Below are positions 1 to 64,000 of a DNA stretch of 64,000 bases, piece after piece. The position numbers and the translations under genes are program-made. How positions within the stretch are numbered: the first letter of the stretch is position 1; the number at the start of each line of letters is the position of its first letter. Source of the DNA: Alphaproteobacteria bacterium (lineage in GTDB: Bacteria > Pseudomonadota > Alphaproteobacteria > GCA-2731375); NCBI GenBank assembly GCA_965232515.1, contig CBDDPY010000002.1:1312001-1376000 (forward strand), read 5' to 3'. The notes beneath the pieces were generated by a model. It had not been told where the DNA came from. It saw only the letters and a list, made by a program, of their open reading frames with translations, and did not search any database.

Positions 1-672
1 AATGGCAATCATGGCGAAGGCGATGACCGGCCAAATCACGTTCGGGAAGATCTCGATGGCGATGATGCGCAGGTCGCCGGCGCCCATGGCCTTGGCGGCG
101 GTGACGAACTCGCGCTGGGCAAAGGTCAGCGTCGCGGCGCGGGTGATGCGGGCCGAGGCCGGAATGAACAGCAGGCCCAAGCCCACGGTGACCGTCGTCA
201 GGCTGCCGCCGAAGATGGTCGAGAACAGCAGCAGGATCACGAGGCCGGGCACGGCGAGCCAGGTGTCGATGGCGATCACCACGACCTCCTCGACCCAGCG
301 GCGGTAGTAGCCGGCGAGCAGGCCGAGGATCAGGCCGAAGGCGAGGCCGATGGCGGGCGCGCAGAAGCCGACGGTGAGCGACACCCGCGCGCCATAGACC
401 AGGCGGGCGAGAATGTCGCGGCCGAGCACGTCGGTGCCGAGCCAATGCGTTGCGCTGGGCGGCGACTGCAGCTCGATGAAATCGGCTTCATAGGGATCGG
501 CGATCGGCAGCAGGGGCGCCAGCGCGGCGAGAACGACGACCAGGCAGAGCCAGGTCATCGAGATCCAGAACACCACGCCCAGACGCTTGCGCCGGGCCAC
601 GGTGGCGATGGCGTCCGCGTCGGCGCCGGTCGCGGCTACCTGGGTGGGGCGGTCGACGGTGGTCTCAGCCAT
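1..672 (-). CDS. ABC peptide/nickel transporter permease (DppC/OppC-like), truncated by window edge
   Basis: Minus-strand frame from ATG 672 reads MAETTVDR...RKRLGVVFW...HWLGTDVLGRDILARLVYGARVSL, a typical DppC N-terminal motif; overlaps the stop of the upstream permease. Confidence 0.9.
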   Translation of the reverse strand, partial: MAETTVDRPTQVAATGADADAIATVARRKRLGVVFWISMTWLCLVVVLAALAPLLPIADPYEADFIELQSPPSATHWLGTDVLGRDILARLVYGARVSLTVGFCAPAIGLAFGLILGLLAGYYRRWVEEVVVIAIDTWLAVPGLVILLLFSTIFGGSLTTVTVGLGLLFIPASARITRAATLTFAQREFVTAAKAMGAGDLRIIAIEIFPNVIWPVIAFAMIAI

Positions 673-1618
673 GGCTCATCCGAACCCGGATGCGCGGATC
701 GAGTGCCGCGTAGATCACATCGACGGTGAAGTTCACAATCACGTAGGCGATGGCGATGAAGGTGACGCAGCCCTGGATCATGATGAAATCGCGCGCGAAG
801 ATCGCGTTGATCAGCAGACGGCCGACGCCCGGCAGGCCGAAGATCGACTCGATGATGATCGAGCCGCCGATCAGCTGTCCCACCTGCAGACCGACCAGCG
901 TGATCAGCGAGAAGGACGACGGCCTGAGCGCGTGTACGATCAGGATTCGTAAGTCCGACATGCCCTTGGCGCGCGCCATGGCGATGTAGTCTTCCTGCAG
1001 CACGCCGATCATCTCAGCCCGGAGCGCCCGCATCAGCACCGTCCATTCCGCCAGCGCGAAGCTGAGCGCCGGCAGCAGCATGCCCTTTAGGTTGGCCCAG
1101 AGGCCGGCGGAAATCGGCTCGTAACCGGTGGCGGGCAGGACTTGCAGATAGAGCGAGAAGAACAGGATCAACAGGATCGCGGCGATGAACGGCGGTACCG
1201 AGACGCAGGCGAAGCCGATGCCGGCGATCCAGCGGTCGACGCGGCGGCCCGATTTATAGGCGCTGAGCACGCCCATGGGCACGGCGAGCGCCAGGGCGAA
1301 GATCTGCGCCAGCAGCATGAGTTGCAGCGAAACGGGGAACCGCGAGAGGATCGCTTCCATTACCGGCTCGCCGGTGCGGAACGACTTGCCCCAATCGCCG
1401 GAGAACACGCCGCCGAGCCAGGAGAAATAGCGCAGCAACACCGGCCGGTTCAGGCCGAGGTCCTCGCGGATCTGCTGCACATCGGCCTCGGACGCGTCCT
1501 GCCCGGCGATGTCGTAGGCGATATCGCCGGGCAGGACGTTCACCAACAAGAAGGTGAACAGCGTGACGCAGAACAGGACGACGACCAGCCGCCGCAGCCG
1601 CCAGAACAGAAACCGCAT
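665..1618 (-). CDS. ABC peptide transporter permease (DppB/OppB-like)
   Basis: LPGD...LGLNRP..RY N-terminus, EAA loop EDYIAMARAKG, IESIFGLPGVGRL. Confidence 0.93.
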   Translation of the reverse strand: MRFLFWRLRRLVVVLFCVTLFTFLLVNVLPGDIAYDIAGQDASEADVQQIREDLGLNRPVLLRYFSWLGGVFSGDWGKSFRTGEPVMEAILSRFPVSLQLMLLAQIFALALAVPMGVLSAYKSGRRVDRWIAGIGFACVSVPPFIAAILLILFFSLYLQVLPATGYEPISAGLWANLKGMLLPALSFALAEWTVLMRALRAEMIGVLQEDYIAMARAKGMSDLRILIVHALRPSSFSLITLVGLQVGQLIGGSIIIESIFGLPGVGRLLINAIFARDFIMIQGCVTFIAIAYVIVNFTVDVIYAALDPRIRVRMSHG

Positions 1619-1648
1619 CGGGCCGGCCCGCCGACGCCGGTCCCGTTC

Positions 1649-3232
1649 TTACCGGTCGAGCCAGACGCTGGAGGTGTCGGCGACGCCGCGCCAGATGGTC
1701 GGCACGTTCTTGACGTCCTTGCGCGTGAAGACGTGATAGCGCCGGCCGCCGCGATACTGGATGTGGCCGGAGTCGTTCATGCGCGCGGCGATCTGGCAGA
1801 GCATCTTCTCGCGCGCCTGACGGTCGTCCGACATGCGCTGCCCCAGCACCAACTTGTCCATTTCGGGGTCGTTGAAGCCGGTCAGGTTGTAGCTGCTCTT
1901 GGAATGGTGCAGGGCGAAGACCTGCGGTCCGATGTCCGAGAAGTCGGCAATGCGCCAGCCGCTGATGTGATAATCGTTGGTGAACACCTTCTTGACCAAC
2001 GTGTTCTGATCCACCGGCTCCAGCGTCAACTCGACGCCAACCTTCTTATAGAGCTGCTGCATGATCTCGCCCAGCTCGCGGCCGCGCGGCGTCGTGGTGT
2101 GGATCATCGACAGCTTCACCGGCTGACCATAGGCGGCCAAGAGTTCTTTTGCCTTGTCCGGATCGTAGTGCCGATAGCCGGACTCACCGCAATCGACATG
2201 CCCGGTAAACGGGTGCGTGGCGAAGGGCACGGTGTCCTTCCAGCTCACCTTGATGACCGCGTTCTGGTTCCAGGCGTGGCTCAACGCCGCGCGCACCCGA
2301 GGATCGTCGAGCGGCGGCTTGCGGGTGTTGAAGAAGGTAATAAGCGCGCCGGCGCCGTCGAGCGTATGCGTAACAAGGTCCTTGTCCTTGAGCGCGCGCT
2401 GAATGGTGTTGCCGCGGTCGGTCCAGATCATGTCGACCTCGCCGGACTTGATCGCGGCGTAGCGGGTCTGCGTGTCGGGCAGGATGCGGAAGACGATCCG
2501 GTCGAGATAGGTGCGGTCCTTGTCCCAATAGTCCTCGTTGCGCACGGCGATAATGCGGTCGCCGCCGGCCCAGGATTCGAACTTGTAAGGGCCGGTACCC
2601 ATCGGCTGGCGGTTCTGCTTGCCGGCCTCGACGTTTTTGGTCGAGGGGATGAAACCGGCCATCCAGGTGCTGCCGACAACGCCGAGGAACGGCTGCCAGG
2701 GATGTTTGAGGTCGAACTGCACGGTGTGGTCGTCGACGGCGACGGCCTTGTCGATCGCGGTGATAAAGCTGCGGCTGCGCGACTTGTTCTTCGGATCGAG
2801 GATGCGGTTGTAGTGATCGGCGACATCGGTCGCCGTGAACGGCGTGCCGTCGTGGAAGCGCACGTCCTTGCGCAGGTTGAAGGTCCAGGTCTTTTGATCG
2901 TCGGACGCCGACCATGAGGTCGCCAGGCTTGGCGAAATATCGTCGGGGGTGTGGAAGTTGATCAGCCGGTCGTGGAAGACGACGGACACGAAGCTGCCGG
3001 AGATGCCGAGCACGCCGCCCTCAACGGCATCGAAGCCGCGCACGTCGGTCTCGATGGCGACGGTCAGGGTGCCGCCGCGTTTTGGCGTGTCACCGACGGC
3101 CGGACCGGTGACGGCGAGCGCCGTAAGGATGCCGAACGTCCCGGCCGCAGCAAGCGCGAGTCGGCAGCGAGACGGATTCCGTTTGTCGTTTTTCGTCATG
3201 GCTACGAACCTCCCCATCGCAGAGACCCCCAT
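1649..3232 (-). CDS. ABC transporter substrate-binding protein, family 5 (DppA/OppA-like); start uncertain
   Basis: Signal peptide, PSLATSW..SDDQKTWTFNLRKDVRFHDG, PMGTGPYKF motifs. Confidence 0.92.
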   Translation of the reverse strand: MGVSAMGRFVAMTKNDKRNPSRCRLALAAAGTFGILTALAVTGPAVGDTPKRGGTLTVAIETDVRGFDAVEGGVLGISGSFVSVVFHDRLINFHTPDDISPSLATSWSASDDQKTWTFNLRKDVRFHDGTPFTATDVADHYNRILDPKNKSRSRSFITAIDKAVAVDDHTVQFDLKHPWQPFLGVVGSTWMAGFIPSTKNVEAGKQNRQPMGTGPYKFESWAGGDRIIAVRNEDYWDKDRTYLDRIVFRILPDTQTRYAAIKSGEVDMIWTDRGNTIQRALKDKDLVTHTLDGAGALITFFNTRKPPLDDPRVRAALSHAWNQNAVIKVSWKDTVPFATHPFTGHVDCGESGYRHYDPDKAKELLAAYGQPVKLSMIHTTTPRGRELGEIMQQLYKKVGVELTLEPVDQNTLVKKVFTNDYHISGWRIADFSDIGPQVFALHHSKSSYNLTGFNDPEMDKLVLGQRMSDDRQAREKMLCQIAARMNDSGHIQYRGGRRYHVFTRKDVKNVPTIWRGVADTSSVWLDR

Positions 3233-3450
3233 CGGTCCCGCAGGTTATCGGCCGGCGTTGCGGCCATTGGCTGGGCGTCGACCGTCACGGTTCGACACCC
3301 GCCCCGTCGTCTTTTTCCGCGACGTCGGGTTGATGGTCCCGTAAGCGCGGGCCGGAATCAAGCATTCCGAGAGTTGACCAGTGTAGGACCCGCCCGCCAC
3401 GCTGGCAGCGTGAGGAATTGGGAGCAATTTGTGGCTGGGAGAACGGTGTC

Positions 3451-4650
3451 ATGCGTCCATTCGACGGTCTGTTCGTGCTGGATTTCACGCACGTGCTCGC
3501 GGGTCCCTACTGCACCTATCAGTTGGCCCTGCTGGGCGCGGATGTAATCCGGATCGAGCCGCCGGGGGGCGGCGACATCATTCGGGGGGCCGGCGGCGGC
3601 ATGACACCGGCCTTCATGGCGCAGAACGCCAACAAGAAATCGCTGGCCCTCGATCTCAAGACCGCGCCCGGACGGGAGGTCGCCCAACGCCTCGCCGCCG
3701 AATGCGACGTGCTGGTCGAGAATTTCCGTCCTGGCGTCATGGACCGGCTCGGGTTGGGGCATGACAACGTCAAGGCGGCGAACCCGGCGGTGATCTACTG
3801 CTCGATCACCGGCTACGGTCAGGACGGCCCGTTGGGACAGCGGCCGGCCTACGACCATGTCATTCAGGGCATGTCGGGCGTAATGGCGGTGAACGGCCGC
3901 GACGCCGGCCGGCCGCAACGCGTCGGGTTTCCGTTCATCGATTACGCCGCCGGCCTGATGGCGGCGTTTGCGGTGGCAAGCGCCCTGGTGCAGCGGGGAC
4001 AGACCGGCAAGGGTCAGCGTATCGACACGGCCATGCTGGACACGGCGCTGGTGCTGATGGCGCCCGTGCTGGCGCAACAACTGATCGCCGGCCAGGCACC
4101 ACGGGCGACCGGCGGCCGCGCCTTCAGCGGCAGTCCGTTTTCGGGCGTGTTCGACACATCGGACGGCCAGTTGGTGCTGGCGGCGAACACGCCGAAGCAG
4201 GCCCGTGCGCTTTGCGACGCACTGGACCTCGCCGATCTGGCGGACGACCCGCGGGCGGCCGACTGGCAGGCGAACCCGGATTTCGCGGCAGAGGTGCAGC
4301 GGTCGTTGAACGCGGTTTTCGCGACCCGTAGCGCCGACGCGTGGGAGCAACGCCTGAGCGCCGCCGACGTGCCGGCCGGTCGGTTGCGCGACGTCGCCGA
4401 TATCCTGGCGCATCCACACATTGACACGCGCGAGGTGCTGCACGAGATCGCCGACATGCCTGGCGTCGACCAGCCCGTCACCGTGCCGGGTGTCGGCTTC
4501 AAGCTGGCCGATAGCGGCCAGAAGGTCACCGCGCCGCCGCCGCGCCTGGGCGAGCACAGCCGCGAAGTTCTCGCGCGCTTCGGCTACAGCGCCGCCGACA
4601 TCGACGCCCTGGCGGCAGAAGGCGTCATCGCCTGCAACGACGGCAGTTAG
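3451..4650 (+). CDS. Family III CoA-transferase (CaiB/BaiF)
   Basis: VLDFTHVLAGPYCT..LALLGADVIRIE, NANKKSLALDLK, DVLVENFRPG. Confidence 0.93.
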   Translation: MRPFDGLFVLDFTHVLAGPYCTYQLALLGADVIRIEPPGGGDIIRGAGGGMTPAFMAQNANKKSLALDLKTAPGREVAQRLAAECDVLVENFRPGVMDRLGLGHDNVKAANPAVIYCSITGYGQDGPLGQRPAYDHVIQGMSGVMAVNGRDAGRPQRVGFPFIDYAAGLMAAFAVASALVQRGQTGKGQRIDTAMLDTALVLMAPVLAQQLIAGQAPRATGGRAFSGSPFSGVFDTSDGQLVLAANTPKQARALCDALDLADLADDPRAADWQANPDFAAEVQRSLNAVFATRSADAWEQRLSAADVPAGRLRDVADILAHPHIDTREVLHEIADMPGVDQPVTVPGVGFKLADSGQKVTAPPPRLGEHSREVLARFGYSAADIDALAAEGVIACNDGS

Positions 4651-6077
4651 CGCGCCAAGTCCGAGGCGAGTTCGCCGAGGGTGCGGATGCCCTGTTCGAT
4701 GCGGGCGTCCCAGCGGTTGCCGCAACTGACGCGCAGACAGTTGGCATAGCGGCTGCCGGCGGAGAAGGCGTCGCCGGGGGCGAAGCAAATGTCGTGTTCC
4801 AGAGCCTTGGCGAAGAGGTCGCGGGTGCGGATGCCGTTCGGCAGGACGAGCCAGAGCACGAAGCCGCCGGCCGGGCGGCTCATGCGCGTGCCGGCGGGAA
4901 ATGATTTGTCGATGACCCGCATCATGCGGTCGATATTGTCCTGGAAGGTGCGCCGGATGCGGCGCAGGTGGCTGTCGTAGCCGCCCGACGACAGGAAATC
5001 GGCGAGCGCCACTTGCGGCAGGGCCGGGCCGCAGAGCGTGAAGGCGAACTTGTTGTCCAGCACCGGCGTCATGTGCCGTTTGGTCACGATCCAGCCGATC
5101 CGGTAACCCGGCGCCACGGTCTTGGAGAATGAGCTGCAATAGACGATGTCGGCATCTGGATCGAGGGCCATGAAGGGTTTCGGCCGCTCGGTTCCGAAAT
5201 AGATGTCGCCGTAGATATCGTCCTCGATCAGCGGCACGCGATGCTTCGCCAGCAACGCCAGCACGGCGCGTTTTTTTTCCTCGGGCATGGTGCAGCCGAG
5301 CGGATTGTTGAAGCTGGAAGCGAACAGGCAGGCGGTGATGGATTTCGCCGCGAGCGCCTTCTCAAGCGCCGAGACGTCGACGCCGGTGTCGGAGTCGGTC
5401 GGCAGTTCGAGCGCTTTCAGGCCATGCGCCTCGATCACCTGCAGCAGGCCAAAATACGTCGGCGACTCGATGGCGATGGTGTCGCCCGGCCGGGCGACGG
5501 TCTTGAGCGCCAGCGTCAGCGCTTCGGTGCAGCCGCAGGTGATGGCGATGTCGTCGGGCGACAGCGCCTGCCCCCAGCGCAGGGCGCGCCGTGCGATCTC
5601 GCGGCGGAGGCGGAGGTCGCCGCGGGGGTGGGTGTAGATGTTGTATTCGGTGCCGCTGACCCGGGCCGCACGGGCGAGGAAGCGATCGAGCCGGCCGGCG
5701 GCGAGGATGTCGGCGCTCGGGATCGCGCAACCCAGCGGCACCAAATCGGGATCGGACGCATATTCCAGCAGGTTGACGACCAGGCCGGAGACGGCGACGC
5801 GGGTCGGCTTTGCCGGCGGCTTGGTCATGACTGGCGTCGGCAGCGAGACAGAGGCCCCGTTCGTCACGTAGAAGCCGGACTTCGGGCGCGCCTCGAGAAT
5901 GCCGCGATCCTCGAGCAGGCGGTAGGCCTGTAGCACGGTGGAAATGCTGGCCTGGCGCTGCCGGCTGATCTGACGCACCGACGGCGCCCGCGAGCCCGCC
6001 GGCAGCGTGCCGCTGTCGACGAGATCGGTGATGAAGCCCGCCAGCTCTTCGTAGCGATAACGCGGTTCCGCGCCCAT
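4647..6077 (-). CDS. MocR-family regulator (GntR HTH plus PLP aminotransferase domain)
   Basis: N-terminal RAPSVRQ..STVLQAYRLLE..G.LEARPKSGFYV; class I PLP motifs EDDIY and SSFSKTVAPGYRIGW; start set at ATG 6077. Confidence 0.93.
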   Translation of the reverse strand: MGAEPRYRYEELAGFITDLVDSGTLPAGSRAPSVRQISRQRQASISTVLQAYRLLEDRGILEARPKSGFYVTNGASVSLPTPVMTKPPAKPTRVAVSGLVVNLLEYASDPDLVPLGCAIPSADILAAGRLDRFLARAARVSGTEYNIYTHPRGDLRLRREIARRALRWGQALSPDDIAITCGCTEALTLALKTVARPGDTIAIESPTYFGLLQVIEAHGLKALELPTDSDTGVDVSALEKALAAKSITACLFASSFNNPLGCTMPEEKKRAVLALLAKHRVPLIEDDIYGDIYFGTERPKPFMALDPDADIVYCSSFSKTVAPGYRIGWIVTKRHMTPVLDNKFAFTLCGPALPQVALADFLSSGGYDSHLRRIRRTFQDNIDRMMRVIDKSFPAGTRMSRPAGGFVLWLVLPNGIRTRDLFAKALEHDICFAPGDAFSAGSRYANCLRVSCGNRWDARIEQGIRTLGELASDLAR

Positions 6078-6106
6078 GATGGCTCTGTCCTTACAATTGC
6101 CGTGCA

Positions 6107-6171
6107 TTACAGAATGCCACGGGAAATCTGTTATGGGCACAATTTTGGTTTTCTGTAACTGTTATCAACAG
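6107..6171. promoter_or_regulatory. Probable MocR operator: CTGTTAT/CTGTAAC direct and inverted repeats
   Basis: CTGTTAT at 6128 and 6159, CTGTAAC at 6153, TTACAG at 6107, CTGTT-atc-AACAG at 6159-6171, in the AT-rich gap between divergent mocR and phzF. Confidence 0.55.
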
Positions 6172-6217
6172 ATCTGGCTTGCTAGTTCTTGGATTGGGAC
6201 GACAAGGAGAGGCAGGC

Positions 6218-7135
6218 ATGACCAGCTATTCCTATTTCACCGTTGACGTATTCACCGACGAGGTGTTCGGCGGCAATCCGCTGGCGGTGTTTCCGCACGC
6301 GGAGGGCCTGAACGACCGGCAGATGCAGACAGTGGCGCGCGAGCTGAACCTGTCGGAAACGACCTTCGTGTTCCCGCCCGACAATCCGGCGCATACCTGC
6401 AAGGTGCGGATTTTCACGCCGGGTGCGGAGCTGCCCTTCGCCGGCCATCCGACGCTCGGCACGGCGCATGTGCTGGTCAGCAACGGCGACATCGCCGCCA
6501 ATGGCGATACGACCGAGGTCGTGTTCGAGGAAGGCGTGGGGCCGGTGCCGGTGAAGGTTTCGCGGCAGTCGGCGGACCTGACCTTCGCGCAACTCTCGGT
6601 GTCAAAGCTGCCGGATTTCGGACCGCCGGCTCCGTCGCGCGACGATCTGGCTTCTGTCCTGTCGACTTCACCCAACGACATATCGGCCGACGCGCCGATC
6701 CAGGCCGTGTCCTGCGGCGTGCCGTTCCTGTTCGTGCCGGTCAGCGGCCTCGACGCCATGGCCCGGCTGCAGCCCAATATGGCGCGCTGGACCGATGTGC
6801 TGGGCGACTTTTGGGCGACCGAGGTGTTTGCCTTGACCCGCGAGACGGTGAACGAGGGTTCCAATGTCCATGCCCGGATGTTCGGGCCGATGATCGGGAT
6901 CACCGAAGACCCGGCGACCGGCGGCGCGGCCGCCGCGCTCGGCGGCTATCTCGGCGTGCGGGAAGGCCCCGAGACCGGTACCGCGCGTTGGCGGGTAGAG
7001 CAGGGGATCGAGATGGGGCGGCCGAGCTTCCTCGACGTTGAGACCGACAAACAGGCCGGCGAGATCACGGCCGTGCGGGTCGGCGGCGCGACGGTGCCGG
7101 TCAGCCGCGGCGAGATGGACATTCCCGCAATCTGA
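6218..7135 (+). CDS. PhzF-family isomerase
   Basis: VDVFT...GGNPLAV, NLSETTF, RIFTP..ELPFAGHPTLG, EDPATG. Confidence 0.93.
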   Translation: MTSYSYFTVDVFTDEVFGGNPLAVFPHAEGLNDRQMQTVARELNLSETTFVFPPDNPAHTCKVRIFTPGAELPFAGHPTLGTAHVLVSNGDIAANGDTTEVVFEEGVGPVPVKVSRQSADLTFAQLSVSKLPDFGPPAPSRDDLASVLSTSPNDISADAPIQAVSCGVPFLFVPVSGLDAMARLQPNMARWTDVLGDFWATEVFALTRETVNEGSNVHARMFGPMIGITEDPATGGAAAALGGYLGVREGPETGTARWRVEQGIEMGRPSFLDVETDKQAGEITAVRVGGATVPVSRGEMDIPAI

Positions 7136-7165
7136 GACGCGAACGAGAGATCGAAGGAAAGATCA

Positions 7166-8302
7166 ATGGCGACGTTTCCACAGAACGACATCATTTCGCT
7201 GACCGGCGAGACGGTGCGCTATGACCTGGCCGAAAGCGTTGGCCCGGACATCCGCCTGGGCGACCTGCTGGCCGCCGCCGGCGATGCGGATCTCGGCGAC
7301 CTGCTGCTGGGCTACCGGACGGCCGAGGGCGACGCGCGGCTGCGCGAGATCATCGCAGAACAGCACGGCGTCTCGGCGGACGATGTCGTCATTACCGTCG
7401 GCAGCATGCAGGCGCTGTTCCTGACCGCATTCATTCTCTGCGATCCGGGTGACGAGGCGGTGACGACGGCGCCGCTGTTCCCGCTGGCGCGGAACGTGCT
7501 GGAGGCCGTGCGCGCGGATGTGAAAACGCTGAGGCTCAGCTTCGAACAAGACTACCGGCTCGATCTCGAAGATCTGGATCGGCAACTCTCCGCCCGCACC
7601 AAGTTCGTCAGCCTGGCTTCGCCACAGAATCCGTCGGGCGTCGCCATGCCCGACGGAACCGTGCGCGACGTGATCGCCCTGATGGCGGCGAAATGTCCCG
7701 ACGCCTACCTGCTGCTGGACGAGACCTATCGCGACGCCGTTTACGGCGACGATGCGGTGGCGCCAAGCGGCGTGACGCTCGGCCAGAAGGTGATCTCCTG
7801 CGCTTCGCTGTCGAAATGCCATGGCGCGCCAGGTCTGCGGCTGGGCTGGGCGATCAGCCGGGATCCGGCGCTGCGCGAGCAATTGGTGCTGGGCAAGTTC
7901 AATACGTCGATCGCCAATTCCGCGATTGACGAGGCCCTGGCCCTGAAGGTGCTTGAACAGCGGGATCGCATCATCGGCGACCGCCGGCGCCATCTGGCCG
8001 ACGGACTGGCGCGGACGGCTGCCTGGACCGACGCGAACGCGGCCTATGTCGACTGGGTACGGCCGGATGCCGGCGCGCTCTGCTGCGTGCGACTGAAACC
8101 GTCGGTCTTCGACGAGGCCGCCGTCGACCGCTTCTATGCGGCGCTGGCGACAGAGGGCGTCCGCGTCGGCAACGGCGCCTGGTTCGGCGATGAGGCCCGG
8201 GTCTTCCGTCTGGGCTTCGGCCTGCTGTCGATGCCCGATCTCGATGCGGCGCTGGGCGGCCTCGCCTCGGCCATCGAGGCGGCGGCGCGCGACGCCGCCT
8301 GA
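7166..8302 (+). CDS. PLP-dependent aminotransferase class I/II
   Basis: SPQNPSG, LDETY, SLSKCHGAPGLRLGW. Confidence 0.9.
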   Translation: MATFPQNDIISLTGETVRYDLAESVGPDIRLGDLLAAAGDADLGDLLLGYRTAEGDARLREIIAEQHGVSADDVVITVGSMQALFLTAFILCDPGDEAVTTAPLFPLARNVLEAVRADVKTLRLSFEQDYRLDLEDLDRQLSARTKFVSLASPQNPSGVAMPDGTVRDVIALMAAKCPDAYLLLDETYRDAVYGDDAVAPSGVTLGQKVISCASLSKCHGAPGLRLGWAISRDPALREQLVLGKFNTSIANSAIDEALALKVLEQRDRIIGDRRRHLADGLARTAAWTDANAAYVDWVRPDAGALCCVRLKPSVFDEAAVDRFYAALATEGVRVGNGAWFGDEARVFRLGFGLLSMPDLDAALGGLASAIEAAARDAA

Positions 8303-8494
8303 CCGCCGGTCACACGCCCTTGAAGTCTCTCATCTGGTCGATTGATCGCGAAAACTTGATGAAATCAGTCTGTTTTCTTCAGGTATTTACCTCCGGTCGA
8401 CACTAGCTAACGCGCCAAGCTGGAGCGATGTGATGGAACCGCGAGTTCCGTTACGTCGTTGTCTACAGCGTCCTGGATTACTGGGAGAGCATTG

Positions 8495-9154
8495 ATGGGA
8501 TTGCAGCTGGGCGACGTTGCCCCGAATTTCACGGCCGAAACCACGCAGGGACCGATTAGCTTCCATGATTGGATCGGCGACGGCTGGGCCGTGCTGTTTT
8601 CACACCCGAAGGACTTCACGCCGGTCTGCACGACCGAGCTCCAGTCGATGGTCCGTCTGGAGCCGGCATTCGCCCGGCGCAACGTCAAGATCATCGGCCT
8701 GAGCGTCGATACGGTTGACGAGCACGTCAAGTGGATTGAGGACATCAAGGCATTCACCGGCCTGGAGCCGAGCTATCCGCTGATTGGCGACCACGACCTC
8801 GCCATCGCCAAGCTCTACGGCATGCTGGACGCGCGCGCCCGCGGTCACGCCGATGGCCGGACCGCGGCCGACAATGCAACGGTACGCAGCGTGTTCGTGA
8901 TCGGCCCGGACAAGCGGATCGAGCTGACGATCAATTACCCCATGAGCACGGGCCGGAACTTCGACGAGATCCTGCGGGTCATCGACTCGCTGCAGTTGAC
9001 CGCCAACTACAGCGTGGCGACGCCGGCCAACTGGCACTCGGGCGAGGACGTGGTCATCCCGCCGACGGTGAGCGACGAAGCGGCCTGGGAAATCTTCCCC
9101 TGGGGCTGGCGGGCGCCGCGACCTTATATGCGCTACGTCGCCTGCCCGCGCTAA
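8495..9154 (+). CDS. 1-Cys peroxiredoxin (Prx6 type)
   Basis: FSHPKDFTPVCTTEL, YPMSTGRNFDEILRVIDSLQ. Confidence 0.95.
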   Translation: MGLQLGDVAPNFTAETTQGPISFHDWIGDGWAVLFSHPKDFTPVCTTELQSMVRLEPAFARRNVKIIGLSVDTVDEHVKWIEDIKAFTGLEPSYPLIGDHDLAIAKLYGMLDARARGHADGRTAADNATVRSVFVIGPDKRIELTINYPMSTGRNFDEILRVIDSLQLTANYSVATPANWHSGEDVVIPPTVSDEAAWEIFPWGWRAPRPYMRYVACPR

Positions 9155-9170
9155 CGCCGCGCCTCTGGCG

Positions 9171-11171
9171 CTAACTCTCCGCCGGGGCGGCCGCGCGTCG
9201 GCCGCCCGAGAGCCAGGCAATGACAACCCCTGGCGCCGTCAGGGCAATCGCGATCAGCGTGAGTTGAACATGCCCCAGGCCGATCATACCGCCGCCGGGG
9301 GCGGCGAGCGTCAAGCCGCCGGCAATTAGCGACAGGCGGCCGAGCCAGGACAGCGGCCCGAGCCCGAGGCTGCCGATGCCGATCAGCCAGCCCTGCAGGC
9401 CGGCCGAGACGAGCAGGATGCCGATCATGGCGGTGGCGATGACGACAACGATCTCGCCCGCCGCGCCCTGCAATAGCAGCGCCGGATTGAAGACGAAGAA
9501 GAACGGGATGAAGTAGATCACCGTGCCGATGCGCATGGCCTCGAGCCCGGTCTGCATAGGCTCGCACTTGGCGACCGAGGCGGCGGCGAATGCGGCGAGC
9601 GCCACCGGCGGGGTGATGAAGCTGAGCATGCCCCAGTAGAGCAGGAACATGTGCACGCTCATGGGGTCGAGACCGACCTGGATCAGCGCCGGCGCCAGGA
9701 TGATGGCGAGGAAGATGTAGGCCGCCGTCACCGTCATGCCGATGCCGAGGATGAAGCTGGTGAGCGCGCCCATGATCAGCAGCACCAGCGGCGCGCCGCC
9801 GGCCAGGAATACGAGATCGTTGGTGAGCGTGCCGGTCATGCCGGTCGCCTGCAGCGCGCCGACGATTAGGCCGACCGCGGCGAGCAGGCCAGCGAGCTCG
9901 GCCAGCAGGCCGCCGGTGGCGAAGATGTAGGCCTTGAACTGCTCGAGGCTGAGCCGATGGTTGCGGTTGAACTGATTGATCACCAGCAGCAGCGCCGTCG
10001 CGTAGAACGGCGCGTGCGCCTCGCGCTTCAGGAACACCAGCATGAAGACCAAGAGCGCGAAGACGGCGACGTAGTACCAGCCGTCCTTGATCACCGCCCA
10101 GAGCGACGGCAGCTCGGACCGGTCGAGGCCGGTCAGCTTGTTCTGCGCCGAGTAGGCATCGATCTGCATGAACAGGCCGAGATAGTAGAGCAGTGACGGC
10201 ACGATCGCGGCGACCGCGACGGTGACGTAGGAGACCTCGAGGAAATCGGCCATCACGAACGCGGTGGCGCCCATGATCGGCGGCATCATGGTGCCGCCGG
10301 TCGACGCGCAGGCCTCGATGGCGCCGGCGGTCTTGGGCCGGACGCCGATGCGTTTCATGGCTGGGATGGTGAGCGCGCCCGTGGTCAACACGTTGGTGAT
10401 CGGCCCGCCCGACATGGAGCCGAACAGGCCGGAGGAGAAGATCGCCACCTTGGCCGGCCCGCCGCGCACATGGCCCAGAAGCGCGAAGGCGAGGTTGATG
10501 AAGAACTGACCGCCGCCGGTATAGACCAGCGCGTTGCCGAACAGCAGGAAGCCGAAGAACAGAAGCGCGAAGGCCTGCATGGGAATGCCGAGCAGGCTCT
10601 CTTCCGAATAGATGTGATAGGCCGCCGTGTCGAGGAAGGTCTGGCCGACGCCGGAGATCACCTGCGGCATGTGCTCGACATAGGTCGGGTAGAACGAGAC
10701 GACCGTGACGATGATGAACACGGCAAGGCCGCCGGCGCGCCGGCCCGCTTCCAGGATCACGGCCCAGAGCACGACGGCCATGTAGCGCGCGGAGTCCGGC
10801 GCGTTGTATTCCCAGCTCTCCTCCAGGATCGGCAGGCCGTAATAGGTGAAATAGCCGGTGAGGCCGAGCGTCAGCAGGAACAGCACCGCGTCATACCAGG
10901 GGATCGTACGCCGGGGCGCCGATTTGTAGGCGGGCATGAACAGGAAGATCATCGACACCATGACGCCGATAAGCAGGTACATGTACTGGTTCTGCACCAG
11001 CTTGTTGCCGATCAGCAGGCTGAAGAAGCCGAGCTGGAACATCTCGTTCACAGCGAGTGCCGTGGCGATCAGCGTCAACGCCAGGATCAGGCCGGTCCAA
11101 AGCCGGCCGAGCCGGCGATAGCGCTGGGTTTCGACGTCGTCGGCGTGCGCGGGCTCGGCCGGTGCGCTCAT
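9171..11171 (-). CDS. TRAP/TAXI transporter fused 4TM/12TM permease
   Basis: GGPAKVAIFSSGLFGSMSG, EACASTGG.MMPPIMGA.AF, ITPPVALAAFAAA. Confidence 0.93.
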   Translation of the reverse strand: MSAPAEPAHADDVETQRYRRLGRLWTGLILALTLIATALAVNEMFQLGFFSLLIGNKLVQNQYMYLLIGVMVSMIFLFMPAYKSAPRRTIPWYDAVLFLLTLGLTGYFTYYGLPILEESWEYNAPDSARYMAVVLWAVILEAGRRAGGLAVFIIVTVVSFYPTYVEHMPQVISGVGQTFLDTAAYHIYSEESLLGIPMQAFALLFFGFLLFGNALVYTGGGQFFINLAFALLGHVRGGPAKVAIFSSGLFGSMSGGPITNVLTTGALTIPAMKRIGVRPKTAGAIEACASTGGTMMPPIMGATAFVMADFLEVSYVTVAVAAIVPSLLYYLGLFMQIDAYSAQNKLTGLDRSELPSLWAVIKDGWYYVAVFALLVFMLVFLKREAHAPFYATALLLVINQFNRNHRLSLEQFKAYIFATGGLLAELAGLLAAVGLIVGALQATGMTGTLTNDLVFLAGGAPLVLLIMGALTSFILGIGMTVTAAYIFLAIILAPALIQVGLDPMSVHMFLLYWGMLSFITPPVALAAFAAASVAKCEPMQTGLEAMRIGTVIYFIPFFFVFNPALLLQGAAGEIVVVIATAMIGILLVSAGLQGWLIGIGSLGLGPLSWLGRLSLIAGGLTLAAPGGGMIGLGHVQLTLIAIALTAPGVVIAWLSGGRRAAAPAES

Positions 11172-11253
11172 GGCATCAGACTTTCGGAAGCTATGGAGAA
11201 GGCGGACGGGGCCGGAACGCGTTGCGGTCCCGGCCCGCCGCGAACATGACCGG

Positions 11254-12396
11254 TCACCAGGTGGTGAAGATCACTTCCATCTCGGCGCCCGACAGCGCGT
11301 CGGCGCGCGCCGTCATCCAACCCTTGTCGAAGTCGTCGGCAGGATTGGCCGTGTAGGCATCCCAGGCTTTCTTCAGCACGGTCTGCCGAGCCAACAGACG
11401 CTCCTGATTGACTTGGGCGGGGTCCGACCAGCGGCCGACTTCCTTCAGATACCGCACCGCGCCCGAATGCCAGGGCAGATAGAAGTCGTCGAGCTGCTGC
11501 TCGATGGCCCAGCCCTCGGCGCCCGGCGCGCCTTCCTTATAGGCGTCGAAGCCCTCGACCATGGCTTTGGCCATGCCGTAGGCCACGTCATCGCCGGTGT
11601 CGGTGGTCGAGACCAGGATCGGATAGACGCTGGCGATACCTTCCGACCGGCCGCCCGGAATGCCGGGGCCCTTGGTGCAGATGCCCTGCACGTACCACGG
11701 CACCAGTTTCTGCACGCGGTCCCAGCCGGCCTTGTCGGCGAATGGCATCGGCGGGTGGTAGACGCCGCGCGGGCTCGATTCCATCTTCAGCATGAAGGTC
11801 GATTGCGAGGCCGTGATCGAGGCGTCGATATCGCCGTTGATGATGCCGTTGATCGACGCGGCCCAACCGCCGACCTCAACCTTCTCGACCTCGTCGAGCC
11901 CGACATTGGCGAAAGCCAGTAACGCCTCGGCGGCCTTCTGCAGGGCCGGCGAGCCGCGCACCCAGCCGATGCGCTTGCCGCGCAGGTCGGCCATGGTTTT
12001 GACGCCGACATCGTTGGCGACGGCGAACGTCGTGCAGCCGGCCGAGCGGTTCAGCAGGACCAGGCGGATCGGCATCGGCCCCCAAGCCTTCTTGCCGAAG
12101 GTAAAGACGGCCTCCTGCGCATAGACGCTGTCGGAGCCGGTGGCCGTGAACTGCGCGGTGCCCTTCTTGACCGGCGACAGCCGGGAAACGTCGTTCTTGC
12201 CGGGCAGCACGCGCAGGTTCACTTGGTACTTGTTCTTCAGCATGCTGCCGATGGCGACCATCTGGCTGTAGCCCGAGGTGCCGGTGTTGTAAGCCGTGGT
12301 GACGAGCGTGCCGGGCAACTTGACGTCATCGGCGACAGCGGCGCCGGACGCAGAAACAAGACACGCCAACAATCCGGATAACAGGTGCTTATGCAT
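11254..12396 (-). CDS. TAXI-family TRAP solute-binding protein
   Basis: Start MHKHLL at 12396 with GGAGGA RBS and signal peptide; DLRGKR, PWHSGAVRYLKE; adjacent to the fused permease. Confidence 0.88.
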   Translation of the reverse strand: MHKHLLSGLLACLVSASGAAVADDVKLPGTLVTTAYNTGTSGYSQMVAIGSMLKNKYQVNLRVLPGKNDVSRLSPVKKGTAQFTATGSDSVYAQEAVFTFGKKAWGPMPIRLVLLNRSAGCTTFAVANDVGVKTMADLRGKRIGWVRGSPALQKAAEALLAFANVGLDEVEKVEVGGWAASINGIINGDIDASITASQSTFMLKMESSPRGVYHPPMPFADKAGWDRVQKLVPWYVQGICTKGPGIPGGRSEGIASVYPILVSTTDTGDDVAYGMAKAMVEGFDAYKEGAPGAEGWAIEQQLDDFYLPWHSGAVRYLKEVGRWSDPAQVNQERLLARQTVLKKAWDAYTANPADDFDKGWMTARADALSGAEMEVIFTTW

Positions 12397-12688
12397 TGCA
12401 CTTCCTCCCATCCATGTTCGACGAATGCTCTTGCGGCCTCGCTTAAGACAGAGAGTTTTCCATAATCCGGCAGCATCCACAAAGCGATATGCCTGTGGCC
12501 GCGGCAGGCGACATGCGACCACCCGTGTTAGGCTCTGGGTCGAGCAACGGCGTGCCGAAATGCGCATGAATACGCGGATGAGGTCCCGCGAGGGTCGGCC
12601 GAACCCCGTGAGTGCCGGCCGCAGCTTCGCGCATCTTGGGTAACCGAGCCGACCGGGCCGTATCAGACACCGAGCCGAGGAGCGACCA

Positions 12689-14344
12689 ATGCGGGTCATC
12701 GACGTGATCACCGAGATCCTGAAACGCGAAGGTGTCGAGCATCTGAGCTGCTATCCGACGACGGCGCTGATCGAGTCGGCGGCCGCCGCCGGCATCCGGC
12801 CGATCATCTGTCGGCAGGAGCGGGTCGGCGTCGGCATCGCCGACGGCTTCGCGCGGGTGAGCAACGGCCGGCCACCGTCGGTCTTCGCCATGCAATACGG
12901 GCCGGGCGCGGAGAACGCCTTTCCCGGTATCGCCACGGCGTTCTCGGACTCGACGCCCATGCTGTTGCTGCCATTGGGCCATCCGCGCGAGCGCGACCGG
13001 GTGTTTCCGCTGTTCAGCAGCGTCAGGACCTACGAGACCGTGACGAAGTCGGTCGAGCAGGTGAACGTGCCGGAGCGCGTGGTCGACTCGATGCGCCGGG
13101 CGCTGGCGGCCATGCGCACCGGCCGTCCCTGTCCGGTGCTGGTCGAGGTGCCACAGGACGTCGCCGGGCAGGAGGTCGATGCCGGCATCCTGGAGAGCTA
13201 CGCGCCGGTGCGGGCTGCCCGCGCGCAGGCAGATCCTGACGACATCGAAGCGGCGGCGCGGGCGCTGCTGGCGGCCGAACGCCCGATCGTGCTGGCGGGC
13301 GCGGGCGTGCTCTATGCCGAAGCCAGCGCCGAGCTGGCGGCGCTCGCCGAACTGTTGCAGGCGCCGGTCATGACGACCATGGAGGGCAAAAGCGCCATCT
13401 CCGAGAAGCACCATCCGCTGGCGCTGGGCAGCGGGTCCGGCGTGATGAGCGGACCGGTCTACGAGTTCCTGCGCGACGCCGACGTGGTGCTGGCGATCGG
13501 CACCAGCCTGACCCGGCATCCGATGGTGACGCCGCTGCCGCCGGGCAAGCTCGTGATCCAGGCGACAAACGACCCCACTGACCTGCACAAGAGCTATCGC
13601 GTCGATCATCCGATCCTGGGCGACGCCAAGCTGGTGCTGCGTCAGTTGACGGAATGCTGCGCCGATCTGCTCGGCGGCAAGCAACACCGCGAGCCGGGCG
13701 CGGTGCCCGCCGAGATCGCGCGGGTCCGCGAGGAATGGCTGGCCGAATGGCTGCCGAAGCTGACCTCGGACGCGGCGCCGATCAATCCCTATCGGGTGAT
13801 CTGGGAGTTCATGCGGAACATCGATCCGGCCGACGCCATCATCACGCATGATGCCGGCAATCCCCGCTTCGAGATGATGCCGTTCTACCGCTCCGACGGA
13901 CCGCGCAGCTATCTCGGCTGGGGCAAGTCGCACCAGCTCGGGACCGGCCTCGGTCTCGCCATCGGCGCCAAGCTGGCGGCGCCCGACAAGTTCTGCGTCA
14001 ACGTGATGGGCGACGCGGCGTTCGGCATGACCGGCCTCGATTTCGAGACCGCGGTGCGCTGCGATCTGCCGATCTGCACCATCGTGCTGAAGAACTCGAC
14101 CATGGCGGTCGAGGTCAAGCACATGGCCGTCTCGCACGAGAAGTACCAGACGCGGGACGTCGGCGGCGACTATGCCGATATCGCCCGGGCGCTCGGCGGC
14201 TGGGCCGAACGGGTCGAGGACCCGGCCGAGGTCGGCCCGGCGCTGTTGCGGGCCAAACGGGCCAACGAGGAGGGCCGGGCCGCACTTCTCGAATTCATTA
14301 CCAGCGACGAGCCGGCCTATTCCTATCTGCGGCCGTTTGGCTAA
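12689..14344 (+). CDS. Thiamine-diphosphate-dependent enzyme (acetolactate synthase-like family)
   Basis: RQERVGVGIADGFAR, QYGPGAEN, ThDP motif GDAAFGM...N. Confidence 0.92.
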   Translation: MRVIDVITEILKREGVEHLSCYPTTALIESAAAAGIRPIICRQERVGVGIADGFARVSNGRPPSVFAMQYGPGAENAFPGIATAFSDSTPMLLLPLGHPRERDRVFPLFSSVRTYETVTKSVEQVNVPERVVDSMRRALAAMRTGRPCPVLVEVPQDVAGQEVDAGILESYAPVRAARAQADPDDIEAAARALLAAERPIVLAGAGVLYAEASAELAALAELLQAPVMTTMEGKSAISEKHHPLALGSGSGVMSGPVYEFLRDADVVLAIGTSLTRHPMVTPLPPGKLVIQATNDPTDLHKSYRVDHPILGDAKLVLRQLTECCADLLGGKQHREPGAVPAEIARVREEWLAEWLPKLTSDAAPINPYRVIWEFMRNIDPADAIITHDAGNPRFEMMPFYRSDGPRSYLGWGKSHQLGTGLGLAIGAKLAAPDKFCVNVMGDAAFGMTGLDFETAVRCDLPICTIVLKNSTMAVEVKHMAVSHEKYQTRDVGGDYADIARALGGWAERVEDPAEVGPALLRAKRANEEGRAALLEFITSDEPAYSYLRPFG

Positions 14345-14403
14345 CGCCGGCAGCAAGGCTAAAGTCGTCGCCGGTAGGGGGCCTGTTGGGAGGGAACGCA
14401 TCC

Positions 14404-15036
14404 ATGAAGCTGTACGATTTTCACTTGGCGCCGAACCCGAAGCGCGTACGCATCTTTCTCGCCGAGAAGGGTATCGAGGTGCCGAAGGTCGAGATCAACA
14501 CGCGCGAGGCCGGGCAATTCTCGCCTGAATTCCTGAAGGTCAATCCGGGCGCGACCATTCCGGCCCTGGAGCTGGATGACGGCACCTGCATCTCGGAGAC
14601 CGTGGCGATCTGCCGCTATTTCGAGGAGGTTCAGCCCGAGCCGCCGCTGATGGGGGTCGACGCCAAGGACAAGGCCGTCGTCGAAATGTGGAGCCGGCGC
14701 TGCGAGCTGGAAGGCTTCATGGCAATCGGCGAGGCGGTGCGCAACGGCTTGCCGATGTTCGAGGATCGGGGTCTGGCCGGCATGCGGAGCGGCGTGCCGC
14801 AGATCCCAGCGCTGGTCGAGCGCGGCAAAGCCACGGCGACGCGGTTCTGCAAGAAGCTGGACGCCCAGCTCGCCGACAACGAGTTCATCGCGGGACCTCG
14901 CTTCACGATCGCGGACATCACGGCTTTCGTGATGTTCGGGTTCGCGAGCCGCATCGAGTTCGCCATGCCCGAGGACTGCACGAACATCAAACGCTGGTTC
15001 GACGCGGTGGCGGCGCGGCCGAGCGCCGACGCCTGA
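14404..15036 (+). CDS. Glutathione S-transferase
   Basis: APNPKRVRIFLAEKG, NPGATIPALELDDG..ISE, FTIADITA. Confidence 0.93.
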   Translation: MKLYDFHLAPNPKRVRIFLAEKGIEVPKVEINTREAGQFSPEFLKVNPGATIPALELDDGTCISETVAICRYFEEVQPEPPLMGVDAKDKAVVEMWSRRCELEGFMAIGEAVRNGLPMFEDRGLAGMRSGVPQIPALVERGKATATRFCKKLDAQLADNEFIAGPRFTIADITAFVMFGFASRIEFAMPEDCTNIKRWFDAVAARPSADA

Positions 15037-15042
15037 GCGACT

Positions 15043-16218
15043 ATGGCCGGGGGGCGACGCGGCTATGACGGGGTCGCCGTCTGCGCGCCGGTGACCGTGC
15101 CGTATGTGCGGCATTCGATCCGCAGCGCGCACTGGTTCTGCGGCCGCGCGCTCGCCGCCCTGATCGAACGGGCCGGCATTGCCAAGTACGACGTCGACGG
15201 CATGTGCGTGTCGAGCTTCACGCTGGCGCCGGACACCGCCGTCGGCCTGACCCAGCATTTGGGCGTGTCGCCCCGCTGGCTGGACCATATCCCCATGGGC
15301 GGCGCCAGCGGCGTTGTCGCATTGCGGCGGGCGGCGCGGGCCGTGCAGGCGGGCGACGCCGAGATCGTCGCCTGCATCGCCGCCGACACCAACCATGTCG
15401 ACAGCTTCCGCCGCACCGTCGCCAGCTTCAGCCAGTTCGCCAACGACGCGGTTTATCCCTATGGCTCGGGCGGGCCGAATGCCAGCTTCGCCTTTCTGAC
15501 CGACCACTACATGCGCGAGTTCGGCGCGCTGCGTGAGGATTTCGGCAAGCTCTGCATCGCCCAACGCGACAATGCGCTCAAGAACCCGAACGCGTTGATG
15601 AAACGGCCGCTGACGCTGGACGCCTATCTTGACGCACGACCGATCGCCGAGCCGTTGCGGCTGTTCGATTGCGTGATGCCGTGCGCCGGCGCGGAAGCCT
15701 TCCTGGTGATGCCGTCGGAACGCGCAAAAGCGCTGGGCCTGCCGTTCGTTACGATCGAGGCGACGATCGAACGGCACAATGCTTTTCCCGACGATCCGAT
15801 CCAGATCCGCGGCGGCTGGGCCGTGGATTGCGACGATTTCTATGACATGGCCGGCATTGGCCCGGACGCGATCGATTTCGTGCAGGCCTATGACGACTAT
15901 CCCGTGATCTGCTTCATGCAGATCGAGGACCTGGGCTTCTGCGCCAAGGGCGAGGCGCCGGCCTTCGTGCGCACCCACGACCTGACCGCCGGCGGCGATT
16001 TTCCGTTCAACACGTCGGGCGGTCAGTTGTCGGTCGGCCAGGCCGGCGCGGCCGGCGGTTCGCTGGGGCTGGTCGAGGCCATCCGGCAATTGACCGGCGA
16101 GACGTTGGGCGCCGTGGTCGAGAACGCGCGGCGCGGCCTCGTGTCGTGCTTCGGCATGATCAACTACGACCGCGGCCTCTGCACGTCGGCCGCGATCTTA
16201 GGCCGAAGCGCGGCATGA
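15043..16218 (+). CDS. SCP2-type thiolase-family protein
   Basis: RDNALKNPNA, PLRLFDCVMP, YDDYP, NTSGGQLSVGQAG. Confidence 0.9.
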   Translation: MAGGRRGYDGVAVCAPVTVPYVRHSIRSAHWFCGRALAALIERAGIAKYDVDGMCVSSFTLAPDTAVGLTQHLGVSPRWLDHIPMGGASGVVALRRAARAVQAGDAEIVACIAADTNHVDSFRRTVASFSQFANDAVYPYGSGGPNASFAFLTDHYMREFGALREDFGKLCIAQRDNALKNPNALMKRPLTLDAYLDARPIAEPLRLFDCVMPCAGAEAFLVMPSERAKALGLPFVTIEATIERHNAFPDDPIQIRGGWAVDCDDFYDMAGIGPDAIDFVQAYDDYPVICFMQIEDLGFCAKGEAPAFVRTHDLTAGGDFPFNTSGGQLSVGQAGAAGGSLGLVEAIRQLTGETLGAVVENARRGLVSCFGMINYDRGLCTSAAILGRSAA

Positions 16219-17456
16219 CGACGCCACTGCCGCCGCCGAAGAAGAAGGACCCGGTCAAGCGGACACGGCAGCCGACGCTGCCGCCGGCGAACCGGTCGCG
16301 GGAAGCGCAAGGGCTGACGGCGATGGCGGCGGCCGGCCGCTTCGGGCTGCAGGTCTGCGCGGACTGCGAGACAGTGCAGTATCCGCCGCGACAGATCTGC
16401 GGCAACTGCCTGTCGGACGCGCTGGAGTGGCGCGACGTGCCGGACGCCGGGACGCTGTTGGCCGAGACCACGCTGCGGCATTCGAACGATCTGTTCTTCC
16501 GCGACCGGCTGCCCTGGCGGCTGGGCGTGGTGCGGATGGATGCCGGTCCGTCGGTCGTGGCGCATCTGGCCGAGGACTGCCGGCATGGTGAGCGGGTACG
16601 ACTGGCGCTGGATCTGGACCGCAGCGGTCATGCCGTGATGACGGCGCGGCCGGAAGTGCCCGACTCGAACCAGAAGGACGATCTGCAATTGCGAGAGATG
16701 GCCATCGATCCGAAGAACCGGCGGGTGCTGATCGTCGACGGCAAGACAACGCTGGGCCTGGCGCTGGCCCAAGCCTTCGCCGACGCCGGCGCGCGGGAGA
16801 TCTTTGTGGGACACGCCCAACCGTGGAAGGCGAGCGCCAGCCTGGAGGCCGCGCGGTCGATCAAGAGCGTGACGCTGTTTCCGCTCGACGTGACCGACAC
16901 CGACTCGGTGCAGGAGCTGGCCTCCCTGATCGGCGCGAAGGTCGAGATCCTGGTCAACAACAGCCACCACGTGCGCATGGGCGGCGTGATCGACCGCTTC
17001 GACTTGAACACCTCGCGCGAAGAGTTGGAGGTCCACTATCACGGCCTGATGCGCCTCGCCGGCACGTTTGGGCCGGTCATGCGGTCACGCGGGGCCGACG
17101 GCGCGCATAGCGCCGGCGCCTGGGTCAACGTGCTGTCGGCCTATGCGCTGGTGAACAATCCTGAATTCGGCACCTATGCCGCATCGCAGGCCGCAGCGCT
17201 GTCGCTGTCGCACTGCCTGCGGGCCGAACTGGCGGCGGGCGGCATCCGGGTCGTGAATGCCTTCACCGGCCCGCTGGAAGACGAATGGCACCAGATGGTG
17301 CCGCCGCCGAAGCTGGAGCCGGCGATGGTCGCAAGGCGTATCGTCGACGCCCTGAAGAAGGGTCAGGAGGACGTGCCGATCGGCGCCGTCGCCGAGGAGA
17401 TGATCGCGCGTCTGGCCGAGAACCCGAAGGAGATGGAACGTGCGATCCGGTTGTAG
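16215..17456 (+). CDS. Zn-ribbon/OB-fold (DUF35) fused to a short-chain dehydrogenase
   Basis: CADC..QYPPRQIC..C followed by an OB-fold, then an SDR-like domain with YAASQ in place of YxxxK; ATGA-coupled to the thiolase. Confidence 0.85.
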   Translation: MTTPLPPPKKKDPVKRTRQPTLPPANRSREAQGLTAMAAAGRFGLQVCADCETVQYPPRQICGNCLSDALEWRDVPDAGTLLAETTLRHSNDLFFRDRLPWRLGVVRMDAGPSVVAHLAEDCRHGERVRLALDLDRSGHAVMTARPEVPDSNQKDDLQLREMAIDPKNRRVLIVDGKTTLGLALAQAFADAGAREIFVGHAQPWKASASLEAARSIKSVTLFPLDVTDTDSVQELASLIGAKVEILVNNSHHVRMGGVIDRFDLNTSREELEVHYHGLMRLAGTFGPVMRSRGADGAHSAGAWVNVLSAYALVNNPEFGTYAASQAAALSLSHCLRAELAAGGIRVVNAFTGPLEDEWHQMVPPPKLEPAMVARRIVDALKKGQEDVPIGAVAEEMIARLAENPKEMERAIRL

Positions 17457-17477
17457 CGTTTCGGGGAGGGGCGGACG

Positions 17478-18275
17478 ATGACGTCGGAACCGACGGACGG
17501 AATCCTCGGCCGGTTCCTGACCGGCATCGTCAGCGGCAGGATCCGCGTGGTCGATTTGACCATGACGCTGCAGCCGGACTTTCCGACCATCACCATGCCG
17601 CCGGAGCTGGGGCAGTCCTGGCCGTTCCGCATGGAGGAGATCTCGCGTTATGACCATCGCGGGCCGGCCTGGTACTGGAACAACCTGTCCTGCGGCGAGC
17701 ACACGGGCACACATTTCGACGCGCCGATCCATTGGATCTCCGGCAAGGATCTGCCGGAGAACGCCACCGACACCATTCCGGTGGAGAAGTTCCTGGCGCA
17801 TGCCTGTGTCGTCGACTGTTCGGAACAGGCGGCGAGCGATCCGGATTTTCTGCTAACCATTGAAATGGTCGAAGCCTGGGAGGCCGAGCATGGCCGCGTT
17901 CCGGCGCGCTCCTGGCTGCTGATGCGGACGGACTGGTCGTGGAAGCGGGACCCGGCCGATTACATGAACATGGCGGACGACGGCGCGCATACGCCCGGCC
18001 CGCACGAGGACCTGGTGCCCTGGCTGATCGCCGAGCGCGACGTCATCGGCTTCGGCTGCGAAGCGGTGGGCACGGATGCCGGACAGGCGCCGCATCTCAA
18101 GGTGCCGTTTCCCTGCCACTATCACATGCACGGCAACAACCGGTTCGGCTTGCCGTCGCTGACCAATCTCGACCTGCTGCCGCCGCAGGGGGCGGTGCTG
18201 ATCACGCCGCCGTTGAAGATCCGCCAGGGCTCGGGCAGCCCGACCCGTGTGCTGGCGCTGGTCGAAGACGGCTGA
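17478..18275 (+). CDS. Cyclase-family metal hydrolase (kynurenine formamidase-like)
   Basis: EHTGTHFDAPIHW motif; C-terminal GSGSPTRVLA. Confidence 0.92.
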   Translation: MTSEPTDGILGRFLTGIVSGRIRVVDLTMTLQPDFPTITMPPELGQSWPFRMEEISRYDHRGPAWYWNNLSCGEHTGTHFDAPIHWISGKDLPENATDTIPVEKFLAHACVVDCSEQAASDPDFLLTIEMVEAWEAEHGRVPARSWLLMRTDWSWKRDPADYMNMADDGAHTPGPHEDLVPWLIAERDVIGFGCEAVGTDAGQAPHLKVPFPCHYHMHGNNRFGLPSLTNLDLLPPQGAVLITPPLKIRQGSGSPTRVLALVEDG

Positions 18276-18289
18276 CAGGAGGAAAGAGC

Positions 18290-18724
18290 ATGGCGCTGCC
18301 GCAGGATATCTCGCCCGTGAACAGCGAGCTGATGGACACGCTCGCGCGGTCGGCTGAGATGGACTGGATCGAGACGTCGCCGGGCAAGGCCCATATCAAG
18401 GTGCTGTGGCTCGGGCCCGAGACCGGGCGCTGGGCCGTGCTGCTGAAATGGGCCAAGGGTTACGTGGCGCCGCCGCACAAGCACCTCTCGGCCGCGCACA
18501 CCTTCATTCTGTCGGGCAAGCTGCAGGTGCGGGACGGCGTTTTGCAGGCCGGCGACTATGTCTACGAGCCGAACGGCATGGTGCATGACGCAACGACGGC
18601 ATTGGAGGACACCGAGTACCTGTTCATCTGCGACGGGCCCGTGCTGTTCTTCGGCGACGACGGCTTCACCGGCTATCTCGGCTGGGAGCAGCTGGAACGC
18701 CTGCGCGCGAAGGCGTCAGCTTGA
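18290..18724 (+). CDS. ChrR-like cupin (possible dioxygenase)
   Basis: PPHKH..AHTFILSG, YVYEPNGMVH; AGGAGG RBS before ATG 18290. Confidence 0.8.
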   Translation: MALPQDISPVNSELMDTLARSAEMDWIETSPGKAHIKVLWLGPETGRWAVLLKWAKGYVAPPHKHLSAAHTFILSGKLQVRDGVLQAGDYVYEPNGMVHDATTALEDTEYLFICDGPVLFFGDDGFTGYLGWEQLERLRAKASA

Positions 18725-18830
18725 CACCTGTGGGGACGGCTCCTAGCGTGAATTTCCGATAAGCAAAAACTTGTGAACCGGGTCCCATGTCACCAGCATG
18801 GCCGCCCGACCAACCTTGGGGAGAGAACCG

Positions 18831-19838
18831 ATGCGTCATCAGATCGCCCGAGTCCTGCGCGCGACCATCGCGGGCAGCTTCGCCGGCGCCATGCTGGTCT
18901 CGGCCGCACAGGCCGAGAAGATCACCCTGCACGGCGCGAGCCAGTTCGACGAGAGTCATGCCTTCACGCGGCTCATGCGCAAGTTCGAGGAACTGACTCG
19001 GTTGTATTATGGCGGCGACGCCGAGCTCGAGTTCGTGATGCACCTGAACAGCGAGCTGGGACTGGAGAAAGACTATTTCGCCTACATGAACCAGGGCATC
19101 TCGGTCGACTACGCGATCGTCGCGCCGTCGCACATGTCGACCTTCTCGAAGATGGCGACGCTGCTCGATCCGCCGATGCTTTATCGCGACGCCGGCCACT
19201 GGAGCAAGGTGCTGGCGAGCGACGTGCTGAAGCCGATCGAGGACGACGTCATGAAGCGCGCCGATGTGATGCTGATCGGCTATGGCGGCGGTGGCGTTCG
19301 GCATCTGATCGTCAACAAGCCGGTGACCAACATGGCCGACGCCGCCGATCTGCCGATTCGGGTGATGGGCGCACCGATCCAGACCAAGATGTTCGAGGCG
19401 TTCGGCATGGCGCCGACCGTGATTGCTTATGCCGAGGTCTACAGCGCCATCCAGACCGGCGTGATCGACGCAGCCGAGAACGAGGCAGCCGGCATCCAAC
19501 AGATGAAATTCTACGAGGTCGGCTCGAACATCGCGCTGACGGGACACGCCATCACGGTGCGGCCGCTGGCTTTCAGCGGCAAGACCTTCCGCCGGTTGCC
19601 CGAGGACCTGCAGGTGGCCATTCAACAGGCCGGCCGCGACGCCGGCACCTTTGGCCGGGTTATCGAGCTGACCGAGGGCCGCTCGAAGCTGGCCAAGATG
19701 GAGTCCGAGGGCAAGCTGAAGACGGTGTTCTTCTCCGAGCGCGACAAGCTGATCGACGCGGCGGGGCCGGTGCTGGTCGACTTTTTCAAGGACAACGACG
19801 CCGAGGACCTGTTCAAGGCCATTCAGGCGGTGAAGTAG
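18831..19838 (+). CDS. dctP: TRAP transporter substrate-binding protein
   Basis: Signal peptide; IRV, EVYSAIQTGVIDAAEN, KFYEV, LTGH. Confidence 0.92.
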   Translation: MRHQIARVLRATIAGSFAGAMLVSAAQAEKITLHGASQFDESHAFTRLMRKFEELTRLYYGGDAELEFVMHLNSELGLEKDYFAYMNQGISVDYAIVAPSHMSTFSKMATLLDPPMLYRDAGHWSKVLASDVLKPIEDDVMKRADVMLIGYGGGGVRHLIVNKPVTNMADAADLPIRVMGAPIQTKMFEAFGMAPTVIAYAEVYSAIQTGVIDAAENEAAGIQQMKFYEVGSNIALTGHAITVRPLAFSGKTFRRLPEDLQVAIQQAGRDAGTFGRVIELTEGRSKLAKMESEGKLKTVFFSERDKLIDAAGPVLVDFFKDNDAEDLFKAIQAVK

Positions 19839-19871
19839 GCGGACCGAGTTTTCCGCCAGAATATTGCTGAC

Positions 19872-19898
19872 GACCGGCGGCCGATCCGGCCGCCGGTC
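19872..19898. other. Perfect 12-bp intercistronic hairpin between dctP and dctQ (mRNA stabiliser or attenuator)
   Basis: GACCGGCGGCCG-atc-CGGCCGCCGGTC. Confidence 0.6.
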
Positions 19899-19945
19899 TA
19901 TCTTTGCCGGCACATCGCCGGCAACCGCGTGACCGCCGAGGACGC

Positions 19946-20422
19946 ATGCGCAACGCAATCGACATCTATTATCGGTTCTTGAAGCTGCTGCTGACGGTGA
20001 TGATGGCGGTGCTGATGGTGCCGGTGACGTTGCAGATCGTCGCCCGCTATATCGGCATCATTCCGCGCTACATCTGGACCGAGGAGATGGCGCGGTTCTG
20101 CTTCATCTGGATCATTCTGATCGGCGCCATGATCGCGGTGCGCGACGGCAGCCACTTCCTGGTCGACCTGCTGCCGGAGCCGCGTACGAAACGCGGCACG
20201 GCGATCGGCCGGATCTTCGTCGACGCGATCATACTCGTCGTCGCGATCATCTTCGTGGTCTGGGGGTGGCCGCTGGTGCAGTTCGGCCTGCTGCAGGAAT
20301 CGGAGATGGCCGGGCTGCCGATGGTGCTGATCTACGCGGCCTGGCCGATCGCCGGCGTGACCTGGATGCTGTTCCTGGGCGAACGCATGGTCGACCACCT
20401 CAAGCTCTATCGGAGCGGTTGA
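19946..20422 (+). CDS. dctQ: TRAP transporter small permease
   Basis: Four TM segments, WTEEMARFCFIW...H. Confidence 0.9.
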   Translation: MRNAIDIYYRFLKLLLTVMMAVLMVPVTLQIVARYIGIIPRYIWTEEMARFCFIWIILIGAMIAVRDGSHFLVDLLPEPRTKRGTAIGRIFVDAIILVVAIIFVVWGWPLVQFGLLQESEMAGLPMVLIYAAWPIAGVTWMLFLGERMVDHLKLYRSG

Positions 20423-20424
20423 GC

Positions 20425-21726
20425 ATGGGTCCGTGGGAAGTCGCCGGGATCCTGTTCCCGCTGTTCATCGGGCTCGTCATCCTGCGGGTGCCGGTGGCGT
20501 TCGCGCTGGGGCTGGCCTGCGTGCCGGTGTTCCTGCTGGACGAGCGCCTGACGCCGTTCCTGCTGATGAACGAGATGTTCAAGTCCTACAACGCCTTCGT
20601 GCTGTTGGCGGTGCCGTTCTTCCTGCTGGCGGCCAACATCATGAACGCCGCCGGCATCACCGACCGGCTGGTGCGGCTGGCGCGCGCCATGGTGGGGCAT
20701 CTGCCGGGCGGGCTCGGCCATATCAACGTCGTCGTCAGCATGATGTTCGCCGGCATTTCGGGCTCGTCGACGGCGGACGCGGCGGGTATCGGCTCGCTGA
20801 TGATCCCGCAGATGAAGAAGCAGGGCTTCGCCGCCAGCTTCACGGTCGCGATCACGGCCTGCTCGTCGGTGATGGGCGTGGTCATTCCACCGAGCATCCT
20901 GATGGTGGTGTGGGGCGGCCTGATGTCGGTCTCGATCGGCGGCCTGTTCCTGGCCGGCGTGATCCCGGGCCTGCTGATCGCGCTGTCGCAGATGTTGACG
21001 GTCTATATCTACGCCAAGCTCTACGGCTATCCGATCTATGCCCGGACCTCGCTGAAGGAATTCGCCGCGGCGCTGTTGTATTCCGTGCCGCCGCTGATGA
21101 CGCCCGTAATCATCGTCGGCGGCATCGTCGGCGGTTTCTTCACGCCGACCGAAGCCTCGGTGATCGCGGTGATCTACTCGCTGGCGCTGGGCGTGATCGC
21201 CTATCGCAGTATCGGGCCGAAGGAAATCCCGCGCGCGTTCTACAATTCCGCGCGGTTGGCCTCGATCTCGCTATTCTGCATCGGCACGGCCTCGGCGTTT
21301 GGTTGGATCCTGGCCTATTTCAAGATCCCGTCGGCGCTGGTCGAGGTGCTGAGCGGCCTCGGCGTCGGCCCGACCAGCACCGGACTGATCGTCGCCGGCG
21401 CCTTCCTGTTCATCGGCATGTTCATCGACGCGATCCCGGCGATCATCATCCTGGGCACCGTGCTCTGGCCGGTCGCCGAATTCGCCGGCCTGCATCCGAT
21501 CCACTTCGCCATCATCGGCATCGTCTCGCTGGCTTTCGGCCTGGTGACGCCGCCCTACGGATTGTGTCTGCTGATCGCTTGCGCCATCGGCGAGATCAAG
21601 CTGGTGCAGGCGCTGAAGGATGTCGTGATCGTACTGATCCCGATGTTGCTGGTGCTGTTGTTCATCGTGATCTTTCCAGAGATGATCCTGGCGCTGCCGA
21701 AGCTGCTGATGCCGAAGTTCATCTGA
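20425..21726 (+). CDS. dctM: TRAP transporter large permease
   Basis: LLAVPFFLLA, FAGISGSSTAD, VIPPSI, FTPTEA, TPPYG. Confidence 0.93.
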   Translation: MGPWEVAGILFPLFIGLVILRVPVAFALGLACVPVFLLDERLTPFLLMNEMFKSYNAFVLLAVPFFLLAANIMNAAGITDRLVRLARAMVGHLPGGLGHINVVVSMMFAGISGSSTADAAGIGSLMIPQMKKQGFAASFTVAITACSSVMGVVIPPSILMVVWGGLMSVSIGGLFLAGVIPGLLIALSQMLTVYIYAKLYGYPIYARTSLKEFAAALLYSVPPLMTPVIIVGGIVGGFFTPTEASVIAVIYSLALGVIAYRSIGPKEIPRAFYNSARLASISLFCIGTASAFGWILAYFKIPSALVEVLSGLGVGPTSTGLIVAGAFLFIGMFIDAIPAIIILGTVLWPVAEFAGLHPIHFAIIGIVSLAFGLVTPPYGLCLLIACAIGEIKLVQALKDVVIVLIPMLLVLLFIVIFPEMILALPKLLMPKFI

Positions 21727-21746
21727 CCCTCGTCGGCCACCCGGCA

Positions 21747-21953
21747 TTACTCGCGCCGGACAATCACGTAGACACGGTTGTCCGGCGCGCCGCAGTTGGG
21801 GCAGGTGACGTAGAGCCGGCGCAACGAGCGGTCCGGACCGAACCGACGGAGCAGGGACTCGGCGTCCAACGTTTGGCCATGCCGGCAGCTGGGACACATC
21901 GTGTGAAAGTCGTGGTCGTCGGCGAAGTCGCCCAGCGTCGGATCTTCCGTCAT
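21747..21953 (-). CDS. Small zinc-ribbon protein (CPSC...CPNCG), probably SOS-regulated
   Basis: About 68 aa with two CxxC pairs; LexA box 25 bp upstream; alternative start at 21965. Confidence 0.7.
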   Translation of the reverse strand: MTEDPTLGDFADDHDFHTMCPSCRHGQTLDAESLLRRFGPDRSLRRLYVTCPNCGAPDNRVYVIVRRE

Positions 21954-21978
21954 CTTCGCCCCCATTTGCGCCAGAGTG

Positions 21979-21993
21979 GTTCTTATTTTGTTC
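21979..21993 (-). promoter_or_regulatory. Alphaproteobacterial LexA (SOS) box
   Basis: GTTC-TTATTTT-GTTC, an exact GTTC-N7-GTTC match with AT-rich spacer, in an intergenic gap. Confidence 0.75.
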
Positions 21994-22047
21994 CATTTGG
22001 CGCAATGAGTGCGGTATGTCAACCGATGTCCCCGAGATCACACAGAT

Positions 22048-23235
22048 CTAGGATGCGGTGACAATTCCGTTGCCGATCATTCGGTCGATATCGCCCGAAG
22101 GAAGACCGAGTTCGGTGAGGATCTCGCGGCCATGCTCGCCGAGACGCGGGGCCGGTGATCGCACGGCTGCGGGTGTCTTGTCGAAACGGGCGGCGGGACG
22201 GGGCTGGCGCACGTGGCCAAGGCCCGGCGCCTCGTGCGTCTCGATGATGGCGTTCTCGACGATTTGCGGATCGGCCAGCATGTCCTGTCGCCGCAGGATC
22301 GGCGCGCAGGGCACGTCCTCAGCGGTCAGGCGCGCGAGGATCTCGGCGCTCGGCCATTTGGCGATCTCGGCAGACATGGTGGCGCGGCGGTCGACGATGT
22401 GCTCCGAACGCGCGGCGGCGGTACGGAAGCGTTCGTCCTCGATCAGTTCGGGCCGGCCGAAGGCGCGGCACATGCCGGCCCATTCGGCATCCGACACGGC
22501 ACCGGCGGATATGAAGCCGTCCTTCGTCTCGAAGACCAGATCGAGGCCCATCTGCGCCGTCGCCGGATCGACTTCGCGGCCCACATAGGTTAGCCCGGCC
22601 ATGCCTTCCGGCCAGAGATAGGCGACCATGGTGTCGAGCATGGAAAGCCGGATGTGCTGGCCCTCGCCGGTGCGCTCGCGGTGGAAGAGGGCGGCCGTGA
22701 TCGCCTGCGCCGCCGTCACCGAGGTGGTCTTGTCGGGGATGATGGTGCGGACCATCCGCGGCCGGCCGGTCTCGCGGTCGGTCTGGATATCGGCAAGCCC
22801 GCAGAGCGCCTGGATGATCGGATCGTAGACCCGCTGATGCGCGTAAGGGCCGGTCTCGCCGAAGCCGCTGATCGACACAAAGATGATGTCAGGCCGGATC
22901 TCTCGCACGGCGTCCTCGCCGAAGCCCATGCGTTCGATGGCGCCGGGCCGGAAGTTCTGCACCAGCACATCAGCCGTCGCCAGCAGGCGCCGCAGGACGT
23001 CTTTGCCGACCTCCTGCTTCAAATCCAGCGCCAGCGAGCGCTTGCTGCGATTGCAGGAATAGAACGATGGCGGCAGGCCGTCGTCGCTGCGCCGGAGATG
23101 ACGCATGCGCTCGCCCTCGACCGGCTCGACCTTGATCACGTCGGCGCCCTGGTCGCCCAGCATCATGGTCGCGACGGGGCCGGATACCATGCTGGTCAGG
23201 TCGATCACGCGAATGCCGGAAAGCGGTCCTGTCAT
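22048..23235 (-). CDS. Family III CoA-transferase (CaiB/BaiF)
   Basis: GIRVIDLTSMVSGP, NRSKRSLALDLK, QNFRPG. Confidence 0.93.
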   Translation of the reverse strand: MTGPLSGIRVIDLTSMVSGPVATMMLGDQGADVIKVEPVEGERMRHLRRSDDGLPPSFYSCNRSKRSLALDLKQEVGKDVLRRLLATADVLVQNFRPGAIERMGFGEDAVREIRPDIIFVSISGFGETGPYAHQRVYDPIIQALCGLADIQTDRETGRPRMVRTIIPDKTTSVTAAQAITAALFHRERTGEGQHIRLSMLDTMVAYLWPEGMAGLTYVGREVDPATAQMGLDLVFETKDGFISAGAVSDAEWAGMCRAFGRPELIEDERFRTAAARSEHIVDRRATMSAEIAKWPSAEILARLTAEDVPCAPILRRQDMLADPQIVENAIIETHEAPGLGHVRQPRPAARFDKTPAAVRSPAPRLGEHGREILTELGLPSGDIDRMIGNGIVTAS

Positions 23236-23258
23236 GTGCGGGCCTTTCGTTGTCGATG

Positions 23259-23915
23259 TCAGGGGCCGACCCGGTCGGCGGGCAGGGCGTTACTGGCCTC
23301 GGCCGCGGCATAGGCCGGGCGCGCTTTGGCGCGGTTGACATAGGCGGCGCAGGCGTCGGGCAGGTCAATGCCGTAGCGGTCGGCCCAGTCGAGGCACGTC
23401 GCCAGGAGAATATCGGCCACGCCGAGCCGTTCGCCGAACAGGTAGGGGGCGGCATCCGCGATGCGGGGCGCCATGGCCTCGATCTGGTCTCGGCAATACT
23501 CCTCGGCCGAGGCGACGGCCTCGGGCGCCTGGCCATAGATCTGCGGCAAGTGGCCGTGCCGGCGGATGAGGTAGAGCGTATGCGCGTCGAGCTCGGTCAT
23601 GACGAAATAGCACCACTCGTCAGACCGGGCGATGTCGGCATCGGATTGCGGCAGATGAACGTCCGTGCCCTCGCCGTAACGGCGAAACAGATGCTGCACG
23701 ATGGCAGCGCTTTCGGAGATGCCGACGTCGCCGTCCTGCAAATACGGAATCTTGTGCCGTGGATTGAGGCGCAGATATTGCTCGGTGAGGGTTTCGCCGG
23801 TGCGAGACTGTATCGGCTCAGTCCGGTAGGTCAGACCGAGCTCGTGCAGCGCCCAGTGCACGCGAAAGGCGCGGATCGACACCGCCCCCCAGACCGTGAT
23901 CTCCCCCTGCTGCAT
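23259..23915 (-). CDS. Glutathione S-transferase
   Basis: True start MQQGEI at 23915 inside the longer ORF; RAFRVHWALHELG, LNPRHKIP, ISESAAI, VADIL. Confidence 0.88.
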   Translation of the reverse strand: MQQGEITVWGAVSIRAFRVHWALHELGLTYRTEPIQSRTGETLTEQYLRLNPRHKIPYLQDGDVGISESAAIVQHLFRRYGEGTDVHLPQSDADIARSDEWCYFVMTELDAHTLYLIRRHGHLPQIYGQAPEAVASAEEYCRDQIEAMAPRIADAAPYLFGERLGVADILLATCLDWADRYGIDLPDACAAYVNRAKARPAYAAAEASNALPADRVGP

Positions 23916-23977
23916 GGCACCACTCTCCCCGTACGCCCCCGACGACTGACAGGATGCCACGCGACGGCGCGAAGATG

Positions 23978-24661
23978 CTAATCCGCGTTGGTAGTCTTGG
24001 GGACGCCGTGACGAACGATTGTCAGCAGCAGCAGGCCGAGCAGCGTGCCGTTCAGGATATGCCAGACGAAGTGCGTGCCGAGCGGCCAGACCACACACAG
24101 CGGTTCGTCGATCGTTCGGAAGGTGAGCGAGACGGCGAACAGGGCGGCGGCGAGCAGGAGGCCGCGGCCGGCGGGCGCGCCCTTCGCGGCGAGCAGCGCG
24201 CCGCAGATCGCCAGCGCCAGGAACGCCGGCAGATACCCGGTGCTGCCGCGCAGGGCATCGCCGAACAGGAAACCGGCGCCCGCGGTGATCGCGAATGACG
24301 CCGGTATGTAGGCCAAGCCGATGACGACCGACATGGGCCATCCCAAACCGAAGAAACGCCGCAACGCAACAATCAGGTAGCTGACGATAAACAAGAAGAT
24401 CGGCAGCACGTCGGCGATGCCGGCCCAGCGCGTCGCGAGTGTGTGAAACAGGAACGAGCCGGTGCCGATGGCAAACACGAGCGCCACCAGCAACTGCACC
24501 GACGCGTCGAAACGACCGGCTCGGCGGGCCGCGATCAGCCCGACGACGGCCGCGATGATGAAGGCCGCGTTGGTGACGGCGTTGACCGGCTCGGACCAGA
24601 AGCCGAAATCCGTCCGCTCGCAATAGGCGTCGACCTGGACGGACAGCGACGACTGTTCCAT
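23978..24661 (-). CDS. Ceramidase-domain (CREST) membrane protein
   Basis: YCER....WSEPVNAVTN, GSFLFHT, THFVWH. Confidence 0.85.
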   Translation of the reverse strand: MEQSSLSVQVDAYCERTDFGFWSEPVNAVTNAAFIIAAVVGLIAARRAGRFDASVQLLVALVFAIGTGSFLFHTLATRWAGIADVLPIFLFIVSYLIVALRRFFGLGWPMSVVIGLAYIPASFAITAGAGFLFGDALRGSTGYLPAFLALAICGALLAAKGAPAGRGLLLAAALFAVSLTFRTIDEPLCVVWPLGTHFVWHILNGTLLGLLLLTIVRHGVPKTTNAD

Positions 24662-24686
24662 CTCCGCCCCCGCGCGTGACCGGCGT

Positions 24687-25646
24687 TCAGCTTCCGGGGA
24701 TGGTCAGCACCGCCTTGCCATCGAAGGTCCGCTCCATGAGGTCGCGGGCCTGACCGGCAACCTCGGACCAATCGGTCACCCGGTCAATGCGGCAGTCGAG
24801 GCGGTCCGCTTCCAGGAAACCCAACAGGCGCGGGAACGCGTCTACCGGCGGCTCTATCTCGCTGGTGGCGTAGAGGTGCAGGCCACGGAGCGATGCGCGC
24901 CCATGCATGAACAAGTCAGTGATGGGCAACGCGACCTCGGGGCTGCCGGAAATTCCATAGGTCACGCAGATGCCGTCCTTGTCGAGCGCCTTCACCGCGT
25001 TCGCCAAGAGGGCGCCGCCAATGGAATCCATGGCGAAACGGAACGGCCCGTTCTCCGCGAAGCTGCCGCCGTCGTCGGTGACCAGCACCTCGTCGGCGCC
25101 GAGCGCGCGGGCGAAGATGGCTTTCTCGGCCGAACGGACCTGCGCCGTTACGTGCGCGCCGGCGTGCTTGGCGAGCTGGATCGCGAACATGCCGACGCCG
25201 CCCGAGGCGCCGGTGATCAGCGCCTTGCGGCCGAGGAGCGCGTGCGCGGTGTCGATGCAATGGAGCGCGGTCAGACCGGCGACCGGCAGGGTCGCCGCCT
25301 GTTCGAACGTCACGGCGTCGGGCAGCGGCGCCAGGTCCGAGGTCGGCAGGTAGACCCGTTCGGCCCAACCTTCCATCCGGCGGCAGAAGCCGACGACGCG
25401 CGTACCTTCGGCGGGTCCGCTGCCGTCGGCTGCCGGCGTCTCGACCGTGCCGGCGATGTCCCAGCCGACCGTGTTGCCGGCCTCGGCTGCGTTCATGGCG
25501 CGCTTCACCTCGCCGCGATTGAGCGAGAAGGCGGCGATACGGACCAGGGCCTCGTTCGTTGCCGGCGCTCTGAGCGCGATCTCAGCCACGCGCAGGCCGT
25601 CGCCGCCCGGATCCGTCACCACCGCCCGCACCTGTTCACCCGTCAT
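24687..25646 (-). CDS. MDR-family (quinone oxidoreductase-like) dehydrogenase
   Basis: FSLNRGE, GWDIAG, AATLPVAGLTA, ITGASGGVG. Confidence 0.9.
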   Translation of the reverse strand: MTGEQVRAVVTDPGGDGLRVAEIALRAPATNEALVRIAAFSLNRGEVKRAMNAAEAGNTVGWDIAGTVETPAADGSGPAEGTRVVGFCRRMEGWAERVYLPTSDLAPLPDAVTFEQAATLPVAGLTALHCIDTAHALLGRKALITGASGGVGMFAIQLAKHAGAHVTAQVRSAEKAIFARALGADEVLVTDDGGSFAENGPFRFAMDSIGGALLANAVKALDKDGICVTYGISGSPEVALPITDLFMHGRASLRGLHLYATSEIEPPVDAFPRLLGFLEADRLDCRIDRVTDWSEVAGQARDLMERTFDGKAVLTIPGS

Positions 25647-25723
25647 GCCGACACTCCCCAAAATTCATCGTCAAACGAACCGTCACCAACATCTAGCCAC
25701 AACCACGCACGACGCAAGGCCCG

Positions 25724-26800
25724 TCATTCGGCCGCGACGCCGGAGACGGCTTGCAGCGCCCGACGGAATCCGCCGAAGCGGCGGCGGTAGTCGGTCGGCG
25801 TGATGCCGACCTTGCGCCGGAACAGACGCCGGAAGAAGCTCGCGTCCTCGTAGCCGACCTCGTTGGCGACGGCTTCGACGGCGATGTCCGACGTCTCCAG
25901 CAGCTGCTTCGCCTCTTCGAGGCGCAGGGTATGCACGTAATCCATGGGCGACAGGCCGGTGACACTGGCGAAGCGGCGCTTGAACGACCGCTCCGCCATC
26001 CCGCTGCGCCGGACCATGGCCGCGACGGGGGACGAGGTCGTGTAGTTCTCGGCGATCCATTCCTGACAGGCGGCGATCGTCGCGTCTTCGACCTGCTGCG
26101 CGCCAGACAACGCAGCAAAGGGCAGCTGGCCATGGCGGTGCCAGTCCATCAGATAAACCCGCGCCAGACGCATGGCTTCCTCCAGCCCGAGGAAGCGCGC
26201 GATCAGGAACAGCGCCAGGTCCTGCCACGAGGTGCCGCCGCCCGATGTGATCACCCGCTGGCCGTCGCCGGTGGCGACCAGTACACGGGCCGGGTGCACC
26301 TTGACCTTGGGATAGCGGCGGGCGAGGCCGTCGCAATAGCCCCAATGCGTGGTGGCATCGCGGTCGTCGAGCAGCCCGGCCTCCGCCAGCAACAAGGTGC
26401 CGGAGCAGGCCGCCGCGAGCGTCGCGCCCTGGGCCTCGCGCTGTCGCAGCCAGCCGATGGCAGCATCGTAGCGGCCGGCAATGTCCTCGCCCGGTGCGAC
26501 GAATAGATCGGACACGCAGATCAGCTCGGCCGACGGGCAGGTCTCGAAGCTGTAATCCGGCTGCACCCAGATGCCGTTGGCGGCGCGAAAACGTCGACCG
26601 TCCGGCGACACGACGATGGGCCGGGCCTTCGATGGCCCCGGCTTGCCGGTAACGAGGAAATCCCAGTCCCGCCCTGCAGAGGCGAACAACTCGAACATGC
26701 CGTAGAGCGTGCCCGCCGTGGTTTCGGGAAGGGCGAGCAGCGCCACCGTCAGCGGCGTTGCACATTCCGGCTCGATTGCCGCCTTGTCCAGCTCAGTCAT
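25724..26800 (-). CDS. GlxA-family regulator (DJ-1 domain plus AraC HTH)
   Basis: ACSG.LLLAEAGLLD...ATTHW, C-terminal AraC motif VGYEDASFFRRLFRR. Confidence 0.93.
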   Translation of the reverse strand: MTELDKAAIEPECATPLTVALLALPETTAGTLYGMFELFASAGRDWDFLVTGKPGPSKARPIVVSPDGRRFRAANGIWVQPDYSFETCPSAELICVSDLFVAPGEDIAGRYDAAIGWLRQREAQGATLAAACSGTLLLAEAGLLDDRDATTHWGYCDGLARRYPKVKVHPARVLVATGDGQRVITSGGGTSWQDLALFLIARFLGLEEAMRLARVYLMDWHRHGQLPFAALSGAQQVEDATIAACQEWIAENYTTSSPVAAMVRRSGMAERSFKRRFASVTGLSPMDYVHTLRLEEAKQLLETSDIAVEAVANEVGYEDASFFRRLFRRKVGITPTDYRRRFGGFRRALQAVSGVAAE

Positions 26801-26904
26801 GGCAGAATCGACCTGTTCTTGTCCGAAATGACTTTAGCATCATCACCCACCCGGCGATAGAAACCCCGCCAGGTGGGGAACCCATTCGAACCGGGACTTA
26901 AGAC

Positions 26905-27996
26905 ATGACAGTCATTCCGCAAGAGACCACCGCATTCGACACTGATCGCATGGCCGCCTTCGAAGAACGCCTGGTGTCGGCTTTCAACGAATCGGCCTTC
27001 AGCCTGATGGCCTCCATCGGCCATCGGACGGGCCTGTTCGAGTCCCTCAACGGCGCGCCGCCGCTGACCAGCGCCGAGATCGCCGCGCGGGCCGGCCTGC
27101 AGGAGCGCTACGTCCGCGAGTGGCTTGGCGCCATGGTCGCGGCCGATGTGGTCGAGCACGACGGCGACGCCGGCACCTATCGCCTGCCGGCGGAGCACGC
27201 GGCCCTGCTGACCGACGCGGGCGAGGCCAATCTGGCCGTGTTCGCGCAATACATCCCACAGCTCGGCGCCGTCGAGGACGATATCATCGCCTGCTTCCGT
27301 AACGGCGGCGGTGTGCCATACGAGCGGTTCCATCGCTTCCATGAGATCATGGCGGAGGACAGCGGCCAGACCGTGCTGCCGGCGCTGATCGATCACATAA
27401 TTCCGTTGGCGCCCGATCTGCGCGGGCGATTGGAAACGGGCATCGACGTGCTGGACGTCGGCTGCGGCCGGGGCCGGGCGCTGATGCTGCTGGCCGAAAC
27501 CTTCCCCTACAGCCGCTTCACCGGCTACGACCTGTCAAAGGACGCAACGGATTGGGCCCGGGCCCAGGCGGCCGAACGCGACCTGGCGAACGTGACGTTC
27601 GTCGCCCGCGACGTCAGCGATTTCGACGAGACCGCCGCCCAGGAAGCGTTCGACTTCGTGACCACGTTCGACGCGGTGCACGATCAGGCGAAGCCGCTCA
27701 ACGTATTGACGGGCATTCGACGCTCGTTGCGGAAGGGCGGCGTCTATCTGGCCCAGGACATCAAGGGTTCGAGCCACCACCATCACGACCGCGACCACCC
27801 GCTCGGCACGCTGCTCTACACGGTGTCCTGCATGCACTGCATGACAGTCTCGCTGGCCCAGGGTGGCGAGGGGCTGGGCGCCATGTGGGGGCGTGAGGTG
27901 GCCGAACGATACTTCCGTGACGCCGGTTTCGGCAACATCGAGGTGCACGAGCTGGAGCACGACATCCAGAACTACTACTACGTCTGCCGGCCTTAA
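26905..27996 (+). CDS. HTH-fused SAM-dependent methyltransferase
   Basis: ERYVREWL winged helix; VLDVGCGRG; FDAVHD; GLGAMWG. Confidence 0.9.
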   Translation: MTVIPQETTAFDTDRMAAFEERLVSAFNESAFSLMASIGHRTGLFESLNGAPPLTSAEIAARAGLQERYVREWLGAMVAADVVEHDGDAGTYRLPAEHAALLTDAGEANLAVFAQYIPQLGAVEDDIIACFRNGGGVPYERFHRFHEIMAEDSGQTVLPALIDHIIPLAPDLRGRLETGIDVLDVGCGRGRALMLLAETFPYSRFTGYDLSKDATDWARAQAAERDLANVTFVARDVSDFDETAAQEAFDFVTTFDAVHDQAKPLNVLTGIRRSLRKGGVYLAQDIKGSSHHHHDRDHPLGTLLYTVSCMHCMTVSLAQGGEGLGAMWGREVAERYFRDAGFGNIEVHELEHDIQNYYYVCRP

Positions 27997-28154
27997 CATC
28001 ACCGAGTGCGACGGCGAAGCGGTGCGCATGTGGCGCACCGCTTCGTTGATCGTCAGGACGCAATTTGTTGACGAGAAATTGCTTGTAACGGTTGTTGGGC
28101 GAAATTATGTACCAGGTAGTACATTTGAATCGACACGGACGTTAAGGAGACGAC

Positions 28155-28829
28155 ATGTCGTTGGCGGAAAAGCTTGACGCGCTGCGCGAAGCGGGCGGCA
28201 AGCGCATAGGCGAGGAGAAACGGGTCGTGATGCGCCGCGCGACCGAAGACCTGCGTCAGTCGGGAATTCTCGATGGCGTGGCGAAGGTCGGCGACCGCTT
28301 CCCGGCGTTCGCGCTGAACAACGCCGATGGCGAGCTGGTGCGGTCGTCCGACCTGCTGGCGCGCGGCGCGGTCGTCCTGACGGTCTTTCGCGGCGCCTGG
28401 TGACCCTACTGCAATGCAGAGCTGTATGCTTTGCAGGCTGTCCTGGGGGAACTTGAAGCAAGCGGCGCGAGCCTGGTGGCGCTGACGCCGCATCTGGCCG
28501 AGCACAGCCGCGCCATGCGTCAGAAGCACGGCCTGAACTATCACCTGCTGACCGATCCCGAAAACGCGTACGCGGCGGAGTTGGGCCTCAGGTTTTCGTT
28601 TCCGGACGATCTGCGGGAGATCTACCGCAGCATCAACATCGACCTGCCGCGGTACAATGGCGACGACAGCTGGACGCTGCCCGTGCCGGCGCGGTTCGTG
28701 GTCGATACCGATGGCATCATCCGGGCGGCCGATGTCGATGTCGACTATACCCGGCGGCCGGAGCCGGAAAAGACGTTGGCCGACGTGAAGGCGCTGGGCC
28801 TCGGACCGCTGCCGAATGCGACGGGCTGA
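28155..28829 (+). CDS. Peroxiredoxin-like AhpC/TSA selenoprotein (Sec at TGA 28401-28403, UxxC), 224 aa
   Basis: ORFs 28155-28403 and 28431-28829 are in frame; read-through gives FRGAW-U-PYCNAEL, the FYRGxWCPYC motif with the first Cys replaced by TGA. Confidence 0.9.
28415..28435 (+). promoter_or_regulatory. Bacterial SECIS-like hairpin
   Basis: TGCAGAGC-TGTAT-GCTTTGCA, 8-bp stem (one G-U), GU in the loop, starting 11 nt after the UGA. Confidence 0.75.
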
Positions 28830-28846
28830 CGAATAGGGATGGAGAC

Positions 28847-29563
28847 ATGAGCATCGATGTGAAGGCGCTGACCTTCGATACGGGCGGCACCATTCTCGAC
28901 TGGCACAGTGGCATCAGCGCCGCACTGGCGAAGGCTGGCGCGGCGCACGGCCTGGACAAGGACTGGCCGGCGATCACCAACGACTACCGGCGTCGGTCGC
29001 TGAAAAAGATGCTGAACGCGGGCGGCGAGACGCCGGCGACGTTCAACATCGACGACGCGCACCGCGAGATGCTGGACGTGGTAATCGCCGAACATAGCCT
29101 CGATGCCTTCACGGCGGCGGACCGCGACGCGATCTGGCGCGCCTGGCACGAACTCGACACCTGGCCGGATTTCCCGGCCGTGCTGCCGAAGCTGCGGGAG
29201 CGCTACACCGTCGCCTCGTTCACGATCCTGAGCGTCTCGCTGATCATCGACACGGCGAAGCGAAACGGTCTCAGCTGGGACGCAGTGATCTCCTGCGAGA
29301 TGATCGGCACCTACAAGATCAGGCCCGAGGCCTATCGCACGGCCGCCAAGTGGCTGGTGCGCGAACCGAGCGAGATCCTGATGGTGGCCTGCCACAACTT
29401 CGATCTGGACGCCGCCCGGGAGGTCGGTTTCAGGACCGCCTTCGTGCGCCGGCCCGACGAGTGGGGCGCCGAGGGCGCCCCCGATCCCGATCCCAATCCG
29501 GCCTGCGACATCGTTGCCGACGACTTCCCCGACCTTGCCCGACAACTGGGCGTTCAAATCTAA
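28847..29563 (+). CDS. Haloacid dehalogenase type II (HAD family)
   Basis: FDTGGTILDW, YK.RPEAY, MVACHNFDL. Confidence 0.9.
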   Translation: MSIDVKALTFDTGGTILDWHSGISAALAKAGAAHGLDKDWPAITNDYRRRSLKKMLNAGGETPATFNIDDAHREMLDVVIAEHSLDAFTAADRDAIWRAWHELDTWPDFPAVLPKLRERYTVASFTILSVSLIIDTAKRNGLSWDAVISCEMIGTYKIRPEAYRTAAKWLVREPSEILMVACHNFDLDAAREVGFRTAFVRRPDEWGAEGAPDPDPNPACDIVADDFPDLARQLGVQI

Positions 29564-29652
29564 GTGACATTAGGCGGCACTGTATTTGCCACGCACGCGT
29601 CACGCGAACTAGATTAGCGTTGTATCGATAAAGCGTGGAAACGGGGGTCGGA

Positions 29653-30564
29653 ATGAGCTGGCAGCCGGCGGGCGTGCCGATGTGTCATGAAAAGCGTAGG
29701 CCCATTGACGTCCTGATCGAGCCGCGGGCCCGGAATCTGGGCGGATTCGAGGTGCGCCGGGTGCTGCCATCGGCCAGGCGACGCAGCGTCGGGCCGTTCG
29801 TGTTCTTCGACGAGATGGGACCGGCGGCGTTTCCGGCCGGTGAGGGAATCGATGTGCGGCCGCATCCGCATATCGGCCTTGCAACGGTGACCTATCTGTT
29901 CGAGGGCGAAATCCTGCATCGCGACAGCCTGGGCTCGGTACAGCCGATCCAGCCCGGCGCGCTGAACTGGATGACGGCCGGCCGCGGCATTACTCATTCT
30001 GAACGCACGCCCCCGGCGCTGCGTGCCGAAGGGCAGCGGTTGCACGGAATCCAGTCCTGGGTCGCGCTGCCCCGCGACCTGGAAGAGACCGCACCCGACT
30101 TCCAGCACTTTCCGGCAGACAGTCTGCCGGTCGTCGAGCGGGACGGCGCCACGTTGCGGCTGATCGCCGGCGAGGCCTATGGCGAACGGGCGCCTGTCGA
30201 AACCGCCCTCGACCTGATTTATCTCGAAGCCAACCTGAAGGCCGAAGCGCCGTTGCCGCTGCCGGAGGACAAGGCCGAGCTTGCCGTCTATGTCGTGACC
30301 GGAGATGTCAGGATCGGCGATGCGCCGGTCGCGCCGGGCCGCATGGCGGTGCTGAGCCCAGAAGCGTCGTGCACGGTTACCGCGCTCTCCAAGGCCAGGC
30401 TGATGCTGTTGGGCGGCGCGCCTGTGGATGCCAAGCGGTACATGTGGTGGAATTTCGTCTCGAGTTCCGAGGCGCGCATCGAGCAGGCCAAAGCCGACTG
30501 GCGCGACGGCCGTTTCCCGCAAGTGCCCGGCGAAGACGACATCATTCCCCTGCCGGAAACCTGA
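29653..30564 (+). CDS. Pirin-family protein
   Basis: RPHPHIGLATVTYLF.G.I.HRDSLG, MTAGRGITHSE, WWNFVSS. Confidence 0.95.
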   Translation: MSWQPAGVPMCHEKRRPIDVLIEPRARNLGGFEVRRVLPSARRRSVGPFVFFDEMGPAAFPAGEGIDVRPHPHIGLATVTYLFEGEILHRDSLGSVQPIQPGALNWMTAGRGITHSERTPPALRAEGQRLHGIQSWVALPRDLEETAPDFQHFPADSLPVVERDGATLRLIAGEAYGERAPVETALDLIYLEANLKAEAPLPLPEDKAELAVYVVTGDVRIGDAPVAPGRMAVLSPEASCTVTALSKARLMLLGGAPVDAKRYMWWNFVSSSEARIEQAKADWRDGRFPQVPGEDDIIPLPET

Positions 30565-30843
30565 TCGCTTGACGCCGGCCCCATCGGCCCGGCGATAATG
30601 ATCGCGATGTAGGCGTACGCCGATGCCATGCGTGGCGGCGTAGCGTTTCGTCGGTAGCCCCAGTGAATGTATGGCCGCGATGGCGGCCGCTTCTCCGTAT
30701 CTCACATTGCGTAACGGCATGGATCGGCAGGGCGCGCGTGGACGCGGCCCGCCGTTGTTGACCGCCGTCCGCGCGATTGCCCCCTTACGAAAACAGAACC
30801 AACGAGGCGCGCATAGGCCGCGCCCGACAAGGAGGGAAAAAGC

Positions 30844-31371
30844 ATGAGCCAATCAGGCGTGAACAGACGGCAATTCCTGCACAAGGGTGGTCTCGCGGTG
30901 GCCACGGCGGCGGCCATGGCCAGCGCCATGACCGTGATCGACCCGAACGCGGCGTGGTCGATGACGACGAAGGCGCTGACGCCCGACACCGCACAGGCGT
31001 TGCTGAAGATGTCGCGGACGCTCTATCCGCACGACATGCTGGCCGACGTCTATTACGGCAAGGTGGTCGAGGCGCTGGATGCCGGGGCCGACGACGACAA
31101 GCTGTTCAATGACCTGCTGAACGACGGCGTTGCCGGACTGAACGCCATCAACGGCATCCTGTTCGTCGACCTCAGCCGTGGCGCTCAGCTCGCGGCCGTC
31201 ACCAGCATCGAGGGCTCGGAGTTCTTCGTCGCGGTCCGCGACACCACGGTCTGGACGCTCTACGCCAACCCGCTGGTCTGGCGCTACTTCGGCTACGAGG
31301 GGCCGTCGGCCGAACACGGCGGCTATCTCGAGCGTGGCTTCGACGACATCGCCTGGCTGCCGAAAGCCTGA
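30844..31371 (+). CDS. Tat-exported small subunit (gluconate 2-dehydrogenase subunit 3-like)
   Basis: NRRQFL twin-arginine signal; W..FGYEG.S...GGYLERGF.DI.WL; directly before a GMC oxidoreductase. Confidence 0.8.
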   Translation: MSQSGVNRRQFLHKGGLAVATAAAMASAMTVIDPNAAWSMTTKALTPDTAQALLKMSRTLYPHDMLADVYYGKVVEALDAGADDDKLFNDLLNDGVAGLNAINGILFVDLSRGAQLAAVTSIEGSEFFVAVRDTTVWTLYANPLVWRYFGYEGPSAEHGGYLERGFDDIAWLPKA

Positions 31372-31385
31372 GCGGGGAGGGACAC

Positions 31386-32945
31386 ATGGCGACATTCGAC
31401 AAGAACGACGACAGCGTCGTCGTGGTGATCGGTTCCGGCGCCGGCGGCGGCACGCTGTCGCGCGAGCTGACGCAAAAGGGCATCAACGTCGTCTGCCTGG
31501 AAGCCGGCAAGCGCTACACGCTGGCCGACTTCCGAAACGACGACAACTACATGTTCGAGCTGGTCTCCTGGCTGGACCCCATGTCGCAGTCCGGCGACAT
31601 CGCCACGCACCGGGCAACACCGCTCTGGACCTGCAAGACGGTCGGCGGCACGACGGTGCACTGGGCCGGCAACTGCCCGCGGTTCCAGCCGCACGAGTTC
31701 AAGGCGCGCACGACCTACGGCGATCTGCCGGGCGCCAACCTGCTGGACTGGCCGATCGGCTACGACGATCTCGAGCCCTACTACGAGCGGGCCGAGACGG
31801 CCATGGGCATTGCCGGCCGCGGCGGCCGGCCGCAACTGCCGGGCAACAACAACTTCATGGTCATGCAGGCCGGCGCCAAGCGGATCGGCTATAGCAAGAT
31901 TCACACCGGCTACATGGCGATCAACTCGGAACCCTATGACGACCGGCCGGCCTGCCGGCAGATCGGTTTCTGCATGCAGACCTGCGTCATCGGCGCCAAA
32001 TGGTCGACGCTCTATGCCGACATCCCGAAGGCGGAAGCGACCGGCAAGTTCGAGCTACGCCCGGAGAGCATGGTGCTGAAGATCAATCACAACGCCGACG
32101 GCAAGGTCACGGGCGTCGTCTATGTCGATGCCGACGGCAACCGACAGGAACAGAAAGCCCGTGTGGTGGCCGTCGCCGGCAACTCGATCGAGACGCCGCG
32201 GCTCTTGCTGAATTCGGAGTCGGCGCAGTTCCCGGACGGTCTGGCGAATTCCTCCGGTCAGGTCGGCCGCAATTACATGCGGCACACAACAGGCTCGGTG
32301 TTCGGCATCATGCCGAAGCCGGTGAACTGGCACCGCGGCACGCAGATGGCGGGGCTGGTGGAGGACGAGGCCGGTCACCAGACCGATCGCGGCTTCGCCG
32401 GCGGCTATTACCTTGAAACCCTGCCACTAGGGCTCGCCATCGCGCCGGCGGTGACACTGCCGGGCGCCTGGGGCCGCGACTATACGGCGAAGATGGAAAT
32501 GTACGACCACTTCGCCGGCATGTGGATCTGTGGCGAGGACATGCCGCAGGAGAGCAATCGCATTACGCTCAACGACACGGAGCGCGACCAGTACGGCCTG
32601 CCGATCCCGCACGTGCATTTCGACGACCACCAAAACGACAAGGCCATGCGCAACCATGCCTACAAGCAGGGCCGGGCGGTCTACGAGTCGTTGGGCGCAA
32701 CGGATGCGATCGAAGTGCCGCCGTTCTCGTCGGGCCACAACATGGGCACCAGCCGGATGAGCGAGAAGCCAGAGGACGGTGTCGTCAACCAATGGGGCCA
32801 GACCCACGACATCGCCAACCTGTTCATCTCGGACGGCAGCGTGTTCACGACGGGGGCGGCCTGCAACCCGACGCTGACCATCGTCGCGCTCGCCATCCGC
32901 CAGGCCGATTACCTGGCCGATCAGATGGCGAAGAACGAGATCTGA
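31386..32945 (+). CDS. GMC-family FAD oxidoreductase
   Basis: IGSGAGGG, VGGTTVHW, CRQIGFCMQTC, NSSGQVGRN, HNMGT.RM, NPTLT. Confidence 0.95.
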   Translation: MATFDKNDDSVVVVIGSGAGGGTLSRELTQKGINVVCLEAGKRYTLADFRNDDNYMFELVSWLDPMSQSGDIATHRATPLWTCKTVGGTTVHWAGNCPRFQPHEFKARTTYGDLPGANLLDWPIGYDDLEPYYERAETAMGIAGRGGRPQLPGNNNFMVMQAGAKRIGYSKIHTGYMAINSEPYDDRPACRQIGFCMQTCVIGAKWSTLYADIPKAEATGKFELRPESMVLKINHNADGKVTGVVYVDADGNRQEQKARVVAVAGNSIETPRLLLNSESAQFPDGLANSSGQVGRNYMRHTTGSVFGIMPKPVNWHRGTQMAGLVEDEAGHQTDRGFAGGYYLETLPLGLAIAPAVTLPGAWGRDYTAKMEMYDHFAGMWICGEDMPQESNRITLNDTERDQYGLPIPHVHFDDHQNDKAMRNHAYKQGRAVYESLGATDAIEVPPFSSGHNMGTSRMSEKPEDGVVNQWGQTHDIANLFISDGSVFTTGAACNPTLTIVALAIRQADYLADQMAKNEI

Positions 32946-33006
32946 GGGAGGGCAGGGACGTGGCCGGGATCGGTGTTCGCGGTCCCGGCCATTCCTTTTG
33001 CAGGGA

Positions 33007-34005
33007 TCAAATTCCGAAGAAGGCGCGGGCGTTGCCGCCCAGGATTTGAGACTTGGCCGCCGCCGACAGCGTCGGATGGCCGCGAACCAAGCCGCCGACG
33101 GACTGTTCGCCGAGCGGGAAGGGGTAGTCGGAGCCAAGCATCACGCGTTCCTCGCCCATCACCGCCACCAGCAAGCTGAGCGCGCCCTCGTCGAAGACGG
33201 CGCTGTCGACGCAGAACCGGTCGACATAGCACGACGGGGGATTTGGGCAGTCCTCGCGCACAATGTCGCGTTGGCGCCAGGCGTTGTCGACCCGGCCCAG
33301 CAGGTAGGCGAAGCTGCCGCCGCCGTGCGCGAAGCAGAGCTTCAGCGACCGGGGCAGGCGTTCGAAGGCGCCGGACAGGACCAGCGAGAGGATCGCGAGC
33401 TGGGTTTCGGCCGGCATCGCCACCAGCCAGGGCAGCATGTACTTCGGCATGCGGTCGCGCGCCATCATGTCCCAGGGGTGCACCAGCACGGCCGCGTTCT
33501 CATCGGCGCAATGCTGCAGGAAGGTGATCAGGCCTTCGTCGTCCAGGTTCTTCTCGCCGACATGGTTGCCGATCTGCACGCCGAGATGGCCGTCGCGCAT
33601 GGCGCGGCTGACCTCGGCGCAGGCGAGGTCAATGTCCTGCAGCGGCACCTGGCACAGCGCCTTCAACCGGTCGGGCCGGTGGGCGCAGAGTTCGAGCGCG
33701 GCGTCGTTGAAGATCCGCGCGCAGTCTCGCGCCTGTTCGGCCGGCCGCATATAGGCGAACAGCAGCGGCGTCGCGCAGAGGATCTGCACATCGATGCCGT
33801 CGCGGTCCATCTCCGCCAGCCGCACGGCCGGGTTCCAGCAGGCCTCGTAGATCGGCCGGAATTCCCTGTCGCCCAGCATGACCATGGCTTTGCCGCCGCC
33901 CAGATGCTTCATCCACGGCCAGTCCGGCGTGCCGAAGCGTTCGGCGAGATCGGGCCAGGTCTCGGGAAAGAAATGGCTGTGCATGTCGACGATCAAGGAA
34001 CGCAA
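33007..34005 (-). CDS. nbaD: 2-amino-3-carboxymuconate-6-semialdehyde decarboxylase (ACMSD); start approximate
   Basis: [41 protein letters not shown]; follows nbaC. Confidence 0.88.
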
Positions 34006-34010
34006 CTCCC

Positions 34011-34610
<600 letters not shown>

Positions 34611-34707
34611 CTATACAGTCAGCCGGCCGGCGGCGGCATCAATCGTCGCAAACCCGGCCGGTCCGCTTGAGGCAGCACCTGTTGTCGTTGAAGACCCGGC
34701 CGAAGGC

Positions 34708-36018
34708 TTACGCCGCGACGTCGGGGCGCAGCAGGCATTCCGGCGGAAAGCGCAGTTCGACAAGCGTGCCGACGCCGACTTCGCTCTTGATGGTCAGCGT
34801 GCCGTTGTGCAGCTCGATCAGCTTTTTGGTCAGCGGCAGCCCGAGGCCGGCGCCGTCGGCGCTGCGGTCGTGGCCGCTGTCGAGCTGGACGAACGGCAGC
34901 AGGACCCGGTCCAGGTCCTCCGCCGCGATGCCGATGCCATCGTCGCGCACGGCGACCACCAGATCGCCGGCACGGTCGATGGTGACGGACAGGCCGATAT
35001 GGCCACTCGGCTCGGTGAACTTCACGGCATTCATCAGGAGGTTCAGCAGAATCTGCCGCATCCGGCGCTCGTCACCCGACATCGCCGGCAAGCCGTCGTC
35101 GATCTTGGCCTCGACCTTGACGCCCTTGCGGTCTGCCTGCGTCGACACCATGCGCAGGGCGACGGCCGCGGTCTCGCCGATGTCAATCGGCTGCATCTGG
35201 CAGTCGAGCTCGCCCGCCTCGGCCTTCGAGAAATCCAGAATGTCATTGATCAGCGAAAGCAGATGCGTGCCGCTGCTATGGATATCGGCGACATAGCTAT
35301 CGTATTGCGAGCTGCCAAGCGGCCCGTGGATGTTGTTGGCCATGGCCTCGGAGAAACCGATGATCGCATTCAACGGCGTGCGCAGTTCGTGGCTCATGGT
35401 CGCCAGGAATTCGGTCTTCGTGCGGTTGCCGGCCTCGGCGTCGTTCAACGCCTTCTGCAGATCGACGTTCGATTGACGCAATTGCTTGAACGTGTCGTCG
35501 AGCACCCGGTTCGGCATCACCTGCACCAGGATGGAAATCGAGCCGGCGGCAATCGCGGCGACGGCGGCAACCACGGCCGCATAGTAGGCGACGGGCAGCA
35601 TGCTTTTGGTCACGCTGACGGTCGCGACCCGCTGGGCCTCGAAGTAAACGGTGCGGGTGCGGACCATGGTCGGCCAGCGTTGGAAATAGCCCTTGGACAA
35701 GATGTTATCGCCATTGGCGTCCGCCAATTCGACAAAGATCTGCGTACCGTCGAGCTGACGGTCGGTCAGCAGGGCGTTCAGACGATCCATCTCCGCCTCC
35801 CAGGTCATGGGATTTGCGTACACGAAGCGGGTGACCTCGTCGGTCTGCTTGGTGACCTCAGCATAGAGATCGGTGATCTCATGGTTGAGCGTGATGGCGA
35901 CATAGCCGGCCGGCGCCGTGATCGCCATCAGTACGGCGATAACACCGACCAGATTGGCGACCAGCCGGTGGACGCGTTCGGCTTCGCGCTGCAGTGTGGA
36001 TGTATGCACGGCGTTCAT
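34708..36018 (-). CDS. Membrane sensor histidine kinase (orphan)
   Basis: Two TM segments; FLATMSHELRTPLNAIIGFS; NAVKFT; DDGIGI; GAGLGL. Confidence 0.93.
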   Translation of the reverse strand: MNAVHTSTLQREAERVHRLVANLVGVIAVLMAITAPAGYVAITLNHEITDLYAEVTKQTDEVTRFVYANPMTWEAEMDRLNALLTDRQLDGTQIFVELADANGDNILSKGYFQRWPTMVRTRTVYFEAQRVATVSVTKSMLPVAYYAAVVAAVAAIAAGSISILVQVMPNRVLDDTFKQLRQSNVDLQKALNDAEAGNRTKTEFLATMSHELRTPLNAIIGFSEAMANNIHGPLGSSQYDSYVADIHSSGTHLLSLINDILDFSKAEAGELDCQMQPIDIGETAAVALRMVSTQADRKGVKVEAKIDDGLPAMSGDERRMRQILLNLLMNAVKFTEPSGHIGLSVTIDRAGDLVVAVRDDGIGIAAEDLDRVLLPFVQLDSGHDRSADGAGLGLPLTKKLIELHNGTLTIKSEVGVGTLVELRFPPECLLRPDVAA

Positions 36019-36349
36019 TTCGAACCTATGAGATCGGTTTGGTCCCGATCGTTCCTGGTGGCGGCTGCACGACCCTTGGGTCGACCTGCAGCGATCTGAC
36101 GATTTCAGAAAACGCTGTGGTGGCGCGGTTTACACTCCGACCCCGCATATAGTTCGGAATTCTAATGTTTACGCCCTTAAGTTGAGGTTAAGACCAGCAC
36201 CGCATGTCGTGGTTCGCCAAATGAGCCTGTGGCGGCGGCGATATGGTCAGTCCGGCGATTGCCGACAGGGGTCGGACCTGATCGATCCGGTACCGGCGAC
36301 GCGCTACTCCCCGCTTGACGCCGCGCCCTGGCGGCGCAATCTGTCTGAG

Positions 36350-37681
36350 ATGCCAGATGAAACCGACTTCGACCGTGCGCCTGGCGGTGCTGCCGCCTCC
36401 CGCCGGCGGCGACATGTCCCGGACCGGACGCCCGCGGCGCCCGGCGGATTGGGGCAATGGATCCGCGCCGCCGGGCTGTCCGCAATCCTTGCCTGTACGG
36501 TGCTGCCGCCCTCGGCGATGCCGGCAAATGGCGCGGAGAACGCCTGCGTTCAGGCCGGGACCTGGATCGATCCGAAGACCGGCGACGTGCTGGCGGTCGA
36601 CGCGCTGATATCGTCCCTGGCGACGCGGTCGGTTGTTCTGCTGGGCGAGCGCCATACGGACCCCGAACACCATCGCTGGCAGGCTGCGATGCTGGCCGCC
36701 CTGCAGGCTCACCGGCCGGCGCTTGCCGTCGGCTTCGAAATGTTTCCCCGCAGCGTGCAGCCGGCGCTTGATGCTTGGTCCCGGGGCGAACTGAGCACCG
36801 AGGCGTTCCTGCGCCAGTCACGATGGCGGGAAGTCTGGGGTTTTGACGAAGGACTCTATCTGCCGCTGCTGCACTTCGCGCGCGCGAACCGACTGCCGGC
36901 GCTGGCATTGAATGTCGAGCGCTCGCTGGTGGCGCGGGTCGGTCGCCAAGGCTGGAGGGCGGTGCCCGCGGCAGAGCGCGAAGGATTGACGGACCCGGCC
37001 GAGGCAACCGCGGACTATCGGCAATCATTGGTGCGTATCTATGCCCAAACGCATCGCGAGAGCGGCGCCGAGAATGCGACTGAAGACGCCGCGCCGGACC
37101 TCAAAGCCATCATGGCCGAGCCGGCGTTTCAGAACTTCGTCGCGGCGCAACTGACCTGGGACCGGGCCATGGCGGAGGCGATCGCCGCCGCGCGCGAGGC
37201 CGATCCGTCCAGGCTGGTGATCGGCATCATGGGGCGTGGCCATATCGAACATGGCTGGGGCGTGCCGCACCAGCTTGCGGACCTCGGCATTGCCGACGTT
37301 GCCGTGCTGCTGCCGATGACGGCGACGGCAGCCTGCGACGACATGGCCCCGGACCTGGCCGACGCCGTGTTCATCGTCGACGCGTCGGACGCGTCCGAGG
37401 CGCCGCCGGACCGACCGCGCCTGGGCGTAATGGTCGAGCGGGCCGATGACGGGGTCCGGGTCCTGCAGGTGGTCGACGACAGCGTCGCCGCGGCCGCCGA
37501 GCTTGTCGCCGGCGACATCATCGTCATGGCGGCGGGCCAGCCGATCAAGCGCCGCGCGGAGCTGATCGCGGTCATCCAGCGGCAGGCGCCCGGCACCTGG
37601 CTGCCGCTCGATATCAAGCGTGACGGCGAGATCATGCAACGGATCGCCAAGTTTCCCACCGCCGCAAACGACAACCCGTGA
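36350..37681 (+). CDS. ChaN-family (TIKI/EreA-like) protein with C-terminal PDZ; start uncertain
   Basis: VLLGERH....HH.WQ, GFEMF, AQLTWDRAMA, GRGH; PDZ RPRLGV...GDII. Confidence 0.82.
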   Translation: MPDETDFDRAPGGAAASRRRRHVPDRTPAAPGGLGQWIRAAGLSAILACTVLPPSAMPANGAENACVQAGTWIDPKTGDVLAVDALISSLATRSVVLLGERHTDPEHHRWQAAMLAALQAHRPALAVGFEMFPRSVQPALDAWSRGELSTEAFLRQSRWREVWGFDEGLYLPLLHFARANRLPALALNVERSLVARVGRQGWRAVPAAEREGLTDPAEATADYRQSLVRIYAQTHRESGAENATEDAAPDLKAIMAEPAFQNFVAAQLTWDRAMAEAIAAAREADPSRLVIGIMGRGHIEHGWGVPHQLADLGIADVAVLLPMTATAACDDMAPDLADAVFIVDASDASEAPPDRPRLGVMVERADDGVRVLQVVDDSVAAAAELVAGDIIVMAAGQPIKRRAELIAVIQRQAPGTWLPLDIKRDGEIMQRIAKFPTAANDNP

Positions 37682-39651
37682 AACCGCTGCTCGCCGCCAT
37701 CGGCGCACTGGCATTGTCACTTGCGTCCGCCGTCGTCGCGGCCGACGGGCGGATCCATCACGACATCGACATACGCCTGGATCCGGCGACGGGCCGGATC
37801 TCGATAAACGATGCTGTGCAGGTCGATCGCGGCGGAGATCTCGACGTATCGCTTGCCGACTGGCTCTCGATCGAAAGCGCCCGGCTCGGCGACCGGCCAG
37901 TCGAGATCCAACAACGGGCAGGCGGCTGGCGCCTCAAGCTGCCGACCGGCGACAGCCGGGTTGTCGCGCTCGAACTGAGGGGGCAGATTCCGCCATTGCC
38001 GACAAACGGCCGGCCGCGGACGGCCGGCGGCGTGTCGGGCGTCGAGGGCAGCTACCTGCCGGGCTATGCCGGCTGGCTGCCCCGGTTCGGCGATGGCCCG
38101 ATCAGCTATCGCCTGCGCGTCGAGACGCCGCTGCCCCACCGCGCGGTCGCCACCGGCCGCCTGGTTGATGAAACGGACGACGGCGAGACCTATGGCGCCA
38201 CCTTCATGGCCGACCGGCCGACGGAGCCACCGTCGCTGTTCGCCGGACCGTTCGACATCAGCGAGCGACAACACGGCGAGATCCGCCTCCGAACCTATTT
38301 TCATCCCGAGTTGGCAAGCCTCGCCGACGATTACCTGACGACGTCGGCTGCCTATCTCGACCGCTTCGCGGCGGCGATCGGCGTCTATCCCTACGATGAC
38401 TTCCATATCGTCTCGGCGCCGTTGCCGGTCGGTCTCGGCTTTCCGAATTTGACCTATGTCGGACGGCGGGTGCTGCCGCTGCCGTTCATGCGCGGCCGTT
38501 CTCTGGCGCACGAGATCCTGCACAACTGGTGGGGCAACGGCGTCGCGGTGAACTATGCCGACGGCAATTGGTCCGAGGGACTGACAACGTACATGGCCGA
38601 CTATGCCGTGGTCGCCGACCGAGGCGCCGACGCGGCGCGCGAAATGCGCCTCGGCTGGCTGCGGGACTATGCCGCCCTGCCGGACTCGCGCGACATGCCG
38701 GTGACGCGGTTTACCGCGAAACGGCACGATGCCGCGCAGGTCGTCGGCTACAACAAGGTCGCCTTTATCTTTCACATGTTGCGGCAGGAAATCGGCGATG
38801 CCGCGTTCACCGCGGCGCTTAGACAGTTTTGGCAGGACCGGCAATTGCAAACCGCCGGTTGGACTGAACTCAAAGCGGCGTTCGAAGAGGCGCACGGCGA
38901 GGGGCTTGGCTGGTTCTTCGATCAATGGCTCGATCAGGCCGGCGCGCCGCGTATCGAGCTCGGTCCGATCGTCGTTGGCGACGACGGCCAACATACGGTG
39001 ACGGTAACGCTGCGCCAAACCCCGCCGGCCTATCGACTAAGCGTGCCGGTGATGATCGAAACCGAGGCCGGCCGCGAACGCCGGTCGATCCAACTTGACG
39101 GGCAGGCAGGTGCCGCGACGTTGCGGCTCGCCGCCCGGCCGTTCGCCATCCACGTGGACCCGGACCATGATTTGTTCCGCCGGCTGCTGCCGGGCGAGAG
39201 CCCACCGATCTTCCGCGACGTTACGCTCGCCGCCGATACCCGGACGCTGATCCTGACCGACGACGAGGCCGCGCGGGCAACCGCGCGACGTCTTGCCGAT
39301 CGGCTGCTCGATACGCCGCTTCAGCTCATCGACGCCCGGGCCGATGCGCCGGACCGCTATCCGCTGCTGGTGATCGGCCTGGCCGAGCAGGTCCGGCCAG
39401 CGTTGCGGAGGGCGGGTCTCGCCAGCCGGCTCGACGGCGCCGGCACGGCGCGGGCCTGGGCCACACGCCGGCCGAACGGCCAACCGGTCTTGGTCGTAAC
39501 GGCGGCGGATGGCGACGCGCTCGGCGCGCTGCTGCGGCCGCTGCCGCACTATGGCCGCAAGAGCTTTGCGGTGTTCCAGGGACGCCGGGCGATCGATACC
39601 GGCGTCTGGCCCGTGCGCGACAGCCCGTTGCGGCGCGTTCTCCTGGACTGA
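37678..39651 (+). CDS. Secreted M1-family zinc aminopeptidase
   Basis: Signal peptide; HEILHNWWGN...WSEGLT (HEXXH-18-E); YNK. Confidence 0.88.
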   Translation: MKPLLAAIGALALSLASAVVAADGRIHHDIDIRLDPATGRISINDAVQVDRGGDLDVSLADWLSIESARLGDRPVEIQQRAGGWRLKLPTGDSRVVALELRGQIPPLPTNGRPRTAGGVSGVEGSYLPGYAGWLPRFGDGPISYRLRVETPLPHRAVATGRLVDETDDGETYGATFMADRPTEPPSLFAGPFDISERQHGEIRLRTYFHPELASLADDYLTTSAAYLDRFAAAIGVYPYDDFHIVSAPLPVGLGFPNLTYVGRRVLPLPFMRGRSLAHEILHNWWGNGVAVNYADGNWSEGLTTYMADYAVVADRGADAAREMRLGWLRDYAALPDSRDMPVTRFTAKRHDAAQVVGYNKVAFIFHMLRQEIGDAAFTAALRQFWQDRQLQTAGWTELKAAFEEAHGEGLGWFFDQWLDQAGAPRIELGPIVVGDDGQHTVTVTLRQTPPAYRLSVPVMIETEAGRERRSIQLDGQAGAATLRLAARPFAIHVDPDHDLFRRLLPGESPPIFRDVTLAADTRTLILTDDEAARATARRLADRLLDTPLQLIDARADAPDRYPLLVIGLAEQVRPALRRAGLASRLDGAGTARAWATRRPNGQPVLVVTAADGDALGALLRPLPHYGRKSFAVFQGRRAIDTGVWPVRDSPLRRVLLD

Positions 39652-39714
39652 GACGACGGCTGACGCCGCGGTCGCACCGGGCCGCGAAAGACCTGTTCCG
39701 GCGCCGCAGCGCCG

Positions 39715-40143
39715 TCAGATCACCGGTCCGGTCGCAACAACGACCTGCCAGACGATCAACAGCGTGCCGATCCAGGCAACCGTGAAGGCCAACGTGCGGA
39801 GATAGGGGATGCCGGCGATGTGGACGACCGCCTGCGCCACGCGTCCCCAAAAGAACAGCCGGGCGCCCAATGCCGTCAGGTCATTGCTGGCGCCAACGAC
39901 TTCGGCGATCAGCACGACGGCGGCGAATGGCAACAGGTTCTCGACCAGGTTCATATGCGCGCGCTGGCTGCGCTTTGCCCAGTCCGGCAGGTCGTCGTAC
40001 CTGCCGGTCGGATAGCCCATCATCGCCGGCAATCCGCGCACGCCGACGCCGGCAAGAACATAGGGAATCCAGAGCAACAAGCAGAGCAGGGCACTGTACG
40101 CCAACAAACGCAGATCCACGGTGAGCATCACCTCGGGTTCCAT
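39715..40143 (-). CDS. MAPEG-family membrane protein
   Basis: RAHMNLVENLLPFA, FFWGRV..H. Confidence 0.88.
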   Translation of the reverse strand: MEPEVMLTVDLRLLAYSALLCLLLWIPYVLAGVGVRGLPAMMGYPTGRYDDLPDWAKRSQRAHMNLVENLLPFAAVVLIAEVVGASNDLTALGARLFFWGRVAQAVVHIAGIPYLRTLAFTVAWIGTLLIVWQVVVATGPVI

Positions 40144-40398
40144 GGCGGTTTCCTCCTGTTCGGATCGAGCCCTCCCGAATCTCCCATGCTGAACGTTACC
40201 GCAAATCAGCGATGTCTACTATGTGGACACCCGCTAAAATTGCAGACAAATACGCGTAAAGATGGCTGACATTCGTAGTTAACGAAGCGTGAACACGCTA
40301 GGCCGCCGGACCGCGAGCGGCCATAATATGGATGAGGTCCAGTCCCGCTTCGCGGCGTTCAAATCGGCGCGGAGCCTTGGTTTCGCGGGAGACAGTCA

Positions 40399-40767
40399 AT
40401 GCGTACCGGTAAGACGATGCTCTGGACCCTGATGCTGACGCTGTTGCTGGCGGCGCCGGCCGGCGCCAACGACTTCACGACCGCGCTCGACGCTTTCAAG
40501 CGCGGCGATGTGCTTTCCGCCCTCGAGGATTTTCACGCCCTGGCGGACCGGGGCAGCGCCAAGGCACAGCTAAAGCTGGGCCTGATCTATGCCAAGGGAC
40601 AGGGCGTACCGCGCGATCTGGCACAGGCGCATATGTGGTTCGCACTGGCGGCCGACCAGGGCTCGTCGCCGGCGAGCCAGAACCTCGACCTCCTGTCGCT
40701 CTGGCTGACGCCGGAGCAGCGCGCCGAGGCCGAGCGCCTGACAACGGAATGGCGGTCCCTGCACTAG
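40399..40767 (+). CDS. Secreted Sel1-repeat protein
   Basis: AQLKLGLIYAKGQGVPRD..QA.MWF..AA.QG. Confidence 0.88.
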   Translation: MRTGKTMLWTLMLTLLLAAPAGANDFTTALDAFKRGDVLSALEDFHALADRGSAKAQLKLGLIYAKGQGVPRDLAQAHMWFALAADQGSSPASQNLDLLSLWLTPEQRAEAERLTTEWRSLH

Positions 40768-40870
40768 CTGCAAGGCCGCCGGGCACCGGCGGACAACTGA
40801 AGCCGGCATCGTTGATTCAGGTAGATCGAAGCGGCAAGCTTGGCGCGTGAATTGTGCCGGAGGGCGCGAC

Positions 40871-41377
40871 GTGCCAGCGGAATTCGAGATCAGCATCGCG
40901 AAGCCGGCTGACGCCGCCGCCGTCGACGCCCTGCTCGCGGCATCCTATCCGGTTCTGATGCGCCCGGGCTACGAGCCGGCGATCCTGGCCGCGGCGCTGC
41001 CCCATATGACACGGTCGAGCCCAACACTGCTGTCCTCCGACACCTACTATCTGGCGAGATCCGCGACCGGCGACGTCGTCGGCGCCGGCGGCTGGACGCG
41101 AGAGCGGCCGGGCAGTGGCGAGGTGGTGCCGGAACTCGGGCATATCCGGCATTTCGCGACCCATCCAGACTGGGTCGGGCGCGGCGTCGGTCGCCAAATC
41201 TTTGGGCGTTGCGCCGAGGCGGCCCGGGCGGCCGGCATAAGGCGCTTCGAATGCTCTGCCAGCCTGAACGCCGAGGGCTTCTACGCGGCGCTCGGCTTCA
41301 ACCGATTGGGGTACATCGAGGTGCAGATGGGGCCCGTCACGACATTTCCCGGCGCCCTGATGATGCGGTCACTTTGA
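40871..41377 (+). CDS. GNAT acetyltransferase
   Basis: FATHPDWVGRGVGR, NAEGFYAALGF. Confidence 0.85.
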   Translation: MPAEFEISIAKPADAAAVDALLAASYPVLMRPGYEPAILAAALPHMTRSSPTLLSSDTYYLARSATGDVVGAGGWTRERPGSGEVVPELGHIRHFATHPDWVGRGVGRQIFGRCAEAARAAGIRRFECSASLNAEGFYAALGFNRLGYIEVQMGPVTTFPGALMMRSL

Positions 41378-42346
41378 AGCCCGGTCGCGCGTTCGCGTCG
41401 CGCCGGGCGAAACGAGAAACGGCGCCCAGCGACCGACCGCGCCGGCAACGCCCTTCGGCAGCAGATAGACGATCAGGATCAAAATGATGCCCTGGGCCGG
41501 CAGCGACAACGCCGCCGACGTGCTGGCCGAGAGGTCGGGCAGGAACTGCACCAGCAGGCCGCCGAACACCGCCCCCCAGACCGAATTCAGACCGCCGGCG
41601 ACGGCGCCGACCAGCAGCATGATAGCGAAGAACAGCGTGTAGCTGTCCGGCGCGATGTAGTCGGTCAAGAGCGCGACGATGCCGCCGGCGACGCCGGCGT
41701 AGGCGGCGCTGACGCCGAAGATCGTGGTCTTGTAGATGGTGACGTTGACGCCCATGGGCGCGGCGGCGATCTCGTTGTCGCGGATCGCCTTCAAGGCCCG
41801 CCCGACCCGGCCTTGCATCAGATTGCCGGCCAACCAAATCAGGAGCAGCAGCACGACGAGCGTCACCAGATGCCACCACTGATCGTCGCTCAACGCCAGG
41901 CCGAACGGCGCGGACGGTCGGTCAAGATAGATCCCCTGCACGCCACCGGTCAGCGGCTCGAGATGGCGCGACTTCAGAATCTGCGGCACGGCCACAGCCA
42001 ATGCCCAGGTCGCCAGCGCCAGATGCACCAGCGACAACCGCAACGCCGGCCAGCCGAACAGAAAACCGGCGACGAAGGCCGCTGCACCAGCAGCAAGAAG
42101 GCCGACATATGGGCCAAGCCCGGCATCCTGCATGGTCAGCGCCATGGCATAGGCGCCGACGGCGAAGAAGGCGCTGTGGCCGATGGAAAACTGCCCACTC
42201 AACCCAGTCAGCAGATTTATGCCGAGGATGGCGATGGCGTAAGCGCCGGCGAGCGTGAAGCGATAAAGCGTGTAGCCCTCGAGGACGAAGGCCATGCCGA
42301 ACGCGACGGCGACGAACAACACGATGGCGAGCTGGCGGGGAGTCAC
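41369..42346 (-). CDS. Branched-chain amino acid ABC permease (LivM-like), orphan here
   Basis: NLLTGLSGQFSIGHSAFF, GRALKAIRDNE.AA..MGV. Confidence 0.88.
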   Translation of the reverse strand: MTPRQLAIVLFVAVAFGMAFVLEGYTLYRFTLAGAYAIAILGINLLTGLSGQFSIGHSAFFAVGAYAMALTMQDAGLGPYVGLLAAGAAAFVAGFLFGWPALRLSLVHLALATWALAVAVPQILKSRHLEPLTGGVQGIYLDRPSAPFGLALSDDQWWHLVTLVVLLLLIWLAGNLMQGRVGRALKAIRDNEIAAAPMGVNVTIYKTTIFGVSAAYAGVAGGIVALLTDYIAPDSYTLFFAIMLLVGAVAGGLNSVWGAVFGGLLVQFLPDLSASTSAALSLPAQGIILILIVYLLPKGVAGAVGRWAPFLVSPGATRTRDRASK

Positions 42347-42641
42347 AGGAACAGTTCAGTCGACGCAATGTAAGAAAGCGGTACCTGGCGTGGCGGGCGA
42401 CCTGCCGATGGTCCCCGTCAGCCTAAGCCGAACATATCGGTATGCAAATGGCCTAAAGCCGGCCGGACGCCCGACGCGCGATGTTCCGCCCCGGCCGACG
42501 CAGCGGCAACGCAATCGAACTCGCGCCTTTTAATATGCATTCAAAATACCTATTTTTAAGGCATGGCAGGGCGGCTGCATGGAAATTGGTGTGCAACCGG
42601 CCATTATGCCGACGCAGCGGTAACAGACGGCATTCGGATCG

Positions 42642-43082
42642 ATGCACACCACCTTCCTTTTCGTTCACCTGGTTGCCGCCACGATCTGGGCCGGCGGACA
42701 CCTGGTACTGGCGGCGAGCCTCCTGCCGCAGGCGCTGGCGAAGCGCGACCCGGATCTGGTGCTCGGCTTTGAGCGCGTCTATGAGCGGATCGGTCTCCCG
42801 GCCATGGCGATCCAGGTCGTCAGCGGGCTTTGGCTTGCTTATCATCTTCGACCGGGTTTCGCGACCTGGCTGGACTGGAGCGATCCCGTGGCGCTGACGA
42901 TCTGCCTGAAGCTCGCCTGCCTTGCCGGAACCGTCGCGCTGGCCGTTCATGCGCGGTTGTTCATCATTCCGCGGCTGGATACGGCGCGCCTGCCAATGCT
43001 GGGCGCCCACATCGTCGCCGTCACCGTGTTGGCGCTCCTGTTCCTTTGGCTCGGGCTCGCCTTCCGCTATGGCGGGGTCTGA
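42642..43082 (+). CDS. CopD/DUF4149-like membrane protein
   Basis: HLVAATIWAGG, QVVSGLWL, four TM segments. Confidence 0.7.
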   Translation: MHTTFLFVHLVAATIWAGGHLVLAASLLPQALAKRDPDLVLGFERVYERIGLPAMAIQVVSGLWLAYHLRPGFATWLDWSDPVALTICLKLACLAGTVALAVHARLFIIPRLDTARLPMLGAHIVAVTVLALLFLWLGLAFRYGGV

Positions 43083-43087
43083 GACGC

Positions 43088-43744
43088 ATGAACGTCCTCG
43101 TCGCCATGGCCGTCTTTGTCCTCAGCCACGTCGTGATCGCGCGGACGCGCCTGAAGCCCGCGCTGATCGACCGGTTCGGCGAACGCGCCTACCTCGCAGG
43201 CTATTCCGCGCTCTCGCTCGTTCTGCTCGGTTGGGTGATCGGGGCCGTGCTCGCGGCCGAACGCATTTTCCTCTGGGCGCCCCCTGAATGGGGCTACGGC
43301 TTCGCGGGCATCATCTCCTTGACCGGCTTCATCCTCATCGGCATCGGCGCGCTGGCCGTCAATCCGCTCTCGGTCGCCTTTCGCAAGGCCGGATTCGATC
43401 CCGATCGGCCGGGCGTGATCGGCTGGGTGCGTCATCCGCTGATCTGGGGACTGACCCTGTGGGGCCTGGCCCATATCCCGGCCAACGGCGACTGGCCGAG
43501 CCTCGTGCTGTTCGCCGGCTCCGCCGCCTTCGGCGCGATCGGCGTCTTTGCCATCGAGCGGCGCCTGAAACGGCGGCTGGGCCAAGACGAGTGGCGACGG
43601 TTGACGGCCGGACGCGGCCATATCGACCGCAGTTCACTCATGGGCGCGGCGCTCGGCCTGGGGCTCTGGCTGGTATTTCTTGCGCTCCACCCCATCCTGT
43701 TCGGCGCCGATCCGCTGGCTGGCTTGCTGGCGCATTTCGGTTAG
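43088..43744 (+). CDS. NnrU-family membrane protein
   Basis: FVLSH, YSALS, RHPLIWG..LW..AH..ANGD, LHP..FG. Confidence 0.88.
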   Translation: MNVLVAMAVFVLSHVVIARTRLKPALIDRFGERAYLAGYSALSLVLLGWVIGAVLAAERIFLWAPPEWGYGFAGIISLTGFILIGIGALAVNPLSVAFRKAGFDPDRPGVIGWVRHPLIWGLTLWGLAHIPANGDWPSLVLFAGSAAFGAIGVFAIERRLKRRLGQDEWRRLTAGRGHIDRSSLMGAALGLGLWLVFLALHPILFGADPLAGLLAHFG

Positions 43745-43833
43745 CAGGTTGATGCCGAGTAGGTGACCGGCCAACCTTCCGTCCTTCGCGGGCGACGCGC
43801 TTGCTTCGGCGGCGCAGACAGGCCAAAGGCGGA

Positions 43834-43923
43834 TGGCGGATGGGGTGGGATTCGAACCCACGAGACGCGCTAACGTCTGCCGGTTTTCAAGACCGGTGCC
43901 TTAAACCGCTCGGCCACCCATCC
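43834..43923 (-). tRNA. tRNA-Ser(TGA), 90 nt, encoded CCA
   Basis: GGATGGG...CCGGT-CT-TGA-AA-ACCGG anticodon arm, long variable arm, GGTTCGAATCC T-arm, CCCATCC-G-CCA end. Confidence 0.96.
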
Positions 43924-43925
43924 GC
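43883..43925. repeat. att core, left copy (within the intact tRNA)
   Basis: GTTTTCAAGACCGGTGCCTTAAACCGCTCGGCCACCCATCCGC. Confidence 0.95.
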
Positions 43926-43988
43926 AATAATGATTTCAATCACTTAACAAAATTGTCGGGGCCGCGATACACCGCAAGAGCCCCGACT

Positions 43989-44007
43989 TGCAACCCAATT
44001 GCAACCC
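43989..44007. repeat. Probable integrase arm-type sites (TGCAACCC x2)
   Basis: TGCAACCC at 43989 and 44000; the same tandem pair recurs at 58270 and 58282 near the other att. Confidence 0.7.
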
Positions 44008-44017
44008 GACCGGCCGG

Positions 44018-45169
44018 TCAGCGTTCTACCATTGGTCTCAATATCGCGTCTATCCGGTTGGCCGCTTCTTCCTGCATTCCCGGCAGCACATGCGAATAGG
44101 TGTCGAGCGTGATCGAGACCGACGCATGGCCGGCGCGCTCACTCGCCACCTTCGGGTGCACGCCTTCAAGCAGCAGGTGCGAGATGTGCGTATGCCGGAG
44201 ATCGTGAAACCGGACGGTCGGGACATCGATGCCGGCGATGCGGCGGGCAAACTCGCGGGTGAGGGAGCGCGGCTGGACTGGCGCGCCGTCATAGCGGCAG
44301 ATAACCAACCCCTCGTCGTCGCGCCCCATGCCTTGGGCAAGCCGGAGCTCGGCCTGCTCGCGCCGATGGCGCCGCAGGGCATCGACCGCGACCGCAGGCA
44401 ATGAGATCGTCCGGCGCGAGCGTGCCGTCTTCGGCGGCTGGAACTGCACGCCCTTGGCTGTCTGCTCCAAGGTCTGGGTTACCGAGATGGACGCGCCGTC
44501 GAGATCGACATCGCGCCAGCGCAGACCAAGTATCTCGCCGCGGCGCATACCTGTGGTGACGGCCAGCAGGACCGGCATGTAAAGCTTGGTGCCGCCTATC
44601 GCGTCGAGCAGGACGCCAGTTTCCTTCGGGGTCAGGATCCGCATTTCCTTCCGCACCGGCCGCGGCGGCTCGACATCCTTGGCCGGGTTCCTGGCGATCA
44701 TCTGCCAGCGCACGGCCTGCTTTAGCGCCTGGCTGAGTATGCGGTGGTGGTGCTTCACCGACTGGGCGGAAAGACCTCCCTTGCCATCACGGCGGCCCGA
44801 TTCGAGCGCCTTTGACCATGCGGTGCTGATATGGACCGGCTGCAGCTTGCTGAGAACGTGCGTGCCCAGCGCCGGCACCAGATGATGGTGCACGATGTCG
44901 GCGTAGCGCTCGAACGTCTTCGGTCGAACGCTCGGCTTCACGGTGTCAAGCCACTGCTGCAGGAACTCGGCAACCGTGGTGCGGCTCGGCTCGACATACT
45001 CATTCGCATCCAGCGCGGCCAGCAGGCGGTTGAGTTCCCGCTGAGCATCGCGCTTGCCGCCGCGGACAGTGTGCCATTTGGTGCGGCGCTTCCCGGTCTC
45101 AGGGTCGCGCCCGATATCAATCTTTATCGCCCATGATTCCTTACCGCGCTTGCGGATATGACCTTTCAT
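44018..45169 (-). CDS. int: Tyrosine integrase
   Basis: Arm-binding N-terminus MKGHIRKRG..W; TGMRRGE, KT, FHDLRHT, GH, TYSH catalytic set; adjacent to att. Confidence 0.96.
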   Translation of the reverse strand: MKGHIRKRGKESWAIKIDIGRDPETGKRRTKWHTVRGGKRDAQRELNRLLAALDANEYVEPSRTTVAEFLQQWLDTVKPSVRPKTFERYADIVHHHLVPALGTHVLSKLQPVHISTAWSKALESGRRDGKGGLSAQSVKHHHRILSQALKQAVRWQMIARNPAKDVEPPRPVRKEMRILTPKETGVLLDAIGGTKLYMPVLLAVTTGMRRGEILGLRWRDVDLDGASISVTQTLEQTAKGVQFQPPKTARSRRTISLPAVAVDALRRHRREQAELRLAQGMGRDDEGLVICRYDGAPVQPRSLTREFARRIAGIDVPTVRFHDLRHTHISHLLLEGVHPKVASERAGHASVSITLDTYSHVLPGMQEEAANRIDAILRPMVER

Positions 45170-45717
45170 TTCAGCCTCCCGATCAGATCGCCCAGCCATT
45201 CCCGGATGCTGGGGAACATCTTCAACTGTTTTGAGTATTGAACGCCCTTCTCCGGAAGCGGCGTCTCATAGGTCATTTTCAACTGATCGATGATCCCGAG
45301 AGCGGTGGCCTCCGCCAATTGCTCGGGCTTAGGTGCCCAGCTTAGATGGGCCGGCGCCTTGGTCTTGCCCGCGGGTCGGAAGGCCAGCAACAGCTTTGCA
45401 ATCGCCTGGGCAGTGACCTCGGTGGTGTAAGCGTCGCTCGCCCAGTGCCGCCGCGTGATCATCTCGACCGAGTCAAAGACCTCGTTGAACAGCCGCGCAA
45501 ACGCATAGCGCTCGAGGCTATCGAACCGCTCCCGGATTTGCTTTTCATCGTCGAATGACCCGCGCAGCCGCGCCTCGACCTCCTGGCTAAGTGACATGTT
45601 GCTCGCCGCCCGGGCGTCCTCCAACGCCTGCCGCAAGTCGGCTGTAATGCGCGTGGTGAGCACGGCCCGCTTGTCCTCATAAGGCCCGCTTGGTTTGCGT
45701 CCGATCTTCCTTGGCAT
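45166..45717 (-). CDS. Arc/TraY-like ribbon-helix-helix regulator
   Basis: LTTRITADLRQALEDARAASNMSLSQEVEARL has an RHH pattern; ATGA-coupled to int, divergent from xis. Confidence 0.7.
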   Translation of the reverse strand: MPRKIGRKPSGPYEDKRAVLTTRITADLRQALEDARAASNMSLSQEVEARLRGSFDDEKQIRERFDSLERYAFARLFNEVFDSVEMITRRHWASDAYTTEVTAQAIAKLLLAFRPAGKTKAPAHLSWAPKPEQLAEATALGIIDQLKMTYETPLPEKGVQYSKQLKMFPSIREWLGDLIGRLK

Positions 45718-45898
45718 CGTCTCGTCCTGCTTAATTTGTCTTCACTATTTTTCACTCTGATGCGTTTTGATGTGGTGCGCAAGCACAAAAAGGGCTATAG
45801 CGGCTAGAGGCGAAACAAAACGAGACCGGCCGAGGCCACAGAGGGGGCCGTAGTCCTAGGGCTCGACCAACTGCGAAGCGCAAAGGAAAGGAAACATC

Positions 45899-46093
45899 AT
45901 GCTGGAAAACCCGAAGACCATCAGCGTCCCCGAGGCCGGCTGGCGCTATTTCGGTCTCAGCAAGAATGCGTCCTATGAGGCCGCCAGGCGCGGCGATCTT
46001 CCCGTCATCCGCATCGGTCGCATCCTGCGCGTCCCGGTGGCCGCGATGGACCGAATGCTTGAGCAGGCCGGCCAAAACGAACGCGCTGCCTGA
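45899..46093 (+). CDS. Excisionase-like HTH protein
   Basis: TISVPEA...GLSKN..YEAARRGDLP.IRIGR..RVP; AAGGA RBS. Confidence 0.85.
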   Translation: MLENPKTISVPEAGWRYFGLSKNASYEAARRGDLPVIRIGRILRVPVAAMDRMLEQAGQNERAA

Positions 46094-46133
46094 CGCGACG
46101 AGTAGAAAGAGGACCGAGCGCTAGCCGCGAGCC

Positions 46134-46310
46134 ATGACCGCAAGGCTCACTATCGATGCTGAGCGAGAACGCCGGCTGTGCGACGGCGAAAGATCGCCAG
46201 ACCGCGCAGGCGGTACGACGGACATGGCAGCAGATGCGGCCATGAACACGTTTGAGAGGATCGGCGAGATTGTCGACCGAATCGTAAAGCGGATTTGGAT
46301 CGATGATTGA
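46134..46310 (+). CDS. Small hypothetical protein (58 aa, below the track cutoff)
   Basis: Open frame ending MNTFERIGEIVDRIVKRIWIDD, overlapping the next start; alternative start 46242. Confidence 0.4.
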   Translation: MTARLTIDAERERRLCDGERSPDRAGGTTDMAADAAMNTFERIGEIVDRIVKRIWIDD

Positions 46311-46866
46311 ACTCGACTTCGACCCCCGAGAGACCTTCTACGCCTGCGGGCGCGATGTCCGACAGAGCCACATTGATCGGATCTGCCGGCACGTCACACC
46401 GCGCGCATTGCTCGGCGGCGGCGGCTTCGGTGTTGCCCGCATCCAGTTCGACGGTGACAGGTTCGATTTCGACGCCGCCGGCTTCGAAGCGTTCATTCTG
46501 GCCGCAAGAGAGTCACGGTGGACCGATCAGCTCGGAACCATAACCCCCATTATCGATCTCGTTGCCTGGCTGCCCGACCGCCCGCAGGTGTTCGGCGTGC
46601 TGGAGGGCCGCGCCTGGGCACTCGGGGAGCCGGCTCTATCGCCGAACCGAATGACCGCAGTCCCGGTCGTGCGAACACCGCTCGCCTGGCTGCAGCACGG
46701 CGGCGACGCGCTGCTGATCCTCGATCGCAAGCGGGCTTGGCTAGAACTGATGCACGGGCCGGCCCTGATCGCCGAAGACGTGCAGCATGGCCGAGAGCTG
46801 CGAGAGATCGTCAACCCGCCGAAATGGACGGGCGAAATCATGTTGCGGGAGAGGGCGGCAGCATGA
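46303..46866 (+). CDS. Hypothetical replication-module protein
   Basis: 187 aa with IIDLVAW and RTPLAWL motifs; ATGA-coupled to the helicase. Confidence 0.7.
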   Translation: MIELDFDPRETFYACGRDVRQSHIDRICRHVTPRALLGGGGFGVARIQFDGDRFDFDAAGFEAFILAARESRWTDQLGTITPIIDLVAWLPDRPQVFGVLEGRAWALGEPALSPNRMTAVPVVRTPLAWLQHGGDALLILDRKRAWLELMHGPALIAEDVQHGRELREIVNPPKWTGEIMLRERAAA

Positions 46867-48005
46867 GCGACGACGGGTTGATCCGACTGGAGGACGCCGA
46901 ACACCGCGCCCGCGGCGGCGATCCCACGCCGATCATCGACGAACTCGACCCTGTAAGGCTGCACGGCAAGCCGATCCCGCCGCGCCGCTGGTTGGTGCCC
47001 GGCCTGATCCCGTGGAAATCCGTCACGTTGCTCGGCGGCGATGGTGGGTTGGGAAAGTCGCTGCTAGCAATGCAGCTCCAGGCCGCGGCCGCGATCGGGC
47101 AAGACTGGATCGGGTTCGAAACCCAGCCGGTCAAGTCATACGGCATCTACTGCGAGGACGACGCCGACGAGCTGCACCGCCGGCTTGCCGACATTGCACG
47201 GCATCACGGCGTCGAGCTCGGCGACCTGGCCGACATGCTGATGGCGCCGAGGGTCGGACACAACAGTGTTTTGGCGTCGACCGGCTACGACCGCATCTTC
47301 CGCGAGCTGCCGCTATTCCAGGCTGTCAAAGCGAAGTGCCGCGAGCATGGCGCCCAATTACTCATCATCGACACCGTGGCCGACACGTTCGGCGGAAACG
47401 AGAACTTCCGCGGCGAGGTGCGCACCTTCATCAACCTGCTGCGGCAGATCGCAATCGAGATCGACGGCGCCGTTGTCTTAACCGCACATCCGTCGAAAGA
47501 CGGCCTGTCGACCGGCAGCGGTATTTCGGGGTCGACCGCCTGGAACAACAGCGTTCGGTCTCGCGTCTACCTGACCCGGCCCAACACCGACGACGGCGAG
47601 GAGGACCGATCGGACGAACGGGTGCTGAAGACGATGAAAGCCAATTACGGCGGCCTGCATGACGATATCCGGCTCGTCTGGCGGGATGGCGTTTTCGTCC
47701 GCATCGAGGAGCCGAGCGGCACCATTGGTGCCATCGAGCGACGGTCAGCGGAAGGTGCGTTTCTGGAGGGTCTGGACGCGCTGCAGCGCCAGGGCCGAGC
47801 GGTTAGCGAGTCCCGCAATGCCGGCAACTTCGCGCCGAAGGTAATCGCCGGCATGAAGGTCGGGAAGCGGCACGGCCGGGGCAAGTTGGCCAAGGCCATG
47901 GAGCGGCTTTTCGACGAAGGAAAGATCAAGGTCGAGACGTACGGACGCACCGGCGATCGGCACAAGCGCATCGTCATCGTCGGCGAGGAGGGGCACGAAA
48001 AATGA
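46863..48005 (+). CDS. AAA_25 / RepA-type SF4 helicase
   Basis: RRWLVPGLIP, Walker A GDGGLGKS, Walker B LLIIDT, GGNEN, AHPSK, SGSTAW, KANY; start ATG 46863. Confidence 0.92.
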   Translation: MSDDGLIRLEDAEHRARGGDPTPIIDELDPVRLHGKPIPPRRWLVPGLIPWKSVTLLGGDGGLGKSLLAMQLQAAAAIGQDWIGFETQPVKSYGIYCEDDADELHRRLADIARHHGVELGDLADMLMAPRVGHNSVLASTGYDRIFRELPLFQAVKAKCREHGAQLLIIDTVADTFGGNENFRGEVRTFINLLRQIAIEIDGAVVLTAHPSKDGLSTGSGISGSTAWNNSVRSRVYLTRPNTDDGEEDRSDERVLKTMKANYGGLHDDIRLVWRDGVFVRIEEPSGTIGAIERRSAEGAFLEGLDALQRQGRAVSESRNAGNFAPKVIAGMKVGKRHGRGKLAKAMERLFDEGKIKVETYGRTGDRHKRIVIVGEEGHEK

Positions 48006-48008
48006 GCT

Positions 48009-48196
48009 GCGTCGGTCCCGTTTCGCCACCTCGTAAGTCATTGATTTTATTCGCGTCGGTGTGTGTTCGACGATTTTGCGTAGGTGTCTGAGAAAATGAA
48101 AGAAAATCAATCACTTAACTCTTGCGTCGGTTCTGCGTCGGTGTGTGCCTACCCCCATAGGGGGGTAGGGCAGGGCCCCCGCTCGTCGGGGGAGCC
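48009..48196. other. Putative replication origin: GCGTCGGT iterons, two inverted IHF-consensus sites, GC-rich hairpins
   Basis: GCGTCGGT at 48009, 48053, 48124, 48135 (GCGTAGGT at 48078); TAAGTCATTGATT at 48034 and AATCAATCACTTA at 48105. Confidence 0.65.
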
Positions 48197-48243
48197 CACT
48201 GCCCCAGTTCCGTCACTCCCCTTGGAAACCCGGAGGAACCGAA

Positions 48244-48588
48244 ATGCTTGATGACATCACCTGCGCCGAGTTCGGCCAGCGCGTGGTCGACGAACTCGCG
48301 CGAACCTGCCCGCATCTGCAGCCTTTCCTCGTCGAGACCGCCCGGTTCGGCGCGGTATGCACATTCGCTCGCGAGAAGAAGTTGGGCGGCGACAAGCCGG
48401 CCTGGCAGATCCTCGAGTCGGCGCTTGCTGACATCTTTCACGTGGCGCGCCGGATAGGCACCGGCGGCGATGACATGACCTGGACCGTGGTTTCGGACAA
48501 GGCCGCGCTTCGCGAGGCGCTGACCGCCGTTTTGCAGCCCGAGCCGGCGCCCGAGCCCGAAGAACCGAACATCCTTATGGCCGGTTAG
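48244..48588 (+). CDS. Hypothetical protein
   Basis: GGAGG RBS; first gene of the coupled late-like operon. Confidence 0.65.
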   Translation: MLDDITCAEFGQRVVDELARTCPHLQPFLVETARFGAVCTFAREKKLGGDKPAWQILESALADIFHVARRIGTGGDDMTWTVVSDKAALREALTAVLQPEPAPEPEEPNILMAG

Positions 48589-48631
48589 GACGGCGAAACC
48601 GGCGTCTGTCTGCACAGTGGAGACCGCGCAA

Positions 48632-48868
48632 GTGAGCGAAAAGACAAAGGAAACCGGGAAACGCCCCCCTCGTGTCGGCCGTCTTGACACCGTTGGCGGC
48701 GTCGTCGCGGAGCTGGGCAAGATCTATCGAGCGGCCCGCCGCGGCGATATCGACACCCAGGATGTGACCCGGCTCGCCTATGTGCTGTCGCAAATCCGCG
48801 CGGCCATCGAAAGCAGCGAAATCGAGCGCCGGCTTGACGAGCTTGAACGCAAGGCAGGAACGCTATGA
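48632..48868 (+). CDS. Small helical protein, possible small-terminase/packaging-type factor
   Basis: G.I....A..L pattern and terminal EIERRLDELE coiled coil; function inferred only. Confidence 0.55.
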   Translation: MSEKTKETGKRPPRVGRLDTVGGVVAELGKIYRAARRGDIDTQDVTRLAYVLSQIRAAIESSEIERRLDELERKAGTL

Positions 48869-49179
48869 GCAAGCGCCTCCGCGCCCGGTTGGAACGCCTC
48901 GAAACCGCGAAGGCAGATGCCGAGGCGTTCTGCAACACCATCGTCGTTCTGCCCGGAGAGACGCACGACCAGGCGCTCGGTCGCCTCGGCTTCGAGCCTG
49001 GCCCAGTCGACATGACCATGTTCGTGCAGCGGTTCGCCGAAGACGCGCAGCCAGAACCGGTAAAGCGGACACCGCTCGTCGGCAGACCAGCCGGGCCGCT
49101 CCGGGTTGTTATGGCCGACGACTGGAGCCGGGAAGACTGGGACCTGACGGAATACGCCGACTGCGAGGGGCGGTCATGA
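48865..49179 (+). CDS. Hypothetical protein (RLERLE...PGET)
   Basis: ATGA overlaps on both sides. Confidence 0.7.
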   Translation: MSKRLRARLERLETAKADAEAFCNTIVVLPGETHDQALGRLGFEPGPVDMTMFVQRFAEDAQPEPVKRTPLVGRPAGPLRVVMADDWSREDWDLTEYADCEGRS

Positions 49180-49364
49180 GGCGGAGCATCACACATCGCC
49201 TCGACCGCGTGGCCCGCCGCGTCGACCCGTCGCCGGGGATTGTATTTGTCATTATCAAGCCCGGAGAGACGCGGGAATCCGTCATGGCCGAAAGGGGCCT
49301 GACCGGGCGCAAGTTCCGAGCCCTCTACATCATCGACCTGACGAAAGGGGAACACGATGAATGA
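49176..49364 (+). CDS. Small hypothetical protein, apparent paralogue of the preceding gene
   Basis: MRRSITHRLDRV...IIKPGET; ATGA-coupled. Confidence 0.6.
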   Translation: MRRSITHRLDRVARRVDPSPGIVFVIIKPGETRESVMAERGLTGRKFRALYIIDLTKGEHDE

Positions 49365-50013
49365 ACCTGTAAACGAGGCCGAACCGTCGGCAGCCGAGAA
49401 GGTGGCCGCGACGCTCGCCGGCCTCGAAACGCAACTCGCCGACGCGACGGCCGAGCGTTCCGAGCTGATCGACCGACAGGGCCGATTGGCGATGCGCATG
49501 CACAGCGGCGACAGCGCAGCCGGCGAAGCCTATCGCGGCGTGGTGGGCGAGCGGCGCCGGCTTGATGAGACGGTCGAAAGCCTGACGCTCGCTGTGCAGG
49601 CGGCCCGCGCCGAGCATGAGCAGGCTGTCAGCGACGATATGGCGGCCGCCGAGGCAAACCGGGCCGAGCGTATCGACGCCCTACTCGACCTGCGCAATGC
49701 GGCGCTTGCCGACGCCGAGCGAGCCTTGCGCGAGGCGCTCGACCGGCTGGACCGAGCCGGCGAGCTGGCGGCCGAGATCGTCGAGGTTCGCGGCGCTGTC
49801 AAGAACCTGCCCCGTTTCAGCAACACGCTGCACCCCGAAAACACACGCGACCGGCTGTCGTGTTCGGCCAACGCGTTCGGGCTCGGGCGGTGGCTCAATC
49901 TCGATCAGGAGCGGATGCCGTTCATCAGGGACGACACGCCATCGTCGCTGGTCGACGTCGAGGCACCCGTACAGGACCGATATCGACTGACCGAGAAGGA
50001 GCACGCGGCATGA
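49357..50013 (+). CDS. Coiled-coil protein
   Basis: Ala/Glu/Arg-rich heptads over about 150 aa; AAGGGG RBS. Confidence 0.75.
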   Translation: MNEPVNEAEPSAAEKVAATLAGLETQLADATAERSELIDRQGRLAMRMHSGDSAAGEAYRGVVGERRRLDETVESLTLAVQAARAEHEQAVSDDMAAAEANRAERIDALLDLRNAALADAERALREALDRLDRAGELAAEIVEVRGAVKNLPRFSNTLHPENTRDRLSCSANAFGLGRWLNLDQERMPFIRDDTPSSLVDVEAPVQDRYRLTEKEHAA

Positions 50014-50363
50014 ACGCGCAAGAGGCACAACGGAAGATCCGCGCCATCCTGGCCGACAAGGATCACGCCTATCACGATTCTCGTAGTCCACAGCATCAAG
50101 ACGCTGTGGACGTGATGCAGGGGCTTTACGAGATCGTCTATCCGGTCAGCGAGCCCGAGCCCGGCGGGCAGCGGTTCGCCGAGCTGGCGCAATCCCAGAT
50201 CCGGAAGAAGGAAAGCGATCCCGACTTCATGGCGGCGTACCGCGAACCCGGCCACGCCGATCACGCGCAGGCGGTCGAGACCATGAACCGGCTTTACCGC
50301 GAGGCGCACCCGGAGCCCTCGATCGAGGAAGGGTTCGCAGACGCAGGAGGGCCCGAGCAATGA
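50010..50363 (+). CDS. Protein with two tandem copies of a podovirus scaffold C-terminal-like motif
   Basis: Internal repeat AQ..IR....D...AY......H..AV..M..LY....P; AAGGAG RBS and ATGA overlap at 50010. Confidence 0.7.
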   Translation: MNAQEAQRKIRAILADKDHAYHDSRSPQHQDAVDVMQGLYEIVYPVSEPEPGGQRFAELAQSQIRKKESDPDFMAAYREPGHADHAQAVETMNRLYREAHPEPSIEEGFADAGGPEQ

Positions 50364-50803
50364 CCATGAGCGGCGTTGCAACCGGCGGCCTGGGCAGCAT
50401 CGGAGACCAGCAGCACAAGCCCGATGACTTCCAGGCACTCTTGGAGACGTACGGCACCGCCTCGGCGGCCGGCGACTACAAGCACTTCAGCGAAGCGGTT
50501 GGGGACAGGCTGGTTGAAGCCGGCGTGCTGGACGAAAATAGCCCTTGGCTGACGACGTTCGTCTTGCAGGCGCAGGCGGCGGCAAAGCTCCGGGAAGTCG
50601 TCGACGGACGCGGCGAAGTGGTGCGGGATTTCGGCGGGCTCGCCATGTTCCTAAGTGATCGCGCGATGATCGGTGGCGACGAAGGGCGTCGGCTACTGCT
50701 CGAGTACGCAGACTTCCGCCAGGCGTTCGCAAAGGCATGCCGGGACGAGCTGGAAGCCCGAAGCGGACAACCAGGCTACGAAGCACCGGACGACGCCGCA
50801 TGA
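50360..50803 (+). CDS. Hypothetical protein
   Basis: ATGA-coupled on both sides; AGGAGG RBS. Confidence 0.7.
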   Translation: MTMSGVATGGLGSIGDQQHKPDDFQALLETYGTASAAGDYKHFSEAVGDRLVEAGVLDENSPWLTTFVLQAQAAAKLREVVDGRGEVVRDFGGLAMFLSDRAMIGGDEGRRLLLEYADFRQAFAKACRDELEARSGQPGYEAPDDAA

Positions 50804-51312
50804 CCACTGCGCCCGCTACAGTCGATTATCGCGCGCGCTCGCGGCGGCCCGTCATCCGGGAAGCGACGGCCGCCGACGTGCCCGAGCTGGTGCGCCTGGG
50901 CGCCGAGATGCACGCGGAGTCGCCGGCCTATTCCTGGCTGCCGTTCGACGACGTGCTGGCGCTCGCGAACGGGCATCGCTGGGTGATGAGCGACGAACAC
51001 TTGGTGCTGACGGCCGACGATGACGGCGACCTGTTCGGCGTGCTGGTCGGGCACCTCGGACGGTTCTTCTTCTCGCGCCGGCTGATCGCCTCCGACATCG
51101 TGCTCTATGTCCGCGCCGAACGCCGCGGCGGCCTGGCGGCGAGCCGGATGGTCAAGCGCTTCCGGGACTGGGCGACAGAGCGCGGCGCCGCCGAGATGTG
51201 TATCGGGGTAAGCGCCGGCATCGATAGCGAGCGTATCGGCCGCTGGCTGGAAGCGATGGGAATGGACATCGGCGCGGTCACGTACAAGAGGCGGCTCGAT
51301 GTCACTCCATGA
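50800..51312 (+). CDS. Phage-type GNAT acetyltransferase
   Basis: IREATAADVP, LYVRAERRGG..A..M, start ATG 50800. Confidence 0.82.
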   Translation: MTTAPATVDYRARSRRPVIREATAADVPELVRLGAEMHAESPAYSWLPFDDVLALANGHRWVMSDEHLVLTADDDGDLFGVLVGHLGRFFFSRRLIASDIVLYVRAERRGGLAASRMVKRFRDWATERGAAEMCIGVSAGIDSERIGRWLEAMGMDIGAVTYKRRLDVTP

Positions 51313-52018
51313 ACTCGGACCACCGTTCGGCGATGATGGCGCGTGCGATCGGGATTGCGGTGGCGCGGTCCATGCCCGGCCGCAGTCGGTCGTCGTAGAG
51401 CGTGGCGAGGAGCAGCCTGTCAGCCGGGGTGAGCTCGAAAACCGTATCGGCTTCGCAGATGACGGACGGACGGTAGTGGCAGGCGTCGGCCGGCAGGCCC
51501 ATCGCCTGATAGATCTCCTCAAGGATGCAGTCGCGCTGGTCTCGTTCCGAGATGTCGGCGCCGATCAGCACAAGCGCGCCGATCACCTCGCCGTTGCCGC
51601 GTTGCGTGGCGATGTGCACCAGGCAAAGCGATGCGTTGATTTCATCGCCGGCACTTACCCATGTTGGCTGCACCTGACGAAATTGCCGGCGCGGCATAAC
51701 GGCGATTTGGAAATTGACCTGATCGTCGCGGACGGCGCTCCGGTTCCAGCCGAGACCGGTTGCTACGGCGATGTCATCCATGCTGGCTTTGAGGAAGGCG
51801 TCATGCAGGGCAAGGCTCGTTCGAGCGGCCTCACTGTCGACCCATCCAACGACTGGTTCGTTGGGCCAGCGCCGCATGGTGTCTTGGCCAACGCCGAAAT
51901 CATTACCGAAAGCGGCCACTTCGAATTGCCGGGCCACGTTCTCGGGTGTCGGCGTAATCGGCTCCGGGCCAGTCGACACGCAACCGGCGAGCAAGAGAGC
52001 GGCGAGCAGCACACGCAT
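51302..52018 (-). CDS. DUF2927-like lipoprotein
   Basis: Lipobox LLAGC; CILEEIYQAMGLPAD..S; D..LL..LYD.RLRPGM. Confidence 0.75.
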   Translation of the reverse strand: MRVLLAALLLAGCVSTGPEPITPTPENVARQFEVAAFGNDFGVGQDTMRRWPNEPVVGWVDSEAARTSLALHDAFLKASMDDIAVATGLGWNRSAVRDDQVNFQIAVMPRRQFRQVQPTWVSAGDEINASLCLVHIATQRGNGEVIGALVLIGADISERDQRDCILEEIYQAMGLPADACHYRPSVICEADTVFELTPADRLLLATLYDDRLRPGMDRATAIPIARAIIAERWSEFME

Positions 52019-52056
52019 GCCGCAACCATATAGGCGCGAACAAAGGAGACGCAATC

Positions 52057-52890
52057 ATGTGTGGTACAGGCGGTGAAGGCGACAACGGCGGCGATGCCGA
52101 AGTTGACATTGAAGCGCAGGCATTCGGCGTTGGCCCGGTCGGGCAGACGGGGCCGGCACCGGGACCAGGGAATGAGCCGGGCGGGCCGTCGGACAATCCG
52201 GGTCCGGGTCAGTTTGGCGGCATCGGCGCGCCGGGCACGTCCGGGAATTTCGGCGGTGTCGGCGGTCCTGCCGATCTTGAAGCCGATCAAGCCGGGCGGA
52301 ACCCTGGCGCGCTGTCGCCGGGTAAGGGACCAGGGCCGAGCAGCAACACAGTGGGCAAGGTCATCAAAAATGTCTTGCCGTTCGGTGTGCCGCCGGCCGC
52401 TCTCGATCCGTTGGCCGAGAAGGGCGGCCGCGCAATAACAGGCCTTATCGAGGGCATAACCGGAGCGAAGGGCCAAGCCCCCGGCCAAGGCCCCAGCACA
52501 GGCAGCGAAGGCGGTCCCGCGAGCGATTTCGGCGAGAGCGGTAACTTCGGCGGTGTTGGCTTTGGTGGCGGAAACACTGGCGGCGACGGTGCGGTTGATA
52601 ATGGCGCTTCCCGACCGCTGGCAACGTCCGTGCAGACAGCCGAGCGTCAAATCGCGAACCAGCTCGGGCGGCCGGCGCCGCCGGCACGCGCCCCTGCGCT
52701 TGACCTGCCGAGCTCGAACATTGACGAGATCCGTGCCGAGCTGGAAGCAGAGAAAGACGCCCGCCGACGCCGGCGGCGCGCGACACGCGATTCAACGATC
52801 GTGACCGGTCCGCTCGGCGTGCCTGGGCAACCGGAGCTGCTGTTCACTCGCGCGATCCCCGGCGCGTCGCGTCGCCTTTTGGGGCAGTGA
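52057..52890 (+). CDS. Gly/Pro-rich protein with MC start and podovirus virion-protein-like C-terminus
   Basis: AAGGAG RBS; ends RRRRRATRDSTIVTGPLGV...RRLLGQ. Confidence 0.7.
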   Translation: MCGTGGEGDNGGDAEVDIEAQAFGVGPVGQTGPAPGPGNEPGGPSDNPGPGQFGGIGAPGTSGNFGGVGGPADLEADQAGRNPGALSPGKGPGPSSNTVGKVIKNVLPFGVPPAALDPLAEKGGRAITGLIEGITGAKGQAPGQGPSTGSEGGPASDFGESGNFGGVGFGGGNTGGDGAVDNGASRPLATSVQTAERQIANQLGRPAPPARAPALDLPSSNIDEIRAELEAEKDARRRRRRATRDSTIVTGPLGVPGQPELLFTRAIPGASRRLLGQ

Positions 52891-52892
52891 CG

Positions 52893-53198
52893 ATGGCCGA
52901 CGACGACAAGGTGGTCGAACTCAGCGACTCGCGCGGCGATCAGATCCAGGCCGATCAGCAATTCCTGCTCGACGAGCTACGCAAGTCTGCAGCAGCGGCG
53001 GCGGACATCCCCGATCTGGCCGGCTTCGCCCTGATCGCCTGGGACGGCGAGGCGAAGCCCTACACGCTGGTGAACCTCGGCGCGACCGTTAATCCGACCG
53101 TGCCGCGGCAGCTAATCCCGGCCTATGTGCAGATCGTCATGCAGCAGTGGCACGCGCTGTGCTGCGAGCAGGAGCGGTTAGATGGCAGTGAACTGTAA
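52893..53198 (+). CDS. Hypothetical protein
   Basis: Immediately follows the previous stop; LAGFALIAWD motif; alternative GTG start 52887. Confidence 0.65.
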   Translation: MADDDKVVELSDSRGDQIQADQQFLLDELRKSAAAAADIPDLAGFALIAWDGEAKPYTLVNLGATVNPTVPRQLIPAYVQIVMQQWHALCCEQERLDGSEL

Positions 53199-53247
53199 TT
53201 GACGCCGCTACAAACTTCCTAGTCGGTCATCGACGTCCAGTTGAGCT

Positions 53248-53592
53248 TCATTCAATACGCCAAGAATGGTCTGGATCAGGCACAAAAGTCACTCCAGATC
53301 CACTACCAACTCCGATTCCCCCCGTTTCATCCGGAATCAAGGATCCCTCATGTTTGGAATAACGGATCATCACCAGCCAACCGTTTGGCACTGAAACCCT
53401 CCAAAGCTCGTAGCACGTCGGTTGAGGTCGAATCTCGCTACCACAATCTCTCTCAATAACCTCCCATAATAGGCGGTACTGACCTGCAGACTGACCTGCA
53501 GCCGGCGCAGATATCAGCAGCAAACTCGCTGAGATAGCTGCGATGGCAATGGGAATCCCTAAAACTAGCGAGGCACGCATCGGATTGCTCAC
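53248..53592 (-). CDS. Small secreted hypothetical protein (lower-GC cargo)
   Basis: Signal peptide; R..VPNGWLV and FVPDP.H.W motifs; GTGA-coupled to the upstream Cys-rich gene. Confidence 0.65.
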   Translation of the reverse strand: MSNPMRASLVLGIPIAIAAISASLLLISAPAAGQSAGQYRLLWEVIERDCGSEIRPQPTCYELWRVSVPNGWLVMIRYSKHEGSLIPDETGGIGVGSGSGVTFVPDPDHSWRIE

Positions 53593-53909
53593 TCACATCC
53601 GTCAAAGGGATCGCAAAAACAGCCGATCGGGCAATCCCCAGAGTGCTGACAGTACTGACCAACGCAACTCGTTGCCACAAGCTCATCAAATGACCGCAGC
53701 TCGTCCGGGCACCACGTAGCACGAATACAATTTGCCGAGCGCGCATGGGCCTCAGCAAACGAAAGTCCCTGTACATGGATTTTCTTTCGTGCGAGCGGTC
53801 CAGATTCTGGGTCTGCCACAAGGTATATCCCCGTGCCACTCATCTCGTTTTTGTTCTGGTTCGGCTGAACATACTTTGCAACTTCAGGATGAAGTTCGAA
53901 GGTCGGCAT
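53589..53909 (-). CDS. Small protein with a six-Cys C-terminal peptide
   Basis: GGGAGG RBS, ATG 53909; ends CVGQYCQHSGDCPIGCFCDPFDGCE. Confidence 0.65.
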   Translation of the reverse strand: MPTFELHPEVAKYVQPNQNKNEMSGTGIYLVADPESGPLARKKIHVQGLSFAEAHARSANCIRATWCPDELRSFDELVATSCVGQYCQHSGDCPIGCFCDPFDGCE

Positions 53910-54336
53910 AGCTACCTCCCGGCCAAATTGTCGAACACCATTTGATACTAGCAACCTTAGATTTTATAACAAACACCTGTAGCTATGAAACGGCAATTTG
54001 CCGGTAGACAGGTTTCCCCAATGCGCGAGCCTGCATCGGCGTCACCATGAACCCGTCGTGCTAGAGCACCTAATTTCGACCTACGTAAGGGACGTCATGC
54101 AGACATGGCACGGGCCGGCGTGCGGCCAGGAGCGGCTCGACGCCGGCAAGTCAGGGGGGAGAGAAGTAGCCCAGGCAGTCCCTTGCCGCTGTGGCGCGAA
54201 ACCTCGGCCAGAGAGGGGTGCTCTGTGGGGCATCCTTGGGCATGGAGAAAGAAAACAGGGAGGGCACCCACCTTGTTTTCGAAACTGCCGTCGATAATGA
54301 ACAGTGACGACCACAGAGCTTGCCAAGTGGGCGATG

Positions 54337-54546
54337 TTAGAGGCGCATGAACTGAACGAACGCCTGAATGGCGAACCCCGATACTACCAGCAGGAATCCA
54401 TAGAATTGGCGGTCGAACCGCTGTCCGCCACCGCTCCAGAACGGCCGGCGGTCCGGCGCCCTCAGTAGATGGTAGCCGAGAACTGCAAAGCCCACGCCGT
54501 CGCAGAGCAGCCCGACGAGATTGATGAACCCCAAACTCACAATCAT
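54337..54546 (-). CDS. Small two-TM membrane protein
   Basis: Two hydrophobic segments; AAGGGG RBS. Confidence 0.55.
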   Translation of the reverse strand: MIVSLGFINLVGLLCDGVGFAVLGYHLLRAPDRRPFWSGGGQRFDRQFYGFLLVVSGFAIQAFVQFMRL

Positions 54547-54577
54547 TGTCGCCCCCTTCTGACGTTGGCGGAGATTG

Positions 54578-55105
54578 TTATGTCGATGGACTGTCTTCAG
54601 ATGTCACGCCTTCCACATCTGACATTTCGATCGGCGGTATTCGCAGGTACAGCGGCCGCCCAAACGTGTGGTAGATCACGCCATAGACACGCTCGGTATG
54701 GGACCATTCAATCAAGTCTTGTGTCTGCTGGCACTGCGACATGAATTTCTCGCCAACCTTAAGAACGTAAGGGAGTGGATAGACGTCGCCTGGATGCATC
54801 ACGACGGCTGCCTTAGTCGATTTGTTGAGAAGCCAACTCCACCAACCGTCATAACCGAGCAGACCGATGGTGGTTATGGTCGTTGGGGTGGAGCCCGTGT
54901 TGGCAACGTCAAAGATCACGTATTTAGTGTCTCTTTCGAAGCCTCGGCCCCCGGCGAAAATCATGTTCGGCCGTGCCCATCCCTGTAACCGCGGTCCCCT
55001 CGACCACCATTTGATGGCATCCCAAACCAACACGAACGTCGCAACAATCGCCGCATAGATCGCGACAGGGTCGATTTCGTCGGCCAGATCAAACGTAAGC
55101 TCCAT
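54578..55105 (-). CDS. Membrane-anchored hypothetical protein
   Basis: N-terminal TM (VAIYAAIVAT..LVW), then beta-rich domain with V.N.G..PTTI. Confidence 0.7.
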   Translation of the reverse strand: MELTFDLADEIDPVAIYAAIVATFVLVWDAIKWWSRGPRLQGWARPNMIFAGGRGFERDTKYVIFDVANTGSTPTTITTIGLLGYDGWWSWLLNKSTKAAVVMHPGDVYPLPYVLKVGEKFMSQCQQTQDLIEWSHTERVYGVIYHTFGRPLYLRIPPIEMSDVEGVTSEDSPST

Positions 55106-55174
55106 GCTGGCACCCGCCTTTTCGATTTACGTTCGGCGCAATCTACAACCGATAATACAACCTAGCGGGCATAG

Positions 55175-55198
55175 AAAAGGCCCCGCCGAAGCGGGGCC
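55175..55198 (-). terminator. Rho-independent terminator after the recombinase
   Basis: Minus strand GGCCCCGC-TTCG-GCGGGGCC-TTTT. Confidence 0.85.
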
Positions 55199-55240
55199 AG
55201 TAGAGTCTTGGTGCGGCGAGGAAAGCGCCGCGGGGCCAGC

Positions 55241-56203
55241 TTACACGCGGTTCTGCGCTGTCGCCAGCTTGGCCGCCGCACCGCGGCGAACCATCAGGTT
55301 CTCGGTGTAGCGCGACACCATCAGCGCCGTTTTCCAGCCGCCGGCCTGCATGATGCCCGGCAGCTCGATGCCAGCCGCGACCATGTCCTGAGCGCAGCCG
55401 ACGCGCGTTGAATGCCCGGAGATGTCCGAGACCAGCGAATCGGCAACGCCGGCAGTGGCGGCCATGCGCTTGTAGATCCGGGCCACGTCGCCGCCCCGGA
55501 GACGGCTGCAGACGGCGCCGCCGAGCCGGACGGACCGGAACAACGCGCCATGCGCGATGTCGGCCGCCCGCAGCCACGCCGAGAGGTGCGCCACAGTGTC
55601 AGCCGCCAGGTACCGCATGGAGCCTTCGCCGCTCTGGTCGGTTTTGCTGCGCCGAATGAGCGCCGTTCCGTCGCCGGCCTCGGTCACATCGATGTCGGCC
55701 ACGTCCAGCGCCACGAGCTCGCTGCGCCGCGCCAGCGTGTCATAGGCGACGGACAGCAGCGCACGGTTGCGAAGGCCGATCGGCGTGTCGGGACAGGCCG
55801 CGAGCATGCGGTCGACCAGCGGGCGTGTCAGCCCGGCCGCCTGCCGCTGCCGCCGGCCTTTCTCGCGGTGCATGCGCTTCATGGCGAGCTTGACGGACAG
55901 GTCATCGGTTGGCGTCGGCACGCCTGCCGCACGGTGGAACATGGCGATGCTCGACACGTACCGCTGCACCGTCGCCGGCGCCCGGGCCTCGGACATCGCG
56001 TCGATGAACGCCACCACGGCCGCAGGGGTCGCGGGGAGGGGCGTGAACCCCTCCCGTACGCACCAGGCCGTCCAGATGGCCGTATCGCTCTTGAGCGCCC
56101 GCTCCGTCGCTTCGGCATAGGCGCCGCGGGCCTGCTCGGCGTGCCGCTCGAGATTGGCCAGCACATCGGCCGGCAGCGGCGTGACGGTGGTGAGCGCGTT
56201 CAT
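55241..56203 (-). CDS. Cre-like tyrosine recombinase (resolvase type)
   Basis: SAM-like N-domain; RNRALL..YDTLARRSEL, RRSKTDQ.G.G, SGHSTRVG.AQD, GGWK, RY; no arm-binding domain; GGAGG RBS before 56203. Confidence 0.92.
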   Translation of the reverse strand: MNALTTVTPLPADVLANLERHAEQARGAYAEATERALKSDTAIWTAWCVREGFTPLPATPAAVVAFIDAMSEARAPATVQRYVSSIAMFHRAAGVPTPTDDLSVKLAMKRMHREKGRRQRQAAGLTRPLVDRMLAACPDTPIGLRNRALLSVAYDTLARRSELVALDVADIDVTEAGDGTALIRRSKTDQSGEGSMRYLAADTVAHLSAWLRAADIAHGALFRSVRLGGAVCSRLRGGDVARIYKRMAATAGVADSLVSDISGHSTRVGCAQDMVAAGIELPGIMQAGGWKTALMVSRYTENLMVRRGAAAKLATAQNRV

Positions 56204-56517
56204 GACGAGCCTCCAACACTCAGGCCGACACTCCACAAAAGGGGCAACGCCCTTGTCTCGGGTCCAGGCTGCCGGCCCTCGTCAACAGCGATGCGCCAGT
56301 ACCGCGCGTCGAAGTCGAACGGCGGCCGCAGCGGATCGGCGTTGAGCCGCCACGCCAACAATGACGCCTCCTCCTCAAGCCAAGCCCAGTATTTGCGCAA
56401 GGCCTCCTCGGACGGGCGTTCGATGGCGGCGACGATTTGCGGCTTGATGATGGCCGCCGTCGATGCGATGGCGCCCATACCTTTGACGACAGTGCGACGG
56501 GAAACGTTCGTTTTCAT
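56200..56517 (-). CDS. Small phage-type protein with twin-arginine-like N-terminus
   Basis: MKTNVSRRTVVKG; GGAGG RBS; ATGA-coupled to the recombinase. Confidence 0.65.
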   Translation of the reverse strand: MKTNVSRRTVVKGMGAIASTAAIIKPQIVAAIERPSEEALRKYWAWLEEEASLLAWRLNADPLRPPFDFDARYWRIAVDEGRQPGPETRALPLLWSVGLSVGGSS

Positions 56518-56528
56518 GGCCGCCTCCC

Positions 56529-57167
56529 TCACACCCAAGCCTTGCCGCAGGCCAGATACTCGACCGTCTGATTGCTGGCGATTTGCGCCCGGCACCCTTC
56601 CGCCGACTGTTGGGTAAACTCGTTGTCGGCAAGATCGTTTTCCCGGTCGTGGTTGTCTTCGGCCGGGTCGTCGTCTTCCAGCGGGTCGTCATCCTCGTTG
56701 TCGTGGTCAGGCTCCATGTCGGCGGCTTCGCTGCCGAACTCGGCCAGCCAGGCCAGCAACGGCGGCGTGACGGGAACGAGCAGGTAATCCAGATCGCCGT
56801 CGACGGGGATAAGGTCAGCGTCGGCGACCAGCGCGGCAACGACCAGCGTCGCCTTGTGCGCCATCTGCCGCCGCAAGATCGCCGCTTCACCGGTCATAGC
56901 GATGGCGATGTTGGTGGCGGCTGTCCGCCGGCCAGTCGGGGCGCACCGGTGGTACTTCAGCAGTCGCGCCAGCTTCAGCAGCACATGCCGTGTGAAGTCG
57001 AGCCCGATGTCGTCGTGCACGTCGAGCAGATCGGCCGGCACGTCCGGCAGAAGGTGCGGCAGGTGTTCTGCCCGGTCATAGGACCTGGCCGATTCGCGGA
57101 CGAAGTGCTTGCGCGACGCAATGCCGATCGCGCGGGCTTGCGCGGCAGCCATTTCGATGGGTGTCAT
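56529..57167 (-). CDS. Hypothetical protein with acidic repeat tail; first gene after the C4 leader
   Basis: Tail EPDHDNEDDDPLEDDDPAEDNHDRENDLAD; RBS overlaps a C4 target box. Confidence 0.65.
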   Translation of the reverse strand: MTPIEMAAAQARAIGIASRKHFVRESARSYDRAEHLPHLLPDVPADLLDVHDDIGLDFTRHVLLKLARLLKYHRCAPTGRRTAATNIAIAMTGEAAILRRQMAHKATLVVAALVADADLIPVDGDLDYLLVPVTPPLLAWLAEFGSEAADMEPDHDNEDDDPLEDDDPAEDNHDRENDLADNEFTQQSAEGCRAQIASNQTVEYLACGKAWV

Positions 57168-57219
57168 GATGATTTCCTACGTTTGGCTTTCTAGGCCATG
57201 CCAGCGGTCAGCGCTGGCG

Positions 57220-57293
57220 CCGGGAGCTAGAAACCGGACGTAGGACCGGCGGGCTTATTCCCCCGAAGGGTCTTGTATTCACCGCACTCCCGA
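57220..57293 (-). ncRNA. C4-like antisense RNA (P1 C4 / P4 CI type)
   Basis: Closing stem CGGGAG/CTCCCG, internal GAATACAAGACCC-TTCG-GGGGAATAAG, antisense boxes CCTACGT and GTTTCTAG complementary to flanking targets. Confidence 0.8.
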
Positions 57294-57370
57294 CAGAAGC
57301 CGGGCATAAATATACCGCCAAGACCGGTGGCGGGAACCGCCTACGTTAGGTGTTTCTAGCACCGTCGATA

Positions 57371-57399
57371 ATGATAGATATGGGGCACCTAGTTTGCAA
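57371..57399 (-). promoter_or_regulatory. Sigma70-type promoter of the C4 operon
   Basis: Minus strand TTGCAA-17 bp-TATCAT just upstream of the first target boxes. Confidence 0.7.
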
Positions 57400-57473
57400 C
57401 CCTCGGCTAGTACGCAATTGATCGGAAGATTGGATCGCGGCGAGACGCAACGCTCAAACCTCAGCAATCGGCC

Positions 57474-58226
57474 ATGATGACAGTCAACAACTTCTCAGAA
57501 CTGATCGACGGAATTTCGACGATCATCGATGCGCGGCCAAGTGAGACGTGGTGGTGGCGGGGTCACGCCAGGAAGGACTGGAGCTTGCGCCCGAGCGTTC
57601 ATCGAGGCGACCTCGGGCATCGGTATGAGCAGAACTCGTTGGCGACCTTTGTTCGGTACAGCTCTGCACGGCATGCGAACTGCCCTGCGCGCAATGACCT
57701 GCCATCGTGGGCATTCCTGATGCAGCACTACGGGGTGCCCACGCGCCTGTTGGACTGGTCGGAGTCCCCACTCATTGCCGTTTATTTTGCTGTCGCCAAC
57801 CAGGCACACGAAGCTGAGGCAGGGGTGTTGTCTGGGCTACTTCCCGGCCCCATGAACCATCATGAAGCCGGCCTAGCCGGAGTGATTGGCATTAACGGGG
57901 AACCAGCTCGTTCATTGTTCTTGGCCATGAGCGATGAACGAATTCATGAAAAGCACCAAGAAATCATCGCGATACAAGCAAACCAAATGGACCCGCGGAT
58001 GCTGGCGCAGCTTTCGCACTTCACGATCCATGGCCGCGCCACACCTATTGAGCAGATCGATGTCGCGGGTCAGGTCCTCTTCCAAATAGAGATAGCGCCG
58101 CAAGCCAAGGCCGGCATTCGTGAGAGGCTGAGGCAGTTCGGAGTGAGGGAAATGAATCTATTTCCGGATCTCGAACACCTCGCTAACGAGATTCGTGAAT
58201 TGCGGTGGAAAGCGCCCGAAAGCTGA
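57474..58226 (+). CDS. FRG-domain protein
   Basis: WWRGH....W.L.PS..R, MQHYGVPTRLLDWSESPLIA.YFA, RM.AQ...FT, LFPDL. Confidence 0.92.
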   Translation: MMTVNNFSELIDGISTIIDARPSETWWWRGHARKDWSLRPSVHRGDLGHRYEQNSLATFVRYSSARHANCPARNDLPSWAFLMQHYGVPTRLLDWSESPLIAVYFAVANQAHEAEAGVLSGLLPGPMNHHEAGLAGVIGINGEPARSLFLAMSDERIHEKHQEIIAIQANQMDPRMLAQLSHFTIHGRATPIEQIDVAGQVLFQIEIAPQAKAGIRERLRQFGVREMNLFPDLEHLANEIRELRWKAPES

Positions 58227-58406
58227 ACGTCCAACTCGGCGCGAACCGTTGCCAAAGAACAGCGCCATCTGCAACCCACATTGCAACCCAACTGCGAAGG
58301 AATTGCCGGGATGACCGGGGACGAAGCGAAACACCGGACGCCACGAAAGGCCCGGATTTCCTAACTCTCAGGGAAGTGAAGGGACAGCGCGGTACGGTTG
58401 TAATCA

Positions 58407-58449
58407 GTTTTCAAGACCGGTGCCTTAAACCGCTCGGCCACCCATCCGC
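58407..58449. repeat. att core, right copy (displaced 5' half of tRNA-Ser)
   Basis: Identical to 43883-43925; covers tRNA position 1 through the anticodon loop. Confidence 0.95.
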
Positions 58450-58592
58450 GTCAGAATCGTGGCGCGATTTCTAGCACCGTCGTGACCACAGCGTCCACGC
58501 CCACACCCCGAGAAAACACGCGCGCGAGCGGTCCGGTTGCTGCTAGCCTTGACGCACAAAACAAATGCCAAATCCGAAACAGGGGGCATGGG

Positions 58593-59948
58593 GTGACGAA
58601 ACCGGAAACGGATCCGAACGGCGGGCCGGATATTGCCGGCGGCCGGCTGGCCGACGTGGACTATGCGCAGAACTTCGCCGATGTGCATCCGCCGCTGGCG
58701 CCGGCGGCGGCGATGGTCGAGGCGAACCGCTGTTATTTCTGCCATGACGCGCCGTGCATCGAGGCCTGCCCGACCGAGATCGACATTCCGGGCTTCATCC
58801 GCAAGATCAAGACCGGCAACGTCGCCGGCGCCGCGAAAACGATCCTGGAGCAGAACATCTTCGGCGGCGCCTGTGCCCGTGTCTGTCCGACGGAGGTGCT
58901 GTGCGAGCAGGCCTGCGTACGCACGACGCAGGAAAACACACCGGTGACCATCGGCCTGCTCCAGCGCTTCGCCACTGATCATCTGATGGCCAACGACGCG
59001 CAGCCGTTCGCACGCGCACCCTCGACGGGCAAGAAGGCGGCTGTTGTCGGCGGCGGCCCGGCCGGCCTCGCCTGCGCGCATCGTCTCGCGATGCTGGGCC
59101 ACGACAGCGTCGTCTTCGAGGCGCGCGACAAGGCGGCCGGGCTGAACGAATACGGCATCGCCGCCTACAAGGTGCCGGATGGTTTCGCGCAGACCGAGCT
59201 GGATTTCATCACCGGCATCGGCGGCATCGAGATCCGCTGTGGCCAGGCGCTGGGCCGGGACGTGACGCTGGGCGAGCTGCAGCAGGACTTCGACGCCGTG
59301 TTCCTGGGGCTCGGCCAGGCCGGCGTACGGGCGCTCGGCCAGGCCGGCGAAGATCTGGACGGCGTGCACGACGCGGTCGGCTACATCGCCGACCTGCGGC
59401 AGGCCGACGACCTGGCGGCGCTGCCGGTCGGCCGGCGCGTGGTGGTGATCGGCGGCGGCAATACCGCCATCGACATCGCCGTGCAATCGAAGCGTCTCGG
59501 CGCTGAGGACGTCACGATGGTCTACCGCCGCGGGCCCGAGCAGATGGGCGCGACGCCGCACGAACAGGAGTTCGCACAGACGAACGGCGTCAAGATCAAG
59601 CATTGGGCGCAACCGGTGCGCCTCGAGGGCGCCAACGGCCATGTTGCGATGGCCGTGTTCGAGTACACGCGGTTGGACGACGGCGGCAAGCTGTTCGGCA
59701 CCGGCGACCTGCTGGAGATCCCCTGCGACGTCGTGTTCAAGGCGATCGGCCAGCAGTTCGTCCCGGTCTGCAGCGAAGATGCGCTTGAAATCGCCAAGGG
59801 CCGGATCGCCGTCGACGCCGAGATGCGCACGTCGTTGCCGAACGTCTGGGCCGGCGGCGATTGCGTCGCGGGCGAGGATCTGACCGTGCAGGCCGTGCAG
59901 GACGGCAAGGTCGCGGCGCAATCCATCGATCGGTATTTGCGAGGATAG
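58593..59948 (+). CDS. preT: Dihydropyrimidine dehydrogenase subunit A
   Basis: EANRCYFCHDAPC..ACP, CARVCP...LCE..C, GGGPAG, GGGNTAID; directly upstream of preA; start approximate. Confidence 0.9.
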   Translation: MTKPETDPNGGPDIAGGRLADVDYAQNFADVHPPLAPAAAMVEANRCYFCHDAPCIEACPTEIDIPGFIRKIKTGNVAGAAKTILEQNIFGGACARVCPTEVLCEQACVRTTQENTPVTIGLLQRFATDHLMANDAQPFARAPSTGKKAAVVGGGPAGLACAHRLAMLGHDSVVFEARDKAAGLNEYGIAAYKVPDGFAQTELDFITGIGGIEIRCGQALGRDVTLGELQQDFDAVFLGLGQAGVRALGQAGEDLDGVHDAVGYIADLRQADDLAALPVGRRVVVIGGGNTAIDIAVQSKRLGAEDVTMVYRRGPEQMGATPHEQEFAQTNGVKIKHWAQPVRLEGANGHVAMAVFEYTRLDDGGKLFGTGDLLEIPCDVVFKAIGQQFVPVCSEDALEIAKGRIAVDAEMRTSLPNVWAGGDCVAGEDLTVQAVQDGKVAAQSIDRYLRG

Positions 59949-59978
59949 CGGGCACCACGCCACAAGGGAGATAACGAG

Positions 59979-61250
59979 ATGGCCGATCTTCGGTGTGAGA
60001 TTGCCGGTGTGAAATCGCCGAACCCGTTCTGGCTGGCCTCGGCGCCGCCAACGGACAAGAAATACAACGTCGAGCGCGCCTTCAAGGCGGGCTGGGGCGG
60101 CGCGGTCTGGAAGACGCTGGGCGAGGACCCGCCGATCGTCAACGTCTCCTCGCGCTATGGGGCTGTGAGCCTGAACGGCCAGCGCGTCGCGGGCTTCAAC
60201 AATATCGAGCTGATCACCGACCGGCCACTGCACGTGAATTTGCAGGAGATCAAGGAGCTGAAGCGCGACTGGCCTGACCGGGCCATCGTCGTCTCGCTGA
60301 TGGTGCCGTGCGAGGAGGCGAACTGGCGGGCGATCATCGAGCAGGTAGCAGAGACCGGCGCCGACGGTATCGAGCTGAACTTCGGGTGTCCGCACGGCAT
60401 GTCGGAGCGCGGCATGGGTTCGGCCGTCGGCCAGGTGCCGGACTACGTGGACATGGTGACGCGCTGGTGCCGGACGCATACGCGCATGCCGGTCTTCGTC
60501 AAGCTGACGCCGAACATCACCAACATCCTCGGTCCCGCGCGGGCTGCGAAGGCGGGCGGGGCGGATGCCGTGTCGCTGATCAACACCATTACCTCGATCG
60601 TCTCGGTCGACCTCGACAACATGGCGCCGGAGCCGACGGTCGACGGCAAGGGCACGGCCGGCGGCTATTGCGGCCCGGCCGTGAAGCCGATCGCGCTGCA
60701 CATGGTGGCGACCATTGCCCGCGACCCGGAATGCCGGGGCCTGCCGATCTCGGGCATCGGCGGCATCGAGACCTGGCGCGACGCGGCCGAGTTCATCGCG
60801 CTCGGCGCCGGCTCGGTGCAGGTCTGCACGGCGGTGATGCACTACGGCTTCAAGATCGTCGACGACATGATCGACGGCCTGTCGAACTGGATGGATGAGA
60901 AGGGCTATCGAACGCTTGACGATTTCCGCGGCCTCGCCGTGCCGAACGTGGTCGACTGGCAGGACCTGAACATGAACTACGAGACCGTGGCCCGCATCGA
61001 CCAGGACCTCTGCATCAAGTGCGGTCTCTGCCACATCGCCTGCGAGGACACCTCGCACCAGGCGATCACGGCGCGGGCGAACGGCGAGCGGCGCTATGAA
61101 GTGATCGACGCGGAATGCGTCGGCTGCAACCTGTGCCAACATGTCTGTCCGGTCGACGGCTGCATCGACATGGTCGCGGTCGACAACGGCAAACCGTATG
61201 TGAACTGGACCCAGGACCCGCGCAATCCGATGCGCCAGGCCGCCGAGTAA
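59979..61250 (+). CDS. preA: Dihydropyrimidine dehydrogenase subunit B
   Basis: NPFWLASAPPT, NNIELI, ELNFGCPHGM.ERGMG, KLTPN, two C-terminal 4Fe-4S motifs. Confidence 0.95.
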   Translation: MADLRCEIAGVKSPNPFWLASAPPTDKKYNVERAFKAGWGGAVWKTLGEDPPIVNVSSRYGAVSLNGQRVAGFNNIELITDRPLHVNLQEIKELKRDWPDRAIVVSLMVPCEEANWRAIIEQVAETGADGIELNFGCPHGMSERGMGSAVGQVPDYVDMVTRWCRTHTRMPVFVKLTPNITNILGPARAAKAGGADAVSLINTITSIVSVDLDNMAPEPTVDGKGTAGGYCGPAVKPIALHMVATIARDPECRGLPISGIGGIETWRDAAEFIALGAGSVQVCTAVMHYGFKIVDDMIDGLSNWMDEKGYRTLDDFRGLAVPNVVDWQDLNMNYETVARIDQDLCIKCGLCHIACEDTSHQAITARANGERRYEVIDAECVGCNLCQHVCPVDGCIDMVAVDNGKPYVNWTQDPRNPMRQAAE

Positions 61251-61269
61251 ACCTGGGAGGGGTAGGGGA

Positions 61270-62118
61270 GTGCCGGATACATTGACGCAAGACCGCCTGC
61301 CGCCCGCGGACGCGCTGGCGATCAGTCCGAACGCGCGGCGGCTGACAGCAGCGGAAAAGAGGCAGTTCGAGGAATGGGGCTATATCAAGAACCTGCCGGT
61401 GTTCGATACAGCCGCGCTGGCGGACCTACAGGCCCGCTTCGAGGAGCTCGCCGCGCGGCTGCCCGACGGCGTCGACATCAACCAGACCAACATGTGGCAG
61501 AAAGCGAGCCCCTGGTTCCACGCCTTCTGCCGCACGCCGGCCATTCTGGACTATGTAGAGGACCTGATCGGGCCGGATTTCTATCAGTGGAGCGGGCAGT
61601 TCTTCGTCAAGTATCCGGGCGACGGCACGGTCGTTCCCTGGCACCAGGATGCGCAGTACTGGCCACTGAAGCCGAGCCGGACGGTCAGCGTCTGGCTGGC
61701 GATTTACGATTCGGACGAGGAGAATGCCGCCATGCAGGTGGTGCGCGGCAGTCATCGCCTGGGCGACCTGGCCCATCACGAGGTCAGCGGCGACAAATAC
61801 GTGCTGGAGCAGGAGGTCGACGCCGATCTGATCGACCAGGCGAATGTCGTCACGCTGGACCTCAAGGCCGGCGAGATTTCGCTGCATGACGACGGCCTGC
61901 TGCACGGCTCGGGCCCGAACAACTCGGACCGGGTCCGCTGCGGCATGACCATGCGCTTCAGCCCGACCGAGGTGAAATGCGACCTCAGCGTCTGGCCGAA
62001 CTTCGAGGCCTATATGGCGCGCGGCATCGACCGCTACGGCCATAACCCGCACGGCAAGCTGCCGACGCAGGAGGGCGCGCCGGTGCGCAAGTTCCAGCAC
62101 TCTTCGGAGTTCGTTTAG
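61270..62118 (+). CDS. Phytanoyl-CoA dioxygenase (PhyH)-family 2OG-Fe(II) enzyme
   Basis: PWHQD..YW, GSH, LLHGSGPN.SDR.R. Confidence 0.9.
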   Translation: MPDTLTQDRLPPADALAISPNARRLTAAEKRQFEEWGYIKNLPVFDTAALADLQARFEELAARLPDGVDINQTNMWQKASPWFHAFCRTPAILDYVEDLIGPDFYQWSGQFFVKYPGDGTVVPWHQDAQYWPLKPSRTVSVWLAIYDSDEENAAMQVVRGSHRLGDLAHHEVSGDKYVLEQEVDADLIDQANVVTLDLKAGEISLHDDGLLHGSGPNNSDRVRCGMTMRFSPTEVKCDLSVWPNFEAYMARGIDRYGHNPHGKLPTQEGAPVRKFQHSSEFV

Positions 62119-62139
62119 GCGTCAACCTCCTTCACCGAG

Positions 62140-62169
62140 GTCATGCCCGGACTTGATCCGGGCGTCCAC
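62140..62169. repeat. Alphaproteobacterial REP-like palindrome (single copy in window)
   Basis: GTCATGCCCGGA-cttga-TCCGGGCGTCCAC just after a stop codon. Confidence 0.55.
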
Positions 62170-62237
62170 CTGCTTCGGCCGATGCCCCCGTCGCGCCCGT
62201 TCTCCGCCCGGCGATGACAAATATTGTTGCCTTTTCC

Positions 62238-62288
62238 TTGACAAACATTCCAAGGAATATTATTTCCTCAGATACATTCTTTGGAATG
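62238..62288 (+). promoter_or_regulatory. Promoter with palindromic operator candidates (possibly MarR)
   Basis: TTGACA at 62238; ATTCC-aa-GGAAT 62247-62258, AGGAA-tattat-TTCCT 62253-62268, CATTC-tttg-GAATG 62275-62288. Confidence 0.55.
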
Positions 62289-62304
62289 CAAATAGGAGCG
62301 GGAC

Positions 62305-63459
62305 ATGAACAGGCGGCGGTTTATTCGGGTGATCGGGGCCGGCGGCGTGGTGGTCGCGGGATCGGCGGTCGGCCTGACGCAGTGCGATCAGATGCCGGCG
62401 GAAGCCATCGCCGGCTGGGACGGGCCGGGCGGGTCTGAGAGCGAGCCGCGCCGATGGGCGCTGGCGCACGCGATCCTGGCGCCGAATCCGCACAATATGC
62501 AGTCTTGGATCGCCGACATCGGCGAACCCGAGACGATTACGCTGCTGGTCGACCGCGAACGGCTGTTGCCGGAAACGGACCCGTTCGGCCGGCAGATCGT
62601 CATCGGCTGCGGTTGTTTTTTGGAGCTGCTGGTCATGGCGCTGGCCGAACGCGGCTATGCCGCCGATGTTCAGATGTTTCCCGACGGCGGCGGCGAGGTG
62701 GGCTCCGATCTGTCGGAACCGTTCGCCCGTATCAAATTGCGCGAGGCGACCGGCGTGGCGCGCGATCCGCTGTTCCGGCAGATCCCGCTGCGACGCTCGA
62801 ACAAGGAGCCCTATGACGCCGAAAAGCCGTTGACATCGGCACATGCCGCCACGCTCGCCGGGTCCTACGACGCGAACGAAATTCCATTGCACTTCACGGA
62901 GGCGCCGGCCAACCTTGAACGCATTCGCGACATCGCTGCGCGCGCGGTGATGCTCGAAATGGAGACGCCGCGGACCCACAAGGAAAGCATCGATCGCGTG
63001 CGGATCGGCGCCGACGCCATCGCCGAACACCGCGACGGCATCGACCTGAACGGCCCGATGTTCTGGTGGATGAACAGGCTGGGGCTGATCACGCCCGAAA
63101 CCATGACCACGCCCGGCACCATGGCCTGGCAGGGCGGCATCGACTATGCGATGGGCTGGCTGAACGGTACGCCGAGCTATGGCTGGATGACGACAGCCAC
63201 CAATGATCGGGCGACGCAGGTCGCCGTCGGCCGGGCCTATGTGCGGCTGAACCTGCAGGCGACGGCGTTGGGCGTGGGCATGCACCCGAACAGCCAAGCA
63301 TTGCAGGAATACCCCGAGATGGCGACACTGCAGCGGGAACTTCTCGACGCCACCGGTACGGCGGAGGGGCATACCCTGCAGATGCTGTTCCGGCTGGGCT
63401 ATGCGCCCCCGCCGCCGCCATCGCCGCGCCGGGCGCCGGACGACATCATGAGGACGTAA
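62305..63459 (+). CDS. Tat-signal Acg-family FMN-binding nitroreductase-like protein
   Basis: MNRRRFI; AILAPNPHN.Q.W, LPETDP..RQI.IG.G.FLE, GR.Y.R..L.AT. Confidence 0.85.
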   Translation: MNRRRFIRVIGAGGVVVAGSAVGLTQCDQMPAEAIAGWDGPGGSESEPRRWALAHAILAPNPHNMQSWIADIGEPETITLLVDRERLLPETDPFGRQIVIGCGCFLELLVMALAERGYAADVQMFPDGGGEVGSDLSEPFARIKLREATGVARDPLFRQIPLRRSNKEPYDAEKPLTSAHAATLAGSYDANEIPLHFTEAPANLERIRDIAARAVMLEMETPRTHKESIDRVRIGADAIAEHRDGIDLNGPMFWWMNRLGLITPETMTTPGTMAWQGGIDYAMGWLNGTPSYGWMTTATNDRATQVAVGRAYVRLNLQATALGVGMHPNSQALQEYPEMATLQRELLDATGTAEGHTLQMLFRLGYAPPPPPSPRRAPDDIMRT

Positions 63460-63471
63460 AGGGACGGCTAT

Positions 63472-63957
63472 ATGCGCGGGCAGGCAGCGGAAGCGACAAG
63501 ATCGGCAGCGACCGAAGCGGATACGCGCTTCCGCGTGCTGAACTGGATCGGCATCATCAACCAGCTGTCGTCGACGCTGGCGAACCACATGCTGGAACCG
63601 CTCGACCTGCCGCTGCCGCAATTCACTCTGCTGAACCACTTCAGCCACCGGCCGAAGGAGGGCAAGACCATCACCGGCATTGCCCGCGCCATGCAGCAGC
63701 TGCAACCGGGCATCAGCAAGACGGTGCAGAAGCTGATCGCCAAGGGCTATCTGGAATGGCGGCCGAACCCCGAAGACGGCCGCTCGAAGCTGTTGTTCCT
63801 GACGCCGGCCGGCCGGCGCGTGCATGCCGGCGCGGTGGCGATGATGGGCGAGGCGCTGGCCGGGCCGTTCGAGGGCTGGACACAGACCGAGCTGGAAGAG
63901 CTGTTCACGCAGCTCGACCGGCTGAAAATCTGGCTCGACGACAACCGGCCGGCTTAG
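63472..63957 (+). CDS. MarR-family regulator
   Basis: QFTLLNH, KL..KGY, EDGRSK...LT.AG. Confidence 0.9.
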   Translation: MRGQAAEATRSAATEADTRFRVLNWIGIINQLSSTLANHMLEPLDLPLPQFTLLNHFSHRPKEGKTITGIARAMQQLQPGISKTVQKLIAKGYLEWRPNPEDGRSKLLFLTPAGRRVHAGAVAMMGEALAGPFEGWTQTELEELFTQLDRLKIWLDDNRPA

Positions 63958-64000
63958 GCCGCGCCTCTCAACGCGACGATCTTCGGCCAAAACAGCTCGA

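Follow-up and report, generated by a model that had tools for sequence, protein, structure and literature searches.

We analysed a window of 64,000 nucleotides of an alphaproteobacterial contig (positions are counted from its first letter), in which a 43-bp exact direct repeat at 43883-43925 and 58407-58449 bounds an island. The start-to-start spacing of the repeats is 14,524 bp, the size that the original prediction had given for an att-bounded element. On the left the repeat corresponds to the 5' half of a tRNA-Ser(TGA) gene that is, according to ARAGORN, the sole gene for that isoacceptor in the genome. The locus contains the following features:

43834-43923, minus strand: tRNA-Ser(TGA) gene (ARAGORN)
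43883-43925: attL, 43-bp exact direct repeat
43988-44007, plus strand: TTGCAACCC twice in tandem, which may be arm-type integrase sites
44018-45199, minus strand: tyrosine integrase, 393 aa (Pfam PF00589 Phage_integrase, 1.6e-19, and PF14659; phrog_1, 1e-81)
45166-45717, minus strand: probable RHH (Arc/CopG-like) regulator, 183 aa (phrog_228, Arc-like, weak match, E 0.0035)
45899-46093, plus strand: excisionase/AlpA-like HTH_17 protein, divergent from the regulator (Pfam PF12728, 6.3e-6, just below the Pfam cut-off)
46303-46866, plus strand: o187, ATGA-coupled to the helicase gene (GC3 0.77)
46863-48005, plus strand: AAA_25 (RepA/DnaB-like) replicative helicase, 380 aa (Pfam PF13481, 3.2e-32; phrog_906, 6e-34)
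48006-48243, intergenic: iteron-like region with GCGTCGGT-type repeats and an AT-rich inverted repeat
48244-48588, plus strand: o114, first gene of the operon (GC3 0.82)
48617-48868, plus strand: o83, small helical protein
48865-49179, plus strand: o104, with ATGA overlap (GC3 0.79)
49176-49364, plus strand: o62, possible small gene with ATGA overlaps at both ends
49357-50013, plus strand: o218, long helical-hairpin protein
50010-50363, plus strand: o117, candidate scaffold mimic
50360-50803, plus strand: o147, orphan
50800-51312, plus strand: phage-type GNAT acetyltransferase, SP6 gp28-like (phrog_1249, 3.4e-27)
51302-52018, minus strand: host-derived DUF2927 lipoprotein, between GNAT and o277 (Pfam, 3.3e-31)
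52057-52890, plus strand: o277, Gly-rich pre-portal protein homologue (phrog_831, E 5.2e-6)
52887-53198, plus strand: o103, GTGA-coupled to o277 (GC3 0.83)
53199-55240: low-GC cargo with small orphan ORFs
55241-56236, minus strand: second tyrosine recombinase, 331 aa (Pfam PF00589, 2.1e-20)
56529-57167, minus strand: c212, with two partial paralogues elsewhere in the genome
57474-58226, plus strand: FRG-domain protein, PADLOC candidate defence gene PDC-S15 (Pfam PF08867, 6e-23; PDLC04938, 5.3e-41)
58269-58289, plus strand: (C/T)TGCAACCC repeats as a further pair, which may likewise be arm-type sites
58407-58449: attR, second copy of the 43-bp exact direct repeat and displaced duplicate of the 5' half of the tRNA gene

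The layout foreseen by the original prediction was upheld: an integrase and a divergent HTH_17 gene, then an AAA_25 helicase gene followed by iteron-like repeats and an operon of ATGA-coupled genes. The gene divergent from the HTH_17 gene is also present as foreseen, and its product is probably an RHH regulator as judged from an N-terminal strand-helix-helix pattern read from the sequence and the weak phrog_228 match. For o187 there was no family match, and no primase domain was recognised in the element. About five copies of the GCGTCGGT-type repeats lie in the intergenic region after the helicase gene, a probable origin of replication. All four exact copies of the arm-type-like repeat in the 64-kb window fall inside the element, three of them close to the att copies, and the two tandem pairs may be arm-type integrase sites. 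In contigs from two runs of the element-carrying sample the depth did not differ between the element contig and its chromosomal flanks (67 against 63 and 65 in X1; 105 against 113 and 98 in X2). The attP junction on which the original prediction could be checked did not appear, as no attP or attB contig was present among the contigs of X1 and X2, from which rare forms drop out.

The operon (48244-53198) is held together by seven ATGA start/stop overlaps and one GTGA. Its genes o114 and o62 have no family match. Homologues of o83 were found after the helicase gene in other small islands, mostly beside tRNA-Ser genes, and one of them contains DUF5681. The o218 family is rare, with six metagenomic homologues among 5.8 billion proteins, which are 58-62% identical and keep the length of the protein. 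The gene map of the original prediction needed correction at 51299-52033, where it had missed the reverse-strand DUF2927 lipoprotein gene; the strand of this gene is backed by GC3 and by a chromosomal paralogue, the plus-strand ORF at that position is its antisense and was rejected as an operon gene, and the operon is thus interrupted. The cargo described earlier is present, and to it we add the second tyrosine recombinase and the PDC-S15 (FRG) defence candidate. The 3' end of o103 recurs in degenerate form at 54049-54147, and this duplicate and the second recombinase show that rearrangement has taken place in the right half.

Every called ORF was scanned with Pfam and PHROGs, and none matched a family of capsid, portal, terminase, tail, lysis or relaxase proteins, in agreement with the original prediction, which had also noted no conjugation gene and no Sid/Psu, Cpm or cf-PICI head module. 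TerS, Ppi and Cpm families were not found either, and neither a small terminase nor a packaging signal was recognised in the element. Its length is 0.32-0.43 of that of related phage genomes (33.6 to 46.1 kb), close to the third of a podovirus genome estimated before.

Three products of the operon had been proposed to be podovirus-like, and for all three (o117, GNAT and o277) we found podovirus homologues. The first, o117, repeats in tandem the last ~45 residues of the scaffold, or capsid-assembly, protein found in HTVC010P-type podoviruses. Its frame was the only match among 120,753 six-frame ORFs of the genome to a profile made from 10 phage scaffold proteins, of which the last 55 residues were used (E 2.7e-14; next 1.5), the second repeat alone matching weakly (domain E 1.9). 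Comparison with the scaffold alignment by hhalign placed residues 1-45 of o117 on positions 248-292 of 293 (probability 94.5, E 7.9e-8), and eight other element proteins gave no match. The protein also matches the C-terminus of phrog_3742 twice, at profile positions 235-285 of 287; this family is HTVC010P gp07, the capsid-assembly protein, encoded between portal and major capsid. We rejected o117 as a member of phrog_3742 itself, there being no full-length (~280-residue) match and the gene not lying between portal and capsid genes, and consider that the two have a domain in common. The closest relative of repeat 1 is the scaffold C-terminus of a phage contig from the same genus (19 of 41 residues identical). 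In the AlphaFold model o117 forms two helix-loop-helix units with a pLDDT of 87-92 over residues 1-40, and the gene has its own ATG, coupled to o218.

The GNAT acetyltransferase matches 199 of 50,697 phage records, and in Rhizobium phage Paso and pelagiphage Baldr its gene lies just 5' of the one for the portal. The C-terminus of o277 has a basic run followed by a STIVTGPLGV...LLGQ motif, in keeping with the hallmark of phrog_831 (a C-terminal basic run, then STILTGPxGV...LLG), the family of HTVC010P gp03/gp04, small proteins encoded immediately before the portal. In a search with a profile of eight phage pre-portal C-termini, the frame of o277 came out on top among 120,753 ORFs (E 9.2e-4; next 0.83). 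On a contig of a same-genus genome (G024) a GNAT gene, an o277-like gene and a PF12236 portal gene (8.4e-56) are consecutive; the two GNAT proteins are 53% identical, and both o277 and its G024 homologue carry an extra Gly-rich N-terminal extension of ~200 residues.

The three genes thus derive from the part of a short-tailed phage genome that serves head assembly, and a phage of this type occurs in the same genus. HTVC010P-type podoviruses, which include pelagiphages, Vibrio VP2/phiVC8 and the G024 contigs, are the source of the scaffold C-terminus, the GNAT and the pre-portal gene; compared with them the element is without terminase, portal, capsid and tail genes, and has another gene order and an unrelated replication module. 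The presence of three head-assembly-derived genes without the genes for the shell suggests that the element likely hijacks such a phage to spread, and we infer a satellite lifestyle. We therefore lean, with slightly better than even confidence, towards a PICI-like integrative, self-replicating satellite of an HTVC010P-type podovirus (PF12236 portal, PF19821 capsid). Weighing against this reading are the lack of a helper in the genome, the missing small terminase and packaging signal, the split operon with its rearranged right half, the rarity of the o218 family and, as weak evidence, the single-copy depth.

The element could also be what is left of a temperate HTVC010P-type prophage that was rearranged and is decaying, now immobile and with phage-like genes that are roleless leftovers. 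The three genes are after all common to the head region of such phages, two related contigs are labelled proviruses by IMG/VR with an integrase on at least one of them (L031), the right half bears scars in the form of the inserted lipoprotein gene, the degenerate o103 duplicate and the second recombinase, and the contigs indicate single-copy depth and no excised form. Against this, the element has the order scaffold mimic, o147, GNAT, lipoprotein and pre-portal protein, whereas related phages have terminase, pre-portal/GNAT, portal, small gene, scaffold, small gene and capsid, an order from which one deletion cannot yield that of the element. No match to the helicase, o218, o147 or o103 turned up in what is assembled of the phage-bearing G024 genome, which is 81% complete and so may have missed them, and together with the gene order this argues against an origin by simple deletion. 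Moreover o117 is not a truncated scaffold but a duplication of its end with a start codon of its own, the core ORFs are all open and ATGA-coupled, the att copies are identical over 43 bp and the o218 homologues have kept their length. We consider a remnant unlikely.

A defence island that only interferes, in which o117 would be a decoy poisoning capsid assembly of HTVC010P-type phages and the element would not be packaged, fits the double scaffold motif, the PDC-S15 candidate aboard and the small terminase or pac site that was not found. A passive island would however need neither the integration, excision and replication core nor the origin that have been kept here, homologues of virion-associated pre-portal genes fit particles used by the element itself, and known satellites pair interference with their own spread, which makes this explanation rather improbable. 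Finally, the integrase, AAA_25 (RSF1010 RepA-like) helicase and iterons would also serve as a plasmid-like replication set, but an integrative mobilisable element or integrated plasmid moved by conjugation with the phage-like genes as incidental cargo is very hard to credit, given that Pfam, PHROGs and NCBIfam revealed no relaxase, coupling protein or type IV secretion family in the ORFs scanned, that 72,556 plasmid records held no match to the element DNA and that the phage-derived genes sit within the coupled operon and not in the cargo region. The original prediction of a satellite of short-tailed phages is thus supported: late-operon genes have podovirus homologues, Pfam and PHROGs revealed no relaxase and the phage loci are ordered differently, so that none of the three tests it had named refuted it.

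How could such a satellite work? In other phages, P22 and 80alpha, the scaffold C-terminal motif contacts the capsid protein, and by analogy the scaffold C-terminus of the HTVC010P group would bind its capsid protein as well. Upon infection by a helper the element would excise and replicate from its own origin, and o117, presenting two copies of the motif, would compete with the helper scaffold for capsid protein, possibly assisted by o218, the translationally coupled helical hairpin. Helper assembly would then be blocked, or redirected to small capsids fitting 14.5 kb, and in such particles the element's GNAT and pre-portal protein o277 may replace the helper versions. The cargo, including the PDC-S15 candidate and the lipoprotein, may benefit the host. 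It is tentatively that we propose a first family of podovirus satellites, in which o117 (perhaps with o218) bivalently mimics the scaffold to re-size or block the helper capsid, and which brings its own acetyltransferase and pre-portal protein. A co-resident podovirus prophage, for which the original prediction had suggested looking, was not found: HTVC010P-type terminase, portal, scaffold, capsid and tail genes are all absent from this genome and no helper is therefore at hand.

Among known satellites the element shares with PICIs an integrase and specific att site at one end, divergent regulators (the RHH assignment being weak) and a helicase with adjacent origin-like repeats, and in accordance with their size and gene content (~10-15 kb) it has no structural or lysis genes. 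It resembles SaPI1 in its length (~15 kb), end integrase, divergent regulators, own replication module and origin, and lack of virion genes. SaPI1 CpmB has a C-terminal helix-and-hook in common with the 80alpha scaffold and competes for capsid protein (PMC5644958); o117 would similarly be a small protein copying the capsid-binding end of a helper scaffold, here at the level of sequence, and is a candidate functional counterpart of CpmB. The differences are that its motif occurs twice in tandem at the N-terminal end and not once at the C-terminus, that its sequence is unrelated to that of Cpm proteins, that no small terminase or Ppi was recognised, that the helper would be a podovirus of the HTVC010P group in place of the siphovirus 80alpha, and that the host appears, from its permuted tmRNA, to be an alphaproteobacterium. 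P4-like satellites of the myovirus P2 have a similar integrase, AlpA-type excisionase, helicase-based replication and strategy of capsid size redirection, and the islands with o83 homologues (L028, L061, L062) carry P4-type integrases and AlpA; Sid, Psu, Delta and Epsilon are however absent from all element ORFs in PHROGs and Pfam, and P4 Sid is an external scaffold whereas o117 derives from an internal one. The marine virion-encapsidated integrative mobile elements (VEIMEs) are likewise islands with integrase, AlpA and primase/helicase and without capsid genes, some of them in Alphaproteobacteria and with unknown helpers; as described (PMC9618062), their DNA enters capsids of full size in concatemeric form and remodelling of the capsid is considered uncommon among them, and relative to that description our element differs in carrying a scaffold-derived gene. 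Compared with cf-PICIs it has no capsid, portal, protease or head-tail connector genes of its own. PLEs are marked by a large serine recombinase, a RepA_N initiator and TcaP, whereas both recombinases of the element are of the tyrosine type.

So far as we are aware, the satellites characterised to date depend on helpers with long tails (P2, 80alpha, ICP1, lambdoid phages and Streptomyces siphoviruses), and our literature search found no description of a satellite with an HTVC010P-type or Autographiviridae helper. If our reading of a first podovirus satellite were correct, Alphaproteobacteria would have come upon the trick of SaPI CpmB independently, and there would be a second independent case of scaffold mimicry for hijacking capsid assembly. 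Phages of the HTVC010P type reach very high abundance in water, and a satellite aimed at their scaffold-capsid contact would, if true, be a new player in these phage-host systems.

The element is bounded by an exact 43-bp direct repeat (43883-43925 and 58407-58449), the only long one between 43500 and 59000, and the start-to-start spacing of 14,524 bp bore out the att-bounded element of that size put forward in the original prediction. The one tRNA that ARAGORN found in the window is a minus-strand tRNA-Ser(TGA) at 43834-43923. The left repeat therefore corresponds to its 5' half, as far as the anticodon loop, while the right one is a copy of this half that has been displaced. The element thus duplicates the 5' half of the tRNA (43834-43925 / 58407-58449) rather than the usual 3' half. 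Since the 5' half is the att copy, this gene, the only one for a TGA-anticodon serine tRNA in the 7.39-Mb genome, must now use a promoter inside the element end (43926-44017). TTGCAACCC has four exact copies in the window, every one of them within the element. Three of these and one 1-mismatch copy are arranged as two pairs, one lying 63-82 bp inside attL and the other 118-138 bp inside attR, and the pairs are possible arm-type integrase sites. An att-like 22-mer at 57319-57340, which overlaps a terminator-like hairpin, was taken as chance.

With a genome GC of 65.5%, genes were called by third-position GC together with family hits. From left to right the element carries:

Left arm: tyrosine integrase gene
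Left arm: probable RHH regulator gene, weakly supported
Left arm, divergent: HTH_17 excisionase-like gene
After the left arm: o187 and the AAA_25 helicase gene, with an ATGA overlap between them
238-bp gap 3' of the helicase gene: about five repeats of GCGTCGGT type plus an inverted repeat rich in AT
Plus strand: operon of o114, o83, o104, o62, o218 (49357-50013), o117 (50010-50363), o147 (50360-50803) and GNAT (50800-51312)
51302-52018, minus strand: DUF2927 lipoprotein gene (Pfam, 3.3e-31)
52057-52890, plus strand: o277, after the DUF2927 gene, with a good ribosome-binding site
Plus strand, after o277: o103
Right third, in the 55241-57167 region: second tyrosine recombinase gene, with a very high third-position GC of 0.88
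Beside the second recombinase: c212, whose N-terminal half has two chromosomal paralogues, near C2:4256500 and C2:4661500
Right third: gene for an FRG protein matching the PADLOC candidate PDC-S15 (5.3e-41)

In the window as a whole there are seven ATGA overlaps. No ORF matched capsid, portal, terminase, tail, lysis or relaxase families in Pfam, PHROGs or NCBIfam; these scans agree with the predicted lack of recognisable virion genes, and they yielded none of the relaxases named as counter-evidence. After GNAT a plus-strand ORF had been proposed; this was wrong, the true gene being the minus-strand DUF2927 lipoprotein gene. It sits between GNAT and o277, with an 11-bp overlap at the GNAT stop, and its chromosomal paralogue (C2:2061583-2062290, about 75% DNA identity over 254 bp) adjoins an ABC transporter operon. 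In G024, another genome of the same genus, nothing separates GNAT from its o277-like neighbour. The lipoprotein gene looks like a captured host gene, or moron. The right third of the element has a lower GC and orphan ORFs, and no recombinase was found beside either chromosomal c212 paralogue. The last 33 codons of o103 recur as a degenerate copy at 54049-54147 (52% identity), about 850 bp downstream across the lowest-GC stretch, possibly a scar of cargo exchange. The permuted tmRNA fits an alphaproteobacterial host. Two other contigs of the assembly, C3 (5.5 kb, 45.8% GC) and C4 (10.9 kb, 42.3% GC), differ from the chromosome at 65.5% GC, hold no ORF of 250 residues or more and may be contaminants or foreign replicons.

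The proposed podovirus homology of three late-operon products (o117, GNAT and o277) was verified by PHROG matches, by our own profiles and by the G024 locus. GNAT matches phrog_1249 (3.4e-27). In tblastn against 50,697 phage records it has 199 matching records, of which 106 cover at least 80% of the protein. The corresponding gene lies two small genes upstream of the portal in Rhizobium phage Paso, and the order in pelagiphage Baldr is terminase, small gene, acetyltransferase, two small genes, portal. The source genome has no second copy of GNAT at E 1e-5. A DNA search of 33 genomes of the order (32 besides the source genome) returned only GNAT from G024, paralogues of the DUF2927 gene and some short, weak matches. 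G024 is the only other genome of the genus, and its GNAT (53% identity to that of the element) sits on a 2,091-bp contig, followed by a 260-residue o277 homologue (32% identity, E 9e-9) and then by an open frame for a PF12236 head-tail connector (8.4e-56). This portal fragment is matched by 191 phage records, with HTVC010P-type pelagiphages on top and Bordetella, Vibrio and Caulobacter phages also present. On another G024 contig, the end of a gene for a phrog_3742 protein is accompanied by a small gene and by a PF19821 capsid gene. The genus therefore has an associated podovirus of HTVC010P type.

The o277 product matches phrog_831 (5.2e-6), which comprises HTVC010P gp03 and gp04, encoded by two small genes between terminase and portal. 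Both phage proteins end in a basic run, then STILTGPLGV, then LLG, and o277 ends in RRRRRRATRDSTIVTGPLGV...RRLLGQ. A profile from eight phage pre-portal C-termini ranked the o277 frame first among all 120,753 six-frame ORFs of the genome (E 9.2e-4; next 0.83) and also matched the G024 homologue. By tblastn no match in the 50,697 phage records was found to whole o277, nor to its last 84 residues with the threshold relaxed to E 10; an IMG/VR scan returned nothing, and no shorter homologue of the C-terminus was found in a set of 5.8 billion proteins. An N-terminus of the form MCG.(G/A)GEG is common to o277 (52057) and its G024 homologue (L011:588), while pre-portal proteins begin with MC in Caulobacter phage BL94 and MG in pelagiphages. 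Several phages with such proteins have a GNAT gene just upstream, and our guess would be that GNAT acylates the pre-portal N-terminus.

The third protein, o117, is a candidate mimic of the scaffold end. It matches phrog_3742, the family of HTVC010P gp07, which is encoded between portal and capsid and is named capsid assembly protein or protease in the records. The match is limited to the last ~45 residues of that family and weakened to E 2.6e-4 when the true o117 start was used, and we therefore built a dedicated profile from the last 55 residues of ten phrog_3742-type proteins. Searched with filters off against 120,753 genome ORFs, it found the o117 frame only (E 2.7e-14; next 1.5), of whose two domains the first scored strongly (1.5e-10) and the second weakly (1.9). 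In hhalign, residues 1-45 of o117 aligned with positions 248-292 of the 293 in the scaffold alignment (probability 94.5, E 7.9e-8); o114, o83, o104, o218, o147, o277, o103 and o187 were unrelated to it. The halves of o117 align with each other, and repeat 1 is closest to the G024 scaffold end (19/41 identical) and then to an IMG/VR provirus (17/39). An AlphaFold model predicts two helix-loop-helix units; searched against PDB and BFVD, it had no fold match at E <= 0.001. There was no match to o117 in the 50,697 phage records by tblastn and no near-length homologue in the 5.8-billion-protein set.

In SaPI1, according to passages of PMC5644958, CpmB and the 80alpha scaffold have the same C-terminal helix-and-hook, and CpmB's competition for the capsid protein results in small capsids. 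In o117 the C-terminal end of a scaffold is likewise copied, here seen at the sequence level. By analogy with CpmB, o117 would bind the helper capsid protein at two sites, and o218, coupled to it, may act as its partner. A complex prediction for o117 with the G024 capsid protein scored 0.17, the mark being 0.32, and speaks neither for nor against such binding. The 14.5 kb of the element are 0.32-0.43 of related phage genomes, and our own arithmetic, with assumed T numbers, puts the capacity of a T=4 shell at about 0.43 that of a T=7 shell. Our literature search for satellites with Autographiviridae or HTVC010P-type helpers found no such system. According to passages of PMC9618062, the marine VEIMEs have no genes for a capsid, and their packaging is in the form of concatemers within capsids of full size; the gene tables of that paper may bear on the novelty of the element.

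The o218 product is modelled as a long helical hairpin (pLDDT >90 over residues 11-130). It was considered as the N-terminal part of a split scaffold, and this was dropped on the hhalign result. Its six relatives (58-62% identity) are all metagenome-sourced; its alignment found nothing in GTDB genome contigs or JGI metagenome contigs, nor did IMG/VR scans with o147 and o218. In o147, the stretch of residues 33-92 has a weak resemblance to one of the repeats in a protein with ten PG_binding_1 domains (E 3.9e-8), its single weak match, with three further matches in unrelated repeat proteins; Pfam gave no match and the Atlas no usable one. No phage record among the 50,697 matched o83 or o103 by tblastn, and blastn of 46303-53198 against 72,556 plasmids returned nothing.

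Could the element be a decayed HTVC010P-type prophage? The genes of the phages run terminase, pre-portal/GNAT, portal, small gene, scaffold, small gene, capsid, whereas the element reads scaffold mimic, o147, GNAT, lipoprotein, pre-portal protein, o103, an order that one deletion could not produce. Moreover, rather than a truncated gene, o117 is an end-piece that has been duplicated and has a coupled start of its own, and the helicase, o218, o147 and o103 were not found in G024, whose completeness of 81% leaves room for missed copies. These three points favour a dedicated element, and the comparison with related phage loci therefore speaks against a deletion remnant. A PICI-like satellite, with an HTVC010P-type podovirus as proposed helper, is the best-supported reading, which we hold with moderate confidence. 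Several observations count against it. The genome has no HTVC010P-type structural gene, so the co-resident podovirus prophage sought under the original prediction was not found, and no small terminase was recognised in the element. In the contigs from both runs (X1, X2) of the mixed sample containing the window, the element has the same depth as the chromosome, and no excised form (attP or attB) appears. The right half is also rearranged (inserted lipoprotein gene, o103 3' duplicate, second recombinase). In X1 and X2 and a third mixed-sample run, X3, several high-depth contigs carry the tRNA-Ser sequence (43834-43923) followed by diverging flanks, and other organisms in the samples therefore have the same tRNA.

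Homologues of o83 occur in 2 of 400 other genomes of the class sampled and on six GTDB contigs; one has a DUF5681 domain. A tRNA-Ser gene lies within the retrieved stretch at six of these eight loci, and none of the eight has a scaffold or pre-portal motif. Six (L028, L058-L062) are small islands beside tRNA-Ser genes (anticodons CGA, GCT and GGA), all with an o83-like gene, in Nitrosomonas, Comamonas, Rhodocyclales and an alphaproteobacterium. At least three (L028, L061, L062) combine the o83-like gene with a P4-type integrase, a helicase-like protein of ~470 residues and a conserved 269-residue protein, none having a Pfam match where scanned; L028 and L061 also have AlpA, and L028 and L062 share a 203-residue protein. 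The o83-bearing tRNA-Ser islands may represent an undescribed satellite-like family.

Follow-up and report, generated by a model that had tools for sequence, protein, structure and literature searches.

We find that a tRNA-Ser island in an alphaproteobacterial genome encodes a 117-aa protein, P0001, that is a tandem pair of units, each of which, by profile comparison, is a homologue of the extreme C-terminal module (approximately 42 aa) of the scaffold-position phage proteins of phrog_3742. The best reading that we can offer, and one that we hold tentatively, is that P0001 is a CpmB-like bivalent competitor for the docking site of the scaffold on a phage capsid protein. The window that we analyzed is a stretch of 64,000 nt from contig CBDDPY010000002.1 (assembly GCA_965232515.1), and the features of the island within it are collected in Table 1.

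Table 1. Features of the tRNA-Ser island and its integration site, in window coordinates.
Feature	Position	Strand	Remarks
tRNA-Ser (anticodon tga)	43834..43923	-	integration target
attL	43883..43925		43-bp perfect direct repeat; includes the 5' 41 nt of the tRNA
Tyrosine integrase	44018..45199	-	PF00589 E 1.6e-19; phrog_1 E 9.9e-82
183-aa protein, weak Arc-like N-terminus, candidate regulator	45166..45717	-	phrog_228 E 0.0035; divergent from the + strand genes
HTH_17 / excisionase-like small DNA-binding protein	45899..46093	+	PF12728 E 6.3e-6 (just below gathering score); TIGR01764 E 0.0016
187-aa ORF upstream of the replication gene	46303..46866	+	no match in Pfam, PHROGs or NCBIfam
AAA_25 (RepA/primase-helicase-like) replication protein	46863..48005	+	PF13481 E 3.2e-32; phrog_906 E 1.3e-33
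Four small ORFs	48244-48588, 48617-48868, 48865-49179, 49176-49364	+	no family match; last three overlap by 4 nt
Helical-hairpin (coiled-coil) protein	49357..50013	+	218 aa; helices 12-49 and 53-149, pLDDT >90 (AlphaFold2)
Target gene (protein P0001)	50010..50363	+	117 aa; two helix-loop-helix scaffold-tail units
147-aa ORF	50360..50803	+	no family in Pfam, PHROGs or NCBIfam
GNAT acetyltransferase	50737..51312	+	phrog_1249 E 3.4e-27
DUF2927 protein	51302..52054	-	PF11150 E 3.9e-31
Gly-rich 277-aa protein	52057..52890	+	C-terminus matches phrog_831 E 5.2e-6
103-aa ORF, last gene of the + strand run	52887..53198	+	last 33 aa found again as a fragment near 54050-54150
Right arm of the island	53200..58400		low-GC stretch (0.54-0.59); three - strand ORFs without known family
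Second tyrosine recombinase, right arm	55241-56236	-	
FRG-domain protein, right arm	57474-58226	+	
attR	58407..58449		second copy of the 43-bp repeat

The target ORF, which begins with an ATG at 50010 and ends with a TGA at 50361-50363, is a genuine gene and is intact. It shares 4 nt with the end of the hairpin-protein gene and another 4 nt with the beginning of the 147-aa ORF, and it appears to be translationally coupled to these neighbours. A scan for promoters and terminators told little: it returned 0 promoter-like sites, and terminator-like sites stood at chance level. A -1 frameshift that would fuse the hairpin protein to the target found no support: although the target frame is open from 49860, no slippery heptamer was seen on reading.

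The first-pass annotation had described the protein as two similar units, and both are present exactly as quoted there. The best local alignment of the N-terminal part with the C-terminal part (BLOSUM62, residues 2-52 against 58-110) scored 62, a value reached by 0 of 300 shuffled sequences (mean 24.7, sd 4.5, maximum 47). An HMM of 42 positions, made from relatives of P0001, matched the protein twice, at residues 5-45 and 60-101. In the AlphaFold2 model (34-row alignment, mean pLDDT 88.4), helices are predicted at residues 3-15 and 29-43 in unit 1 and at 53-69, 71-78 and 85-99 in unit 2, and each unit is modelled with confidence as a helix-loop-helix; pLDDT is about 65-75 in the tail and in the flexible linker, which is about 14 residues long.

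A chance ORF or a decaying gene without function would fit the search for homologues of the same length, which recovered only P0001 itself, and the lack of a curated family: Pfam gave no match at E<=0.1 apart from a chance-level DUF4142, and NCBIfam gave no family. We nevertheless regard this explanation as very improbable. An exhaustive homologue search recovered 33 relatives, among them P0002 (114 aa), which is 49% identical across its full length (E 2.3e-24); the conserved positions are kept in both units, the fold is confidently predicted, and the gene appears to be coupled to its neighbours. A PDB sequence search with P0001 gave no match, and Foldseek comparison of the P0001 and hairpin models with the PDB and BFVD gave nothing at E<=0.001, as is expected for helical hairpins. 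A scan of genome contigs with P0001 and P0002 found nothing, neither the target nor the hairpin protein had a relative in the viral contigs searched, and a metagenome scan gave one match, an ordinary full-length scaffold. Viral-contig scans with the short two-unit proteins P0011, P0018 and P0031 yielded no true relatives, and the unit HMM was negative in loci L059-L065. The ESM Atlas, which we did not use as evidence, offered unnamed clusters (0.89) and a T7-capsid-assembly cluster (0.82) as leads for P0001.

The relationship to scaffold tails was found by two profile methods. Residues 1-43 of P0001 match phrog_3742 (E 2.6e-4) at profile positions 244-285 of 287, and hhalign of a P0001/P0002 profile against 20 full-length relatives gave 98.4% (E 4.7e-15) at columns 234-283 of 290; phrog_3742 was also matched by 24 of the 33 library relatives. 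The first-pass annotation had likened the repeat to the scaffolding C-termini of BPP-1/HTVC010P-like phages and had named an unrelated DNA-binding family as the outcome that would contradict it. The repeat does match scaffold C-termini and not such a family, and the HTVC010P-like part of the likeness is borne out, whereas BPP-1 was absent among the 35 phage records matched. It had also suggested checking whether matches are C-termini of the gene just before the major capsid gene. Of the 32 ORFs with a unit in the loci retrieved, 30 carry a single copy at the extreme C-terminus, and a homologous capsid gene lies directly downstream in 19 of the 32 loci, several of these being near-duplicates.

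Proteins of the phrog_3742 type are annotated as "putative capsid assembly protein / putative protease", and their genes lie between those for the portal and the major capsid protein; PHROGs itself lists the family under "unknown function". HTVC010P-like phages have them, as do prophages from the genus and family to which this bacterium belongs. The gene order in HTVC028P is head-tail connector, small ORF, "capsid assembly protein", small ORF, major capsid, and that in Ralstonia phage RpY1 is similar. A prophage in genome G008 has the order portal (phrog_332), phrog_3742, major head (phrog_3437), and in the same-genus genome G024 a scaffold C-terminus is followed by a capsid gene. P0001 has no match to PF05396, the T7 gp9 scaffolding (capsid-assembly) family; two of 12 full-length relatives match it below threshold (E 2.2e-5 and 0.05), in their middle part.

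P0001 and the phrog_3742 / phrog_458 proteins of HTVC010P-like pelagiphages, RpY1 and related prophages have the C-terminal module of about 42 residues in common, single units being 50-52% identical to phage tails. The phage proteins (259-321 aa) have a conserved body and one terminal module, and their genes sit between portal and capsid; P0001 has two modules and no body, and lies on an island without portal or capsid genes. The conserved body (profile positions ~15-240) and the 260-320 aa length of phrog_3742 proteins are missing in P0001. Because only C-terminal profile positions match, and because P0001 is only 117 aa long, we regard it as a tail-module derivative and not as a full member of phrog_3742.

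The two units are heterotypic, unit 1 being a short-loop form and unit 2 a long-loop form. Unit 1 is 42% identical over 45 aa to the scaffold tail of a same-genus genome (E 1.6e-7) and 53% identical over 30 aa to that of a same-family prophage. Against phage tails, unit 1 has 20 of 40 and unit 2 has 21 of 41 positions identical, whereas the two units agree with each other at 14 of 39; by this measure each unit is nearer to phage scaffold tails than to its sister. P0002, 49% identical to P0001, has the same two-type unit order, and the arrangement is therefore older than the divergence of the two proteins.

The module is also found in other places. In the prophage of G019 it stands N-terminally on two proteins, a Gly-rich one of 448 aa and one of 86 aa whose gene adjoins that of the capsid, and some proteins of about 300 aa carry 3-5 copies. 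One of these, P0005 (298 aa, locus L058), has at least 3 units at E<=1e-3, and its gene precedes three internal-virion-protein genes of an integrating phage; upstream of it lies an integrase(-) / Arc-like(-) / primase layout that resembles that of the island. Such multi-unit proteins are like P0001 in consisting of several copies of its module and little else, and differ from it in having 3-5 units, including a third loop variant, together with a conserved N-terminal segment. A further five proteins (P0008, P0009, P0017, P0023 and P0028) carry units at both ends. Since the module occurs outside scaffold C-termini as well, a small all-module protein could be an ordinary phage part.

This distribution bears on two alternatives to a competitor role. 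The first is that the module is a tag for entry into the procapsid (to the capsid interior, the portal or the core), so that P0001 would be a docking adaptor or passenger and neither an inhibitor nor a determinant of size. The presence of units on several proteins of one prophage (scaffold C-terminus, Gly-rich N-terminus and 86-aa protein), on proteins adjoining internal-virion-protein genes, and at both ends of the five proteins above would all fit such a tag, as would the P22 scaffold, whose C-terminal hook contacts both coat and portal according to the available text of PMC12005531. The Gly-rich protein of the island, however, lacks the unit, the target is the one unit-bearing gene in its genome, and a protein made of two tags only has no evident cargo. 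We consider an adaptor quite unlikely.

The second alternative is that P0001, along with the hairpin protein, is an ordinary assembly or internal part of a decayed or mosaic podophage prophage, stranded after loss of the portal-to-tail region and with no present anti-phage role. Real phages do encode proteins made mostly of units, as the example of P0005 and its island-like surroundings illustrates, and the 86-aa single-unit protein beside the G019 capsid gene is a second case. We view this explanation as somewhat unlikely on balance, but as a serious rival to the competitor reading.

The hairpin protein encoded immediately upstream has six homologues, at 58-62% identity, and no family match in Pfam, PHROGs or NCBIfam. 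The longest contigs that carry its homologues (P0044 and P0036) and those that carry target homologues (P0002 and P0042) are of the same lengths, 29,847 and 11,600 bp; because these lengths are identical for both sets, the two genes probably travel together, the hairpin protein being a probable conserved partner gene product. Against the stranded-part explanation, at least two other contigs retain the gene pair, at 50-60% identity, and the two-type order of the units is conserved; this suggests that the pair is under selection, although the selection need not act in this island. These two contigs may be whole phages, and none of the best 120 homologues of the island replication protein lies on a contig of either length. 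The hairpin family was absent from the viral contigs searched and from 400 sampled genomes of the class. We rejected the idea of a split scaffold, with the hairpin protein as body and the target as tails, since a hairpin profile aligned to scaffold bodies with a probability of 0.07%. ESM Atlas leads for the hairpin protein, likewise not used as evidence, were unnamed and mostly viral clusters (0.95) and Psu (0.89).

The island extends from 43.9 to 58.4 kb, approximately 14.5 kb, and in one public run an assembly contig of 14,547 bp spans exactly 43896-58442. It possesses several satellite traits, namely an integrase, att sites and a replication module of its own, and its length is about one third of that of helper-type genomes, the phage records with a matching scaffold being 34-43 kb. 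In the 24 island ORFs scanned, PHROGs identified no head, packaging, connector, tail or lysis family; many ORFs were without any match, so that a structural gene may have gone unrecognised. No portal, capsid or terminase gene, or fragment of one, was found in the island: for the terminase, Pfam, PHROGs and NCBIfam gave no family match, and the small terminase of the G008 prophage had no tblastn counterpart among the island proteins. No pac or cos site was identified in the island. In one DNA run, read depth was 67.2 over the island and 63, 64.6 and 60.5 over the flanks, and this equality gives no sign of excision or replication in that run.

A stranded prophage remnant would account for part of this gene content. 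The GNAT gene of the island has a counterpart, at 29% identity, within the head module of the G008 prophage, and the DUF2927 protein is 43% identical to the product of the gene that adjoins it there. The Gly-rich protein resembles, by position and composition, a Gly-rich gene before the portal of that prophage; tblastn at 1e-3 gave no link between the two Gly-rich proteins. In G008 such genes precede the portal, and the + strand run of the island ends at 53.2 kb, at the low-GC DNA, where rearrangement scars are seen: the low-GC insert, the second recombinase, and a duplicated gene fragment (BLASTP of the 103-aa ORF, 52% identity over 33 aa, E 4e-9). The right arm is probably cargo or a nested insertion. 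The replication protein, too, has relatives in a true prophage, that of G330, which carries HNH, large terminase and major head genes.

Other observations stand against a remnant. Every ORF between 45.9 and 53.2 kb is intact, and these ORFs lie close together, with overlaps of 4 nt; the 43-bp repeats at the two ends of the island are perfect, its integrase is intact, and no portal, capsid or terminase fragment was seen. In addition, the replication protein has a homologue in 0 of the 4 genomes that carry a prophage of the matching type, and therefore the island is not a simple deletion derivative of that prophage. This protein has 2,327 homologues at E<=1e-40, and elements with related replication proteins have nothing else in common with the island; the arrangement of integrase and Arc-like gene recurs in locus L058. 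The GNAT, DUF2927 and Gly-rich genes held in common with a complete prophage fit a remnant as well as a satellite. The role of decoy or size redirector that had been proposed for the protein presupposes that the island is a satellite or serves in defence, which would be plausible.

We also looked for a capsid partner. A 12-row capsid profile had 0 matches in the genome that carries the island, while the same profile found the gene in 3 of 3 control genomes; this genome likewise holds no full-length phrog_3742 protein and no second unit-bearing gene. The capsid protein used for complex prediction was a stand-in, from another strain of the same genus. Prediction of a complex with a candidate capsid protein, which the first-pass annotation had suggested as a check, passed weakly: the score with P0001 was 0.48 (runs of 0.09, 0.53 and 0.48), compared with 0.25 for the best control. 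At least 59% of contacts are common to the runs, and partner pLDDT is at least 72. Of 157 solved complexes 116 pass the mark, as do 2 of 215 mismatched pairs, counts that hold only roughly here, the alignments being our own; among those passes, scores of 0.60 or below were obtained for only 18 of the 157 solved complexes and for both passing mismatches. The prediction lends weak support to binding of the capsid protein by P0001. Analogy with P22 and 80alpha, together with this one weakly scored complex, suggests that the unit may be the coat-binding part.

The analogy is closest with CpmB (gp6) of SaPI1. According to the available text of PMC5644958, CpmB has a C-terminal motif in common with the 80alpha scaffold, binds the capsid protein in a nearly identical manner, and forms dimers that straddle capsomers. 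It is a small, all-helical protein of a mobile element whose capsid-contacting end is homologous to the C-terminus of a phage scaffold; P0001 follows the same logic, being a two-headed protein homologous to scaffold tails and encoded by an element that lacks a capsid gene. The two proteins have no sequence relationship, and P0001 has no match to PF16722, the CpmB family; a PF16722 match on one viral scaffold, at E 0.04, was treated as noise. Whereas CpmB is bivalent through an N-terminal dimerisation domain, with one helix-and-hook tail per chain, P0001 has two helix-loop-helix tails of different subtypes fused in one chain and no other domain. P0001 also differs in its host, which is a high-GC Gram-negative bacterium, and in the phage type, which is HTVC010P-like, and its binding, size-redirecting and satellite roles are putative.

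Other satellite proteins offer a looser comparison. Sid and TcaP act from outside the shell, and we know of no homology between them and the internal scaffold tail of the helper. Like the role envisaged for P0001, that of P4 Sid and PLE TcaP is to remodel the capsid of a helper, and both are described as scaffolds that remodel helper coat proteins in the available text of PMC7552001 and PMC10945586.

The analysis shows the repeat, the predicted fold, the homology of the module and where it lies in phages, the limits and genes of the island, and the lack of a resident capsid partner; it is by inference that we propose capsid binding, competition with the scaffold, any influence on the size of capsids or the yield of phage, and a satellite nature of the island. 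A competitor of this kind might work as follows. Upon infection by, or induction of, a phage of the matching type, P0001 would dock on the capsid protein from inside the shell, where the C-terminus of the scaffold usually binds. Its two heads, joined by the short flexible linker, would link adjacent capsid subunits or capsomers, and the protein would compete with the true scaffold. Assembly would then either be poisoned or yield capsids small enough to suit the island, as is the case for SaPI1 CpmB dimers with 80alpha. The hairpin protein would probably act together with P0001. An unlikely elaboration is that P0001 is a hetero-bivalent scaffold mimic, whose heads, drawn from two tail subtypes, would clamp two non-equivalent sites or the capsids of two helper lineages.

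To our knowledge, the satellite routes to helper-capsid remodelling are few – Sid, CpmA/B, Ccm and TcaP – and are known from a small number of well-studied hosts. VEIMEs, the satellites described to date from marine bacteria and alphaproteobacteria, apparently do not remodel capsids, as far as the available text of PMC9618062 indicates. Were the hetero-bivalent mimic to prove correct, unlikely as we hold it to be, it would be a case of a capsid-less element seizing or sabotaging phage capsid assembly, and the first for HTVC010P-like phages. The 42-residue module itself is a mobile unit, present in 1-5 copies per protein on several virion-associated proteins, and its recognition helps to annotate phrog_3742. 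If the favoured competitor reading is true, P0001 would be a minimal and easily testable competitor of capsid assembly for the abundant HTVC010P-like podophage group, and it would provide a handle on what the C-terminal module of these scaffold-position proteins binds.

In the first-pass annotation, the 117-aa product of the target ORF (P0001) was described as two similar units, and both are present in the sequence exactly as quoted. When each N-terminal part of the protein was aligned with the matching C-terminal part and the best score retained, the top score of 62 paired residues 2-52 with 58-110. None of 300 shuffles of the protein reached this score (mean 24.7, sd 4.5, maximum 47), confirming that the two-unit repeat is real. 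The AlphaFold2 model, based on a 34-row alignment (mean pLDDT 88.4, pTM 0.48), has helices at residues 3-15 and 29-43, then at 53-69, 71-78 and 85-99, with pLDDT of ~65-75 for the linker and C-terminal tail. The model fits two independent helix-loop-helix units with a flexible tether between them. We regard it as highly improbable that the target is a non-functional ORF.

Features of the island that carries the target ORF, and of its integration site
Feature	Coordinates	Strand	Remarks
tRNA-Ser(tga)	43834-43923	-	integration site of the island
43-bp perfect direct repeat	43883-43925 and 58407-58449		bounds the 14.5-kb island
Target ORF	50010-50363	+	ATG at 50010, TGA at 50361-50363, 117 aa
Three uncharacterised ORFs	within 53200-58400	-	right arm
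Second tyrosine recombinase	55241-56236	-	right arm
FRG-domain protein	57474-58226	+	right arm

The target had no match in Pfam or NCBIfam. In PHROGs, its residues 1-43 mapped to positions 244-285 of 287 in phrog_3742 (E 2.6e-4), a family labelled there as 'unknown function'. An exhaustive HMMER search of 1.84 billion representatives returned 33 relatives at E<=1e-3, of which 2 also pass E<=1e-10; the closest (P0002, 114 aa) is 49% identical to the target over its full length. Phrog_3742 was also matched by 24 of the 33 relatives, nearly always through the last ~40 profile positions; P0024 and P0033 matched it end to end, and matched phrog_458 (labelled 'protease') as well. A tblastn query of P0024 against 50,697 phage records matched 35, including 22 HTVC010P-like Pelagibacter phages together with 3 Ralstonia and 3 Sodalis phages, and the matching phage proteins are annotated as 'putative capsid assembly protein' or 'putative protease'. 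The gene order in HTVC028P is large terminase, head-tail connector, small ORF, phrog_3742-type protein, small ORF and major capsid protein, and Ralstonia phage RpY1 shares this layout. Comparison of a P0001 and P0002 profile with an alignment of 20 full-length relatives gave a probability of 98.4% (E 4.7e-15), residues 1-48 falling on columns 234-283 of 290. These family, gene-order and profile-comparison results support the earlier proposal that the repeat is homologous to the C-terminus of HTVC010P-like proteins encoded at the scaffold position; BPP-1, also named as a carrier of such a scaffold, was absent among the 35 phage records matched. The target is a derivative of phrog_3742 proteins that consists of the tail module only, and it lies outside the full-length family. 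The T7 capsid-assembly (gp9) family gave sub-threshold matches in the mid-part of 2 of 12 full-length relatives (E 2.2e-5, 25.4 bits against a cut-off of 27.1, and E 0.05).

From 34 proteins we built a 42-position HMM of the unit, and a scan of all ORFs of the fetched loci with it identified 32 unit-bearing ORFs outside the window. Of these 32 ORFs, 30 have one copy only, placed at the very C-terminus, in proteins of 259-321 aa (159 aa in locus L043) or contig-end fragments. Just downstream, 19 of the 32 loci carry a homologue (31-57% identity) of the same-genus capsid gene. The 32 cases are not independent because several viral loci are near-duplicates. Placement was C-terminal in all 11 loci of the first viral and metagenome scans. 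Of 400 other genomes sampled from the class, 13 gave matches to the two-unit profile that passed E<=1e-5, most of them within open frames 270-340 aa long; against this sample, only the window's gene covered the whole profile. On the viral contig L021 (7867-14237), a phrog_3742 gene lies beside a primase-like gene on the + strand, with the portal gene ~2.5 kb away on the opposite strand, and the scaffold position is thus not universal for phrog_3742 genes.

The unit is not confined to scaffold ends. The 34 library proteins carry one to five copies: five proteins (P0008, P0009, P0017, P0023 and P0028) bear the unit at each terminus, a family of ~300 aa has it three to five times, and a handful of ~115-130-aa proteins resembling the target have it twice. 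In the prophage of G019, a genome of the host family, it ends the scaffold, lies at the N-terminus of a 448-aa Gly-rich protein adjoining the scaffold gene and also heads an 86-aa protein whose gene immediately precedes that of the capsid. The 86-aa protein has as its neighbour a 717-aa protein that contains an HExxH-type motif. The three unit-bearing genes are on contigs C12 and C18 (L015 1076-3472 and L017 5470-9394), which may be one prophage split in two. The multi-unit protein P0005 (298 aa, at least three units) belongs to an integrating phage in an alphaproteobacterial MAG contig (L058 9001-15101). Its gene is preceded by integrase (-), Arc-like (-), primase and primase/helicase genes and directly followed by three internal-virion-protein genes (phrog_308/4177, phrog_418 and phrog_6651), a position that suggests that the unit is also used for loading the internal core. 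The unit could then be a general procapsid-docking tag and the target an adaptor or passenger, a reading to which we give a low probability.

On the HMM alignment, the unit has three loop-length forms: long, 2 residues shorter and 4 residues shorter. P0001 and P0002 both combine a 2-shorter unit 1 with a long unit 2, whereas the other short two-unit proteins have homotypic units; both forms are found as single scaffold tails, in different phages. Target unit 1 is identical at 20/40 positions to viral-contig tails (L023/L024) and at 27/40 to P0002 unit 1, and target unit 2 at 21/41 to the tails of P0033 and viral contigs L019-L022 and at 20/41 to P0002 unit 2, compared with 14/39 between the two units of P0001. 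Because each unit is nearer to phage tails or its P0002 counterpart than to its sister, the tandem is either ancient or arose when two tail lineages fused, with the order retained. The units are short and the identity differences modest, and for this reason we claim no donor.

We scanned a profile of the short two-unit proteins across 33 genomes of the window's family, and it matched 4 of the 32 other genomes. In one, G008, the prophage encodes the small and large terminases, a tail-like protein, DUF2927 (-), GNAT and Gly-rich proteins, then the portal (phrog_332), the phrog_3742 protein and the major head protein (phrog_3437, E 1.3e-91). In another, G024, which is of the same genus, a short contig holds the C-terminal part of the scaffold followed by a complete 289-aa capsid gene. 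Target unit 1 is 42% identical to the G024 scaffold tail over 45 aa and 53% identical to that of G019 over 30 aa. The window's own genome (96% complete, 4 contigs) yielded neither a second copy of the unit nor a full-length phrog_3742 protein. It also went unmatched by a capsid profile of 12 rows which, in positive controls, found the gene in 3 of 3 genomes (E 1e-137 to 6e-153).

The boundaries of the island were confirmed by a 14,547-bp assembly contig from one public DNA run that covers exactly 43896-58442. Depth in that run was 67.2 on the island against 63, 64.6 and 60.5 in the flanks, with no sign of excision or amplification. What the island has duplicated is the 5' part of tRNA-Ser (nt 1-41, up to and including the anticodon loop), instead of the 3' part as is usual. 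The intact tRNA gene now follows the integrase gene directly, in the same orientation, and is severed from its original upstream region. The left arm encodes a tyrosine integrase (-), a 183-aa weakly Arc-like protein (-), an HTH_17/excisionase-like protein, an uncharacterised ORF and an AAA_25 replication protein, then four small uncharacterised ORFs, a 218-aa protein and the target, with 4-nt overlaps between most neighbouring ORFs. Downstream of the target are a 147-aa uncharacterised ORF, GNAT, DUF2927 (-), a Gly-rich protein and a 103-aa ORF. A terminator-like hairpin at 48054-48072, directly after the replication gene, may divide an early unit from the gene run at 48.2-53.2 kb to which the target belongs; terminator-like sites occurred in the scan at chance level only. 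The right arm (53.2-58.4 kb), of low GC (0.54-0.59), resembles cargo or a nested insertion.

The main rival explanation takes the island for a decayed or mosaic prophage and the target for an ordinary phage part. Multi-unit proteins do exist in real phages, and GNAT, DUF2927 and Gly-rich genes are common to the island and the G008 prophage: the first two are 29% and 43% identical to the genes preceding the portal gene there, and the Gly-rich genes are alike in position and composition only. The trio lies just before the portal of the complete prophage (L014, G008:C149, 13079-14939) and, in different order, at 50737-52890 on the island. The right arm also carries scars: the last 33 aa of the 103-aa ORF (52887-53198) are repeated at 52% identity in a 99-aa frame ~1 kb downstream (~54050-54150), which looks like a rearrangement scar. 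Among 24 island ORFs scanned, PHROGs identified no head, packaging, connector, tail or lysis families. No homologue of the island's replication protein was found in the 4 genomes with that prophage type, and the elements with related replication proteins, which include a true prophage (G330) and an integrase-plus-replication element (G160), have nothing else in common with the island. We regard the prophage origin as a serious explanation of fairly low probability, second among the readings.

In its AlphaFold2 model, the 218-aa neighbour forms an extended helical hairpin, with helices at residues 12-49 and 53-149 (pLDDT >90) and a C-terminal third of low confidence. It has six homologues of ~220 aa at 58-62% identity. 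Because the longest contigs of members are identical in size (29,847 and 11,600 bp) in the cluster of its closest homologue and in the P0002 cluster, the hairpin gene and a target homologue very probably occur together on at least two other contigs. We rejected the hairpin protein as a scaffold body, its family having no profile similarity to scaffold bodies.

As the first-pass annotation had proposed, we predicted a complex of the target with a candidate capsid protein, in a single prediction that paired P0001 (alignment of 34 rows) with the capsid protein from the same genus (12 rows). The score was 0.48 against 0.25 for the best control, but one of the three runs fell to 0.09 (the others gave 0.53 and 0.48); the runs share at least 59% of contacts, with partner pLDDT of at least 72. 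Solved complexes reached the pass mark in 116 of 157 cases and mismatched pairs in 2 of 215, and passes scoring <=0.60 comprised 18 of the 157 and both passing mismatches, counts that hold only roughly here because author-made alignments were used. The prediction lends weak support to binding of the capsid protein by P0001.

The mechanism that we tentatively rank as most likely, by analogy with the scaffold C-termini of P22 (PMC12005531) and 80alpha (PMC5644958), is that the target would dock bivalently at the site which the scaffold uses on the capsid protein when an HTVC010P-like phage enters, and that capsid size redirection or assembly interference would follow. For 80alpha, it is established (PMC5644958) that the satellite protein CpmB has a C-terminal motif homologous to that of the scaffold and binds the capsid protein almost identically, and that the CpmB dimer straddles capsomers to give small capsids. 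CpmB is the closest to the target by proposed mechanism, although the target is not a member of its family (no PF16722 match) and would be bivalent through fusion of two different tails, whereas CpmB is so through dimerisation. The VEIMEs, satellites of marine Alphaproteobacteria, apparently do not remodel capsids, as far as the account in PMC9618062 goes, and we found no description of the unit or of a scaffold-tail mimic in such hosts in the open-access literature searched.

Follow-up and report, generated by a model that had tools for sequence, protein, structure and literature searches.

The window (the whole stretch of DNA that was analysed, 64,000 nucleotides) holds an island of 14,524 bp between exact 43-bp direct repeats at tRNA-Ser (100% identical; spacing 14,524), whose features are collected in Table 1. 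On it lie a GNAT gene, a gene for a DUF2927 lipoprotein on the opposite strand and a gene for a Gly-rich protein with a Met-Cys start (the MC protein). All three frames are open and the MC protein has the C-terminus given in the original prediction, which had singled out this trio.

Table 1. Features of the island, with positions in the window
Feature	Position	Strand	Evidence
att repeat, copy 1 (43 bp)	43883..43925		100% identical direct repeat and tRNA call; equals 5′ half of tRNA-Ser(TGA) 43834-43923, minus strand
Tyrosine integrase, 393 aa, open frame	44018..45199	-	PF00589 E 1.6e-19; phrog_1 E 1e-81
Probable ribbon-helix-helix (Arc-like) regulator	45166..45717	-	Weak match to phrog_228, E 0.0035
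Excisionase-like HTH protein	45899..46093	+	PF12728 E 6e-6, just under cut-off; phrog_66 E 0.012
AAA_25 helicase, primase/helicase replication module	46863..48005	+	PF13481 E 3e-32; phrog_906 E 1e-33
83-aa protein	48617..48868	+	38% homologue in small integrase-bearing island of G079
117-aa protein, two copies of podovirus scaffolding-protein C-terminal motif	50010..50363	+	phrog_3742 positions 244-285 of 287, E 2.6e-4
GNAT acyltransferase, 170 aa, podovirus family phrog_1249	50800..51312	+	phrog_1249 'acetyltransferase', E 2.3e-27
DUF2927 lipoprotein, 238 aa from ATG at 52018	51302..52018	-	PF11150 E 3.3e-31
MC protein, long-form podovirus pre-portal protein, 277 aa	52057..52890	+	phrog_831 E 5.2e-6 over residues 205-257
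101-aa ORF	52893..53198	+	Begins 2 nt past MC stop; no family match (Pfam, PHROG, NCBIfam)
att repeat, copy 2	58407..58449		Repeat search

The Pfam match of the GNAT was weak (PF00583 only, E 0.004). Structure prediction and fold search gave a GNAT fold (pLDDT 95), and the closest solved structures were aminoglycoside, polyamine and RimI-type acetyltransferases at 13–20% identity, none of them specific. In a quick tree with SH-aLRT support, the window GNAT grouped with the GNAT of the G001 prophage and P0003 (93), then with that of the G415 prophage (89), while T1SS-linked GNATs formed a separate clade (96). The enzyme thus groups with phage GNATs and with neither host nor T1SS-linked ones; a housekeeping or toxin-antitoxin GNAT was rejected on the tree and on the score of 97 bits, compared with at most 70 for 59 other host matches. 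T1SS loci hold three of the five class-level matches, so the family has other uses. Despite 49% divergence from the closest prophage relative, the sequence keeps all nearly invariant family residues. The T7 gp13 family (PF11090, phrog_308) gave no match to the island GNAT, and HHalign of a 3-row gp13-like alignment against GNAT alignment A1 gave a probability of 16% and E 0.0016. Viral loci were found neither with the single GNAT query nor with the 3-row alignment A5.

The MC protein begins MCG behind AAGGAG, contains 22% Gly and 11% Pro with an acidic, low-complexity Gly/Pro middle, and ends in a basic Arg run, STIVTGPLG and LLGQ (motif ST(I/L)xTG..G plus LLG). Residues 1–40 have a net charge of −7, with no basic N-terminal segment. 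A Met-Cys start is rare, being found in 4 of 1,860 SD-ATG ORFs of at least 150 aa on contig C2 of the host. At 277 aa it is of full length (prophage homologues have 260 and 221 aa), and its conservation is limited to its two ends. At E 0.1 it did not match PF17570, PF11653, phrog_1391 or phrog_1320, which T7 proteins do match, and tblastn of the last 89 residues against cultured phages found nothing. The claim that the C-terminal motif marks podovirus pre-portal proteins was borne out: a portal homologue starts at most 1.1 kb downstream of the motif in 76 of 80 viral loci, the other four ending too soon, and a PF12236 portal gene follows immediately after the closest homologues of full length. 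Thus the motif matches are portal-adjacent and the GNAT does not cluster with toxin or housekeeping GNATs, the two points on which the prediction had been staked.

Gene order was compared in related prophages. In G001 (same genus), a GNAT 51% identical to that of the island overlaps an MC protein gene directly before a PF12236 portal; the MC protein resembles that of the island (BLASTP E 8e-6), sharing an MCG..DIEAQAFG start and the C-terminal motif, and matches phrog_831 (E 1e-6). G022 (same family) has the order TerS, TerL, DUF2927, GNAT, MC protein, portal, scaffold, capsid, with DUF2927 on the opposite strand and 44% identical to that of the island. The G005 prophage has an acyltransferase, an opposite-strand DUF2927 and a Gly-rich pre-portal gene, which is the order of the island; here the GNAT slot is filled by an HlyC-type enzyme (PF02794 E 1e-16). 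A gp13-like ORF precedes the MC genes in G325 and G147, and other acyltransferase types thus fill the same slot. G415 has the MC gene first and the GNAT second, a reversed order in which the pair is still adjacent. The pre-portal proteins of G334 and G294 start MS and MA, and no acyltransferase was seen beside them. GNAT and MC genes are accordingly neighbours in G001, G022 and G415, the adjacency proposed for relatives. The pairing is not universal, since the motif family is mostly MG-start (76/80) and has a phrog_1249-type GNAT in 0 of 80 loci. A gp13-like gene lies directly upstream of the motif family in 0 of 68 loci with room. The trio of GNAT, DUF2927 and MC protein is almost certainly of podovirus pre-portal origin.

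The DUF2927 protein has the lipobox LAGC at residues 10–13, and the 3′ end of its gene overlaps that of the GNAT gene by 11 nt on opposite strands. The predicted structure (pLDDT 92) has a metzincin-like fold with matches to MMPs and serralysin (MMP20 Z 11.4, rmsd 2.8, 143 aligned), and the top 12 rows of the fold search were all metzincin-like. Residues 167–177 read EEIYQAMGLPA, not the zinc motif HExxHxxGxxH (register read by eye from the sequence), so that E167-E168-x-x-Q171-x-x-G174 stands in place of HExxHxxG, with E167, Q171 and G174 invariant in 30 of 30 rows. The canonical zinc ligands are absent, and an active zinc protease was rejected. A tblastn match of the G022 portal inside this gene (E 0.01, 31 aa) was rejected as chance. 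Five prophages or phage contigs have DUF2927 in or beside the pre-portal slot, one of them in exactly the order of the island. The gene is a regular mobile passenger of that slot; an insertion on the island itself is not required, and the original picture of a cassette split once by an opposite-strand gene does not stand. A tblastn search with DUF2927 found nothing in cultured phages. For the family, the analysis adds a metzincin-like fold that has lost the zinc ligands, and a prophage context that recurs. A role in superinfection exclusion is improbable.

The island has several features of the SatelliteFinder core set for PICIs: integrase, att repeats, a replication module with an AAA_25 helicase, and no portal, tail or holin gene (Pfam, PHROG, tblastn). 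A sub-threshold holin match lies at 54337-54546 (E 0.073). The same searches found no portal, capsid, large terminase or other structural gene; Pfam and PHROG identified no primase domain in the replication module, and as PICI regulators (AlpA, MerR, Stl) gave only HTH_17 and weak Arc-like matches. Both motif copies of the 117-aa protein align to the C-terminus of the G022 scaffold, as well as to five further motifs from prophages or phages. The 83-aa protein, without meaningful match in Pfam, PHROG or NCBIfam, may be a small-terminase-like packaging factor. The 101-aa ORF occupies the place taken by the portal gene in related prophages; its likeness to a portal N-terminus was too short to use. 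A complete prophage at the island site was rejected. In the host genome (96% complete), no helper of podovirus type was found, portal, TerL and capsid being absent by tblastn; the PF12236 profile matched neither this genome nor the controls, so that the statement rests on tblastn. In two runs from one sample, the island was a single 14,547-bp piece at flank depth (67 compared with 60–65; 105 compared with 98–113). At E 1e-40 the island helicase matched nothing in 32 order-level genomes, the GNAT and the scaffold-tail protein retrieved only themselves in word-index searches, and a promoter scan gave chance-level counts (1 compared with 1.0). Exact att repeats, an open integrase, a helicase, a size of 14.5 kb, the scaffold-tail protein and the lack of any structural gene match together indicate that the island is probably a working satellite of short-tailed phages.

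The reading that we favour, tentatively and with slightly less than even confidence, is that a module from the pre-portal region of temperate short-tailed phages now sits on a likely satellite, that the MC protein is likely the island's own particle-loaded part and that the GNAT is predicted to acylate its exposed first Cys. On balance, we think that the island uses the module. A point against the main reading is that the gene order matches the prophage slot almost exactly, as recent passive capture would. The module could then be a hitch-hiking podovirus prophage fragment, brought by recombination or left by a large deletion and useless to the island, with at most DUF2927 kept as cargo. We consider this somewhat unlikely. 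The identical order in the G005 prophage agrees with it, as do the free shuffling of scaffold tails and DUF2927 copies in such prophages (six DUF2927 matches and three scaffold-motif places in G415) and a broken DUF2927 copy in a second island of the same host genome. No second portal-less island with GNAT and MC genes was found, other phage-type loci with enough flank all being phage or prophage, and no circle joint indicating excision is listed among the assembled contigs of the two runs, which drop rare forms. Such a fragment would not be expected to have frames that are all open and tightly coupled, with GC3 of 0.69–0.86 like the island core genes, a GNAT conserved at its nearly invariant residues despite its divergence, and a clean cut at the MC stop, 2 nt beyond which a new ORF starts; the replication module, moreover, differs from that of the prophage gene sets tested.

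For the favoured reading, in which enzyme and substrate travel together, a link between the two genes is the start of the gene that follows the GNAT. This gene begins Met-Cys in 15 of 33 clusters of the GNAT family (<60% identity), compared with 10 of 314 control ORFs, and in two further clusters has a leader before CxCxGG. The enrichment holds in two genomic slots, before portal and before gp14-type genes, and gives indirect support to the predicted N-terminal acylation; whether the GNAT acylates the MC N-terminus, as predicted, is evenly poised. A complex prediction with GNAT, CoA and MC protein residues 2–36 scored 0.03. It is improbable that the genes are linked by position only and that the GNAT modifies something else, be it a gp14-type ejection protein, a host protein or a small molecule (a polyamine, for instance): the unspecific structural matches, the clade of the family in T1SS loci and the SP6/K1E-like phages, where the same GNAT family precedes MG-start genes, would fit, but the enrichment in two distinct slots and the pair kept adjacent in reversed order in G415 would not. 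Podovirus genes of acetyltransferase fold that neighbour internal virion genes were reported in 2016, with no substrate given in the section drawn on here (PMC4819975), and the Met-Cys rule names a candidate substrate and residue for them.

From what was observed directly (homology, prophage gene order, open frames, the borders of the island and searches that found no portal, capsid or large terminase gene), we infer the following course. A helper podovirus would induce the island, which would replicate and be packaged into heads built by the helper, with the doubled scaffold tail assisting. After removal of its start Met, the MC protein would receive an acyl group, moved from acyl-CoA to Cys2 by the GNAT, a maturation step for which the enzyme would not be needed in the particle. 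The MC protein may be loaded into particles at the portal-tail channel; there its basic C-terminal motif would grip the DNA end and the nozzle like T7 gp7.3, and the protein would leave at ejection. From the integrated island, the DUF2927 lipoprotein would be made on its own transcript and would bind rather than cut an envelope partner, possibly blocking related phages. An interference device is also improbable. In it, the island MC protein would compete with the pre-portal protein of the helper, or the GNAT would wrongly modify the ejection proteins of the helper, whose particles would lose infectivity. The short decoy-like pieces of helper head genes (the doubled scaffold tail), the known competition of satellites at scaffold-binding sites (PMC6893505, in the part used) and conservation at only two ends would suit it, but the MC protein is full length, not a truncated decoy, and the particles of the island itself would suffer from a poison as well.

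If the favoured reading is true, a satellite keeping only an enzyme-substrate pair, without portal or capsid, would show that enzyme and substrate form a functional unit and that satellites can exploit the DNA-ejection step, beyond head size and packaging. A bolder version, which we regard as unlikely, is that podoviruses acylate the N-terminal Cys or Gly of ejected core proteins with a dedicated enzyme, explaining the role, long unassigned, of T7 gp13-type genes, and that a capsid-less satellite captured enzyme and substrate as its own channel plug in helper-built particles, paired with a pseudo-protease lipoprotein guarding the cell against related phages. In the literature searched, which lacks most subscription journals, no paper was found that treats DUF2927 (PF11150), the acylation of podovirus ejection proteins at their N-terminus or a satellite that carries a pre-portal protein.

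Parts of the scheme have precedents, namely a GNAT beside internal virion genes, pre-portal gp7.3-like ORFs and EcCIMP1. T7 gp6.7 and gp14 start with Met-Cys, Kapi1 is a podovirus and DUF2824 has a gp13-like GNAT fold. In T7, gp6.7 belongs to the core, and gp7.3 binds the end of the DNA at the nozzle through its C-terminal lysines (PMC11784390). The MC protein is a putative analogue of these pre-portal proteins: it shares with them and with the Ar-KM gp34 'ejection wedge' a low-complexity middle and a basic C-terminal cluster, and its homologues share the pre-portal position (PMC11784390; bioRxiv 10.64898/2026.05.18.726046), and its length is within the 45–450 aa range of the Ar-KM preprint (bioRxiv 10.64898/2026.05.18.726046). 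Unlike gp6.7, gp7.3 and gp34, it belongs to phrog_831, has an acidic N-terminus (gp7.3-type wedges are basic) and is not followed by a portal on the island. T7 gp13, of the acetyltransferase family, is required for morphogenesis but absent from the virion, and many podoviruses have such a non-structural acetyltransferase-fold gene (IVP-A) directly before an internal virion gene; the IVP-A acetyltransferase section gives no substrate and is silent on an MC start (PMC4819975). The island GNAT differs in family (phrog_1249, gp13 being phrog_308/PF11090) and in preceding a pre-portal protein, not IVP-B.

Among satellites, EcCIMP1 (E. coli MP1, helper Kapi1) is a tested PICI that moves in phage particles and adds to superinfection immunity; like the island it is tRNA-integrated and without capsid, and it lacks a terminase, is carried by its helper and encodes helper-like DNA-transfer and DUF2824 proteins (PMC11773190, in the sections used). 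It differs in being 20 kb, AlpA-regulated and enterobacterial and in having DNA-transfer proteins as its captured genes, and those sections mention no pre-portal protein, scaffold tail or DUF2927. As in PICIs and SaPIs with CpmB, which are of similar size, the island has an integrase, a probable regulator and a primase-helicase module followed by a helper-exploitation cluster with a mimic of the scaffold C-terminus (PMC10085698; PMC6893505, both in part). Unlike them, it has no AlpA, MerR, Stl or TerS match in the profile libraries searched; the PICIs described in the parts used typically lack other structural genes, and their described helpers are not of the island's podovirus type (PMC10085698; PMC6893505). 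For the possible role of DUF2927, a model with no homology implied is P22 SieA, a prophage-expressed envelope protein that blocks podovirus DNA entry via ejection proteins (PMC10461980, in the part used). The scaffold-tail protein of the island resembles CpmB in principle (PMC6893505, in the part used).

The original prediction had described a GNAT gene and a Gly/Pro-rich protein starting Met-Cys (the MC protein), separated by an opposite-strand DUF2927 lipoprotein gene, and all three ORFs were present as described. The trio is real and intact, and its origin is the podovirus pre-portal region, the position just before the portal gene in short-tailed prophages. An MC start was infrequent in the host (4/1,860 ORFs).

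Features of the island and of the trio, in window positions
Feature	Position	Strand	Properties
att repeat copies	43883-43925 and 58407-58449		repeat covers the tRNA-Ser 5' half as far as the anticodon loop
GNAT	50800-51312		phrog_1249, E 2.3e-27; GNAT fold, model pLDDT 95
DUF2927	51302-52018	minus	PF11150, E 3.3e-31; lipobox present
MC protein, 277 aa	52057-52890		MCG start, 22% Gly; residues 205-257 match phrog_831, E 5.2e-6
Second tyrosine recombinase (331 aa) and ORFs upstream of it	55241-57399		

An alignment of three MC C-termini was used as query, and the best 80 of 147 viral stretches were kept. Among these best 80 of 147, a portal homologue started ≤1.1 kb downstream of the motif gene in 76/80 loci, as predicted, and was the next ORF in 14; the other 4 loci ended too early to show it. 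Most loci encode 71-80-aa proteins of near-identical low-GC phages and are therefore not independent. In the same best 80 of 147, proteins of the motif family started with MG in 76 and MC in 1, a phrog_1249-type GNAT occurred in 0/80, and an ORF resembling T7 gp13 was present somewhere in 16 loci and directly upstream of the motif gene in 0/68 with room for it. The portal position and the missing GNAT indicate that the motif marks a pre-portal protein and that GNAT pairing is not universal.

The GNAT was found in 2/61 relatives, source genome not counted. In the same-genus genome G001 it is 51% identical and overlaps the gene for a 260-aa MC protein, followed directly by a PF12236 portal, while the order in the same-family genome G022 is TerS, TerL, DUF2927 (opposite strand, 44% identity), GNAT, 221-aa MC protein, portal, scaffold, capsid. 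The MC proteins of the window, G001 and G022 have both ends in common and differ in the middle. At class level, 5/400 genomes had the GNAT at E 1e-24; a G415 podovirus prophage is ordered scaffold, MC gene, GNAT, two opposite-strand DUF2927 genes, the G137 GNAT locus is a phage tail region, and in G379, G112 and G383 the GNAT sits in type I secretion loci. Two metagenome contigs read TerL, GNAT, MC gene, two DUF2927 genes (L195) and TerL, GNAT, 71-aa MC phrog_831 gene, one ORF, portal (L196), and a further record (L200) has a GNAT 53% identical to that of the window. The proposed pairing recurs in related elements, the two genes adjoining in G001, G022, G415, L195 and L196. A prophage in G005 has the gene order of the island (TerL, HlyC-type acyltransferase, opposite-strand DUF2927, Gly-rich pre-portal gene, portal). 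At L234:10329-10865, the HlyC-type (RTX toxin-activating) acyltransferase of a podovirus prophage stands between TerL and the pre-portal gene, the usual GNAT place. The prophage at G415:C1:37000-71000 (L201, L170) has six scattered opposite-strand DUF2927 matches, of which two are joined to long membrane domains; its TerL is split, and it carries three scaffold-tail motifs.

By tblastn, the GNAT matched 205 cultured phage records; the matches listed were mainly SP6/K1E-like phages, with YeP4-6 and CRP-810 at the top. Four phage records were inspected: the gene after the GNAT starts MC in CRP-810 and in YeP5 (in YeP5 it encodes a phrog_418 internal virion protein), and K1E and Paso have small pre-portal genes with MG or VG starts in that place. 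A quick tree of 65 rows grouped the window GNAT with the G001 GNAT and P0003 (SH-aLRT 93), then G415 (89), with GNATs linked to type I secretion in a separate clade (SH-aLRT 96) and host GNATs distant; this sequence tree suggests a place among prophage GNATs, away from host and secretion-linked ones, consistent with the original prediction. The secretion clade lies beside HlyB/HlyD-like genes (L171, L172, L173; P0004, P0006, P0054), one such locus also with HlyC. Tandem two-domain GNAT forms occur as well.

For the gene after the GNAT, 65 loci were reduced to 34 clusters (<60% identity), and one at a contig edge was omitted. An MC start followed the GNAT in 15/33 clusters versus 10/314 after other long ORFs (Fisher p 3e-11, overstated because the clusters are related to one another and G001, G022 and four hand-chosen phage records are part of the set), and in 2 further clusters of the 33 the next gene has a leader before CxCxGG. 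A putative gp13-like ORF precedes the MC pre-portal genes of G325 and G147, and the pre-portal slot of G334 contained no acyltransferase. At L249:6641-7330, a gp13-like ORF and an MC pre-portal protein share one continuous frame, and a GAGGAG site stands ahead of the inner ATG (fusion or internal start). Marine phages (L046-L049, L051, L053-L056, L058, L064, L177-L184, L191, L192, L194) have after the GNAT a gene with a conserved 18-21-residue leader ending CxC, then Gly and acidic residues, as if a cleavable pre-sequence had been placed ahead of an MC protein.

An opposite-strand DUF2927 also lies ahead of the pre-portal gene in G294, and its presence in or beside this slot in G022, G415, L195, G005 and G294 makes it a regular passenger there. 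It occurs away from phage genes too: 13/33 family genomes had it, and by the queries used only 2/14 regions fetched contained packaging or structural genes. With Z 11.4 and an rmsd of 2.8 across 143 residues, the model (pLDDT 92, 30-row alignment) resembles serralysins and matrix metalloproteases, but EExxQxxG stands in place of the zinc motif (E167, Q171 and G174 invariant); two G415 copies have an HExxH-type motif or variant. DUF2927 more likely binds a partner than cleaves one.

The island is 14,524 bp long and bounded by identical 43-bp repeats, one inside tRNA-Ser. Because the repeat covers the 5' half, it is the island side that supplies this half, and the region upstream of it, to the intact tRNA; the half restored by most integrases is the 3' one. 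It carries an integrase gene, a regulator with a weak Arc-like match, genes for an excisionase-like protein and an AAA_25 helicase, and small unknown ORFs, as well as a protein made of two scaffold C-terminal motifs, the trio, cargo, the second recombinase and an FRG protein. The ORF at 56529-57167 has two homologues elsewhere in the source genome (58-61%). The 26 island ORFs scanned gave no match to families of portals, capsids, large terminases or tails, tblastn of the island with the structural genes from related prophages was negative, and the source genome (96% complete) contained no portal, TerL or capsid of G022/G001 type. In 2 runs of one sample the island was one piece at flank depth, and no circle joint was listed among the assembled contigs, which drop rare forms. 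A ~6-kb island in G079 (L246:11500-17400) has an integrase, a gene resembling AlpA and an ORF homologous to window ORF 48617-48868, and neither GNAT nor MC gene. A second, ~36-kb island of the source genome (G000:C2:4232731-4268431; L043, L044, L077), with one end at tRNA-Gly, encodes an integrase, an AAA-type helicase, a broken DUF2927, two small terminases (phrog_51 and phrog_4044) and ORFs of 470, 471 and 857 aa, tail-fibre/ejection-like by eye with no family match; no capsid or portal was seen in it. G000:C1 (38,198 bp) is a plasmid rather than a helper phage; by eye, some of its genes resemble those of type IV secretion.

The reading tentatively preferred, at somewhat short of even chances, is that a satellite of temperate podoviruses took up the pre-portal module of its helper and uses it. 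The start Met of the MC protein would be removed, as happens before small residues, and the GNAT would then acylate Cys2; loading of the protein would take place at the portal-tail channel, and its basic motif may bind the DNA end there, by analogy with T7 gp7.3. Use by a satellite is opposed by the lack of a sister island with the module, of a helper in the genome and of any sign of excision, and passive capture of the intact trio is a weaker though serious contender. The MG-start motif family without GNAT and the SP6/K1E-like and G334 exceptions also count against satellite use; that the GNAT acts on another substrate is improbable beside the MC starts that follow it. Interference of the module with the helper was given the least credence.

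In the parts of the sources consulted, T7 IVP-A and same-position genes are acetyltransferases required for morphogenesis and absent from the virion, with no substrate named (PMC4819975), structures of gp6.7 and gp7.3 are determined (PMC11784390), and in Autographivirales such a pre-portal ORF always precedes the portal gene (bioRxiv 10.64898/2026.05.18.726046). The portions consulted of PMC8954989 contained neither "acetyl" nor "acyl", a term search of PMC10386132 gave 0 matches there, and the part seen of bioRxiv 10.64898/2026.06.25.734500 had little bearing. The literature search returned no account of the MC rule, DUF2927 or a satellite with such a module. The main interest of the finding is a testable rule, that a GNAT-type enzyme would acylate the N-terminal Cys of a neighbouring MC-start protein. 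SieA is an exclusion protein acting on ejection proteins (PMC10461980, in part), and by analogy an ejection part of its own could let satellite particles pass such systems. Set beside the EcCIMP1 satellite (PMC11773190) and the PICI core gene set and CpmB (PMC10085698, PMC6893505), as far as these sources were consulted, the island falls short of full PICI membership and most likely works in the manner of a PICI that has captured an ejection accessory.
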